Below, one piece after another: positions 1 through 64,000 of a stretch of 64,000 nt of DNA (positions within the stretch are counted from its first letter, which is position 1; every line of letters starts with the position of its first letter). The stretch comes from Flaccisagitta enflata (lineage: Eukaryota). Below the pieces are notes generated by a model. That model did no database searches, was not told where the DNA came from, and saw only the letters and a program-made list of their open reading frames with translations. Location: the NCBI GenBank assembly GCA_965153355.1, contig OZ231126.1, positions 31,868,001 to 31,932,000 on the forward strand, written 5' to 3'. A program made the position numbers and the translations under genes.

Positions 1-95
1 CCTGTGAGTTGCGTGCGGTCGGCTTCGTATTTCTCCGTCGTCCGATTTACGGCGTCCCGAACCGCTTCTTTCATTAATACGTTGAGTGATGCCAC
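1..95 (-). CDS. RABEP1: Rabaptin-5, coding exon 3 (partial, continues beyond the window start)
   Basis: Acceptor TTTTAG|GTG at 96/95; reads VASLNVLMKEAVRDAVNRTTEKYEADRTQLT, continuing the rabaptin EE-VASL..MKE.VRD motif in phase 0. Not present in the ORF track. Confidence 0.8.
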   Translation of the reverse strand, partial: MASLNVLMKEAVRDAVNRTTEKYEADRTQLT

Positions 96-1267
96 CTAAA
101 ATTCGACAATCTACCAATAGAACTATCGCGCCACATGCGATGAAAAGAATTGACATCCATTGTCACTTATCTTTTGAATCACTTGGAATTGACTTTTACG
201 TTCACTCAATACCTTGGACCATCAGCTTTCAAAAAAAAAAAAACAAAGCTTTAAGTACTTCCTCCAAACAGTGAGAATATAGGGAGCCCTCTTTATACTG
301 CCCTTATTGCTGAGATCGTACTGTATCTTCAAAAAGACACAAATCAAATGGAAGCGGAAGAAGATTAGTCGTGGTCTAGAGGACCATCAAATTCGACAAA
401 TCATTCTGTTATGTTATGTAATGTGGTGCTATGCAGCAAAAATACGGACAAAACTAAAGTTCTATGCATTTGGCATACTCCCTAGAATTAGTCAAACGGA
501 ATTAACAATCAATGGTATGGTATTATTGCATCGGTAAAGTCACAGAATACACAGTGGAAAAACAGATTTCTTTAAAAAAGGTGCACGAAAAGTTTCACAT
601 AACGTAAATCACGTAAAATTCTTAGACTCTCTCTGAACATAAAAATTTGCATTTCTTAGAACATGGCTCTTTTCTTACAAGTATTAACACTGACGCCATG
701 TTTTTCAAAATGCAAATTTTTATGTTCAGGGACAGTCTTAGAATTTTACGCGAGACATGTTCACTGCAGGAAATCAGATTTTTTATAAATATCCATCAAT
801 TTTGCACTCTTTTATTTTAACTTCTCATATTAGGAATGTATGACGAAAATTTTTTTTTTCTCCAAAACTACAATTATTGGTATCAATCGATGAATATCAA
901 CGGCTTTCGATTGATACCCCATAATAAATATTTTAACTATTTTGCTAGCATATTTCACGCTATATTGCCTTTGGTGCTGTTCTCGCGAGTCTGTCACTTG
1001 TTTGAATGTATCTTTTAAACCAATTAAAATCCGTTTGGCGATGAAAATTTGACTTGGAACATGCTGGGTATGAACATGTCACATCACCCACCTAATTCGT
1101 CACCACAAAGACTCACTTAAGCCGTATATCACCACAATAGTCAAGGCTAATGACCCTGTAATCATCCTCAAAACTGTGAAATGATGGGGATTCTTAAAAC
1201 TATGTGACAACGTGGTAATGTCGAGGGATGTGGGAAGGGGCAAGCAGTGGGTTGTTGTCTTATTGGC

Positions 1268-1326
1268 GTCTGTCTGTCTGTCTGTCTGTTTATCTCTCTG
1301 TCTCTCTGTCTGTCTCTGTCTCTCTG

Positions 1327-1383
<57 letters not shown>
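1268..1383 (+). repeat. (CT)n/(GTCT)n microsatellite; similar (CT)n tracts at 56424-56487 and 63833-63876
   Basis: Direct inspection. Confidence 0.95.
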
Positions 1384-1386
<3 letters not shown>

Positions 1387-2599
1387 CAATGGAACAAGTG
1401 ACGCAGGGTCACAATATTGTTGCGGATGGGTGGGCAGGGGTGTACAACCCCTATTCACACCCTTGCCTATCCCAAATCTACTCACACACACAGCAGCCGC
1501 TAAAATGCGTGTTTCCACATTTTTCAACTCGATTACTATGGACCAACAGACTGACGGACCTACTGACGGACCTACAGATGGGCAAAACCTCTTATAGTTG
1601 CGTGTCCGCAACTAAAAACTAATGGACGACTGACAGACAGACCGGCATGGCCTTTACAGAGTCCCCGACACAAAATCGAAACTCAACAATAGATGGAAAG
1701 AAATTGTTTATTCAAAATGATAAAATTTTTGATAGAGGCTTCGACTTTGTGTGGTTGTAGCTTTTCTCAGGATGAAAGAAAAAAAATCTGAAACCAGATT
1801 TGGAATCAGCACTATCAAAACTATATTCACTGTCGAGTAAAACCGCGAATGGGCCTTTTCGTTAGCGTAAAAGCGTTTTTTGATGCAGGTCTTTTCCATA
1901 TTCAAGCTGACGGTTAGAGCCTCAGAGGGGTCAAATTTCAAAGTGTGTTTCATGCGGATTTCTCTTTGTTACCGCCTTACATGATGTCTCAGGGGTTGGA
2001 AAACAAGCTTTGCTAATCTTAGCAGACCCTCAGTTTTCAATCAGCGCTAATCAAACTCAGAAGTATACAAATTAGGAAAAAAATTTTTTTGCCTTTTAAA
2101 ACCTTGTTTGTGTCCTGCATACTTGGTTGAAACCTTGTAATAGATAAACAAGAGTGATCTCTCATAGGTGGAAGTTGAAAATTTAGGTATACTACTAAAC
2201 TATGCAAATAAGGTAATTATACTGGGTATACCAAATTAGTTAACTGGAAATGGAACTGGCCCCTCTCTCCCAGGAGCCAAAATATCAGTCATTTCACTAT
2301 ACCGATAGTGCATTCAGTGCACATGAAAGTAGGTTTTCAAATGCAAGTACTGTCTAACTCACAGCATCTTTTCAGTTGCGTGCTACGCAACTCCACACCC
2401 CGCTATGTCAGTCCGTTGCTCCGTCGGTTGGTCGGTCCCTTTTTACTTTTTCAGCGTTTTTTAGCTTTTTGAGCATACGGCTGCTGCCCAGAGGCCCTAA
2501 TGACCTTCTCCAGCACTGCTCCTGCCCACCCGCACGCGACTAGGGTAGCCGTGTATCCGGCCTTGTTGCAACCAGAGAACAAGTTTTTTAATGAGAGCA

Positions 2600-3319
2600 C
2601 AGGCCTGTTTATTATTGAGTTTCCCCCCCCCTGTGGGGGGGGGGAATCACAGGGTCTGGAGATGGGGAAGGAAATCAAAGGAAGAAAAATACGAAAACAG
2701 GTCGCCCAAGGGCAATATGTGGTCAGCGATACCCGTTGCCCTGCTTTGCTTGATTGTGAATTGGAGTGAGAGGAAGCAGGGCAGCGGCCCCGAAGGGGAC
2801 GAAGTCCTGTAGAACACAGGGGGACTTTTGTTCATCCGTCTGTCCATCCGTCCATCTCCCCCAGGCCCTCTCAGGCCTGAAATCTGCCCTATCAGGCCTG
2901 AAATCTGCCCTCTCAAGCCCTGAATCTGCATGAGAGGGCAGATTTAAGACCTGTGAGGACAGATTGCAGGCCTGATAAAGCAGATTTTAGGCCTGACAGG
3001 GCAGATTTCAAGCCTGAGACTCTGGGGGGGACGGATGGACGAACGGACGAACGAAAGTCCCAAGGGCTGTGTTCTACAGGACGTTGTCCCCTTTGGGGCC
3101 GCTACCCAAAAAGGAAATTTGGGGAAAATATAACTTTTGACAGTACCAAATCATAAAACACAATTAGTAAAACACAAATTAACACTATTTAAACATTGTT
3201 TTATTGCTATGTGGGGAAGAAAATCATAGTAACAAAAACACGATGTGACGCGTCGCGGGGAAGAAAATTAAAGGCAAGGGGGGAAAAAATCAAAAGTGAC
3301 TCAATAATATACACCCCTG
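2600..3319. mobile_element. hAT-type MITE containing a nested repeat
   Basis: CAGG...CCTG ends with TATTATTGAGT/ACTCAATAATA subterminal inverted repeat; flanks TGAGAGCA / TGAGAGAA (7/8); same family as 14947 and 43102; about 420-bp insertion at about 2697-3115. Confidence 0.7.
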
Positions 3320-4561
3320 TGAGAGAATGAAATGAAAAACTAAAATTTAGGGAATGCAAAACTCAAATATTTGAGCATAGTTTTCATTCAAATAAATGCC
3401 ATTTTCAGTCATGGACACGCGACTACACCTTGCCGTGTCTTTCAATTTGCCGGTTCATCGGTAACGTTTTTTAATTTGAAGCAGTTTCTGCATTACTGCC
3501 CCTGCCCAACCGTCCAGCCGTGTATCTGGCCTTGTTAAACAAGGCTGGATACACGGCTACCCCAGTTGCATGCGGGTGGGCAGGGGCGATATTTGAGGTC
3601 GCCAGACCATTGGGGCAGGAGCAGTAGGGTCAAAGAATAAAAATCATAAAAAAGTGAAATGTGACAGACCAACCAACCGATGGACAAAGCGGGGTGTAGA
3701 GTCGCGTAGCACGCGACTAGAAAAAAACAAAACATAATAATATTAGACCGATGTCAAATGAAACAACTTTCACAAGGCTTCCAAATGGTCAAAATTTTTC
3801 ATTAGTTTTTCTCTGAGCTATAGGCAAAATGAACCATCAAAAAGCATCTTTTTTTTTCGTGGGGTAAGGGTGGAAATGATGCTCGCGCGGTTTCTTTTTC
3901 ATCTCCAAGAAAACGAGCTCGGAAAACTGGCATCGCTGAGTATATCTGTGAATGAATGTTTTTGAGAGGTGTTGTGGTATTTACTGGATGTCGAATATAG
4001 CATCTTGTGTAATAATAGCATGTAGCACTTGACTCCACCAGGTCTAAGTTGACGAGGAATATCGGCAATGGAAAGGGATTCCAATTTTGGCCAATGGGAT
4101 TTTAATTGGCATTTTGAAAAGCTTTTTTGTATTAATGGTCAGCAAGATTTATTATTGCGGCTGCTCTCACTTTATGTGCCGCGATCTGCGGCAGCAAAAA
4201 ATAGGGCTTAAAAACGGTTCAAATTGAGATCTTAAACAACTAGCGCAATTAAGCTGTTGTACCTGATCAGTTTGGAGAAAATGAAGATTCTTAAGTGTTT
4301 TTGTTTGGAGGAAACTACTCGTTTTTTCTTTCTCAATATTTTTGACTTTTTAGTTGGGGACACGTAACTCTATATAAGAGGTTTTGTCCATCCATCCGTC
4401 AGTCCGTCTGTCCGTCCGTTGGTCCGTCCGTCCATCCGTCCATTAGCACGAGTCGAGAAGTAGGAAAACACGCATATCCGCCCCTGCCCTCCTGTCCGCA
4501 ACTGGTGGCCGTGTATCCGGCCTTGTTTTTTGTCTTTCTCTCCTACTGTCTTTCTTTCTTT

Positions 4562-4594
<33 letters not shown>

Positions 4595-5267
4595 TTCCCG
4601 CCTACCGCACCTGCCGCACTTGGCGGCCTATCTGCCGCGTAGCATTGTTACTATCTAGGAAATAAATATATGGACAGTTGGAGAAAAGTTAACGTTTTCA
4701 CTTATCAAATGAAATATATATTTCAATAAATCAAGTTTTAGTAATTTTTATGGTATTTTGACCTATCACGTGCTCTTGTTTCAAATTAATTTTCAAACCT
4801 AATTCAAAGTATCTTTAATTTCTCAATAAGCACTTAAAAAATCATTGAATCTGTCTCTTTTTGTTTTGGTATTAGATCAGTTCAAAGCAATATGTTTAAT
4901 TGCAGCCTTCAATTTTTTAATCAGTCAAAAAATAGGTGAAAATGTGATCTGATGAGGTCAAGCAGAATGATTTTGGTCAATCAGATCAGATTTGAGAGCT
5001 CTCTCAATGAAAATTGTCTTTGGAAGATTTTACCTAAAAACCTCTAAATCAGATTTTGGTAAGAGGACAGTTTTCTTCAAAACGCTGTCATTTGAAAACG
5101 GATTAAGCTGCTAGACTGCTTGGTCTTGAATGGAAGATTTTTTGTCATAGTCTGTTGATCTGCTTTCATTTTTGTACTGTATATAATTAATTAACTTCCA
5201 TCATCATAGTTAGGTGTCCGTATATCTATTTCCTAGATAGTACTTTGCTACACATAATCTGTATGTC

Positions 5268-5350
5268 TGGGCCTCGAGACTGGAATTTGGGCCTCGAGAC
5301 TGGGATTTGGGCCTCGAGACTGGGATTTGGGCCTCGAGACTGGGATTTGA
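5268..5350 (+). repeat. 20-bp minisatellite, 4 copies
   Basis: (GGGCCTCGAGACTGGGATTT)n. Confidence 0.9.
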
Positions 5351-6945
5351 GGGGGGGGGCGAGGAGGTGAAGGAGATGATATGAGAAAATCCCCATGTGT
5401 GAAAGATAAGTCATCGATCTCCTTTAGCCGCTGGCCTGCTTCCTCTTCTACTTCAAGCCCAAAATACTGAGGCGCGGGGTACCGCTGACCATCAAACGCT
5501 TTTGCGACTATTCTCCTTTACATATTGAATAAAAAGCTACTCCTCTTTTTTACTAGCTTAGCCAGTAGTCACGACTATAATTGTCATTAATCATATCGCG
5601 TTGAGATTCCACACCAAATTTCAACCAGATCGGATAAAAAATGCCCAAATTGTTCAACGTTTTCTCAAAATTAGGCCAACTTTAACTAGGTTTTGGCCAG
5701 TTAGGCCAGTAGACATGAATTAAGTTATCAGTCGAGGTCGACTAGTTAGTTTTACCCATGGGAGTCTCCATTCCAAATTTCAATCAAATCGGATAAAAAT
5801 TGTCTAAGTTATTCAACTTTTCCCCATTTTTGGACCAATATTGACCAGTATTAGGCCAGTTTGGCCAGTATTCATGAACAGAACCTGTTGAACTCTTAGG
5901 GTGTGTTAGCTATTGCTCTCGAGAGGCTCCATACCAAATTTTAAGGACCTAGGTCAAAGCAATCAAAATTTATGCGTGTATTTCCCTAGTTTTTATTCAT
6001 TTTGCGAAAGCGTCGAAACGTTGAAAACGTGAATATTCAGAAGCCTCCCCTAGTATCAGCCGATGTCTGGTAAAAGAATGTACTTGCTTCCCAAACAAGG
6101 TATTTGTGGGTTAACGAAAATGATTTTCTTTAGGATAAGACAATTTTTGTTGGGATTTAAGATGAACTGCAATTTTATCACATAAAGAACTTGGACGGAA
6201 AAAAATGGGACAATTAAAAAGCGTCGAAACGTTGAAAACGTGAATAATCACGAAGGAAAACGACGCCTTGAAAACAAATGTTTGGAACAATGCAAATTGA
6301 CGATGATTGACCTCGGCACAACTGAAGCTATCAACTAGCGATACTACGAATGAAATCTATGCCATTACAAATATTTTTGCAATACTCGATTATTTAAATT
6401 AATATTAATAATTCTCTCTTAAACAGTGAATTTTCACGCCCTTTCCATTCGAGCATAGTGTCTTCAAAATTGTCAATCTTAGAGGTTTTTAAGTCTTTTT
6501 TTCCACGGCCTTGACCCTGAGGACGTTTTAGGTTAACAGAACACCAAGTTTGTCTATATTTGATGTATTTCATGGTCAAAACTTTTAATTTTACTAAATG
6601 TTACAATTTGTTACATAAAAAAAAGCTGCTTTTTAACTCTTTTTACAGCCAAAATGTAACATTTTCGCGTATTTATACGGGAAATTTTTTAACAATCTCT
6701 CCAATTAGACTTGGGGCAACCATAACGAGTCAGTATAAGCATCTGACATTTGTTTTGTAGCAATGTATTAGCTAAAAACTACTGAAAATTGGACCGTCAG
6801 CTAAAATTTGGAAAGGACCTGCACTTATCTCAACTCCTTGAAAATGGGTTGTTTTTCATCGCTAAAAGGAGGCATTCTTACTACTAAGACACTTCCTATG
6901 TTATACCAGATGAGAAAAATTATCAATTAATTGTTTTAATAACTA

Positions 6946-8240
6946 TTCTGATACCTCTTCCTGGCATTGTCGCTTAACATGTTCTACAGAGGAAGGAGAA
7001 ATATAAGATGTGAACGCCCCTAAAACTGTAGCATTCCCCCTTACAGCTTAAACTACAGTAATAAATAATTAATTTAAAATTGCTAATTTAAGCTTATGAC
7101 TATACAAGTGGCGCCACCAGAGCGATTTTGCAATTTCCATTCCAGTCTCAAATGAAATGAAATGAAATGAAAAAACCTTGATTTTTTGAACTTTTAGTTA
7201 TAGTTAATCTTAATACTTTATTAAGTTATATCTTGACTAAAAAAACAAAAATGAAAAATCGCTCTAGTGACGCCACTTGTATTGTTCCTCTACCTTTAGA
7301 ATGTCTATAATTTAATTGGTTAAAGCTGTAGGGGGGGGTGCTACAGTTTTCAGGGGGTTCACACCTTATATTAACTTTCTCTCTGTATTTCATCCATCTT
7401 GGTCGACTCCTGAATAGTACAGTGGCGACCATAAACAATGATCAATCACACACTTTTTCAATCAACCAATCACTCGATCAAAAAGCTCGATCACTCTTTC
7501 AATCATTGACACCTCTTTCTGTCATTGTCGCTTTACATGTTCTATTTCATCCATCTTGGTCGACTCCTGAATGGTGCAGTGGCGACCATAAACAATGATC
7601 AATCACACACTTTTTCAATCAACTAATCACTCGATCAAAAAGCTCGATCACTCTTTCAATCACTCTTTCAATCACTCTTTCAATCACTGATACCTCTTCC
7701 TGGCATTATCGCTTAACATGTTCTATTTCATCCATCTTGGTCGACTCCTGAATGGTACAGTGGCGACCATAAACAATGATCAATCACACACTTTTTCAAT
7801 CAACCAATCACTCGATCAAAAAGCTCGATCACTCTTTCAATCACTGATACCTCTTCCTGGCATTGTCGCTTAACATGTTCTATTTCATCCATCTTGGTCG
7901 ACTCCTGAATGGTACAGTGGCGACCATAAACAATGATCAATCACACACTTTTTCAATCAACCAATCACTCGATCAAAAAGCTCGATCATCACTCTTTCAA
8001 TCACTGATACCTCTTCCTGGCATTGTCACTTAACATGTTCTATTTCATCAATCTTGGTCGACTCCTGAATGGTACAGTGGCGACCATACACAATGATCAA
8101 TCACATACTTTTTCAATCAACCAATCACTCGATCAAAAAGCTCGATCACTCTTTCAATCACTGATACCTCTTCCTGGCATTGTCGCTTAACATGTTCAAT
8201 TTCATCCATCTTGGTCGACTCCTGAATGGCGGCGACCATC
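6946..8240 (-). repeat. Tandem array (about 160-180 bp unit, 5 extra copies) derived from the RABEP1 exon 2 3' end and donor site
   Basis: Repeated CCTCTTCCTGGCATTGTCGCTTAACATGTTCTATTTCATCCATCTTGGTCGACTCCTGAATGG plus the adjacent intron sequence. Confidence 0.9.
6987..7385. mobile_element. Tc1/mariner-type MITE with TA TSD
   Basis: GTTCTA|CAGAG...CTCTG|TATTTC splits a repeat unit whose intact copies read GTTCTATTTC; long imperfect inverted arms. Confidence 0.85.
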
Positions 8241-8350
8241 CTCAGCGACTCCAATTCAGCTTTGACAATGTCGTGACTTTTCTCGAGCGAGTTCAGTTCC
8301 TGCTGAATTTTGCTCAGCGATTGCTTCTCTTTCTTCAACGACTCTTCCTT
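8168..8350 (-). CDS. RABEP1: Rabaptin-5, coding exon 2
   Basis: Pyrimidine-rich acceptor CCCCCAACAG|; 183 nt, phase 0-0; KEESLKKEKQSLSKIQQELNSLEKSHDIVKAELESLRMVAAIQESTKMDEIEHVKRQCQEE; donor GAG|GTATCA. Resembles rabaptin KEE.LK...AE.E.I....V.E.TK.E.I..VKRQ..EE. Confidence 0.85.
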
Positions 8351-8527
8351 CTGTTGGGGGGGAGGAGAGAAGTGTTAGGGAAGGACGGAAAGATATAGAA
8401 CGAAAATTCTGGAGAGACGATACAACTGGGGGGGGGGGGAAGAGAGATACTCGTTGGTAACTTGGCACACTCGAGTAAATTAAGGGCAAGTCTTCGTATA
8501 GGTTCTCAGTGAGAATCTCTCATTCAC

Positions 8528-8827
8528 CTGCATATACATTTCCATGAACTTGGCTCTTTTCTGGCCAAAATTCTCTTCATTTTGACTGAGTTTTTGAACT
8601 AAGAGTTTCTCCCTTTGCATATAAAACGCGAGTTTTTCTTCTATCGTTTTTCCTTCCAACGTCGTTAAGTTAGTCACGGAAGTCTCATTTGTCGGTTTCA
8701 TGCCGCCGCCGCCACCAGACGGACTTTTCAAGTCGTTACGTTCACAGTCGTTATTGATCACGTGAGGATCGCCCACGTTATTAGACAGGCCAGCGCTGCC
8801 TGGCATCCCGCCACTTGTCTCCTCCAT
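8528..8827 (-). CDS. RABEP1: Rabaptin-5 (Rab GTPase-binding effector protein 1), coding exon 1
   Basis: ATG at 8827; exactly 100 codons ending ...NEENFGQKRAKFMEMYMQ, then donor CAG|GTGAAT. The F.QKRAKF.E.Y motif is recognisable from the rabaptin N-terminal coiled coil. Confidence 0.85.
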
Positions 8828-9466
8828 CTTTCAATTTCGGAGTAAGCTCAGCAAAATTGTGTCAAGTTTCCAGGCTGGGAATGATGGATTGTGTCCATGA
8901 TTTATGCGAATAGTTTTCCATTGGTTGAAAGGAGCGCAATTTAATGACACTCGTGTTAGTGTCACGAAAAGAGTCACAGCATGGCATCGGTAGTTGAATT
9001 CCCAATGTCCGTAAATTATTCATTTGAGTATATACCTAAATCAAGGTAAAGTTAATCAAAGAGGATTCAAAACTTGTGTAACATTTTTATATCGAATTGA
9101 AATTGCAGCGCGCGAATTGGCGTGCAAAAAATATCTCGATATAAATATATATATATTTTCAACAAAGATTCATTAAACATTTTTAAAAGGCTAAAACTGG
9201 AATGATTTGATTGGTTTTGTTTTAAATGCGAACCGATGGGACGAAGAAATGAGAGACCCACACCAGAAGAATTGTGTAGAGATAGAATTTGACAGTCCAG
9301 AAAAATATCGTTGCATTTTTAAAAATACTACTTCGTAACAGATTAAGTAAAAGGTAAAGCTAAATTCTTCCGAAAAAAGCGGAGTAAACCGCTTTCGATT
9401 ACAATGAATGTTGTTAAGGCAACTTTCGGTATTTACCATCACAGGATAGAAAACTAGCAGTATAGT

Positions 9467-10262
9467 CAGGGGGTGGAAAGCTAAAACGTTTTTAACATTT
9501 TTTAGCGTTTTTTAGCATTTTTTAGCTTTTTTTAGCAATTTTTAGCTTTTTTTAGCATTTTTTAGCACAAATATTCCTCCTTTCTGCTGAGCTGCTAAAA
9601 CATTGGTAAATTCCGCCTTTATTTCAGCTTTTTTGAGTGGTGCTTAGGTTTTTAATGTTTTAGCATTCCAGGTTTCAGCAATTTAAGTGTTTTAGCACAG
9701 TTTAGAGATTCCTTTATCTTGGTGCTTTAGTACATAAAAGTGTTTTAGCAGTATTTACAATTATCCTCGTTTCAAATTTTTTTTAATATTCAATGTTTTA
9801 GCATCAATTTGTGTTTTAGCATCGAAGTGTTTTAGCTCAGTCAGTGTTTTAGCGGAGTTGGTGTTTTAGCCTAGTGTTTTAGCATCATGGTGTTTTAACA
9901 CATTTTCATGTTTTAGCTCAAATAATGTTTTAGCTTGGTGTTTTAGCAGTTGTTTTAGCAAATTTTAAAATTGTTTTAGTATTGTGAGGTGTTTTAGCAA
10001 TATTCTTTGTTTTAGCAAAATTGTGTTTTTGCAAAGTGTTTTAGCTGAAGTTTTAGCAATTTTTAGCATGCTTTAGCAATTTTTAGCATGCTTTAGCAAT
10101 TTTTAGCATGCTTTAGCAAATTTCTACTTTTTTAGCATATTCCTCCTTTCTCGGAAATGATGCTAAAAAATGCTAAAAAAAGCTAAAAATTGCTAAAAAA
10201 AGCTAAAAAATGCTAAAAAACGCTAAAAAATGTTAAAAACGTTTTAGCTTTCCAGCTCCCTG
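9467..10262. mobile_element. Fold-back sub-element at the left end of the giant unit, built of (T)nAGC motifs
   Basis: About 100-bp inverted arms (9475-9570 vs 10160-10255); interior made of dozens of TGTTTTAGC motifs; inner end TTTCCAGCTCCCTG is not followed by the TSD. Confidence 0.75.
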
Positions 10263-13200
10263 CTCGTTTTGTTTTAGCAGTTTCATGCAAAAACTGGGAA
10301 TGTCATTGGTTCTCACGGTAAATCACCTCCAATCAGGAAATCCAGCTGGTTTCCATGGAGATGATCTTTCCGTATGAACAGTGAGTAGGTGTTGAAACAG
10401 CAGCAGCGACAGCAGCGATGATAATTTGCATATAATTAATCATATTCCTAGCATTTAAAGTTTCTTCATCAAGATGACCATAATCAGTCATGACGACAAA
10501 ACCCGGATTCCCCGCCCTGACGACAAATCCTGATACCCCGCCCTGACGGTAATACCCCGCCCTGACGGTAATTCATTAAAAAAGTAATGGTGGTAGTCTG
10601 TCACTTTAGTTGTGATTTACACTGATTTCAGCATCATCATTGATGATGCTGATTGGCGACTCATCAATTAGCTGCGCCAATTTCATTTTCACCAGTTAAC
10701 ATTATAAATCAGCATCATCAGAGTAAGTACTTACATAATACATAATGAAGCTATATTGCGCCACTGAGGATATATTTTCGCAAACCTTAAGACAATCCTA
10801 CTTGGTTGTGATTCAAATCAGCCCCCTGGCACGGAGAATTGGAATTGGAAGCTCATACTCCAGGGTGAAGTACCATGACTGAACCAGCGTGTCAGTTGCT
10901 GTTGGTGTAAGACAGCAGCAATTGCAGCAGCGTGGAGGATTGCATCATATGAATGAAAAAAAAACAAAACAGAATCAAGCAGTAGTAAGAGAAATTGGCC
11001 AAATAGGAGGCAAATACATCAACGCCAAAGGCCCTGGTCATGGTTGGAGGCAGAGGCGGCTGGATAACAGAATATACATCTTCAAAGAAATTATTTTCTG
11101 CCCTTCCCATTCTCGTAGATGGGAAATCCCACATGGCCTTGATGACATTTTAATGTAGCCACAAATTGGCATTTGAAGCTTGAGAATGATTCAAAACAAC
11201 TCTTACCTGATGCCCAGATGAATAAATGGCTGCAAGAGGAACAAGCTTTAGGAGGATTGGACGATTGTGTCATATGAAGGGGAAAAAGAAACAGGGAAAT
11301 CGAACAAGTTTAAGATATAGGCAAAGGCAGGGGCAGTCAGCGGACTGAAGCAGTAAATGTTTGGATATAAATCTATTTTCTATGTTTATGCTGTTCTCTC
11401 TAACATGTGGGTGGGAAATCCCACATGGTCTCGATGGAATTTTATTGTAGCCACAACAGGGCACTTAAAGCTCAAGAATTATTCAAACAACTCAATAAAA
11501 CCGTAAGGAAAGCTTACCTGACGATAAATGGCCATGAGAGAGGCGACTTGAGGCTGTAGCAGGTGTTGTTGATGCTGTTGAAACTGCATCATAGCAGCCA
11601 TCGTCATAGAATCCGCCAGCTTGGGCAAGCACCTTGGCAAGTTCCGGTGGCAGCAATCAATCAGAAAAACCATCATGATGGAGGTGCCTGAGTGGGAATG
11701 ATGAATATCACACATGTTCTTGATATTGACCTTCAATTGATCTTTCGATACCCTAGCCTGCTCAAAGAAAAGACAGCGCTAAACAGGGTTACGCTCGTTA
11801 AAACGTTTACCAGAGTATCATATCAAAATATGAATGGACCCAATGATATCTGAACAACCAGGCAAAACACAACAAACTTAATCATGCCTGTTTGAAATTC
11901 AGCTTTCATTGTTTTCGGAGATGAATACCAACGAAGCACCGCCTCAACGTCTTATTAGTTGCGGACACGCAACTCTGTAAGAGCCTTTGTCTGTCTGTCC
12001 ATCCGTCCATCCTTTGGTCCGTCCGTCCGTCCGTGAGCACAAGTCGAAAAGTTAGTGCGAACTTATATTATATGGCGTGGCACTCGGAGGTCGCCTCGGC
12101 ATTTGATCATTTGACTTTTGAGCAATACGACTTAAACCAGCCTACGTACCCAAAAACGAAAAATAAAGAAGTTATCTATAAAATTTCCTGAAACTTTGCT
12201 TGAAGAACCATCCAACCCCTAGACAAATCCTGAGTAAGCCGTGCGGCGATCACATGATTATTTTGGTATAAGATATTTTTTCAACGATATCAAAAAATTT
12301 TCATTAAAAAAATTTTGATACGTTTTCCTGTCATGACTACCTTGAATAATTGACAGAGAGCAGTCTTTTTTTATAAATATTTCATGTTAGAAATTTCATG
12401 CAGATATCTCTTACGGTCCAAAAGACGCACATTTTTAGTCGCCGACACGCGACTTCAACTTGCCGTGCCGGTCTGTCGGTCCGTCCCCCCGTAACATTTT
12501 TGAATTACGAGCGTTTTTTGTGTAACGGGCTTACGGCCCCTGCCCAACCGTCCGCGACTGTGTTGCCGTGTATCCGGCCTTGTTAATAAGTATGAAAATA
12601 AAAACTGCGCTTCGATCTTTCATCTCCGCGCAGTTTCCAACTTTGTTTCCTGAATTTATATGATCAATGTGAGAGAAAAACAACCAGCGGCTGCTTTTTA
12701 GACAAATTCGTGCCATCCTCTCGTATATTTTTTCCTCATAATTTATAGATAGATATTTAATAACTAGCAAACTATCAACAACACAATCGTAAGATTTGAA
12801 ACAAATGTTCTCAACATAGCGCCTTACCACGAAAACCAGCCCGGAAAAACGGCACCAGCGTCGCGGAGGGTAGGGCGAGGGGAATAATGCAAAAACCACT
12901 CTCAATACACGGCTACCGAAATCTTGTGCGGGTGGGCAGGGGCTATATTTGAGGTCACTAGACAACATGGGCAGGAGCAGTGAATCCTTGGCAGTGATTT
13001 CCTCGGGCGTTGGCATTCTGGCGCTGGTTGAAGACTGAAATGCGGTTGACACGGACAAAAGGGTTGAATGACCTGAGCAGGACTGAGAACAGACAGGGGA
13101 CCGACTTTGAGCCCGAGTTAATCCCCCTCAATGACAAGGGTGTTAAGTACGCCTTTTCGCGGCTATATTCTTGTTGTTCATGTTGTGACTTTATTAAAGA

Positions 13201-13999
13201 TGTTAATACGCTTTTTAGTAGCGGACATGCGACTACACCTTGCCGTGTCGGTCGGTCAGTAGGTTACAAATATTTTATAATTGCAAAGTTTGCATTACAG
13301 CCCCTACCAAAATGTCCGCAACTGTCTTACTGTGTTTCTGGCCTTGTTCTACCCACGCCTACCCACAGTTCTAACGGATCATGATAGATACTTAAAATTT
13401 TATATATAGGGCCCGAGGGTGAATATATTTTGGACCACCGAGGTGATTTCTGGTATGATGCCCCTAGCCCAAGATCTAGGGGGCAGCTGGGGCAGCCTTG
13501 CCCCTAGTGCCTGCCCACCCTAAATCTCGGGTTTGGGGCAACATTACAAAAATCGCCTCGGTGGCCCAAAATAAATTCACGGGTAGGCCCTACCTGTCAA
13601 ATTTCAAGTAGCTATGATGTCCCGTTTGGGCTGTGGGTGGGGGTGGCACCCCGTAATCTGGGGTGAGATTAAACCCCGGGGGTTGCTCGGGGTTGAACCC
13701 CAAGTAAACCCCGAGTAAACACCGAGTAAACACCGACCAACCCAAGCTTGGGGTTTGCTTGGGGTTGCATTGCTAGAAACAATAACAACAACCCCAAGCA
13801 ACCTCGAGCAACCCCGAGCTATTCCAAGCAACCTTGGGGTTGAATCTCATTGTTTTACGTTAAAGATTACCTGGTGGGTGGGTTGAAAATGCGTTATATC
13901 ATCTTTGAATAAGTCACACCCTGTTAAATTAGGCAGATGTTCATCCAAAAGAGTTGTAAACGTTATTTGTCATTCCTCTACAGGCGGGACCATAATAAG

Positions 14000-14462
14000 A
14001 GCTGAGGCGGGACCCTAAGCGTTAGCGGCACTTCTACAGCCCACTGCGTTTAGACAATTTTGACACTTACTGTGGCAGTTGACACCTTAGGTGGATACAA
14101 GTGGCGTCACCGTGGCGATTTTTGAATTTCCATTTAGAACACCCTTAAATTCAATGAAATCATCCAAATTTGCCTAAAAAAAATTGAACAGTTTGTAGTC
14201 GTGGACACGCGACTCTACACCTTGCTGTGTCGGTCGGCACGTCTGTTGGTCCGTCGGTCACTTTTTTTAATTCCTATAAGTTTTCGCATTACTGCTCCTG
14301 CCCAATTTTAAAAATTTGGGGGTGTTTTAGGTGGAAATTCAAAAATTGCCACGATGGCGCCACTTGTACCACTCCAAGGTGTTAACCGCCACAGTTAGTG
14401 TCAAAATTGTCTGAACACAGTGGGCTGGTGGGGAAGCTAACGCTTAGGGTCCTGCCTCAGCA
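14000..14462. mobile_element. Palindromic MITE with a HINE-like insertion in the middle
   Basis: GCTGAGGCGGGACCCTAAGCGTTAGC vs GCTAACGCTTAGGGTCCTGCCTCAGC; arms about 130 bp. Confidence 0.7.
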
Positions 14463-14946
14463 CTTAAAAAGGTCCTGTCTGTAAATCCTCGTCAGGGCCT
14501 TCCCTCCTAAAGGGAAACGCGATAATCTTTTAAAATAACCTCGCTTGTCCACGTGAATGATCGTATGCGCGGATCGTATGCGCGTCGCTGTCGTCGTCGT
14601 CGGTCGCGGGAGTCGTAAGAACAGGGAATCGATGTCGAATGCCGGTGGTGTTGTCAGGAGGATGAAGACTGTTGTCAAGAGGAGTCTTCCGCGATCATCA
14701 GTGTTGGTCTAAGGTCGAGAGCGTCTCCGTTCTATCGGCGGACCTCGGCTTCGCTGTGCAGCGCTCAGGCTACCTAAGGTGCAGAATGGCAGAGATGAAA
14801 TGGCGCAGATCAATCCCCTACTAATGAAATATCACAAATCGGGTGATAGTACAAATTGAGCATACTGAGTAATCATTCCTGAACGTTGCATACTAGATAC
14901 TACCATTACACTTTTCTCTCTTATAAGAACCTAGTTTATGAGAACA

Positions 14947-15157
14947 CAGGGGTGTTTATAATTGAGTCGCCTTCGATTCCCCCCTGCCTTTGATTTTCTT
15001 CCCCACGACGCGTCGTGCATTTTAAAATCTTAGTTTTCTTTTCCATAAAACAGTTGAGATTTTCTCTTTTTCCCCCCTTATATTCCTTTCCCATCTCCAA
15101 ACCCTTTGAATCTTCCTCCGGTGGGAGGGGGGGAGAACTCAATGACATACATGCCTG
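14947..15157. mobile_element. hAT-type MITE
   Basis: TGAGAACA|CAGGGG...GCCTG|TGAGAACA, perfect 8-bp TSD. Confidence 0.8.
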
Positions 15158-16261
15158 TGAGAACATCAAGGCTGGAAATCGCTCAAAAATTAAGAACATG
15201 TTATTATTTTTAGTAGCTATCTCTATCTCTTTTGAAGGCTTCGGCAAAAAATATTTGAACTTAACTTTAGAGTTGTCTCCAAACGAACGAACCCGAACGC
15301 ACCCTGTCCTAGTCTTCGTGAACGCGAGAGAATCAAAACAACGTTGAGAATGCAGTGTTTGCCGTCCTTGATTTGACAATTTTGAAACAACCCTGGGCTC
15401 AAGACGTTGAGAGTTGAGGTGTTACAGAGGAGAATCTGAAGGCCAATATCAAGCAAACTCCGAATTCCTAGTAAAAGTTTGTTGTCCATAATCCAACTGC
15501 CTGCTGGTCCGTCCCTGGGCACTTTATTTTTTTTTAGTTTTAGGTTACACTCACTGCTCCTGCCCAAGTGATCAAACTTAATAGGTCTTCACCTACCCGT
15601 GATGCGCGATCAGTAGCTGTATCCGCCTGTTTTGGCTAAAGAGAAAGGGAACCATCAATCCGATAAAGCAAAAGTTTGCAGAAGGAGAAAAGAAAACAGC
15701 AAATAAAATTTCAAAGACGTTGTGGATAAATACATTGAGAAAAAGGAAATGAAAATGAATATTAGCAGTTTGCCTTTAAGTAGATTGAAAATTAATTTTT
15801 CAGTTCTTTAGAAAACACAGTGGTGCGCGTATTAACTAGTCAGTGAAGGGTTCACAAGGCCCTCTTCCATTTATTTTAGTTTGGTCTACTGAGGGATATT
15901 TTTCCACTTTTTATATCAAACGAGACGGAAGCAGAGTCCACTAGATATTTTAGGAGAGAATCTTTCTAACGCCAGTGTCTGTCAGTGCTACATCATGACG
16001 AGTGAAGTTATGAGTTTTTTTAGCCTCTTCAAATGAACCTGATTGGCCCTGGAGGGAAGCTCCACGATTGGTTCTATGGCTGTCAGCACTCCAAGTGACA
16101 TCATCCTTAAGTCAGCATCACCTCTTTAGTTGGGGACACGCGACTCTACACCTTGTTTTGTCAGTCCGTTCAGTCGGTTGGTTGAACCGTCCAAAATATT
16201 TTTTAATTGCGAACGGTTTTTGTTCTTCTGTACGTTTATCCTTTTTTGGGTGTGACAAAAA

Positions 16262-16590
16262 ACAATTGTCTGTCCTCTTTTGACAAACTACAATTGTCTG
16301 TCCTCTTGACAAACTACGATTGTCTGTCCTCTTGACAAACTACGATTGTCTGTCCTCTTGACAAACTACGATTGTCTGTCCTCTTGACAAACTACGATTG
16401 TCTGTCCTTGACAAACTACGGCATTGTCTGTCCTCTTGACAAACTACGATTGTCTGTCCTCTTGACAAACTACGCTTGTCTGTCCTCTTGACAACTCAGA
16501 CGTTTGCTCTTCCGATCTGACAAACTACGATTGTCTGTCCTCTTGACAAACTACGATTGTCTGTCCTCTTGACAAGCTACGATTGTCTGC
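16262..16590 (+). repeat. 26-bp minisatellite, about 12 copies
   Basis: (GACAAACTACGATTGTCTGTCCTCTT)n. Confidence 0.95.
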
Positions 16591-18789
16591 GAAACGATGC
16601 GAAATGATGCAAAAAAAATTTCGCATCATTTTGCATCGTTTCGCATGGGGTTTTTCATGGACAAAATGGCATAAACATTGAGAAATGAGTTCTTGCTCCG
16701 TTTTATGGGCCTTTTGGTCGTACCGTCAATGTCTCTATTAGTCAGTTCTTTTAGCTTAAAGTACTTTTTTCCCCTTTTTTAGAAAAAAAAACCCCTGATT
16801 CTGACTGGGTGGGAATGGAATTTTTAATTGGGTTTTTGAGACAAAATGCCTAAATTATGATCTTGATCCGTTAACTTAGTCTTTTGGTCGGTCTGTCTAT
16901 CAATCAGTCAAATCTATTGGCGCAAGATACTTTTTTGCCCTTTAATAGCGAAAAAAGAAACTGATGCTGACCGGGTGGGAAGGAAATTTTGCATGGGGTT
17001 TTTGACAGACAAAATGCCAGAATCATTGAGAAAATAGTTCTTGATCCTTTAACTTGGTCTTTTGGTTGGTCCATCGGTCTATCAATGACTTAATTCTATT
17101 TGCGAAAGTTATTTTTTTGCCCATTTTCAAAAAAACTATTATTGTAAACTTTCTCAGATCAATGGAGGAAAAGATAAATCCATCGAATTTTTGAAATGAC
17201 TATGCGTAACTAAAAACTATCATTTGAAAAAAGAATGGTTGCAATTTGATGCTGACGTATGCCAACTATCTAGGTGATGAAAATTGATAAATGATAACCA
17301 TGCTGGTGAATTAGACTGGGTTGAAATTATGGCAGCGATGCTGATATTCCCTGGACCAATCGTATTCATGCCGGTGATGCTGAAATTCCCTGGACCAATC
17401 TAAATTGTGCTGGTGATGCTGACATTCCTAGGCTAATCATGAGGCTTATCACCACAGCCAATCCGATTCAAATCCCCAACATCGATGTTCATCCTTGAAT
17501 TTTTTTCATTAATTTGATGCATTTCTTTTTTTGTCATTCAGGGCTAATTCTTAGATAACAGTTTTGAGAATGGCCTCAGCGTCACCCAAAAACTCAGAAA
17601 TATACTGGGCTTGTTTTGGATTAACTGTCAACAACGTTGGTTCAAAATTAGCTTAAAAAAAAGTTGTTACAAATACGTTTTTAATGTGCGACAAGCACAT
17701 CTATTAGAGGCTCTCTCCGTCGGTTGGTCTGTTGGTAACGCATTAATTGGACTTTTCACGCGTCGCACATTTAGGCCTACTTGGCCATTTCTTTTGCGAA
17801 TCTCGCCCTGTTACTAATTTTGGTTGCCATGCTCTTCTCTTTATTTTCAGAAAAAAAGTTTGACAATGTTTTTGTTGTTAACAGCAACTAAATCGTAAAA
17901 CCCCACAATGACGGATGACAAGGGACCATCAAATCTTTCTGTCATAGGTGAAAAACAAGGCCGGATACACGGCAATTCAGTCGCGGATGGTTGGGCAGGA
18001 TCAGTTACTCAAAATTCAAAAATGTTACTGATAGACAGACCGACCGACCAACACGGCAAGGTGTATAGTCACGTGTCCGCGACAAAAAATGTTAAACGCA
18101 GTCCAAGATAGAAAAAAACTTCTACTTGCGCTAGTCTTCGCCTGACCGGAGGAATTATCTGATTCAATTTTTTTAAGATGGCTGGTCCAAAGGGTGGCAC
18201 GGCGGCATGCGTATATTTTTAGTCACGCGACTCTACACCTTGCCGTGTCGGTCGGTCGGTCGGTAGGTTGGGCCGTCCATCACATTTTTGAATTCCGGGC
18301 GTTTCTTTGTAATACGGCTCCTGCCCAACCGTTCGCGACTGTCTTGCCGTGTATCCGACCTTGTTTATAATAATACCATCAAATTTTACATCGATATAAA
18401 GGATTATGTTTAAGCTTTTTTACGTTGTTTTTTCCAATACTTTGATACTTTTTCATGAGCGAACTATTTGATCCAGGCCAAGAGGCGAAAATCATCATCC
18501 TTTTTATAACTCAACTTTAAAAGGCTGTAACTCGGAGACCAATGGACCGATTGACTTGATTTTTTGTATGGTAACTTTTTTTGACCTTGTGCTACGCGAC
18601 TCTTACAACCCGCTTTGTCGGTCGGTCCGTCCGTCGGTCACACTTTACTTTTTTGGAGTTTTTGGCCTCACCGCTCCTGCCCAAAACAACTATAGTGTGA
18701 CCTCACCACTGCTCCTGCCCACCTGCACGCGACATCGGTAGCCGTGTATCCGGCCTTGTTTTATAAAGCTTTTACGTAAATAGCGGCCG

Positions 18790-19320
18790 CATGTTGTTTC
18801 AGCGAAAGTGTTTGTCGCGCGTCAATCGCATGAGTTCAGAAAACAGTTGCGAACTGCGCGGTGACGAAGATCGCCGCGAGGTTTCTACTCTCATTCTTTT
18901 TTGAAATGTTGATTTTTTGTTAACGGTTGGAGATATCTTCATGAAATTTTAAACATACTAAACATGTCGTTCATAAGACCACTCATTGACAGTGATTGCA
19001 TGTAGTCATGACTTGCTAACATACTAAAAAAACATTGATGAATTTGATTTTTTTGACAACATGAAAAAAATGTTTTATGCGATTACGACCAAAGCAGTCA
19101 TGTGATCGCCGTACAACTTACATAGGAATTGTTAAGAAAGCAATGTGGCGAACTGCGCGATGACGATGATTGCCATGCTGTTTCTATTTTCATTCTTTTT
19201 TGAAAAGTTGATTTTTCGTAAACGGTTGGAGATATCTGCATGAAATTTTAATCCAGTAATATTCATACCTAAAATCACTCATTAACAGTGATTCCGTGTA
19301 GTCATGACTTGTTAACATAT
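18790..19320 (+). repeat. Two tandem copies (about 300 bp) of a dispersed DNA-element repeat
   Basis: GCGAACTGCGCG(G/A)TGACGA...AACGGTTGGAGATATCT...GTAGTCATGACTTG occurs at 18849 and 19148; related pieces at about 12110-12420, 19930-20230 and 37110-37440. Confidence 0.7.
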
Positions 19321-20312
19321 ACCACCAGCTCGAGCGTCACCTGCGTGGAAATTAGAAGAGGCGTAACGGACGGACGGACGGACGGACAGACCTCTTATAG
19401 AGATGCCACACGCATCTAAAAATACTTAATGAATTTGATGCCTTTTACAAACTATGGTAAAAAAATCACATTATTCTCAAGGTGTCAAGTTTCTTTTGGC
19501 GAAGATAGTACTACACAGTACACACCCACATTGAATAAAACATAAAGATTACGGAAACGGTATAGCAACCCCCTTTGCAGCTCATGTCGCCATGGCCACA
19601 TGGTTGTGTATGGTATCATTCAATTGGTTATCTCAGTACAAATTACGCCATCGAGGCGAAATTTTGAATTTAGCCTACGCTCAAGGCATATTCACTCTAA
19701 AAGGCGGATTTTTTAACATTCAAGAGGGTGTCCGCCGTCTATGTTTGGAGTGGAATTTCTCAAGAACGGGAGTGAAATTGAATAATCGCCTCGGTGGCGT
19801 AAATTGTACAGTGACAAGCTACAGTGTGATACCCCATATGACCCTGTGAAGAATTAGTTAAAGCTGTAGGTAGGATTGCTAGCCTTTTTTAAAGGTTTTT
19901 GTAATCTTCACCTTGTATTATGCATGGAAGTGTATGTGATCGCCATACAACTTACAAAGGATTTGTCCAGGGGTAGGATTGTTATTCATGCAAAATTTCA
20001 AAAATTTCATTGAATATTTTTTTAGCTACGCTAATTTGAAATTTTTGAGTAGGTAGGTTGGTTCGGGTGGCTGAACTATGTGACAAATCTTTAAACTTCA
20101 CAGATTAGTAAACAAGGTCATATGATGTTACCTTACAAAAAATCAAGTCAGTCGGTCAATCCACTCAAGAGATATGAGCTTCCAAAGTTGGGGTAAAAAA
20201 AGTCACGACGATTTCCGCCACTTGGAAAAAAAGTTACATGTTTCGTTCTCAGACTGAGTATTTCACACTCAAGCGCATGTGAAATCAGGAATTATCATTC
20301 TTTGAATCGCTA

Positions 20313-20912
20313 CAGTGCGATGGGAGCAACGACGACCTAAACTGGAGGATAGATTTTAGGTATCTTAATTTTAATTGTATTATGAAATCATTAAGATCTA
20401 GGCTACTTAAAGGTTGCTCTATTGAGTGAATGCATTTGTGTCTCTTAAACCTCAACTTGTGACTTGACCTCACCAAGTCTTCATTTTTCAAGGTTCTAAC
20501 CAATTTCATTAGATCAGGCGAAAAATTTTATTTAATTTTGAAAAAAAATCAGCTCTATTGGACTATTTTTGCAAGTTTTATGGCTATGTTTAATAAACAA
20601 AAGTTATGCAAATTAATTTTTGGGCAAAACTTAAAATGATCATAAAACCTGTAAAAATAGACCAATTGAGCTATGATTTTTTTTCAAAACAATATAAAAT
20701 TTTCTACACGATCTATTGAGATAGTTTAGAACTTTGAAAAATGAAGTCTTAATGAGGTCAAGTCGCGAGTTGAAGTTTGAGAGATGCAAACATTTTCACT
20801 CAATAAGGCAACCTTTAATTACCCTAGATCTCAAATATTTTATGATACAAACAAAATTAAGGTACCTAAAATCTATCCTCCAGTCTAGGTCGTCATTGCT
20901 CCCATCGTACTG
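20313..20912. mobile_element. Tc1/mariner-type fold-back MITE, 600 bp
   Basis: TA|CAGTGCGATGGGAGCAA...TTGCTCCCATCGTACTG|TA; arms are inverted over nearly the full length. Confidence 0.85.
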
Positions 20913-22450
20913 TACATCTAAAGCATTAGGACTTAGGAGTATCGGAAGAAAAAAAACAGAGGAAAGCTTAAACGCTAGGCTTTCCAATGATGTAAATTTG
21001 GATAATAATGTTTAAAAAAACATAGCAACATGTTAACTTTCTTCGGCCCGGCCACCATAAAAAGTTGTTTTGATAATTTCCCCTAGACGGCGGAGATGAG
21101 CAAAGGTTTATATCTACCTTTCTCTCCTTTGCGTTAATGTCCTCAGCCCTGCAATCTGCAGCTTTTCTTCATGTGTCATATTTGATATTTTCTTATCTTT
21201 TCTTGCCGAAAATGAATTGTTGAACTCAGCAATGATGAATGCCAAGGGAATATCAAATTATATCTGTTATAGGTGGATTGCCGTTCTTCCCACTAAAGAA
21301 ATGACAAGTGATGCGAGGTCACAAAATTGTTGCGGACGGGTGGGCAGGGGCAAACTCAGCTGGTGTAAATCTACTCCAGCACATCGAGGAGCAACTACAG
21401 CAACGACTAGCGCAGCCCTTCTCGTTGGTTCTTCAACTCCAACCGACCCAACATAGTCACCAACTTCACCTTCAACCTCAACAACAGGCAGCGTCGAACT
21501 CGAGCTACCAACGGTTCTCAGGCGTGCATCACGAGCCCAATCGACTTCACGACCGTCCCAACAGCTGCAGGACATCGAGAAGTAAACAAACAAATCGTTA
21601 TCCATCTTCTAAACATTCACAACATCGTCGGCAAGGTCATTTTCACCTCCACCCTACCGCCGGCGGCGACGACGACAGATGAACGTCCACCACCGCCACT
21701 GCGAGTTCTAAATCGACCCCACGGCGACTTTAACAGCTGCAGCACATCCTACTGCAACAACAACAACCATCGTTTCGACTGCAGCCGTCCCCATTCTGCT
21801 CGTCAACAGCATCTTCATTCCTTAACTGAAGGCACTATTACATTATTTCCTCAATTTCGTATAATTCTTACGTCAAATTTGAAGACGCGCCCACGCCGAA
21901 CCTGCAAAGCGATTTGCATGAAAATTGGTGTTGTACTACCTCAGTATCTAATCTACTCACGATATCAATCTCAACTCTCAGAGGCAACTGGAAGGGGGAA
22001 AATTCCCCATACTCGTTTTTGCTCTAAAAAATCGTCCTCCTCGGCGAAGGTTCGAAACCCATTTTTTAAAATGTCACTACGCCCAAACAACGTGACCAAC
22101 GACCACAAAACTCGAGATATAGCTTCTTCAACATCACCTCTACACGCCCCTCTCGCGGCACGACCATCCTCGACCGCCAAGTGGCCCGTCCGCGCGATGC
22201 AAAATCGTCCTCGACGAACCGCCGGAAACCCAATATTCAAAAAGTCGAGAGGCGACTTCCACGAGGCCGACGATCATCAAAACTCTAACAGAGGTACCTC
22301 AGCACCTCCTCTACCTGCCTCTCTTTCGGCATCATCAGACTCGACCGCGAAGGGTCCCATTTACGCGAAGTCGACGACACCCCTGAACCTCCAATGTTAA
22401 AAACAACAATTTCAGCCGTAACCAAAGTAGTCCAGGTTGCTGAAGAAAGG

Positions 22451-23037
22451 ACTCGGCTTTTCTGGAACAAAGCTTGAAAATTTGCATATAAGTATTTAAA
22501 GTTATGTAGATTATGATAATGATAGGTGCAGGTTATAAAAATTTGAGCACCTATCTTTAAAAATCGTTTAAAATTTTTAAAATCATGACATCGCCAAACC
22601 GTTTGAGTGAGGGCAATAAAATTGTATGAACTAAAAGATATGTATTTTGTACATATGCACACTAAATTTCAGCTCTCTAGCTTTATTAAAAGCAGAGATA
22701 TAGCCAATTTACTTTTGCATATAAAAACTGCATTTTTTTTGAAAAAATGGCATTTTTGAGAAAAATACACCCAAAAAGTAATCATATCTCCGCTTTTAAT
22801 AAAGCTAGAGAGCTGAAATTTTGGTATGGACATCTATAAAACACATACTTTTTTGCTCATGAAATTTTATTGCCCTGAGGCAGACGGTTTGGCGGTGGCA
22901 TGGTTTTGAAAATTTCAGATGAATTTTTAGGATAGGTGCTCAAATTTTTTTGACCTGCACCTATCATTATCATGATCTACATAACTTTAAATACTTGTAT
23001 GCAAATTTTCAAGCTTTGTTCCGGAAAAGCCGAGTTT
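22451..23037. mobile_element. Fold-back (palindromic) element, about 590 bp
   Basis: ACTCGGCTTTTCTGGAACAAAGCTTGAAAATTTGCAT... mirrored by ...ATGCAAATTTTCAAGCTTTGTTCCGGAAAAGCCGAGT; arms about 290 bp. Confidence 0.8.
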
Positions 23038-24084
23038 GCTCAATTTCATGCATCAACAGACTGGACTATTAGATCATCAACAGACTGGACTAAAGCAACA
23101 AATCAACTCCACGATGGTTGCAACAGCATCAGGACATCCTACTGTCACCACATCAACGGCTATTTCGTTTCCATCCATCCCCAATCTGGTCGTTGACAGC
23201 ATCTTCACCTTCAAAGCAACTGCTATCATTGTAAATCACTCAAACGTCTCTCGAACGCACAATTGTTGTAGCATTTAGCTGAAATTCAGTATACAGCTTC
23301 TCAACATCATCCCTCATCACATCCAGTCGAGACACGCCCTCCGACTCGACGCCAAACCCCTCGTCGAGGACCTTCGACTTCCCACAGCTTCGACGAGCCG
23401 CTGCGCAGCCGCTATTGATTCGAGAGCAGGGGCAAACTCCAATCCATATCCCTTCACAACATATGCTCACTCACACACAGAGACAATCATATAACTTTGC
23501 AGCATCGTAAATATGTGATGATACATGTTTTCACATTTTTCACCATGATCACTGGACGGACAATTGGATTGACGGACACTCAAAGACTTGTAGAGTTGCG
23601 TGTCTGCGTCTAAAAAGAAGAAATCTGTATACGCTTTCTCCCCCCTCCCTAGTCAGGGACGGGTGGGCAGGTGCAGAATGGCGAAGAAACGCCCACTTTT
23701 TGACTGTCTGACCGATGGACTGACCAACCGTCCATCCAACACAGCAAGGTCTTATGTCGCGTGTCCGTGACTAAAAAACCGAAGGAACTAAGATTTTATA
23801 TCTTATGGAAAGTCATGATCACTTTCCAAGCTTTTATTTGTGACTTCGTTTCTCATTACTTGTTACTTTTGTCCCCGACGAACAGTTTTCGTCGGTGACT
23901 ATGTGATAGCAGTGATGCCTTGTCTGTTGTTGTTGTTCGTTAGTCTGTTTAAAACCTTCTCATAACTTTTGATCCAGACCTCAGAAGTGCATGAAACCTT
24001 ACCAGTGTTATTTTTATGTCAATTGGAGCTTGTGTACCAATTTTCAGAAAAATTCATTAACTTCTACTACCCTTTGCCTCATTA

Positions 24085-27000
24085 CCAGTAGTAATACTAA
24101 ACTCACTGTAAATCCCTTTCAGCCTATTAGCCCCTCCCATTCAAGAATCTCTCCTTTAAAGAACCAATATCACATCAAATTGAAAATATCATTACAGTTC
24201 ATTACAGTTGTCATTAGAGCTACCCTAAGAGGTAGAGCTGTAATGACATTTGACTTCATTGTGGTTCATTACGGTTATTGTAGTCTAAGTTTTCTTGAAT
24301 GGAGGGTTAAAAGGTAGGTTTAACAGGATTTAGAAACAATTTGATGAACTGTAATGAACTGTAATGAACTGTAATGGGTTGTAATAGCTAGTGATGCTGA
24401 ATTGTTGTTGTAACTCATTACAGCCCATTACAGTCCATTAAGCAGTCCATTAAGCAAATCATTACAGTTGATGCTAATCTTCTGTAAACTCTTTACCATT
24501 AGCCCTCCCATTCAAGAATCTTACTAAAGAACCAATATCACATCAAACTGAAAATATCATTACAGTTCATTACAGTTGTCATTGTTTCTACCCTAAGAGG
24601 AAGAGCTAAAGACATTTGACTTCATTACAGTCCATTTTGGTTGTTGTTATAGTTTAGTTTCTTGAATGGGAGGGGCGTACAGGTAGGGGTTTAACAGGGG
24701 ATGAAGAAACAATTTGACTAACTGTAATGAACTGTAATGAACTGTAATGGAACTGTAATGGGTTGTAAAAGCTATGATGCTGAATTGTTGTTGCAACCCA
24801 TTGTAACCCATTACAGTCCATTACAGTCCATTACAGTTGATACTAAATCTCCCAGAACTTTTCACCTATTAGCTCCTCCCGTCCAAGAATCTCACCTTCA
24901 AAGAACCAATATCACATCAAACCGAAAAATATCATTACAGTTCATTACAGTTGTCATTAGAGCTCTCACTTAAGAGTGAAGAGCTAAATATTACTTGACT
25001 TCACATGTCCATTTTGGTTGTTATTATAGTTCAGTTTCTTGAATGGGAGGGGCTAAAAGGTAGGGGTTTAACAGGGGATTTAGAAACAATTTGACGAACT
25101 GTAATGAACTGTAATGAACTGTAATGAACTGTAATGGGTTGTAATAGCTAGTGATGCTGAATTGTTGTTGTAACCCATTACAGCCCATTACAGTCCATTA
25201 CAGATCATTACAGTTGATGCTAAATCCCCCTGTAAACCCCTACCTATTAGCCCCTCCCATTCAAGAATCTTACCTTCAAAGAACCAATATCACATCAAAC
25301 TGAAAATATCACTAGTTCAATATGCAGTTGTCATTAGAGCTTACATCTAAGAGGAAGAGCTGTAACGACATTTTACCCTCATTACAGTCCATTTTGCTGT
25401 TATTAGTCAGTTTCCTCTAATGGGAGGGGCTAAAGGTAGGGGTTTAACAGGGGATTTAGAAACAATTTGACACAATCAATGAACTGTAATGAATTGCAAT
25501 GAACTGTAATGGGTTGCATAGCTAGTGATGCTGAATTGTTGTTGTAACCCATTACAGCCTATTACAGTCCATTACAGTCCATTACAGTCATCATTACAGT
25601 TGATGCTAACCCCTGCAAACCCCTACCTATTAGCCCCTCCCATTCAAGAATCTTACCTTCAAAGAACCAATATCACATCAAACTGAAAATATCATTACAG
25701 TTCATTACAGTTGTCATTAGAGCTCTACCTTAAAGAGGAAGAGCTGTAAATAACATTTGACCACAGTCCATTTTGCCAGCATAGTTCAGTTTTGAATGAG
25801 GCTAAAGGTAGGGGTTTAATAGGATTGTAGAAACAATTTGACAAACTGTAATGAACTGTAATGAACTGTAATGAACTGTAATGGGTTGTAATAGCTAGTG
25901 ATGCTGAATTGTTGTTGTAACCCATTACAGCCCATTACAGTCCATTACAGTCCATTACAGATCATTACAGTTGATGCTAAATCCCCCTGTAAACCCCTAC
26001 CTATTAGCCCCTCCCATTCAAGAATCTTACCTTCAAAGAACCAATATCACATCAAACTGAAAATATCATTACAGTTCATTACAGTTGTCATTAGAGCTCT
26101 ACCCTAAGAGGAAGAGCTGTAATGACATTTGACTTCATTACAGTCCATTTTGGTTGTTATTATAGTTCAGTTTCTTGAATGGGAGGGGCTAAAAGGTAGG
26201 GGTTTAACAGGGGATTTAGAAACAACAACTGACGTAACTGTAATGAACTGTAATGAATCAGGCTGAACTGTAATGGGTTGTAATAGCTAGGGTGATGCTG
26301 AATTGTTGTTGTAAACTTGTCAGCAGCCCATTACAGTCCATTACAGTTCATTACAAATCATTACAGTTGATGCTAAATCCCCCTGTAAACCCCTACCTAT
26401 TAGCCCCTCCCATTCAAGAATCTTACCTTCAAAGAACCAATATCACATCAAACTGAAAATATCATTACAGTTCATTACAGTTAATAGAGCTCTACCCTTA
26501 AGAGGAAGAGCTGTAATGACATTTGACTTCACAGTCCATTTTGTTGTTATAGCCCAGTTTCTTGAATGTATAAAAGGTAGGGGTTTCAACAGATTTAGAA
26601 ACAATTTGACTAACTGTAATGAATCAGGATTTAATTGTAATGAATTGCAATGAATCAATGGGTTGTGTGCTAGTGATGCTGAATTGTTGTTAAACTCATT
26701 ACAGCCCATTACAGTCCATTATAAACCATTACAGTTGATACTTAAATCTCCCTCTCTTGTAAACTCCTCACTATTAGCCCTCCCACCAAGAATCTCACCT
26801 TTAAAGAACCAATATCACATCAAACTGAAAATATTATTACAGTTCATTACAGTTGTCATTAGAGCTCTACCCTAAGAGGAAGAGCTGTAATGACATTTGA
26901 CTTCATTACAGTCCATTTTGGGTGTTATTATAGTTCAGTTTCTTGAATGGGAGGGGATAAAAGGGAGGGGCTTAACAGGGGATTTAGAAACAATTTGATT

Positions 27001-30000
27001 TAATTGTAATGAACTGTAACAGTTGTGGCCACAGCTAGTGATGCTGAATTGTTGTTGTAACCCATTACAGCCCATTACAGTCCATTACAGTCCATTACAG
27101 TTGATACTAAATCCCCCTGTAAACCCCTACCTAATAGCCCCTCCCATTCAAGAATCTCACCTTCAAAGAACCAATATCATCAAACTGAAAACATCATTAC
27201 AGTCACACAGTTGTCATTAGATCTCTCTACCCTAAGAGGAAGAGCTGTAATGACATCGACTTCATTACAGTCCATTTGCTGTTATTATAGTTCGTCTCTT
27301 GAATGAGGCTAAAAAGGCAGGGTTTAACAGGGATTTAGAAAAACAATTTGACAAACTGTAATGAACTGTAATGAACTCATACGAACTGTAATGGTTGTAA
27401 TAGCTGGGTAATGCTGAATTGCTGTTGTAAACCATTACAGCCCATTACAGTCCATTACAGTCCAATACAGATCATTACAGTTGATGCAAAATCCCCCTGT
27501 AAACTTCTACCTATCAGCCCCTCCCATTCAAGAATCTTACTTTCAAAGAACCAATATCACATCAAACTGAAAATATCATTACAGTTCATTACAGTTGTCA
27601 TTAGAGCTCTACCCTAAGAGGAAGAGCTGTAATGACATTTGACTTCATTACAGCCCATTTTGGTTGTTATTATAGTTCAGCCCAAGTTTCTTAATGGGAG
27701 GGGCTAAAAGGTAGGGTTTAACAGGGATTTAGAAACAATGGACAAATTGTAATGAATCAATGAATCTAATGGGTTGTAATAGCTAGTGATGCTGAATTGT
27801 TGTTGTAACCCATTACAGCCCATTACAGTCATTGCAGTCCATTACAGTTGATACTTAATCCTCCTGCAAACTCCTACCTATTAGCCCCTCCCATTCAAGA
27901 ATCTCACCTTCAAAGAACCAATATCACATCAAACTGAAAAAATCATTACAGTTCATTACAGTTGTCATTAGAGCTCTACCCTAAGAGGTAGAGCTGTAAT
28001 GACATTTGACTTCATTACAGTCCATTTTTGGTTGTTATTAGAATTAGTTTTCTGAATGGGAGGGGCTAAAAGGTAGGGCTTAACAGGGATTAGAATGGTC
28101 TGTAATGAACTGTAATGAACTTTAATGAACTGTAATGGGTTGTAATAGCTAGTGATGCTGAATTGTTGTTGTAACCCATTACAGCCCATTACAGTCCATT
28201 ACAGTCCATTACAGTCCATTACAGTCCATTACAGTTGATGCTAACTCCCCCTGTAAACCCCTACCTATTAGCCCTCCCATTCAAGAATCTTACTGTGCCA
28301 GAACCACATCACATCAAACTGAAAATATCATTACAGTTCATTACAGTTGTTGCCAGAGCTCTACCCTCAAGAGGAAGAGCTGGTAATGATATTTGACTTC
28401 ATTACAGTCCATTTTGCTATTATAGTTCAGTTTCTTGAATGGGAGGGGCTAAAAGGTAGGGGTTTAACAGGGGATTTAGAAACAATTTGAATAACTGAAA
28501 TAGAAACAATTTGACGAACTGTAATGAACTGTAATGAATTGTAATGAACTGTAATGGGTTGTAATAGCTAGTGATGCTGAATTGTTGTTGTAACCCATTA
28601 CAGCCCATTACAGTCCATTACAGTCCATTACAGTTGATACTAAATCCCCCTGTAAACCCCTACCTATTAGCCCCTCCCATTCAAGAATCTTACCTTCAAA
28701 GAACCAATATCACATCAAACTGAAAATATCATTACAGTTCATTACAGTTGTCATTAGAGCTCTACCCTAAGAGGAAGAGCTGTAATGACATTTGACTATA
28801 TTACAGTCCATTTTGGTTGTTATTATAGTTCAGTTTCTTGAATGGGAGGGGCTAAAAGGTAGGGGTTTAACAGGGGATTTAGAAACAATTTGACAAACTG
28901 TAATGAACTGTAATGAACTGTAATGAACTGTAATGGGTTGTAATAGCTAGTGATGCTGAATTGTTGTTGTAACCCATTACAGCCCATTACAGTCCATTAC
29001 AGTCCATTACAGTTGATACTAAATCCCCCTGTAAACCCCTACCTATTAGCCCCTCCCATTCAAGAATCTCACTTTCAAAGAACCAATATCACATCAAACT
29101 GAAAATATCATTACAGTTCATTACAGTTATCCACAGAGTCACCCTAAGATAAGAGTTAGAACAAATTTGACTTCATTACAGTCCATTATTGCTGTTATAG
29201 TTCAGTTTCTTGAATGGGAGGGTCTAAAAGGTAGGGGTTTAACAGGGGATTTAGAAACAATTTGACGAACTGTAATGAACTGTAATGAACTGTAATGAAC
29301 TGTAATGGGTTGTAATAGCTAGTGATGCTGAATTGTTGTTGCAACTCATTACAGCCTATTACAGTCCATTACAGTCCATTACAGTTGATACTACAACCTC
29401 TCTGTAAACCCCTACCTAGGGCCCCTCCCATTCAAGAATCTCACCTTTAAAGAACCAATATCACATCAAACTGAAAATATCATTACAGTTCATTACAGTT
29501 GTCATTAGAGCTCTACCCTAAGAGGAAGAGCTGTAATGACATTTGACTTCATTACAGTCCATTTTGGTTGTTATTATAGTTCAGTTTCTTGAATGGGAGG
29601 GGCTAAAAGGTAGGGGTTTAACGGGGGATTTAGAAACAATTTGATGAACTGTAATGAACTGTAATGACCACGAATGCAATGAACTGTAATGGGTTGTAAT
29701 AGCTAGTGATGCTGGATTGTTGTTGTAACCCATTCATTACAGTTTATTACAGCTCTACTTACAGTCATTATATCCATTATGATCATTACAGCTGATGCTA
29801 ATCCTTTAAACCCCCTACCTATTAGCCCCTCTCATTCAAGAATCTTACCTTCAAAGAACCATATCATCAAACTGAAAATATCATTACAGTTCATTACAGT
29901 TGTCATTAGAGCTCTACCCTAAGAGGAAGAGCTGTAATGACATTTGACTTCATTACAGTCCATTTTGGTTGTTATTATAGTTCAGTTTCTTGAATGGGAG

Positions 30001-33000
30001 GGGCTAAAAGGTAGGGGTTAAACAGGGGATTTAGAAACAATTTGACGAACTGTAATGAACTGTAATGAACTGTAATGAACTGTAATGGGTTGTACAGCTA
30101 GTGATGCTGAATTGTTGTTGTAACCTCATTACAGCCCATTACAGCCTAATACAGTCTATTACAGTCTATTTAGATCATTACAGTTGATGCTAAATCCCCC
30201 TGAAAACTCCTACCTATTAGCCCCTCCCATTCAAGAATCTTACCTTGAAGAACCATAACACATCAAACTGAATACATCATTACAGCTCATTACAGTTGGC
30301 ATGAGAGCTCTACCTTAAGAGGAAGAGCCGTAACGACATTTGACTTCATTACAGTCCATTTTTGTTGTTATTATTCAGTTTCTTGAATGGGAGGGGCTAA
30401 AGGTAGGGGTTTAACAGGGGATTTAGAAACAATTTGACAAACTGTAATGAACTGTAATGAACTGTAATGGGTTGTAATAGCTAGTGATGCTGAATTGTTG
30501 TTGTAACCCATTACAGCCCATTACAGTCCATTACAGTTGATACTAAAGATCATTACAGTAAATGCTAAACCTCCTAAACCCCTACCATCTAGCCCCTCCC
30601 ATTCAAGAATCTTACCTTCAAAGAACCAATATCACATCAAACTGAAAATATCATTACAGTTCATTACAGTTGTCATTAGAGCTCTACCCTAAGAGGAAGA
30701 GCTGTAATGACATTTGACCTCATTACAGTCCATTTTGGTTGTTATTATAGTTCAGTTTCTGAATGGGAGGGCGGAAAGGTAGGGCTTAACAGGGATTAGA
30801 AACAATTTGGCCAAACTGTAATATAATGAACTGTAATGAATTGTAATGGACCCAATGGGTTGTAATAGCTAGTGATGCTGAATTGTTGTTGTAAACCATT
30901 ACAGCCCATTACAGTCCATTACAGTTCATTACAGATCATTACAGTTGATGCTAAATCCTGTAAATCCCCTACCCATTAGCTCCCATTCAAGAATCTACCA
31001 AAGAACCAATATCACATCAAACTGAAAATATCATTACAGTTCATTACAGTTGTCATTAGAGCTCTTCCCTAAGAGGAAGAGCTGTAATGACATTTGACGC
31101 CATACCATTTCACAGCATATAGGTTCAGCTTCTTGGCGGAGGGAAGCAAAAGGTAGGGGTCAACAGATTTAGAAACAACTTGACTAACTGTAATGACCAA
31201 TGAACTGTAATGAACTGTAATGGGTTGTATTAGCCAGTGATGCTGAATTGTTGTTGTAATCCATTACAGCCCATTACAGTCCATTACAGTCCATTACAGA
31301 TCATTACAGTTGATGCTAAATCCCCCTGTAAACCCCTACCTATTAGCCCCTCCCATTCAAGAATCTTACTTTCAAAGAACCAATATCACATCAAACTGAA
31401 AATATTATTACAGTTCATTACAGTTGTCATTAGAGCTCTACCCAAAGAGGAAGAGCTAATATTTGATTTCATTACAGTCCATTTTGGTTGTTATTATAGT
31501 TCAGTTTCTTGAATGGGAGGGGGTAAAAGGTAGAGGTTTAACAGGGGATTTAGAAACAATTTGACGTAACTGCAATGAACTGTACGAACTGTAATGAACT
31601 GTAATGAACTGTGCGGGGTTGTAAAAGCCAGTGATGCTGAATTGTTGTTGTAACCCATTACAGCTATTACAGCTCATTACAGTTCATTACAGTTCATTAC
31701 AGCTGATACAATTCCTCTTGTAAATTTCTTGGCATAGTTTCTTCATTAAGAATTCACTAAAGAATTAATATCACACAAATCTGAAATAGATTATTATAAA
31801 TTATTACAGTTAAATACAGAGTTTACCCTAAGAGGAAGAGTTGTAATGACATTTGATCTTCTCATTACAGTCCATTTGGTTGTTAATATAGTTCAGTTTC
31901 TTGAATGAGGCCATGTTGTAGGGGTTTTAAATATAGGGATTGTGGAAACAATTTACAAACTGTAATGAACTAAAGGAAACTGTAATAACTGTACTGGCTG
32001 TAATAGCTTAAAGTGATGCTGAATTGTTACTGTAATCTATTACAGCCATTTACAGTTCATTGTCCATTATAGATCACATACTGATCCCTGGTCTATAGCC
32101 TCTTTCTCATTCAGCAATCTTACTAAAGAATTATCATCACATCAAACTGAAAAAATATCATTACAATTATTGCTGTTATCACAGAGCCTACCAAGAGAAA
32201 GAGTTGCATGACATTTGATTTTTGACTTCATTACAGTCCATTATGGTTGTTATTATAGTTCAGTTTCTTGAATGGGAGGGGCTAAAGGTAGGGCTTGAAT
32301 AGGGATTTAGAAACAATTTGACAAACTGTAATGAACTGTAATGAACTGTAATGAACTGTAATGAATTGTAATGCAATGTAATAGCCAGTGATGCTGAATT
32401 GTTCTTGTCACTCATTACAGCCTATTTCAATCCATTACAGTCCATTACAGTTGATACTAAATCCCCTGTAAACTTCTACCCACTAGCCCCTCCTATTCTA
32501 GAATCTCACCTCTAAATAGAACCATTATCACATCAAACTGAAAATATCATTACAGTTCATTACAGTTAGAGCTTCTACCTTAAGAGGAAAGGAGCTGCAT
32601 GACATTTGGACTTCATTACAGTCCATTTTGGTTATTATGAGTTCAGTTCTTGGAATGGGAGGGGCTAAAAGGTAGGGGTTTAACAGGCTTGAATGGGAGG
32701 GGCTACTAGGTAGGGGTTTACAGGGGGATTTAGTATCAACTGTAATGGACTGTAATGGACTGTAATGGACAATGGGTTACAACAACAAATCAGCATCACT
32801 AGCTATTACAACTCATTACAGTTCATGTTCATTACAGTTCATCTAAATTGTTTCAACCCCTGCTAAACTCCTACCTTTTAGCCCCTCCCATTCAAGAAAC
32901 TGAACTATAATAACAACCAAAATGGACTGAAATGAAGTCAAAGTCATTACAGCCTACCTCTTAGGGTAGAGCCTCTAATGACAACTGTAATGAACTGTAA

Positions 33001-34740
33001 TGATATTTTCAATTTGATGATATTGGTCCCAAAGGTGAGATTCTTGAATGGGAGGGGCTAATAGGTAGGGGCTTATGGGATTAGTATCAACTGTAATGGA
33101 CTGTAATGGACTGTAATGGACTGTAATGGGCTGTAATGGTTACAACAAATCAGCACACCACTATTAACCCATTACAGTTCATTACAGTTCATTACAGTTC
33201 ATCAAATTGTTTCTGGGTCTCGAAGCCCCCTCCCATTCAAGAAACTGAACTATAATAACAACCACAAATGAAGTCAAATGTCATTACAGCTCTACCTCTT
33301 AGGGTAGAGCTCTAATGACAACTGTAATGAACTGTAATGATATTTTCAATTTGATGTGATATTGGTTCTTTAAAGGTGAGATTCTTGAATGGGAGGGGCT
33401 AATAGGTAGGGGTTTACAGGGGGATTTAGTATCAACTGTAATGAACTGTAATGGACTGTAATGGACTGTAATGGGCTGTAATGGGTTACAACAACAAATC
33501 AGCATCACTAGCTATTACAACCCATTACAGTTTATTACAGTTCATTACAGTTCGTCACAGTTCATCACTGTTTCTAAATCTCAAACCTACCCCTAGCCCT
33601 CCCATTCAAGAAACTGAACTATAATAACAACAGTAATGAACTGTAATGAAATCAACGTTATTACAGCTCTACCTCTTAGGTGAGAGTCAATGACAACTGT
33701 AATGAACTGTAATGATATTTTCACTCTGATGTGATATTGCTTTTAAAGGTGAGATTCTTGAATGGAGGCTAATAGTAGTTTAGGATTTGTACAACTGTAT
33801 GAACTGTAATGAACTGTAATGAACTGCATGAACTGTAATGGACTGTAATGGGCTGTAATGGGTTACAACAACAAATCAGCATCACTAGCCATTACAAACT
33901 CATTACAGTTCATTACAGTTCATCATTGTTTCTAAACCCTCGTTAAACTCTTTTTAGCCCTCCCATTCAAGAAACTGAACTATAATAACAACCGTAATGA
34001 ACTGTAATGAGTCTAACAAATACACAGCCTCTACTCTGGTAGAGCTCTAATGACAACTGTAATGAACAAATGATATTTTCACTTTGTGACATTCTTTAAA
34101 GGAGAGATTCTTGAATGGGAGGGGCCATAGGTAGGGGTTCAGAGGGGATTTAGCATCAACTGTAATGAACTCAGAAGAATGTAATGCACTGTAATGGCCA
34201 CAATACTTACAACAACAAATCAGCATCACTAGCTATTTCATCCCTTTACAGTTCATTACAGTTCATTACAGTTCATTACAGTTCATTACAGTTCATCAAA
34301 TTGTTTCTAAATCCCCCGTTAAACCCCCACCTTTTAGCCCCTCCCATTCAAGAAACTGTGCTATAATAACAACCGTAATGAACTGTAATGAAGTCAAATG
34401 TCATTACAGCTCTACCTCTTAGGGTAGAGCTCTAATGACAACTGTAATGAACTGTAATGATATTTTCAATTTGATGTGATATTGGTTCTTTAAAGGTGAG
34501 ATTCTTGAATGGGAGGGGCTAATAGGTAGGGGTTTACAGGGGGATTTAGTATCAACCGTAATGAACTGTAATGGACTGTAATGGGTTACAACAACAAATC
34601 AGCATCACTAGCTATTGGAGTTCATTACAGTTCATTACAGTTCATTACATTACACAGGAAACTGAACTATAATAACAACCGTAATGAACTGTAATGAAGT
34701 CAAATGTCATTACAGCCCCGGACTGGGGACTGTAATTTTT
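24085..34740. repeat. Satellite array, about 375-bp monomer, about 28 copies, with an orientation switch near 32687
   Basis: AGTGATGCTGAATTGTTG recurs every 370-390 bp from 24390 to 32390; its reverse complement recurs from 32790 to 34600; built on a 10-bp CATTACAGT(T/C) subrepeat. Confidence 0.97.
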
Positions 34741-35121
34741 GAAGCTTTCTCGTTGCGTAAACGCAACTCGATGAGATACACGACAAGAGCAATTTCAAGA
34801 GAAAAAAAAAGATATTCAATAATGTTTTAATGATGACAAAACTTGATAATAATAACAATAGTGGATGATGTTAATGACAATAACGAATGATAATGACAAC
34901 AAAAATCTAAGAAAAAAATATTCTGAAAACATTTTCAAAAAAAAAAAAAAAAAAAAAAAATTTCAAAAAAAAATTTCAAAAAATTTTAAAAATAAATTTC
35001 AAAAAAAATTTCAAAAAAAAATTTTCATCAAAAATTTTTTAAAAATTTCCAAAAAAAATTTTCAAAAAAATTTTCAAAAAAAAATTTCGAAAAAATTTTC
35101 AAAAAAAATTTTCTAAAAAAT

Positions 35122-35247
35122 TTAGTAGTTGAAGATGATGACAGTAGATGAAGACAGTAGTTGAAGATGATGACAGTAGTTGAAGATGATGACAGTAGTT
35201 GAAGATGATGACAGTAGTTGAAGATGATGACAGTAGTTGAAGATGAA
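35122..35247 (+). repeat. 19-bp minisatellite, about 6 copies
   Basis: (AGTAGTTGAAGATGATGAC)n. Confidence 0.9.
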
Positions 35248-38200
35248 TCTTGAAATCCATGATAGCAAACCTAAAGAAAAATCAGAATGTAATAAATGAG
35301 CAAGTAAAAGAATTCATCAACTCCAATCCTCAATATAAATCGCCCAAGTACTAGTAACATATTACTACATTAATAAACTAATATCTTATGAACCAGACTT
35401 CAGATTTAATTTGAATTTTGCAGGGGCAGTTCAATTAATATCCTTTACTTGTATACCAAATTAAAAAAGAATTCACATAACTTTGCTACCCTTTGCCTAT
35501 GTAAACTACCTAAGTCATAGTAACATATTACTACATAAATAAGCTAATATCTCATAAACCAGACTTCAGATTTAATTCGAATTTTGCAGGGGTTATCTAT
35601 TTACTACCCTCTACTTGTGTACCAAATTAAAAAAAAATTCATAAACCTTTACTACCCTCTACCTATATAAACCACCTAAGTCCCAGCTAAATATTACTAC
35701 AAAAATAATAGGCAAAGGGTAGTAAAAGTTTATGAATTTTTCTGAAAATTGGTACACAAGCTCCTATTGACCTATAAACAACACCAGCAAAGTTTCATAA
35801 CATTCTGAAGTCTGGTTCCAAAGATTTTAAAGGTTTTAAACAGACAAACAGACTACGCATCACTGCTATCACTTAGTCACCGACGAAAACTGTTCGTCGG
35901 GGACAAAAAAGATCAAATGGACTAAAAATGAATTTATGCCGAAGTGCAGATATTTGTCAACAATACTGAGACCCCATGTCACCTGTTGTTTCTTGGATGG
36001 GAATAACAGTAACCGCCGGGATTTATCATACTCGGGCATCTCCTTAATCTGATTGTCACTCACCTCAAACTTCGCACCAACTGCTTCTTAGGGTTGTAAT
36101 ATATTTAGTAACGTGACAAAGCGTCGCAAGGAAGAAAACCTAAGCGGGTGGGGGGGGGTAGAAATCAATCAAAAGGTCATGGAATCATATACACCTCTGA
36201 CCAACAGACCGAATTAAAGACCGACAAAAGTGAGAAAACTATTTTCTTAATGCTTCTTTCTCAACAAGCCAGACCGTAGAAAACGCACCTTCAGCTTCAA
36301 CAACGCCTTGATTGATAACCACTTGCGATATCTTCGTCAAACTTGGCACGGAGGTTGAGTGAGGACTTCCAGACCTTACCCTAGCAACAATCCCGATGAC
36401 CTTGCAACAACATCACCAACAATACAACACCATTACAACGATGTCATTGCCGGAGGCTAGGTACCTAAAATTATCGAGGCCAAGTAGGCCAATAAGGTGC
36501 GACATGTGGATCGTTGAACGAATGCGTTACCAACCGACCAACCGACGGACACAGCCAGTTATACAGGTGCTTTGTCGCACCTAAAAAAGCTCTTAATCGC
36601 AAACACTAGAGGAAAATTTCCGAGGCCCATGAAACTTCGTGGGCACGTTCACTTCATCGAGATTGACTCATAAAACCGTTGTTTGTGTTAGGCCCTGCAC
36701 TAGGCCAGCGCAACAACACTGGACGGCTCAGCTTTCCTGCCCCAAAATCGTCGGAAAAGCGCAAAGGTTAAGAATTTGGATGGTCGACGTCATGAATGAT
36801 GGAGGAGAATGAATATGAAATGACTGAATGGGAAATGAATGAAGGAGGAGACTAAATGACGGAGGTGATCAATGAATGATGGAGGAGACAAAATGTTTAT
36901 CTCCCCCATCATTCATTTATCACGTCCTTCATTCATTCTCCTTCATTCATTTCCCGTTCAATCATTTTATATTCATTCTCCTCAGTCATTCACAATATCG
37001 ACCATCCAATATCTTCGTTTACGCTTCTCCGACGGCGTTGGGATACGACAGCTTAGTCCGTCCTGAGTTTAGGACTAATATCATTTTTTCGACACGCTTA
37101 AAAAATGTTTAATGCGATTACAGCGTAAGTAAATACCAAATCACCGTACGACTTACTCAAGGTTTGTAGAAGGGTCGGGTGGTCATTCGTGTAAAATTTC
37201 AAAAAATGTCATTGAATATTGTCTTAATATTACAAATTTGAAATTTTGGGGTAAGTAGGCTGGTGTAGGCAGTTGGACCTTCTGGAATTTCTTGAAACTT
37301 TGCATTGTAGTAGACAAGATAAAATGATGTTACCATATAAAAAATCAAGTCAATCGGTCAATTCGTCTCCGAGTTACAGCCTTTTGAAGTTGAGCTAAAA
37401 AATGTCAGGATGATTTCCGCCACTTGGATCAAATAGTTGCGTTACGTTTCAGACACGCACGAGCGCTCATGATATTATGAACAAAGTATTAGGAGCATTG
37501 GAAACAAGGCCGGTTACACGGCCAATACCAGTTGCGGACGGGTGGGTAGGGGCGGATATGATCGTTAACCACTCTTCAACTCGTGCTGACGGATTGACGG
37601 ACGGACAAAGCCTCATAAAGAGTTGCGTTTCCGCAACTGGAAACAACGGGCAAAAGCTTTATGTTGATAGTGATAGTATTACTTTTAAAAATATACGCAT
37701 GCCGCCGCACCACCCTTAGGACAGCTATCCTAAAAAGTTTAATCAAAAAGTTCCTCTGGTCAGGCGAAGACGAACGCAAGTGTAGGTTTTTTTCTATCCA
37801 GGACCACGTATAACATTTTTGGTCGCAGACACGCGACTCTACACCTTGCCGTGTCAGTCGGTAAGTTGGTCAGTCTGTCTAACATTTTTGAATTCCATTT
37901 TTGAATTCCCATAACTGCTCCTGCCCAACCGTCCGCGACTGAATTGCCGTGTATCCGGCCTTGTTTTTCACTTATAACTGATAAAATTTGATGGTCCGTT
38001 GTCATCCGTCGTGGGGTTCATCAATTAATTTTCTGTTAACAGAGGAAAGAGATCGTCAAACATATTTTTCTGAAAATAAAGAGAAGAGCATGGCTACCAA
38101 AATCAGTAACATGACGAGATTGCCAAAGAAAAGGCCAAGCAGGTCAATACGCGCAACATTTGAATCTTTGAACGAATGCGTTACCAACCGACCGAAGGAC

Positions 38201-38789
38201 AGAGCCTCTTGTAGTGTGTAGATGTGCAGATGTGCTTTAAAAGATTGCATCGACTCCTCCTGTTGCAAAAAAGGCAAAAAATAATTAACGTGATTAAATA
38301 TCAAATGAACACGCAACATGAGACGAAACCATAACTTACGATGCGATGGTCTTCTGAAAGTAATGAAATAAAAAAAGGCCACATACACGGCCAAAACTAG
38401 TCCCGGACGGGTGGGCAGGGGCGGAAATGCGTGTTTTCTCACTTTTCGACCCGAGCGAGATAGACCGACAGACGGACCGACAGACGGAAAAAGGCTCTTA
38501 TAGAGTTGCTAGTCCGCGACTAAAAACTACATTGATTCCACGAGCATCTTTGTGTCTTGCGCGAGCCTCTTTGTGTCTTGCGCGAGCCGGCATGGAAAAA
38601 ACAAGTGGGATCAAATTGAATAGACCTTTGGGATCTAGAATAGACCTTTTGGATCTATCACGGTGTGTGTTAGCGATTTATTTTATTATAAAGATATTAA
38701 ACAAGTCATATTAAACAAGTTTGAATATTGATGTCATCAATTTTGATATTCGAAACAGCACCTCTATCACTCACTCAAACCATATTTAT

Positions 38790-41700
38790 AAACGGATTTC
38801 GCATGGGGTTTCTGGAGAGACAAAAATATTGAGAACATTGTGAAAGTAGTTGTTGATCCGTTAACTTGGTCTTATGGTCAGTCTAGTCACAATAGACCAA
38901 TTATGTACTGGATCGATGGATGGATGGATGGACGAGTCTCGTAATACACATTACTGATTGAAATTCTAAAAACACTAACAAAACTTGTTTATCACAGTGA
39001 GTCGAGAAAGGCTGATGCTGAGTTTTTCAAGCTGATGCCGACTTTGTCAATCTGATGCTGAGTCTTAGAACCAATCTTGCGAAAGAATGCGAACAGATGC
39101 TTATTGATGCAAAAAAAATCGCATCTGTTCACATCGTTTCGCATGGGGTTTTTCATGGACAAAATGGCATAAACAATAGGAAATGAGTTCTTGATCAGTT
39201 TTATGGGCGTTTTGGTCAGTCCGTCCGTCTATCAACTAGTCAAATCTATAGGCCTAAGCTAATTTTTTCCCTTTTTAAGCAAAGAAAAAACTGTTAAGAG
39301 ACTAAATAGTTGTTGATCCGATTTTTTGCTCTTTTAGTCGGTCCTTTCGTCTATGAGTTTGTCGGTAATTTTTTGTCCCCTTTTTAAGCGCAAAAAAAGA
39401 TACTGATGCTGATGGAATGAATGTGACATAGACATATTACTTGAAATTTTAATACCATTGAAAAAAAATTTGGTCGACACTGAAAAAGGGCGTTTTTAGT
39501 CGGAAACAATCATGTTTTTTACGGACCACTCAGTCGCCAGCTACATTCATTCGCTTGCATCATTCACTCCGTGCACAGGCCACTCGGTGGCTCGCTGTTT
39601 GTCCGCTCGCACCGCTCATTCTGTTCACGGGCTCGCTCAAACTGTTCACGGGCTGGCTCTCTCCATTCACGGGCTGGCTCTCTCCATTCACGTGCTCGCT
39701 CACTCCATTCACGGGCTTACTCACTCCGCTCACGGGCTCGCTCATTCCATTCACGGGCTCCATTCACGGGCTCCCTCATTGATGTATGTCAAGGTACTAT
39801 TATTCCTACTAGAGAAATAACAAGTAACATGGGATCACGATATGATGCAAAACGATGCGAAATGATGCAAAAAAATTTTGCATCGTTTCGCATGGGGTTT
39901 TTCATGGACAAAATAGCATAAACAATAGGAAATGAGTTCCTAATCAATTTTATGGGTCTTTTGGTCGTTCGATCTATGTATCTTTTAATCAGTTCTTTAA
40001 TCGCTAAGTTCTTTTTCTACCCTTATTAGCAAAAAAAAAAAAAAAAAAAGATGCTGAAGTGGGTTGGAGTAAAATTTCGCATGGTGTTTTTGAGAAACAA
40101 GATGTCAAAATCATTGAGAAAATAGTTAATGATTTGTCAACTTGGTCTTTAGGGCGGTCCGTTGGTCTGTCAATCAAGAAATTCTATAAGCGCAACCTAC
40201 TTTTTTTCCTCTTTTTTAGCGAAAAAAAAAACTGATGCTGACTGAGTGAGATTGAAATTTCGCATGGGGTTTTTGATGTATAAAATGCAACTAACATTGA
40301 GAAAAGAATACTTGACCAGATCTCATAGTCTTTTGGTCTGTCTGTCAGTCTTTCAATTTGTCAGTACTTTGAGCGCAAGATTCTTTTTTGCCCATCTTTA
40401 GCGACATATAAAAACTGATGCTGATTGAATGAATGTGACGTTAATTGACCTTAGATGATGATTATCGAATAACTCGGGTGATGATACAGTCAAAATAGAT
40501 AAATATTGACATGAATCAATGGTCACACATGACTTGAAATTCTTATGACAAAGACAAAATTCGAAAAATTTTATCATTAAAGAAAGGCAGAAAAAAAATT
40601 TCGCATCATTTTGCATCGTTTCGCATGGGCTTTTTCAGGGACAAAAGGGTATTAATATTGAGAAATGAGTTCCTGATCCGTTTTATGGGTCTTTTGGTCG
40701 GTCCATCGGTCTATTAACTAGTTGAATCTTTTAACCAAAGATAATTTTTTCCCTTTTTTAGCAAAAGAAAATTGATGCTGAACTGGGTGGGAGTAAAACT
40801 TCGCATGACTTTTGGAGAGACAAAAGTCATGAACATTGAAAAAATAGTATTTGATCCTTTTACTTGGTATTTTTGTCAATTCGTCGGTGTATCAAGTAAA
40901 GAAATCTATTTGCGCAAAATACTTTTTTGCCCTTTTTTAGTCGAAAAAAAAAATGTTGATTGAGTGGGACCGACATTTTGCATGAATTTTTAAAAATTGT
41001 TCTGGATTAAGTTTCATGCCCTTTCAGCATCATTTTTTTTTAGCTAAAAAAGGATCTTGCGCTAATAGATATGTTTGATTGACAGACTGACCGACTTAAT
41101 GACCAAGTTAACGGATCATTTACTATTTTCTTGATGGTTTTTACATCTTTTATCTCAAAAACCCCATGCGAAATTTCACTCACACCCATTTCATCTTTTT
41201 TTTTTTAGCTAAAAAAGGATCTTGCCCTAACAGATTTGTTTGATTGATAGACCGACGGACCGACCTAAAGGTCAAGTTAACGGATCATTTACTATTTGCT
41301 TAAAGATTTTGATGTTTTGTATCACAAAAACCCCATGCGAAATTTTGCTCCCACCTAATTCAGCATCATTTGTTTTTGAAAAAAAAAAAGTACTTTGCGA
41401 TTAAAGAACTTTCTAATAGTTGCATTGAACGAACGACCAAAAGCCCCATAAAACGGATTAAGACCTCATTTCTCAATATTAATGCTATTTTGTCCATGAA
41501 AAACCCCATGCGAAATTTCACTCCCACCCAGTTAGAATCGGGTTATTTTTTTGCTAAAAAAGGTGAAAAAAGTACTTTAAGCTAAAAGAACTGACTAATA
41601 GATACATTGATGGAACGACCAAAAGGCCCATAAAACGGATCAAGAACTGATATCTCATTGTTTACGCCATTTTGTCCATGAAAAACCCCATGCGAAACGA

Positions 41701-44090
41701 TGCAAAACGATGCGAAATTTTTTTGCATGATTTCGCATCATTTTGCATCGTTTCGCATGAGATTTCCGCACGGGATTTTCAAATTGATCCTTAATAGATT
41801 TGACTGATTGATAGGCTGACAGACCGACAAAAAGACCTAATTAACGTATCAAGAACTATTCTCTCAATGATTCTGGCATTTTGTCTTTCAAAAACACCAT
41901 GCGAAATTTCACTCCCAATCAGTCACCATTTTTTTTGCTAAAAAATGGCAAAAAAGTATCTTGCGCAAATAGATATGACTGATTGATAGACCGACCAAAA
42001 GACCAATTAAACGTATCAAGAACTAATCTTTCAAAGATTTTGGGATTTTGTCTCTCAAAAACCCCATGCGAAATTTCACTCCCACTCAGTCAGCATCAGG
42101 GTTTTTTTTTTTATAAAAAAGGGAAAAAAAAGTACTTTAGGCTTAAATAACTGACTAATATATACATTGATCGAACGACTAAAAGGCCCATAAAACGAAT
42201 TAAGAACTCATATCGCAATGTTAATGCCATTTTGTCCATGAAAAGCACCATGCAAAACGATGCAAAATGATGCGAAATTTTTTTGCATCATTTCGCATCA
42301 TTTCCAATTTACCCTAAAGATAAGCTTTATGACTCAGCATCAGGTTAATAGAGTCGACATCAGATTAAAATCAGCTTCAGCCTTTCTTGAATGACAATGT
42401 TGTTTGAATTTTGTCTAAGTCATAAGGATTTCCAGTCACATGTTATACCGTCTATTCATTACATTATCTATTTTGACCGAATCATCACCCTAGTTAGTCA
42501 ATAATCATCATCCCAAGTCAAACAAGGCCGGAAACACGGCCACCAGTTGCGGACAGGTTGGCGGGGGCAGAAATGCGCGTTTTCCCACTTTTCAACTCAA
42601 TCATTACGGAACAACGGACCGACGGACGGACAAAGCCTCTTATAGAATTGCATGTCCGCAACTAAAATGTCACATTCATTCAGTTAGCATCAGTTTTTCT
42701 TTTGTCGCTAAAGATGGGCAAAAGAGTATCTTGCGCTCAAAGTTTCGGCAAATTTATAGATGGACAGACACCATGAATGACAAATGAATCCGATTTGCAC
42801 TAGATGAGCTTCATTATTGGTTCCAAAACGTAGCAGCATCAGGTTGATAAGGTTACAGACCGACCAACCGACCAACGGACACAGCCAGTTATAGAGGTGC
42901 GTTGGCGCACCTAAAAACGCTTTTGTAGCCATTGAACGCCTTAACAGTGAACACATGAATTTTAACTTCTCACGAATGAGCGAGCCTGTGAACGGAGTGA
43001 GCGGTGCGAGTGAACAAACGTAGTAAGCAACCGAGTGGCCTATGCACGAAGTGAGCGGTGCGAGTTAATGAATGTAGCGAGCGATTGAGTGGTGCGAGAA
43101 CCAGGGGTGTATAATGTTGAGTGGCATTTGATTTTATTCCCCCCCCTGCATTTGATTTTCTTCCCCGCGACGCATCGCGTTGCGTTACAAAATCATTGGT
43201 TTTTTTAACCCTCAAACCTATAAAACAGTATATTTTTGGGTTTAATAGTGTTAAATTGTGTTGTGGTAATTACATTTTACCTTTTGGTACTGCCAAAAGT
43301 GTTAAATCTTCAAAACTTTCCTTTTTTCTTTTTTTCAAGCTTTTGATTTTCTTCCCCATCTCCAAACCATTTGATTTTATTCCCCCCCCCACCGGGGGGG
43401 GGAATACTCAACATTATACACGCCTGGCGAGAACTGAAAGATGGGTAAATTAATGGAATGTAAAAACGGATCGAGAACTCATTTCAGCATCAGTTTCTTT
43501 GTTCGCGAAAAAGGGAGAAAAAAGTATCTTGCGCTAATAGATTTGATTGATAGACCGACAGACCGAAGTGAAGACCAAGTTAACGGAACATTTACTATTT
43601 TCTTTATGATTTTCACATATTGTATCTTAAGAAGCCCATGCGAAATTTTACTCCAACCCAATTCAGCATCATTTTTTCTTCGCTAAAAAAAGGGTTAAAA
43701 AAGTACTTTGCGATTAAAGAAATGATTAGTGGATACATTGATGGAACGACCAAAAGGCCCTTAAAACAGATAAAGAACTGATATCTCATTGTTTACGCCA
43801 TTTTGTCCATGAAAAACACCATGCGAAACGATGCAAAATGATGCGAAATTTTTTTGCTAAAAAAGGGAAAAAAAGTACTTTGCGATTAAAGAAATGACTA
43901 GTAAATACATTGATGGAACGACCAAAAGGCCCATAAAACGGATAAAGAACTGATATCTCGTTGTTTACGCCATTTTGTCCATGAAAAACCCCATGCGAAA
44001 CGATGCAAAATGATGCGAAATTTTTTTGCATGATTTCGCATCATTTTGCATCGTTTCGCATGAGATTTTCGCACGGGATTTTCAAAGTGA
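38790..44090. repeat. Complex array of about 175-bp repeats (CGCATGGGGTTTTT...ACAAAATG family) in inverted arrangement around about 41000
   Basis: Forward units 38790-40990; reverse units (AAAAACCCCATGCGAAA) 41030-44090; a further forward block lies at 16590-17130. Confidence 0.85.
43102..43426. mobile_element. hAT-type MITE
   Basis: GCGAGAAC|CAGGGGTGTATAATGTTGAGT...ACTCAACATTATACACGCCTG|GCGAGAAC; 21-bp TIR and 8-bp TSD. Confidence 0.88.
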
Positions 44091-44775
44091 CCTCAAAGCG
44101 AGCCTATTGGTCAGGGAGAGTGGTCAAGGGCTGTGGTTGGCCCTCCCTTACCCCCCGGATGTAATGCGCTATCTCTGCTGCCGCTGCTGGCTCGCGTTTA
44201 AAGTGCTAAGAAAATTTTAGCATTCCACCCCCTGAGTATAGTGGCGGTATATGGATAAATTGTTATCACTGAAAAATGACGTAGACATCAAGTGAAAAAT
44301 CAGAACCGTTATTGGTTATTTCCCTTACTGTTTTTAGGATTAGAGGGGAAAGTTAAGAACATGAAAAATTGATAACATGAAATAATTCTTTTTTCTTATT
44401 AACAAAATAATCATGAAGGCAAAAATTAGGATCAGTACTATCGCTTAAAGAATCGGCCCCGAACTCTTTAAACGTTTAACATGTTTTCAAAAGAACTGAA
44501 ACCAAGAGTCGAGCTTCAATCACCGAGCAAAACATCTTTGATCAGTGATCACCCTCTCGGTCAAATCTTCATTTTTCTTTAAATACACTTCGATCGACGT
44601 AACATGCCATGCCACCACCAAAAATTACCCAAATATTTCCCTTCTTCATCGGATATCCTAGTCAATAAACAACCTTGTCATACGCAGTCACAGGTTTCTT
44701 TTTTCCCGCACTTTACTTTGGGTCGCCCAGACTTCTCTAGTTCGCGAGCGAGACGCATTTCAGCATTTCAGCATT

Positions 44776-44940
44776 TCAGCATTTCTTGGGCTGTTGGATG
44801 GGGTGTTTGTTGGTCGGATGATGAGGATGAACTTTTGCCATTCTGGTGACATCCTTCGTAGGAGACGGCTTCTGATGAGCCAAGGAAGACGGCGTTTCGC
44901 TGTGGTTCAGCTCCACCTTTGACTTGGTCGTCACTTGCAC
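44776..44940 (-). CDS. ZCCHC24-like gene, probable last coding exon
   Basis: Acceptor TTTTTACTAG|; 55 codons in phase 0, VQVTTKSKVELNHSETPSS...PIQQPKKC*. A second frame is also open, so the frame is less certain. Confidence 0.45.
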   Translation of the reverse strand: MQVTTKSKVELNHSETPSSLAHQKPSPTKDVTRMAKVHPHHPTNKHPIQQPKKC

Positions 44941-44959
44941 CTAGTAAAAAAATCTTAAA

Positions 44960-46260
44960 AGAGTATGTGTCCGCGACTGGGGTCAAACGGCGTTGTCAAA
45001 GGGCGTTGTCAAAGGGCGTTGTCAAAGGGCGTTGTCAAAGGGCGTTGTCAAAGGGCGTTGTCAAAGGGCGTTGTCAAAGGGCGTTGTCAAAGGGCGTTGT
45101 CAAACGGCGTTGTCAAAGGGCGTTGTCAAAGGGCGTTGTCAAAGGGCGTTGTCAAAGGGCGTTGTCAAAGGGCGTTGTCAAAGGGCGTTGTCAAAGGGCG
45201 TTGTCAAAGGGCGTTGTCAAAGGGCGTTGTCAAACGGCGGTTTGGCCGGTTTGGCCAGTTAGCATGCTATAATCTTTACAAATCAAATACATATGTTGAG
45301 TCCTTCCATTTAGAGACTACATACCAAGTTTTAACAAAATAGGTTGAAAAATGCCAAAGTTATGCACGTTTTTCACTTTTAGGCTGGTTGGGTGATTGGC
45401 CGGTTTGGCCAGTTAGCATGCTAAAATCTTTACAATTCAAATATATATGTTGAGTTCTTCCATTTAGGGACTACATACCAAATTTTAACCAAATCAGTTA
45501 AAAAATGCCGAAGTTATGCACGTTTTTCACTTTTAGGCTGGTTGGGTGGTAGGCCGGTTTGGCCGGTTAGCATGCTAAAATCTTTACAAATCAAATACAT
45601 ATGTTGAGTCCTTCCATTCTGAGACTACATACCAAGTTTTAACCAAATTGGTTGAAAAATGCCAAAGTTATGCACGATTTTCACTTTTAGGCTGGTAATC
45701 TGGTTGGGTGGTAGGCCGGTTTGGCCGGTTAGCATGCTAAAATCTTTACAAATTAAATACATATGTTGAGTCCTTCCATTTAGAGACTACATACCAAGTT
45801 TTAACCAAATTGGTTGAAAAATGCTAAAGTTATGCACGTTTTTCACTTTAAGGCTGGTAGGCTGGTTGGGTGGTAGGCCGGTTTGGCCGGTTAGCATGCT
45901 AAAATCTTTACAATTCAAATACATATGTTGAGTTCCTCCATTTAGGGACTACATACCAAATTTTACCTAAATCGGTAGAAAAATGCCGAAGTTATGCACG
46001 TTTTTCACTTTTAGGCTGGTAGGCTGGTTGGGCCGGTTGGGTGGGTCGGATCATAACATACGCATAGGCTGCAGAGCGGCTTACCCTAATACAACTTCCC
46101 TCCAAATATGAAGCAAATCCGTCAAGGCGTTCAAAAGTTAGCCCATTTTTTAAAAGTGTGGACGACAACGACAACGACGACGACAACGACGACGACACCC
46201 ACCCGCCTCGAATTATAGTCCGCGTCGGAATGGTATTCCGTCGACCGTCGCGGACAAAAA
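44960..46260 (-). mobile_element. HINE/DINE-like element with central tandem repeats of about 170-180 bp (4-5 copies)
   Basis: Head hairpin GTCCGCGTCGG...CCGTCGCGGAC-AAAAA at 46219-46260; GTCCGCGAC recurs at 44968; repeats GCCGGTTTGGCC(A/G)GTTAGCATGCT at 45240-46040. Confidence 0.65.
44982..45238 (+). repeat. 13-bp minisatellite, about 19 copies
   Basis: (GGGCGTTGTCAAA)n, near perfect. Confidence 0.97.
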
Positions 46261-46477
46261 GGGAGGGGAGGTCGGGGAAGAAAAGGAGGGAAGATTAACT
46301 GGAATTCTGTCTTCAGCTTATCATCGCGCCGCCGGGAAGTCGTAGCCTAAATCATGAACACATGTTTCAATCACACCGATAAGCATGTTCGCGCGTGATA
46401 CCAAGCCTCTCAATTATCGGTAGCTAGTTACAAAGATTCTGCTAAATAATAGACACTTTGTAGATGCAGTTTAGTAC

Positions 46478-46746
46478 TTGTGAATTATCCGGATCGCCTA
46501 TGGCGAGTTCCTTGTCGCCTTCGTTTTGGTTGTTATTATTATTGTCGGCTGCGGCGTCCGGATCTCCTTCCGGAGCTTCGATGGGCGCTTCCTTCTTCCC
46601 GGCGCTGGAATCGGATTCACTCTTTCTGGCGCTGGAGACTCGACGCCGGCCGCCAACTTTGATGGCGGGTGGATGACCGCCTTTCAACTCTACGTTTTCA
46701 TTGTTGTGATTGACCGCCTTCGATTTGGGCGACGCGGCGTTTTTGC
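46478..46746 (-). CDS. ZCCHC24-like gene, low-complexity exon
   Basis: Polypyrimidine tract plus GAAG| acceptor; 269 nt, phase 1-0; KNAASPKSKAVNHNNENVELKGGHPP...GDPDNSQ; donor CAA|GTACTA. Confidence 0.6.
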
Positions 46747-46996
46747 CTTCAGATGGAGGAAAGGAAGGGAAAAAGATGATGTTGAAAGGTTAGGCCATGC
46801 TACAATGGAGCACCTCGCGGCATAAAACAAATTTGCAGCGTGACGGACGAAATTATAGAAAGGGAGTAGGAGAGGATAAATACTGAATATTACATGTGCG
46901 TTGATGGAGAAGTCTCATTTGAGCCCTTGGGGAGAGAAGGGGGAAAGTAGGATGTTCAATCACATGATGACATGATGCCATGACTGAAGATCTAAC

Positions 46997-47519
46997 CTCT
47001 GGTCGCCTCGACGGCGGTTTCTGCTTCAATATCGTTGTGATTTTCATCTTTCTGTTGCCTCGGAATTGCGGCTTCTTTTCCTCGATTCTTGCCTCCCGCG
47101 TCTTCCGCCTTTTCCACGTCTTGTCGGGCGGAAATGATGATCGCTTCCGCCACTTTGTCCGCCAAAGCGTCAACTTCGTCCTTTTCGCTGATCTCGCCTC
47201 CAGTAGCGGCAGCAGCAGCAGCGCTTCCCGCGACTCTCGGGCGACGAGGTGGCCGAGGCTTGGAGGATCTCTTGAAGGCGGCTTTGTCGACGGCGTTGTT
47301 GTTGACGCGGATGCCAGGATCAGTGGCGACGGAATTTTTGGGCGTGCGCGCATGATGAAGCACATCGTCTTCCGCGTAAACGTGAGCGGCGCGAACTCTG
47401 ACGCCGCTGCCACGAGGGGCACCGCCGCGACCCCCGCGTCCGCGTGCCGCATTGGATCTAACGCCGCGATTGCTCGAACGGGAAACTTCGTTCTCGACCA
47501 CTTCCTCCGCGTAATTTTC
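46997..47519 (-). CDS. ZCCHC24-like gene, low-complexity RG-rich exon
   Basis: Acceptor AAACAG|; 523 nt, phase 0-1; ENYAEEVVENEVSRSSNRGVRSNAARGRGGRGGAPRG...; donor G|GTTAGA; GC-rich. Confidence 0.65.
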
Positions 47520-47749
47520 CTGTTTATTGATTGGTCATGCGTTGATTTGACTAAATCTCGCCTGAACAAAAAGCGGCTCGCTCTTTCGCTCGGTATATTT
47601 TCTTTTTTTGAAATTAAACAATTTATGTTTTCTTTCATTTCTACTTTCAATCCAAGTAGATAATCCTTGCTCTCAAATCTAATTCAGCTCATAGAGATTT
47701 TCTCCCACAAGTACAAACGTTATTCAGGCAACAATCCTGATTAACACAC

Positions 47750-48389
47750 CTTATCCGTGGACTTCTTCCTGCCTTTGGCGGTGACGGGACGTTTCCGTCT
47801 TTCATAGTTGGACGGCGCTGTATCATCGCCTGTTTCTCCTTCTACGCTGGAGACCGAAGCTTTGGGCCTCCTTCTTCGAGGCGGTCTCTTCTGAGCGGCA
47901 GCGGCAGCACCAGTGGCCGCAGCAGCGCCAGCGGCGGTGACGGGTCTCCTCTTGGTCTTCACCTGTGCGCCGCCATCGTAATCAGCGCTAGAAGTGGAAG
48001 CCGTCTTCTTTCTCCGCGGCTGTTGTTGTTTGGCAACGGGATTCCTCTTGTTTCGCGCCGCGGGCTTTTTCTCGACGACGTCGGCCTCCACGCTGAAGAC
48101 GGACGCTCTTCCGGCGCCACGCGGCTTGTTATTGGCGCCGGGTCTCGTCGCTTTCTTCTTAGACGCAGCAAAGGCGCCACCGGCAGTCTCAGCGGCACCG
48201 ACGCCGCCGTGGCGCTCCTTCAGTTGCTGCGCCGCCTTGAAATTGCAGCAGTTGACACCGAGCTCTTGGCATCTTTGACAGAATCGGCTTTCGTGCTTCT
48301 TGTTAAGACTTTTCATGTGCTTTGGGAAGAGGAAGGCGCCGCAATCGCAATCGATTCCACGCATAGCCTCAGTTTTGGAGAAGGAGTAA
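47750..48389 (-). CDS. ZCCHC24: ZCCHC24/zf-3CxxC-like gene, exon with the end of the zinc domain and a basic low-complexity tail
   Basis: Acceptor TTTACAG|; 640 nt, phase 2-0, compatible with the previous exon; YSFSKTEAMRGIDCDCGAFLFPKH...KHESRFCQRCQELGVNCC (H....C..C..LG..C motif); donor AAG|GTGTGT. Confidence 0.75.
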
Positions 48390-48558
48390 CTGTAAATAGG
48401 GTGGTGGAGTAGAAAGAAGAAAAATGCGGATGGCAAGGTGGTAGGGTGGGAAGAATGGGGCAATACGGCAAAAGTTTTAATTACTCAAGTTGGTATGTCA
48501 TTTGAAATAAAGTACAAAAGCTTAAAAACAACAGTCCTCGACTGTTGTCTATTTGGTA

Positions 48559-48860
48559 TCCGACCCGGCTAATCAGTCTGACCCGGCTAATCAGTCTGAC
48601 CCGGCTACTCAGTCTGACCCGGCTACTCAGTCTGACCCGGCTACTCAGTCTGACCCGGCTACTCAGTCTGACCCGGCTACTCAGTCTGACCCGGCTACTC
48701 AGTCTGACCCGGCTACTCAGTCTGACCCGGCTACTCAGTCTGACCCGGCTACTCAGTCTGACCCGGCTACTCAGTCTGACCCGGCTACTCAGTCTGACCC
48801 GGCTACTCAGTCTGACCCGGCTACTCAGTCTGACCCGGCTACTCAGTCTGACCCGGCTAC
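48559..48860 (+). repeat. 18-bp minisatellite, about 17 copies
   Basis: (GACCCGGCTACTCAGTCT)n, near perfect. Confidence 0.97.
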
Positions 48861-49274
48861 CAATTGCATACCTTAAAGTCCAAAAAAAAATTTTTTTTTC
48901 AAAAAAAAAAAAATTTTTTTTTCAAAAAAAAAATTTTTTTCAAAAAAAAATGAAATTTTTTTTCAAAAAAAAAAAAAATTTTTTTTCAAAAAAAATGAAA
49001 TTTTGGCTAAAATTAGTTATAGATGTCTCATGAGGGGAAGTGAGGGGTAGTGAGGGGTAGCTAGGGGTGGTCAAAAAGTGATGGGTGGTTTGAAATTATG
49101 TAGGGGTAGCGAGGGGTGGGAGGGGTAAAGCGAGGGGTGGGGTAGGGCGAGGGGTGGGGTGAGGGGTGGGGTGGGGTGAGGGGTAAGGCGAGGGGTGGGG
49201 TTAGGGGTAAGGCGAGGGGTGGGGTGAGGGGTGGTTCGAGGGGTAGTGAGGGGTAATGAGCTTTTAACTTGATA

Positions 49275-50220
49275 AAGCCCTTAACCTTAAACCTAACACA
49301 ACCCCTAACCCTAAATCTAACACAACCCTTAGCCCTAAACCCAACACAACCCCTTACTCTAAACCCAACTCAACCCCTAACCCTAAACCCAATACAACCC
49401 CTAACCCTAAACCCAACACAACCCCTAACCTTAACTTTAACATTTATATCCAGCTCTAACCTTATTTAAAAAAACACTAAACCCAACACAACCCCTAACC
49501 CTAAACCCAATACAACCCCTAACCCTAAACCCAACACAATCCCTAACCCTAAACCCAACACAGTCCCTAACCTTAACCTTAACATTTATATCCAGCGCTA
49601 TTCCTAATTAAAAAAACACTAAACCTAACACAACCCCTAACCCTAAACCTAATACAACCCCTAACCTTAAACCCAACACAACCCCTAACCTTAACCTTAA
49701 CATTTATGTCCAGCCCTAACCCTAACTAAAAAAACACAACCTTAACCTTTAATTTGAAATCATAACCCTGCATAAATAACCTGTATTAATAACCTGCATA
49801 AATGAAGTGCCTTCGTGGGAAAGGGTTAGGGTCTGTTTTAAGTTAGTCTTAATAAGGTTTAACATTAAGGACTAAACATAAGTTAAGGGTTAGGGGTTGT
49901 GTTTGGTTTTGGGTTAGGGGTAGTGTTGAGTTTAAGGTTACAGGTAGTGTTGGGTTTAGGGTTAGGGGTAGTGTTGGGTTTAGGGTTAAGGGTTGTGTTA
50001 GGTTTAGGGTTAAGGGTTGTGTTAGGTTTAGGGTTAGGGGTAATGTTGAGTTTAGGGTTAAAGGTAGTATTGGGTTTAGGGTTAGGGGTAATGTTGAGTT
50101 TAGGGTTAAGGGTTGTATTAGGTTTAGGGTTAAGGGTTGTGTTAGGTTTAGGGCTAGGGGTAATGTTGAGTTTAGGGTTAAGGGTTGTGTTAGGGTTAGG
50201 GGTTGTGTTGGGGTTAGGCA
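49275..50220. repeat. Telomere-like degenerate repeats in inverted arrangement (24-bp higher-order unit)
   Basis: (ACAACCCCTAACCCTAAACCCAAC)n at 49275-49750; (GGGTTAGGGGTTGTGTT(G/A)GGTTTA)n at 49883-50220. Confidence 0.85.
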
Positions 50221-51975
50221 AATTTTAACTTGCTTAAGGTAAAAGGTTTTGTTTTACCACGAATGAAATATTTTACTTGCTATGGGAATATATATATATA
50301 TCTGCAAAATGTTTCTTTTCTCTAGGCTGTAAATTAAATGATAGCTGTGCATTTTTAGTTTGAACCACCACCCTCCCCCACCACCACCCTTTTTGGTTTT
50401 TTGAATCATGAAATTCCTTGAACTTAAAGGTATTGAAACTGCAACATGTAAATGAGATTTTTGTATTTTTTGTAAACTAGCAATTTTATTAAATTTTTGA
50501 AGTATAAAAAAGAACCGAGGGGTTGACCCAGTGGTAGACCCGGAGGTTGACCGAGGGGTAGACCGAGGGGTAGACATTTTCATTTTAGCGTAAATAATAG
50601 TCATGTATTTTATAAACAATTTCAGTTTGAACCACCACCCTTCCCCGTCACCACCCTTTTTGGTTTTTTGAATTATGAAATCCCTTGAACTTAAAGGTAT
50701 TGAGACTGCAATATGTAAATGAGATTTTTGTACTTTTTGCAAACTATCAATTTTATCAAATTTTTGAAGTATAAAAAAAACTGAGGGGTGGGGTGGGGTG
50801 AGGGGTGGACCAAGGGGTGGACCGAGGGGTAAACTGAGGGGTAAACCGAGGGGTGGGAGGGGTAAACCGAGGGGTGGGGAGGGTAAACCAAGGGTGGTCA
50901 ATTTCAACTGATGGGTGGGAGGGGTGGGGCGAGGGTGGGTCTCACCACCCCTCGTCCCACCCCTCCACCTCGCTACCCTACATGAGACATCTTTAACTAA
51001 TTCGATCCAAAATTTTTATTAAAAAAAAAAAATTTTTTTTTAAATTTTTTTTTCAAAAAAAAAAAAATTTAAAAAAAAATTTTTTTAAATTTTCAAAAAA
51101 AAATTTCTTTCAAAAAAAAAATTTTTTCAAAAAAAAAAAAAAAAATTAAATAAAAAAAAAAAAATCTTAAGTCCAGGAAATAATGTCACTAGATACAACA
51201 TAGATACCCTTATATTTTCTTAACCAATACTCAGAATTTACTGAAATCTTGCAGGAGGAGCTTTAATTGATACAATGAACCTTCACAACAAGTTTGAACA
51301 ACATTGGTGAACCATTACTACCCTTCCCCTATGTAGAATGCACAAGTCCAGGAATCAATATTACTAGCAAAATACCCTAATATCTTCTAAACCAATTCTC
51401 AGAATTATCCGAAATCTTGCGGGAGAGCTTAAATTGATGCAAGTAACCTTCACAACAAGTTTGAACAACATTGGTGAACCTTTGCTACCCTTCCCCTATG
51501 TAAATTGCACAAGTCCAGGAATTAATATTACTACAAAAATAATAGGCAAAGGGTATTAAATATTTATGAATGTTGTTGAAAGTTGGTACACAGGATAGTA
51601 ATGCTGTAAAAATAACACTGACCAAGTTTCATCAACATCTGAGTACTGGTTCCCAAGTTTTTAAGGGTTGACACGACAAACAAACAACAAACAACGACTC
51701 ACTACACGATCAGTGCTATGTTATAGTCCTCGACGTAAACTGATCGTCGAGGACAAAAATGTAAGCAAAAGGACCTCCTTTAGAGAATGTTTTTTTTTCA
51801 AGATGAGGATTCTTTTATTAGGATTTTTTTCAAAAGCACCACCATTCAATATATCACCGCGCATCTCTTCTCTCTCCTTCCCCTAGAGCTCTCAACGACT
51901 TCGCTTTGCTGTCATACTCTCGATCGCTTCTCTCTATTCATCTCTTTGTCTCTCTCTCGCGCCGCATATAATTAC

Positions 51976-52250
51976 AGATGGACGATGTTGCAGGTATCGC
52001 ATGGAAACTCCCAGTCCGGGTAAACGGCAGTTTTGCAGGTTTTGCAGGTGATCCCCTGGTGGGCGTCGCCATTGCGGTAAGACTCGGCGATGTACTGGTC
52101 GCAGTCCACGCAGAAGAATTCGTATTTGCGAGACTTGGGGATTTGGCGGAAAGGCAAGACCCAAGTCTGACGGCGCCTCGAAGAACACGGCTTGCATAGC
52201 TGACCAGAGTTGGCCCACGAATACACGCTAGACCATTCGTGGGAACAAAC
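51976..52250 (-). CDS. ZCCHC24: ZCCHC24/zf-3CxxC-like gene, zinc-domain exon
   Basis: Acceptor GACAG|; 275 nt, phase 0-2; VCSHEWSSVYSWANSGQLCKPC...YEFFCVDC...GITCKTCKTAVYPDWEFPCDTCNIVHL. W.S..SWAN.GQ.C..C is the ZCCHC24 signature. Orthology is not proven and no CCHC knuckle was seen. Confidence 0.75.
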
Positions 52251-54446
52251 CTGTCGAGGCAATTGGTATAGGCTGTTTCTATAATCTCCTTTTTGAGAGA
52301 TGGCCAAATAGGTCAATTGAAAAATTGAGAAAATTTGTCAAAAACATTCATAATCAGATAGCTTATATCAATATGAAGATGGCTCAAAAACTGAATTTTG
52401 TTACTGATCCTTGATTTTCATGTAAATTAGGCTGAAATACAACAAATAATGATCGAAAATAAGCCAAAATTGAGTTGTTTAAGTCAGCAAAACCAAAAAA
52501 ATGGGAATATTTTACTAAATCAAGTTCAAGAATTCAATCAGACCCAATTCTGCTGAAAAAAAATTGAGATTTCAATTTTTTTGGAAAATTCTCTAAAAGC
52601 AGCTTTTTTGGCTGGTTGGGCCAGTTGGCAAAAATTTACTGAATCTTTCAGCAACGATTAATTTAAGTAGGCATTCTCTAAAAGAACCACTGTGCAAAAT
52701 TTCAGCCAAATCGGACAAATATTTTAGAAGTTATGCCGATTTTTAAAATTTTTGGGTGGTAGGCTTGTTGGGCTGGTTGGGTTGGTTAGATGTGTCCCAG
52801 GTGAACCAAATGCTCTGTTCATAATAGTTTCAGTACAGTATTGATCCATGCAAAAAATCTTTTGTCTCTCTCAAAGGGTTTCCAAGATATGGGCATTTCG
52901 TGATTTTTATGGTTTACCATTTTGCTGTATGTGCATACATGCACCAATAACAAAGAATTAACTACGAAAATTCATCTTGAAGCGTGATTATTCTGCAACA
53001 ATTTACTGACCAATCATATTGAAAATTTCATTATGGCTAAATGCCCGGGAGTTAATACCAAAAATTTTCAGTGTAAATGCAAAATTTCATGCTCTTTCTC
53101 ATCGTGTTATCCAAATTTCCATCATCAGTTTCACAATGGCGTGACACTGACAGACTTGAAGCGTGACATGAGCGTGACAGAAGAGCTGGGGGGGGTGTGC
53201 GGAATAATCACGCTTGAAGAAAAGTGTCATTACGCGGGATTGGGGTGTCACAGTGGCATGAAATTTAGAGCATAAGTCCTTCAAGTAGTCTTCTATTAGA
53301 TAGAAACCTGAAAAGTGATTAACTTTGAGAATTTATAGTGTTTTACAAAAAAGATAATCGGCATACTCAGATTTTGCCATGAAATAGCAAAAAAATTAGA
53401 AGGATCAAAATTTGAAGATAATACAATATATGAACAACTTAGCATTTGCGCAGTAGGATGAAATTTTTTGCACATCACATCGGATTGATGATAACTGATT
53501 AAAAGCTGAGAAATGATCAGATGATCTATTTTTTGATAGGTTTTGCTTGTTATTTGCTTGTCCGGACAAAATCCGGACATGACAATGTGGCCAATTTGAC
53601 CTAATTTTTAGGCCCCCTAGGGGTAGGGGTAGTCACAAAAAATGGTTTGGCAAGGTAATCCAGGTAGTTAGGAAGGTCATCCAACTATAAAAACTTGTCA
53701 CATGCAATAGACATTGCGGTAACTAACACTGTTAACGTGGTGGTGAGTTGGGTTCTCGCGTCGAAAAGAGATTGTGACATTAGCCTATACGCGAATAATT
53801 CAAAATAACAGTTCTTAATAGATTTTGGAATTCTTTCATACACTTAAATCTTAATGGAGGTTAACTGGTTCGAAGGAGTGGCAATCCGTGGAGAATCTAA
53901 GTGTATATATGCGTGTACATATGCCGTCATTAGTCTATTATTCCTTTCATTTTAGCATTATTTCCTTCATTATTCCCCTCGTTATTTAGACTATTTCCTT
54001 CATCCTATTTTGTTTAGCCTCCTTTAGCATCGTTTGAACATTTGCTCATGATATTTTCCTTTTTGGGCAGCGGTCCCAAAGGGCCGATGTCCTGTATGAC
54101 ACAGGGGTGAATTTCCATATGTCCGTCCTTCCGTACGTACATACATACGTACGTCCCCCCCCAAGCTTCTTAATTCTCGAATTCCCATTAAATAACATGG
54201 GAAACTGACAAAATGCAAACTTCCCATTGAATAATATGGGAAAATGACAACTTGCAAACTTACCATTGAATAAACATGGAAAATTCTTAAAAATACATAT
54301 TTCCCATCGAATAACCTGGAAAATTAACAAAAAATGAAAGAAATTGTAGAAAATATATAACTCATTGAATATCATAGAAAATTGCTCAAAAGGCCTGAAA
54401 TATGTCTTCTCAGGACGTAAGGAAATTCGCCCCTGTGTCCTACAGG

Positions 54447-54735
54447 CAGGGGCCTGTAGAGGCCTATACACCCTATACAAATTATAGGGGCCCGGAGGGC
54501 CCTTCAATTATTATAGAAATGAAAAGGAAAAAAAAAAATTTTCTATTTTTTAACAGTTCAAACTACTTAATTCAACACTTGGACATTCTTTTTCGAATAG
54601 AATGTACAGAGACTGAAAAGTAATCCATATAAAAACTACCTGTGCTATTATCTCAGCCGGCAATCACGCTAAAACTAGGGGGGCCCGGATTTTTGGATTG
54701 TATAGGGGCCCGAAATTTCTCGGCTGGCGCCCCTG
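54447..54735. mobile_element. hAT-type MITE nested in another repeat
   Basis: CCTACAGG|CAGGGGC...GCCCCTG|CCTACAGG; 8-bp TSD. Confidence 0.8.
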
Positions 54736-55053
54736 CCTACAGGACACCAGCCTTTTGGGGCCGCTGCCCTGCTCTCACTCCACTTCTTCAGCTGATCACT
54801 CCAAGCAGGACATCGGGTACCACTGACCATGTGCAATCCTTGGATGACTTGTTCTCTTTATGCTTTGATCATCAGTTTCTACAAAAATCTCACCACGAAA
54901 TACATGGTCTTTCGTTACACCGAGTTGGTCGATTCATATTGCGTGGCAGACAGGGTCGTAGGCCTTCGAGATAGTTCTAGGCCCAATCACACCTGTTCTT
55001 GCGCAAAATTCTCGTAAGAAACCCGGTGAAGCTATTTCCCCTTTTTTTCCCAC

Positions 55054-55287
55054 CTGACATTGAAAAAACCCAATGCAGCAGCGACTGCCTTTGTACGGAG
55101 TGGCAGCGGCGGAATCCTCCGGCTGCTTCTCCTCATCTTTCTTCTTCATCTCTTCTTCTTCATCTTCTTCTTCTCTTCTCTTCTTCTTCTTCTTCCTCTT
55201 CCTCTTCCTCTTCTTCTCCTTTTCCTTCATTCTGTCTTTCCTCGCGTCATTAAGGATAAAAGTAATTTTTAATATCTCGTGTGCCAC
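55054..55287 (-). CDS. ZCCHC24/zf-3CxxC-like gene: exon with a Lys/Glu-rich tract and the start of the zinc domain (5' boundary unresolved)
   Basis: Ends ...AAATPYKGSRCCIGFFQCQ then donor CAG|GTGGGA. TPY.G..RC.G.[FY].C is the ZCCHC24-type 3CxxC entry motif. The upstream purine-rich (minus strand) tract to about 56.1 kb probably also codes, but its frame could not be followed. Confidence 0.7.
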
Positions 55288-56420
55288 GCCTCCTTTTTCT
55301 CCTCCGCCTTCTTCTTCTTCTTCATCTCCCTCTTCCTTCTTCTTCCTCTTTTTTTTTTTCTTCTTCTTCTTCTTTTTTCTTCTTCTTCTTCTTCCTTCTC
55401 CTGGCTGCCCAAGTACTGACTTTGATTCATTCCTACTCGCCTTTCCTGTTCTTGTCCCTCTCCTTCTTCTTCTTCTTCCTTCTTCCTTCCTCCCTCCTTT
55501 CCTTTCTTCCTTCCTCTTCCTCTCCTCTTCTCCTTCTGTCCTCTTTTTTTCCCTTCCTTCTTCTCTTCTTCCTTCTTCTTATTCTCCTTCTTCTTCTCTC
55601 TTTTCTTCTTCTTCTTCTGTTCTTCCTCGCGTCATTATGATGAAAGTGATTTTTTCAACATTCCTTGTGCCAATGCCTCCTTTTTCTCCTCTTCTGCCTT
55701 CTTCTTCATCTCTCTCCTCTTCTTCTTCCTCTCTTCTTCTTTTTTTTTTCTTCTTCTTCTTTCTACTTTTCTCTACTTCTTTTTCTTCTCTTCTTCTTTT
55801 GTTTTCTTCCTGTTCTCATTATTTCCCTACGTAATAAAACATTTAAAACTGAAACTAATCTTTCAAATCTTCAATCACTTGATTCCTCCTCCTCCTCCTC
55901 CTCCCTCCTCCTCACCCTCTCCTTCCTCCTCCTCCTCCCTCTTCTCCACCACCTTCGTTCCCATTCTTCTTCCTCCTTCATCTACTTCACTCTTCTTGAC
56001 ATTTTTGTCTTCTCCTCCTTTTCACCTTCTTCTTCCTTCTTCTCTTCAGCACTTTTGTCATTTTTTTGCCAGAATTTTGATTGCCGGTCTATGCCGGACT
56101 ACTTCAATATGAGGCCCAAAAATTATGAAATAAGCCACTTTGGTTCGCCTAAACGTTCTTTTTTTGTCAATTCTTTGAGGGAGGAATCCATTTTGGTTGA
56201 AAAATTAGTAAATAAATGGCGTAGATAGAAAGACATGCAATTGTAAGCTTCCTCGCTCGCTCTGAACACGCACATCCCATTGTGCAAAGGGCCCCGAAGG
56301 TCCGATGTCCTGTAGCACACGGGTAAATTTCCAGATGTCCGCCTGTCCGTCCATCTGTCCATCCAAACGTCAGTCCCCCCAGGCGGAAAGAAAGAGAAAT
56401 TCAAAGAAATCTCTTTCTTT

Positions 56421-56490
<70 letters not shown>

Positions 56491-57309
56491 GCCATTACGT
56501 TCATTCTAAGAGTCAGCGACGGATATGCCTCATGCTCCAATTAGCTGCAGTAATTAACTCCACTCCGATAGACTAGCGACTGATTCAGAGGCTTTGTCTG
56601 TCCGTCCATCCATCCGTCTGTTGGTCCGTTGGTCCATTGGTCCATAAGTCCATTGGTTCATTGGGCCATTGGTGCATCCGTTACGCACTAGTCGGAAATT
56701 GCAACATCGGGCTTTTGAGATATGGTGTGTGTATTGAGGGTGTGTGGAAAGGGGATATGGAGGGGGGGGGGAATTACTTTGAATTTGTCTTCTAAAGACA
56801 GCCTTTTGTTTGTAGTTCACAAAATTGCCGTTAGTTCAATCATCACTCATCTGTCCAGAACAAAAGTGAATGGCAATTTTGAGTCACATGACCACGTCGG
56901 CCAAAAAACAGTTGTCTAAAAAAACGGTTCTGTTCTGGTTGTGACTATAGCTGTAGATTTTCAAAGTCCTGTGACTTTCAACTGTAGTTTTTCTCTTTTT
57001 CGTTTTTCATTTAAAGATCCCGTTAAGAGTACTTAAGTCATTGTTTATTCTTCCAATCGTCAATATTTCTTTTGCCTTTCTTTCTCAACAGTTCTGTTTT
57101 ATTATGGAAGCATTGCTTCATCCCTAATTGTCTCGTTTTTAAAGAAAAAAGTATTTCTTCTATTGGCGTTAGCCATTTGGAGATTGTTGCCATCTCTCTT
57201 TGTATTCCAGAAAAAAAAGTTTTAGCTCATCGACGATCTGTCCCAGAAAAAACTTTCAAATGCTATCATAGAAAATCTGGTGATACTTAAAAGAAAGAAA
57301 AGAAAAGAA

Positions 57310-59541
57310 ATGGCGACCCACGCTGAGAAGGAAGAGACTCTGAAACGCGAAACAGGCCCAAATACAAACTCGGCTGACCAGGGCTCCAAGGAAAAAAAGC
57401 CCAAAACCGAAGAAACATCACACACGTGCCCTCTGTGCTCATTCAAATACTCTCAAATGAGCGACTTGAAAGATCACATTCTAAGTAGTCATACGAAACA
57501 AAACGCTTTCCAATGCCATCTATGCTCATCAACTTTCGCATTAAAGAATCTACTCCAAGACCATTTAAAGACGCATTGGGGAGAAGCGATTCTCCACTCT
57601 GAACATTCCACATGCCATGATTGCCCCTTTTGCGAGTCGTCGTTTATTCACAAAAGTGATTTGAATATTCACATCAAAAGTCACGGAGAAAGACCTTTTC
57701 GATGTCATCTTTGTTCTTCAGCGTTTAATCATGACAGCAATCTAAAAGTTCACATACGTAATTTACATTGTGTCAGAACGAAACCCTTTCAATGTCCTCT
57801 TTGTCCACACGCATTTGACGCCAAGCAGAATCTGGATATTCACGTGAGGACTCATACAGGAGAAAAACCTTTCCAATGCAACCTTTGTCCAGCCGCCTTT
57901 GGTCATCAAGGCAACTTGAAAAGACACTTGAGGAAAAGACACTTGAGGAGCCACAAGGGAGAGAAGCCATATAAGTGCAATATCTGTGATAAAGAATTTG
58001 CTCAAGGAAGAAGTCTAAAACGACACAAGTTGGCGCTTCACACGGAAGACACTCACGATGAGAAACGCATTATTAAGGCTCTCACAGCGGAGGAACAAAC
58101 ATTAAATAAGACCCACAGAAAGGAACCGCATCACATAGAGACTCCGAATGAGAGATGCGATGATAATACTCCCACAGCGGAGGAACAAACATTTAATAAG
58201 ATCCACAGAAAAGAAACGCATTACACAGACATTCCCAATGAGAGACCCAATGATAACAACACTTGCACGAGGGTACTAACATTTAACAAGACTCACAGAA
58301 GAAAAGAAGCTACATTCAGATGCTACCAATGTCTGGCCGAATTTGATCAAACGTACAAGCTGAAAGCGTACAAGCTGAAAGAGCACATGTTAACACATAC
58401 TCGGGTAGAGGTGTTCCAATGCCATATTCACCTTTGCCCGTTTGTAACAACTCAGGAGGAGAAATTGAAAGATCATGTGACAACAGCTCATACCGCAGAA
58501 AACTCGTTTGAGTGCCACCTCTGTCAGTCGGTTTTCATGAGAAGCAATCACCTGTTAGCTCACTTGAGGACGCGGCACACCGAAGAAGAAAAGCCATTTC
58601 AATGCGCCATTTGCCAGGCTAAATTTGGTACGCAAATTAATTTGAAAAATCACGCCAGGACTCACGTAAAAGACAAGCCATTTACATGCGATCGATGTCC
58701 TCGTGCTTACCATCTGGAAAGCAGTTTGACGAGACACAAAGTTATTCACCTCACGCAGAAACCATTCAGATGCCCACATTGTCCATCTGCGTTTTCTCAT
58801 GAGAGTTATTTGGAAGATCATGTGAAAACTCATACCCAAGATGATGAAGATATTGAAGATGCTGAGGATTTTGAAGACGCTGAAGAAGATGGAGATGTGC
58901 AAGATGCTGAGGATTTTGAACTTACTGAAGGAACAGAAGATGCTGAAGATTCTGAAAATTGTGATGATACTGAAGAGACTGGAAATGAAGAAATGAAAGA
59001 ACCCTTAAAAACTCCAACATTTGTGTGCCTTCTTTGCATGTGTGCCTTTGATGACATTGGCGCTTTGGAAAGACACCAACTGTTTCACGCCAGGAAAGAA
59101 CCCACAAAGGATCACACTAAGAAAAAACCCACAAAGGATCACACAAAACCCACAAAGGATACAAAACCAAATGATGATCATTCCTACTTTGCTCCTTCCA
59201 AACAACCTCTCAACAAGCCCACATGTAAACAAGAAGATAGTGTTTTTGATGAGTACCCTATCATTAATGATGAGACTAGGCCACTTCATTGTAAGCAAGA
59301 AAATAATGTTTCTGAAGAGTACCATATCACCAACGATGTTAATGATGAGTACCATATCGTTAATGATGATGTTGAGCCACTACAATGTTATTTCTGTCCT
59401 TCTGCGTTCTCAACAATGGTGCAGATGACCTCTCACGAATGCTCTCATACTGGTGAAAAGACCAAAGATAGACCAAAAGCTCTTATTTGTGAAGTCTCAG
59501 ATTCTGATCAAGTCCAGACAACTCGCGCTAAGTTATGTTAA
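57310..59541 (+). CDS. Multi-C2H2 (Kruppel-type) zinc finger protein, about 15 fingers, single coding exon
   Basis: Long uninterrupted ORF; first ATG at 57310; repeated CxxC-x12-HxxxH units with HTGEKPF-type linkers; acidic tract near 58840-59000. Confidence 0.92.
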   Translation: MATHAEKEETLKRETGPNTNSADQGSKEKKPKTEETSHTCPLCSFKYSQMSDLKDHILSSHTKQNAFQCHLCSSTFALKNLLQDHLKTHWGEAILHSEHSTCHDCPFCESSFIHKSDLNIHIKSHGERPFRCHLCSSAFNHDSNLKVHIRNLHCVRTKPFQCPLCPHAFDAKQNLDIHVRTHTGEKPFQCNLCPAAFGHQGNLKRHLRKRHLRSHKGEKPYKCNICDKEFAQGRSLKRHKLALHTEDTHDEKRIIKALTAEEQTLNKTHRKEPHHIETPNERCDDNTPTAEEQTFNKIHRKETHYTDIPNERPNDNNTCTRVLTFNKTHRRKEATFRCYQCLAEFDQTYKLKAYKLKEHMLTHTRVEVFQCHIHLCPFVTTQEEKLKDHVTTAHTAENSFECHLCQSVFMRSNHLLAHLRTRHTEEEKPFQCAICQAKFGTQINLKNHARTHVKDKPFTCDRCPRAYHLESSLTRHKVIHLTQKPFRCPHCPSAFSHESYLEDHVKTHTQDDEDIEDAEDFEDAEEDGDVQDAEDFELTEGTEDAEDSENCDDTEETGNEEMKEPLKTPTFVCLLCMCAFDDIGALERHQLFHARKEPTKDHTKKKPTKDHTKPTKDTKPNDDHSYFAPSKQPLNKPTCKQEDSVFDEYPIINDETRPLHCKQENNVSEEYHITNDVNDEYHIVNDDVEPLQCYFCPSAFSTMVQMTSHECSHTGEKTKDRPKALICEVSDSDQVQTTRAKLC

Positions 59542-60478
59542 ATGTTCATTGTAGGTTTGGTGTTTTTTTTATGTCATATTGATTGTCATATTAATGTCAT
59601 ATGTCATATGGATGTCATATTGATAACATATTGTTGTCATATTGATTCTCTTATTGATGTCATATCGATGTCATATTGATTGACAAGTTGATGTGGGAAG
59701 AGTTCACATGGATGTCTTGAGTACCTTCTCAAGCACCTTCTTCCTATTGAAAATAGTGCCTGAGAAGGTACTTGAAACGCCCATGTGAACGTCCCCCTGT
59801 ACAAAATGCTCAGTTTCTTCATGGGTTTTTGATATCCTACAGAAAGAATGCTGTTGAAAGAGGAAGGGACGCGGGGTCGCAATATTGTTGTGGACGGGTG
59901 GGCAGGGACATCCAAACCCTACCCACACCCCATGCTCCACCCCACTAACACACATACTTAAAAAAAACATCTAAAACGCTCACTTTTCGACTTGTGCGTT
60001 ACTGACGGACGAATGGACCGAGGGGTGGATGGATGGACAGATGGGTGGATGGATGGACAGATGGATGGATGGACAAAGCCTCTTAGAGAGTTGCGTGTCC
60101 GCAACTTAAAAGTAAGCTAGAGGTTAATCAATTGCAGTGAGAGCAGTCAGTTTCAGAATGTATGTTGATGCGTTAGTTAGTTAATTAGTTGTATAGTTTC
60201 TTGTTAAGAAATTATGTAGAGTGTTTAACCTGAGTGACAGTTAAGCCAATATTTTAAGATTGGGTAAGTGTAATGCTCATATCTCAAAGATTTGACATAA
60301 CGTATAGCTTATCATTTGTATGGCACACTATTGGGCAGTAGCAGCAAGGTCATATGAGGTTTGTTTCATTCGTCAACTTAATAAGCGACAGTGACATTCA
60401 ATACATAAATCAATTAAATAACATCATTCATGAGGGCATTAAGGGGGGATTTTGGGAAAAGCGAAGATTTAGTGATAA

Positions 60479-61324
60479 CTAAGTGTCTGCAGCCATGTAT
60501 TTTGACAGACGTGAGATAGTCGAATTACGGTGGCCAGGGAGTGATTCATGAAACTTTTTCCTGGCTTTTGCAAAAATGTCAGTCAGAGATGGAGAGCCAA
60601 AACCCTCTCTTAATGCGCGAACGCTTTCCCATCTTTGAAATGTGAAAATTTTTCTTATCGAATCATTCAGAGCCGTGTTACAATCATTCATCTGTCTCGA
60701 CGAGTAATCTTTCATTGCTGAGGCATAAGAAAAACACGGTACGCAGTGTGAGTACAAAAGATGCATTTGGATTGGTTCGTTTTTTGTCTGAATTTGATTC
60801 AATATCGAATTTGCTGATCTGTTATAGGATCTCAGATCGGCCTCGTGAGAGAAAGAGAACGCTGGGTTACTCGTGATAGTGACACCAAGATACTTTATGC
60901 GATTGACAATATCAATGTTACATCCAGAAATAGTAAGGGGTTCTATTATACTGTAGTCGACAGTGTTTTTGGAGAAAACCATGATATTGGATTTTTTAGC
61001 GTTGAAAGAAAGTCCATAAGTTGAACAATAGCTTTCACATTCGTTAATCATTTTTTGTAAGCCTGACCTAGTGGGAGCCAATAAGACTATATCGTCAGCA
61101 AAGAACAAAGACGCAAGAAACACTTTACCAATATGGCAGCCCAGTTTCATTTGACGGAGCTGATTTACCATACCATCATAATAGACCGCAAAAAAATCAG
61201 GCGAGTTTATTCCTCCCTGTTTGATACCCAGTGGAACTGCAAAAGAGTGACTAGTTTCAGAGCCCCACTTTACTTCGGAATACATATTTCCATACCAGAA
61301 AATTAGACAAAGTATAATGCACAA
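60479..61324 (-). mobile_element. 5'-truncated non-LTR retrotransposon (LINE, CR1/L2-group-like), reverse transcriptase C-terminal half
   Basis: Motifs GIKQGGINSP.FF..Y.D, FADDIVLLAP..GLQ, FN.KKS and KYLGV; the ORF starts mid-domain and no endonuclease is present. Confidence 0.9.
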
Positions 61325-62412
61325 AGGATATGATATCCATGATGTCCAAAATTGTCGGTCTTAGAAAGTATTAAGGAATTGAATAAACAATCTTACTTAA
61401 ATACCAACTGTTTAGTCTGAGTGCAGTATCAAGGAAAGATTTCGCTTTGAAAACATGTTGCAGACTGTTTTTACTGCATTTTTAGATGCGGTCACGCGAA
61501 TCTACACTTGGCCATGTTGGTCGGTAGGTCGGTAGGTCGGTCCCAAATATTCTAAAATTTCGAGCCATTACTCCCTGCCACCATAATTACAGACGGGCCG
61601 TAGGGTATATAATTACGGAGCAATTCGTGACGATGACTTTTGTTTTACTTTCACATTGATTGTCCAGCTACGACTGGTGCGGTGGTATAGGGAAAACTTC
61701 TTTTTTTTTTGGGGGGGGGGAATTGAAACAAAATGATAACGACCCCGGAAGGACAAATTTGGGTTTAATCATGACCAACTGACTAAAGACATTCAAGCAT
61801 TTTTAGGTGCGACAAAGCACCTCCATAACTGGCTGTGTCTTTTGGTAGGTCGGTCAGTTGGTCTGTCGGGAAACGTATTCGTTTGAGATCTACACGCTGC
61901 ACCTCATTGGCCTACTTGGCCTTGTTATAGTCACGTTCGCATTTACCAATATGGAAAAGGTTTTCTGATCAGAGCATCATCATCAAGTGGTGCAAGAATA
62001 CCCATCTATAGACACCTTTTTCGGGCGCGCCAATGCAACTCTAGATATGTATGATATATCCAGTCCTTTCCGTCAATTGGTTGATCTGTCTGTTGGTCCA
62101 TTACACAATCATTTGACAATCCATCCAGTGGCAGTGAACCTATTTCCCTTCTTGGCCAAGTTAATTTTTCAAAATTTTTTCATCTTCTGTTCTTTTCAAA
62201 TCATTATTTAGCTCTGAGTTTGTAAATGGCTGTAGTGCTGTGGGTTTTGCGTAGGAAGTATTAATCATATGGATCAAAGTCATCCTAATGCTTATTTCAT
62301 CTGCCGTTAGGATAAATATTTTGTTTTGTTTTTGAAGAAAAAAAAACAGAATAAAATTGGGTGAAGATGCTGACATTATAAAACAATTTTGAAAATCTCT
62401 GCCAGGATTACA

Positions 62413-62563
62413 AACAAGGCCGGATACACGGCAATACAGTCGCGGACGGTTGGGCAGGAGCAGTGATGCTAAAACCGATCGCAATTCAAAAATATTTCGG
62501 ACGGACGGACCGACGGACCGACCGACACGGCAAGGTGTAGAGTCGCGTGTCCGCGACTAAAAA
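62413..62563 (-). mobile_element. Short HINE/DINE-1-like (Helentron-associated) element; representative of at least 18 copies in the window
   Basis: T-run, then hairpin TAGTCGCGGACACGCGACT, (GTCG/GTCC)n microsatellite, subterminal copy CCGTCCGCGACT and 3' hairpin GCCGTGTATCCGGC-CTTGTT. Other copies near 1395, 2369, 3405, 3538, 4347, 11955, 12430, 13213, 16125, 17955, 18217, 18585, 37508, 37816, 38375, 42521 and 59865. Confidence 0.7.
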
Positions 62564-62750
62564 GAAAAGGAAAATAAAAGATTTAAAAAAAAAAAAGATT
62601 TGGTCTGATAATTAGAGTGCCTATACCCCGTAATGAAGATGACCTGATCAAAATACCTCTTGCATTTTGACACTCCGTCACAAGTGATCACTACAGAGAA
62701 TCACGTAGCAGCGACTAAAAAATTCTTTTGCCGAATACGGAATACCTATA

Positions 62751-63081
62751 CAGTCAGCGGACTAAACACAATAGGTATATATATCACTCCGTTGGTTTTG
62801 ATCCAACATACTGATGTTCAACAGAATGCTGTAAACAACAACTGGTTGTTGAAATTACAGCCGGCTTATTGCTGTCAGTTGGCAAAAATCCAACTTTCAA
62901 TAAATAGAATGAGACCTGCAGATTCATAATTCTGATGAAATTCTGAGAAATTTGATATGTCACACTTAACACTTTTTGTAAAAAATAATTACGTTGCATT
63001 ATAATTAAATTAAACATTGATAAATTTTTTTATTTTTATATAAAAGTATATATATACCTATTGTGTTTTGTCCGCTGACTG
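62751..63081. mobile_element. Tc1/mariner-type MITE with TA TSD
   Basis: TA|CAGTCAGCGGACTAAACACAATAGGTATATATA...TATATATACCTATTGTGTTTTGTCCGCTGACTG|TA. Confidence 0.88.
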
Positions 63082-63829
63082 TATATCTTCTCTAACTCGG
63101 TAGGACGCACTGAAAATTAACCCGGAAGAACTTACCCAGAGGACGAAGTTACCATTTCCATCATTGATTTTGGTTCAGTCAATATCTCTATCAGTTCTTT
63201 CCGACCTTGAAAGGTTAAGTTATGAAGGATCTCCATACTTTAATCGCCAAATGAGATAAATGCAAAATGATTGAGAGAAATTCGTTGATAAAGCGCCAAA
63301 AAAGTGAAAAAATTATTTATAATCATCTCATTTATGCTTAGACAGAGTTACAAATTTGCATCGAAAATCAAAATATCAACAAAATAAGAACATAGCGCGC
63401 TTAGTACATGATTTAGGGATCGAGCTATGTTCTTATTTTGTTGATATTTTGATTTTTTATGCAAATTTGTAATTCTGTGTAGGTCATGGTACAATAACAA
63501 GTTGAATTTTTCCATGTTTTTTGCCGATTTTTTAACCATAAAATGACAAGTTTAGAGGTTGAAACTGGCATGTGAAAGATTATCCATGCAAAATGTATCG
63601 ATCCACATCTTTATTGTTAACACCAAAAAAAAATATTTCAGCTAATTTCATTTTTTAAAAATCATGATTCATTGGGCACGGGTAGCAAATTCCATGCTAA
63701 TTTTCGGTGCGACATAGTAGCTTGCTACTGGGGTCTTTCCGCGTATCTGTCTATCTGTATTTCTGTATGTCTGCTTGTCTCTCAGATCTGTTGGTGTGTT
63801 TGGATGTTGCAAGTTTTTCTGACGTATCC

Positions 63830-63877
<48 letters not shown>

Positions 63878-64000
63878 ATCTGTCTCTGTCTTTCTGTCCT
63901 TATCGTTGGCGTGTGAAGTTGCAGAATCACGGCGTAGCGACGATTTTTTGGCGAGTCGATGAAAGTAAACAAAAAAGTCGAAAACAAACAAAAGACTCTC

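Follow-up and report, generated by a model that had tools for sequence, protein, structure and literature searches.

So far, the experimental evidence for alternative transposition comes from maize and rice. Excision and reinsertion are described for maize Ac macrotransposons of 10.3 and 28 kb in passages of PMC9910405, which cite Huang & Dooner 2008 and Wang et al. 2022 for Ac/Ds macrotransposons. Composite insertions with Ac and fractured-Ac termini and 8-bp duplications of the target site (TSDs), one of them 19,341 bp long, are described in portions of Zhang et al. (eLife 2014, PMC4270019). In excerpts of the review PMC10175614, Teratorn of medaka is a piggyBac-herpesvirus fusion of 180 kb, and the word 'macrotransposon' appears there only in the reference list, in a cited maize title. 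The other matches listed in a literature search for 'macrotransposon' were plant studies; subscription journals are thinly covered by it, and absence from animals is unproven. The event proposed below is of a known kind and possibly new for animals.

One insertion event links positions 9467 and 44234 of the 64,000-nucleotide stretch of DNA analysed here (the window), because the TIR/TSD pair at these positions is real and far beyond chance. The span between the two ends is 34.8 kb of gene-free repeats and adjoins the upstream side of a Rabaptin gene. Its layout is a duplication, a whole small element (M1), 34 kb of further sequence, a broken end and the duplication again. The features are as follows.

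8120 to 8830, minus strand: first coding exons of the Rabaptin (RABEP1-like) gene, left of the unit
9459 to 9466: left TSD copy AGTATAGT, abutting the left tip
9467 to 9567, plus strand: outer left end (OL), which is M1's left arm (101 bp)
9467 to 10262, plus strand: M1, a complete MITE-like element of 796 bp, non-autonomous, with inverted arms of 101 and 102 bp
10161 to 10262, minus strand: inner end of M1 (IN), matching OL at 100 of 102 positions
10263 to 44199: interior ('cargo'), with repeats and satellite
24079 to 34716: satellite with a 372-bp unit, 10.6 kb
43094 to 43434: nested small MITE including its duplications (element at 43102 to 43426), CAGGGG tip, TIR 19/20
44200 to 44234, minus strand: far right end (FR), a solo end
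44235 to 44242: right TSD copy AGTATAGT

This layout resembles what Ac/Ds alternative transposition produces in maize. As in Ac/Ds macrotransposons, the outer ends of two separate elements of the same family would act as a pair, and tens of kb would behave as a unit with one 8-bp TSD around the whole and a complete element at its edge. The differences are that the host is a marine animal and not a plant, that both ends come from non-autonomous, MITE-like elements whose family is unnamed and has no known transposase, that mobility is deduced from structure and a likely polymorphism, and that the cargo consists of repeats and satellite, not of genes or enhancers. Composite insertions formed by re-replication share with the locus a full element at one edge, a fractured end at the opposite edge and an 8-bp TSD, and their size class of 10-20 kb may be counted as a further likeness (PMC4270019, in part). 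They are defined by an inner junction of two re-replicated donor flanks, with a linked duplication or deletion at the donor site; the comparison made here is drawn from the window. Ordinary hAT MITEs (the Ds1 type, and the nested element at 43102-43426) are likewise noncoding, with an 8-bp TSD, a CAGGG-type tip and subterminal short repeats. They are a few hundred bp long, whereas the present unit spans 34.8 kb, takes its ends from two elements and holds a whole MITE inside one edge. Teratorn, too, is very large and has cut-and-paste transposon ends as its boundaries; unlike the present unit, which has no gene and no known second copy, it has its own transposase, a viral genome and a family of copies, as far as excerpts of PMC10175614 describe it.

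Outer ends and the element M1

CAGGGGGTGGAAAGCTAAAA is found on the plus strand at 9467-9486, and its reverse complement at 44215-44234 with one mismatch (19/20), as stated in the initial annotation. With up to three mismatches allowed, the window contains exactly two matches (0.01 expected), and none of 100 shuffles contained two or more. The duplication proposed there was also recovered: AGTATAGT stands directly outside both tips, at 9459-9466 and 44235-44242 (8/8), and these two are its only occurrences on either strand of the window. The chance of this 8-mer at a given place is 2.8e-5. The left flank up to the insertion reads ...AAAACTAGC.

FR agrees with OL at 19 of the outer 20 nt and at 83% over 35 nt, and the two share an exact 10-nt tip. 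Further inward than about 35 bp, FR continues into sequence unrelated to M1 and is a solo stub. A CAGCAGCG motif that had been reported as mirrored near both ends matches at 17 of 19 positions with a score of 28, whereas the shuffles average 20.3 and reach 34. Not exceeding the shuffles, it was dropped as end evidence, and it adds no real support because its distances from the tips are unequal (934 bp on the left, 45-64 bp on the right). The region 1990-2633, with two and three mismatches in its tips, was rejected as a related element; it lacks both a matching duplication and a body like that of M1.

The left end has a near partner at 10161-10262 that is absent from the initial annotation. The segments 9467-9567 and 10161-10262 are 98% complementary. 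OL has the tip CAGGGGGTGG, followed by eight 10-bp units TTTTTAGCAT; the 91 nt of IN that lie behind its tip are identical to OL, and the tip itself is CAGGGAGCTGG and differs from that shared by OL and FR. Next to IN stands CTCGTTTT and no matching duplication. The suspicion that each end merely pairs with its own near partner therefore applies to the left end and not to the right, for which no other partner was found within the window. Nor is AGTATAGT a fixed flank of the family, as the inner end of M1 abuts CTCGTTTT.

M1 contains 38 copies of TTTTAGC/GCTAAAA in 796 bp (48 per kb; the remainder of the window has 0.74 per kb), and the right end has a single copy. The M1 family is multi-copy, since summed contig depth in bins 9438-10705 is 6,000-25,000, far above the 100-250 of the flank (runs X1 and X2; these depths are neither allele frequencies nor copy numbers). 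M1 looks like a young, complete MITE. Just inside IN, at 10416, the depth is 6,391 in run X1 and 320 in run X4, about as high as over M1. The repeat unit may continue past IN, with M1 being part of a longer element and not a separate one, because the depth there resembles that of M1.

The short TIRs of hAT elements have the tip consensus YARNG. Subterminal arrays of short repeats are transposase-binding sites and are typical of hAT, and many hAT elements prefer nTnnnnAn targets, a preference that is weak in several hAT groups. hAT transposases contain a BED finger, an RNase-H-like core and a hAT dimerisation domain. It is reasonable to call the unit 'hAT-like' on these sequence features, because it has an 8-bp TSD, a CAGGG tip and dense subterminal repeats at one end. 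The duplications of the unit (AGTATAGT) and of the nested MITE (GCGAGAAC) both agree at 8/8, the tip conforms to YARNG, and the 38 short repeats of M1 form the subterminal array. The target preference is not seen: AGTATAGT has G at positions 2 and 7, and GCGAGAAC fits at position 7 only. Pfam searches of the scanned frames and ten long ORFs gave no hAT transposase domain, and membership in the superfamily is unproven because no transposase is present in the scanned parts.

Interior and neighbouring genes

Contig mapping indicates that 10263-24000 consists mostly of high-copy dispersed repeats. In bins 11340-21483 the summed depth of the contigs, again not a copy number, reaches 10^4-10^6 vs about 10^2 in the flank. 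Near-single-copy stretches are few (for example, 10706-11339, 17046-17679 and 21484-22117). The last of these lies within an orphan 329-aa ORF (21411-22397), which was rejected as a cargo gene, having no Pfam family and a single marginal relative, at E 8e-4 over 28% of the query. The joint 17973 to 21329, which skips 3,355 positions, was rejected as a nested insertion and ascribed to cross-matching within one high-copy repeat, its sides being 20-23 nt. TRF gave 22.5 copies of the satellite unit over 24123-32687, with a switch of orientation near 32.7 kb.

Small MITEs with the signature of the outer ends had been reported in the window, and one was confirmed at 43102-43426, with GCGAGAAC on both sides (8/8). 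It has the same type of tip and an 8-bp TSD and belongs to a second family. Such transposition has occurred in this genome, because this second-family MITE with its duplication lies inside the unit.

Ten of the 27 ORFs of at least 100 aa were scanned and gave no Pfam family. Nor did six-frame translations, with stops written as X, of 10263-24079 and 34717-44216, which cover the interior to the right of M1 (9467-10262) and on either side of the satellite (24080-34716). The earlier statement that no transposase ORF lies inside the unit agrees with these results. The 'gene remnants' suggested for the interior were not recovered by Pfam, Rfam or tRNA searches, the latter two finding nothing anywhere. 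Elsewhere in the window there is no high-identity duplicate of the interior; the 14 matches of at least 120 bp are all 68-84% identical.

To the left of the unit, PF03528 matches the ORF 8120-8374 (E 1.3e-9, 37.8 bits vs a cut-off of 26.7). In the ORF 8483-8830 the first Met, which is the putative ATG, falls at about 8827. The previously reported position of the Rabaptin start, 640 bp from the insertion on the minus strand, is thus upheld. The ORF 9194-9466 (minus strand), which runs into the left flank, has no relative in the protein collection. On the right, a ZCCHC24-like last exon near 44.8 kb found no support; the sole trace is a ZCCHC24_C match below the Pfam cut-off (E 0.0038) in the ORF 47744-48484 (minus strand). 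A gene spacing of about 1.2 kb after removal of the unit had been calculated from both neighbours. The Rabaptin side of this estimate holds, and the predicted ZCCHC24-like stop about 560 bp to the right of the unit is unsupported. The spacer without the insert may be about 4 kb and not 1.2 kb, because the ORF 47744-48484 has the only ZCCHC24_C trace.

Public contigs at the left junction

Contigs from four public runs were mapped to 5000-24000, and in three of the four a break falls exactly at 9466|9467. In run X1, a contig of 941 nt stops at 9466. A 959-nt contig of run X2 matches 8839-9466 and then has 331 further letters, and a 1,499-nt contig of run X4, a marine metagenome from a different study, matches 8441-9466 and continues for another 472. 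Among the matches listed, the remainders of the X2 and X4 contigs have no placement on 5000-24000; had these contigs lacked M1 alone, they would be expected to resume at 10263 or later. The nearest X3 piece among the matches listed ends at 9440 and is uninformative either way. No piece bridging 9466/9467 is among the 32 matches listed for any run. Near-single-copy parts of the interior are covered by X2 pieces at 99.4% identity or higher, for example 21546-21876 with one difference.

The breaks suggest a segregating allele without the insert, putatively the empty site, in which 9466 would join 44243. In the JGI metagenome contigs, neither the left-flank 27-mer nor the tip 20-mer had a match. 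Parts of the stretch are present in marine metagenomes. In the RNA runs X7-X10, the share of sampled words is 0.06-0.07.

Origin of the 34.8-kb unit

The unit is apparently not a giant member of a hAT family. Two different elements seem to supply its ends, because OL lies in a complete M1 and FR is a stub of about 35 bp with different subterminal sequence. The giant hAT-like element proposed in the initial annotation thus survives as a single TIR/TSD-linked insertion and not as one oversized family member. We give about even probability to the 34.8 kb being a composite ('macro') transposon that moved as one unit through alternative transposition. A hAT-like transposase, with its gene at some other place in the genome, would pair the outer end of M1 with an outward-pointing end that belongs to another, broken element and lies about 34 kb away. 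Everything between the paired ends would be excised or copied, and the block would be inserted as a single unit 640 bp upstream of the Rabaptin ATG, with one 8-bp duplication AGTATAGT. The inner end of M1 would be bypassed, possibly because its tip CAGGGAGCTGG differs from the used tips CAGGGGGTGG. Like a macrotransposon, the locus has outer ends from two elements in correct orientation within a single AGTATAGT pair, and the inner end of its edge element has CTCGTTTT in place of the TSD of the composite. We infer that the interior moved together with the ends, that a hAT transposase was the enzyme, that the inner tip is defective and that the allele in the public contigs is the empty site. That a macrotransposon segregates in a wild marine animal, and that a block including the 10.6-kb satellite reached a promoter region in one step, is a tentative proposal to which we give somewhat less than even probability.

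The 34 kb could also have accumulated, by nested insertions and satellite growth, after a single insertion here of an ordinary small non-autonomous element whose ends are those at 9467 and 44234; the inner inverted arm of M1 would then be a native or secondary feature of the left part of that element. High-copy repeats dominate 10263-24000, with the great excess of depth in bins 11340-21483. An 8-bp TSD of its own flanks at least one nested MITE, the satellite accounts for 10.6 kb, no genes were found in the interior, and the depth at 10416, past IN, is similar to that of M1; all this fits such growth. The interior also contains no recognisable host gene or fragment that would mark capture, which speaks against a composite, and it resembles any repeat-rich spacer; later nested insertions would yield the same. 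However, growth does not predict a second end 796 bp inside the unit with 91 nt identical to the outer one, and the subterminal sequences of the outer ends are unrelated. A TSD of 8/8 and a TIR of 19/20 are unexpected after the time needed to gain 34 kb, and if the allele that ends at 9466 is the empty site, an insertion not yet fixed must have gathered all of it. We consider such growth, the main rival reading, unlikely. Between cargo that came along and later inflation, both raised initially, the evidence leans towards the former, and the question is unsettled.

Less probable again is an insertion of M1 alone, with a separate transposase-linked rearrangement at its right edge that added about 34 kb and a copied end ahead of the right-hand duplication copy. 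The route could be a reversed-ends or sister-chromatid event with re-replication, or break repair that captured DNA; a strict composite insertion in the sense of Zhang et al. 2014, with two flanking segments and a new junction, belongs here too. M1 has the appearance of a young, complete MITE, and reversed-ends transposition with re-replication yields a full element at one edge, a fractured element at the other and an 8-bp TSD (portions of PMC4270019). Simple filler-DNA repair, on the other hand, would not stop precisely at a transposon tip beside the duplication, and a junction of two donor segments is unrecognisable from the window alone. Such a rearrangement is hard to tell from macrotransposition, as only the route differs. 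We regard as highly improbable an assembly artefact in which a false join through M1-family copies placed foreign sequence between the flanks. M1 is multi-copy, short-read contigs break at its edges, and no contig bridging 9466/9467 is among the matches listed, but a false join would not yield a perfect 8-bp duplication outside two correctly oriented tips. The window is also free of N, and the near-single-copy interior pieces of run X2 agree with it at the high identity given above.

If the composite transposon moved as one piece, a single step by animal cut-and-paste transposases could alter intergenic space by tens of kb, and no giant element family would be needed. Alternative transposition of the Ac/Ds type would then occur naturally in an animal, with satellite arrays carried to new loci and neighbouring genes pushed apart, and the locus would point to a direct route for transplanting such arrays, with tens of kb of spacer, between loci. 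If inflated after insertion, it would be an ordinary nest of repeats of little note. The distance from the Rabaptin start to the nearest trace of the upstream gene would be roughly 4 kb without the insert vs about 39 kb with it.

Terminal pair and the element at the left edge

The sequence CAGGGGGTGGAAAGCTAAAA is located at 9467-9486, and its reverse complement, with one mismatch, at 44215-44234. These are its only matches in the 64-kb window at up to three mismatches (0.01 expected; at least two matches in none of 100 shuffles), and the window contains no N. Both tips are immediately flanked on the outside by the octamer AGTATAGT (9459-9466 and 44235-44242), which is absent from the rest of the window on both strands and has a probability of 2.8e-5 at a given position. 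Since the tips and AGTATAGT are each limited to these two places, both ends and their flanks are tied by one event. The terminal pair with an 8-bp duplication of its target site (TSD) enclosing 34.8 kb, proposed in the initial annotation, was thus borne out. The mirrored CAGCAGCG motif described with it is present at 17 of 19 positions, but its score does not exceed that of shuffles (28 vs. a mean of 20.3 and a maximum of 34); its copies lie at very unequal distances from the left and right tips.

The left end has a much better partner than the far right end, overlooked in that annotation: when reverse-complemented, 10161-10262 agrees with 9467-9567 in 100 of 102 positions. This near-perfect inverted arm makes 9467-10262 a complete MITE-like element, hence termed M1. 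Without the tips, its arms are identical over 91 nt; the tips differ (CAGGGGGTGG outer, CAGGGAGCTGG inner). TTTTAGC/GCTAAAA occurs 38 times in M1, a density of 48 per kb, compared with 0.74 per kb in the remaining window. Beyond the inner end of M1 comes CTCGTTTT and not the duplication AGTATAGT. The far right end shares its 10-nt tip with the outer left tip and resembles the M1 arm over 35 nt only (83%), being unrelated deeper inside; a tip search of the window revealed no second partner for it.

Public reads across the left boundary

Parts of 8230-16100 were found in two sequencing runs of one organism (X1 and X2) and in marine metagenomes. Contigs of runs X1-X4 were aligned to 5000-24000 at 90% likeness. 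The summed contig depth is 100-250 (X1, X2) and 4-10 (X3, X4) in the flank bins at 7536-9437, and 6,000-25,000 (X1, X2) over M1, so the M1 family is multi-copy. Over most of 11340-21483 the depth reaches 10^4-10^6; the aligned part of the interior (to 24000) therefore consists mostly of high-copy repeats, with near-single-copy bins at 10706-11339, 17046-17679 and 21484-22117. In X1 and X3, contigs pass from 9837 to 10019 through 20 letters of other sequence, so some M1-family copies elsewhere have an internal replacement of ~180 bp.

A 941-nt contig of X1 ends exactly at 9466. A 959-nt contig of X2 matches 8839-9466 and continues into a 331-letter tail, and a 1,499-nt contig of X4, a marine metagenome from another study, matches 8441-9466 before a 472-letter tail. 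Neither tail is among the pieces listed on 5000-24000. The nearest listed piece of X3 ends at 9440, short of the boundary. A branch exactly between duplication and tip is as expected of an insert-free allele and may point to one. Loss of M1 alone, with sequence resuming at 10263, is an unlikely source of the tails, since the listed X4 pieces reach down to ~170 nt and a 472-nt piece should have appeared among them. Near-single-copy interior pieces of X2 are almost identical to the window (e.g. 21546-21876 with one difference), so X2 is either heterozygous or carries the same DNA at another place.

Interior content and neighbouring genes

Features of the unit and its surroundings
8120-8374, minus strand: ORF of a Rabaptin gene left of the unit (PF03528, E 1.3e-9); Met of the gene, outside this ORF, at ~8827
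9467-10262: M1, complete MITE-like element of 796 bp with inverted arms
12432-12584, 13211-13348, 17953-18089, 18224-18371: dispersed ~150-bp repeat
37816-37966, 62412-62563: further copies of the dispersed ~150-bp repeat
16253-16589: 26-bp tandem repeat, 12.8 copies, adjoining the inverted ~170-bp repeat copy
16588-17135, minus strand: ~170-180-bp repeat family, inverted
21411-22397, plus strand: orphan ORF, 329 aa, in a C-rich, near-single-copy stretch
24079-34716: satellite of 372-bp units that changes orientation near 32.7 kb
39800-44069, plus strand: ~170-180-bp repeat family, filling much of the span
43102-43426: nested small MITE, CAGGGG-tipped and flanked by an 8-bp duplication of its own
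57226-59538, plus strand: uninterrupted C2H2 zinc-finger frame, 771 aa (zf-H2C2_2, E 1.5e-37)
60482-61360, minus strand: reverse-transcriptase fragment (RVT_1, E 2.9e-15)

No Pfam family was detected in the ten longest of 27 interior ORFs of at least 100 aa, or at E <= 0.01 in six frames of 10263-24079 and 34717-44216 (X at stops), a scan covering the unit outside M1 and the satellite. Within this coverage, the absence of a transposase ORF noted earlier holds. Rfam families and tRNAs are absent from 9000-45000. The 329-aa ORF has no Pfam family, and a search of 5.8 billion proteins gave it a single marginal relative (E 8e-4); further long frames run across it on either strand of 21411-22400, a sign of skewed composition rather than of coding. 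The interior holds no high-identity duplicate of the window flanks (14 matches of at least 120 bp, 68-84% identical).

The satellite unit contains two opposed 10-mer micro-arrays, four copies of AACTGTAATG followed by four to five of CCATTACAGT. The M1 arms are of the same design (eight copies each of TTTTTAGCAT and ATGCTAAAAA), and judging from this likeness the satellite may have arisen by tandem amplification of a MITE. Units of the ~170-180-bp family have a terminal hairpin palindrome made of ATGCGAAA/ATGCAAAA words, one letter off the ATGCTAAAA word of M1; their arrays adjoin the right end on its inner side and recur in inverted form 7 kb in from the left end. The dispersed ~150-bp repeat, with words GGCCGGATACACGGC and GTCGCGGA...TGGGCAGG and a summed contig depth of 10^5-10^6 in X1 and X2, probably outnumbers every other short element of the genome.

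The Rabaptin match and its Met agree with the annotated insertion 640 bp upstream of the RABEP1 ATG. The sole support for the ZCCHC24-like gene is a match below the Pfam cut-off at ~48.3 kb, and none was found for a last exon near 44.8 kb. The proposed residual spacer of 1.2 kb is therefore unconfirmed; without the unit it could be ~4 kb.

Possible origin of the unit

The unit is arranged as duplication, complete small element, ~34 kb, broken end and duplication, with no duplication at the inner end of M1. Alternative transposition of maize Ac/Ds yields the same layout, according to two reports: composite insertions between Ac and a fractured Ac terminus have 8-bp TSDs, one being 19,341 bp long (PMC4270019), and Ac macrotransposons 10.3 and 28 kb in size reinsert after an excision that leaves a TSD footprint (PMC9910405). 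Because of this match we read the unit as a composite moved by a hAT-like transposase, and consider the chances of this reading evenly balanced. The enzyme would have paired the outer end of M1 with the distant solo end, skipping the inner end, possibly because of its altered tip.

A small element inflated afterwards, as the initial annotation offered, would also explain why the gene-free interior is rich in repeats, why a MITE is nested at 43102-43426, and why depth is still high immediately beyond the inner end of M1 (6,391 at 10416 in X1); yet this history is rather unlikely, as it predicts neither a second end that is complete, near-identical and 796 bp further in, nor outer ends whose subterminal sequences are unrelated, nor an allele departing exactly at 9466. 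A composite insertion formed by re-replication, or another transposase-linked rearrangement at the M1 edge, differs from the transposed composite solely in route and seems improbable. Misassembly is hardly credible, since it would not produce two tips in the correct orientation, each bordered on its outer side by the same perfect direct repeat.

A CAGGG tip, an 8-bp TSD and densely spaced subterminal repeats agree with the hAT-like label. The scanned parts of the unit contain no transposase, and AGTATAGT does not fit the hAT target preference nTnnnnAn. Duplications of 8 bp are also made by other superfamilies, e.g. P. We thus keep the label to 'hAT-like, non-autonomous', with P and other such superfamilies possible on these features.

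The type of event is already known from plants, and the unit adds one more case. Listed literature matches for 'macrotransposon' are, with one exception, plant studies, most subscription journals lying outside the search; those for 'alternative transposition' concern mostly maize Ac/Ds and Arabidopsis, and one yeast hAT families, with no animal case among them. The exception, a review of the medaka element Teratorn (PMC10175614), has 'macrotransposon' only in its reference list, where a maize title contains it. The insertion point of the unit, 640 bp upstream of a start codon, is in keeping with the preference of hAT and P elements for promoter-proximal sites.
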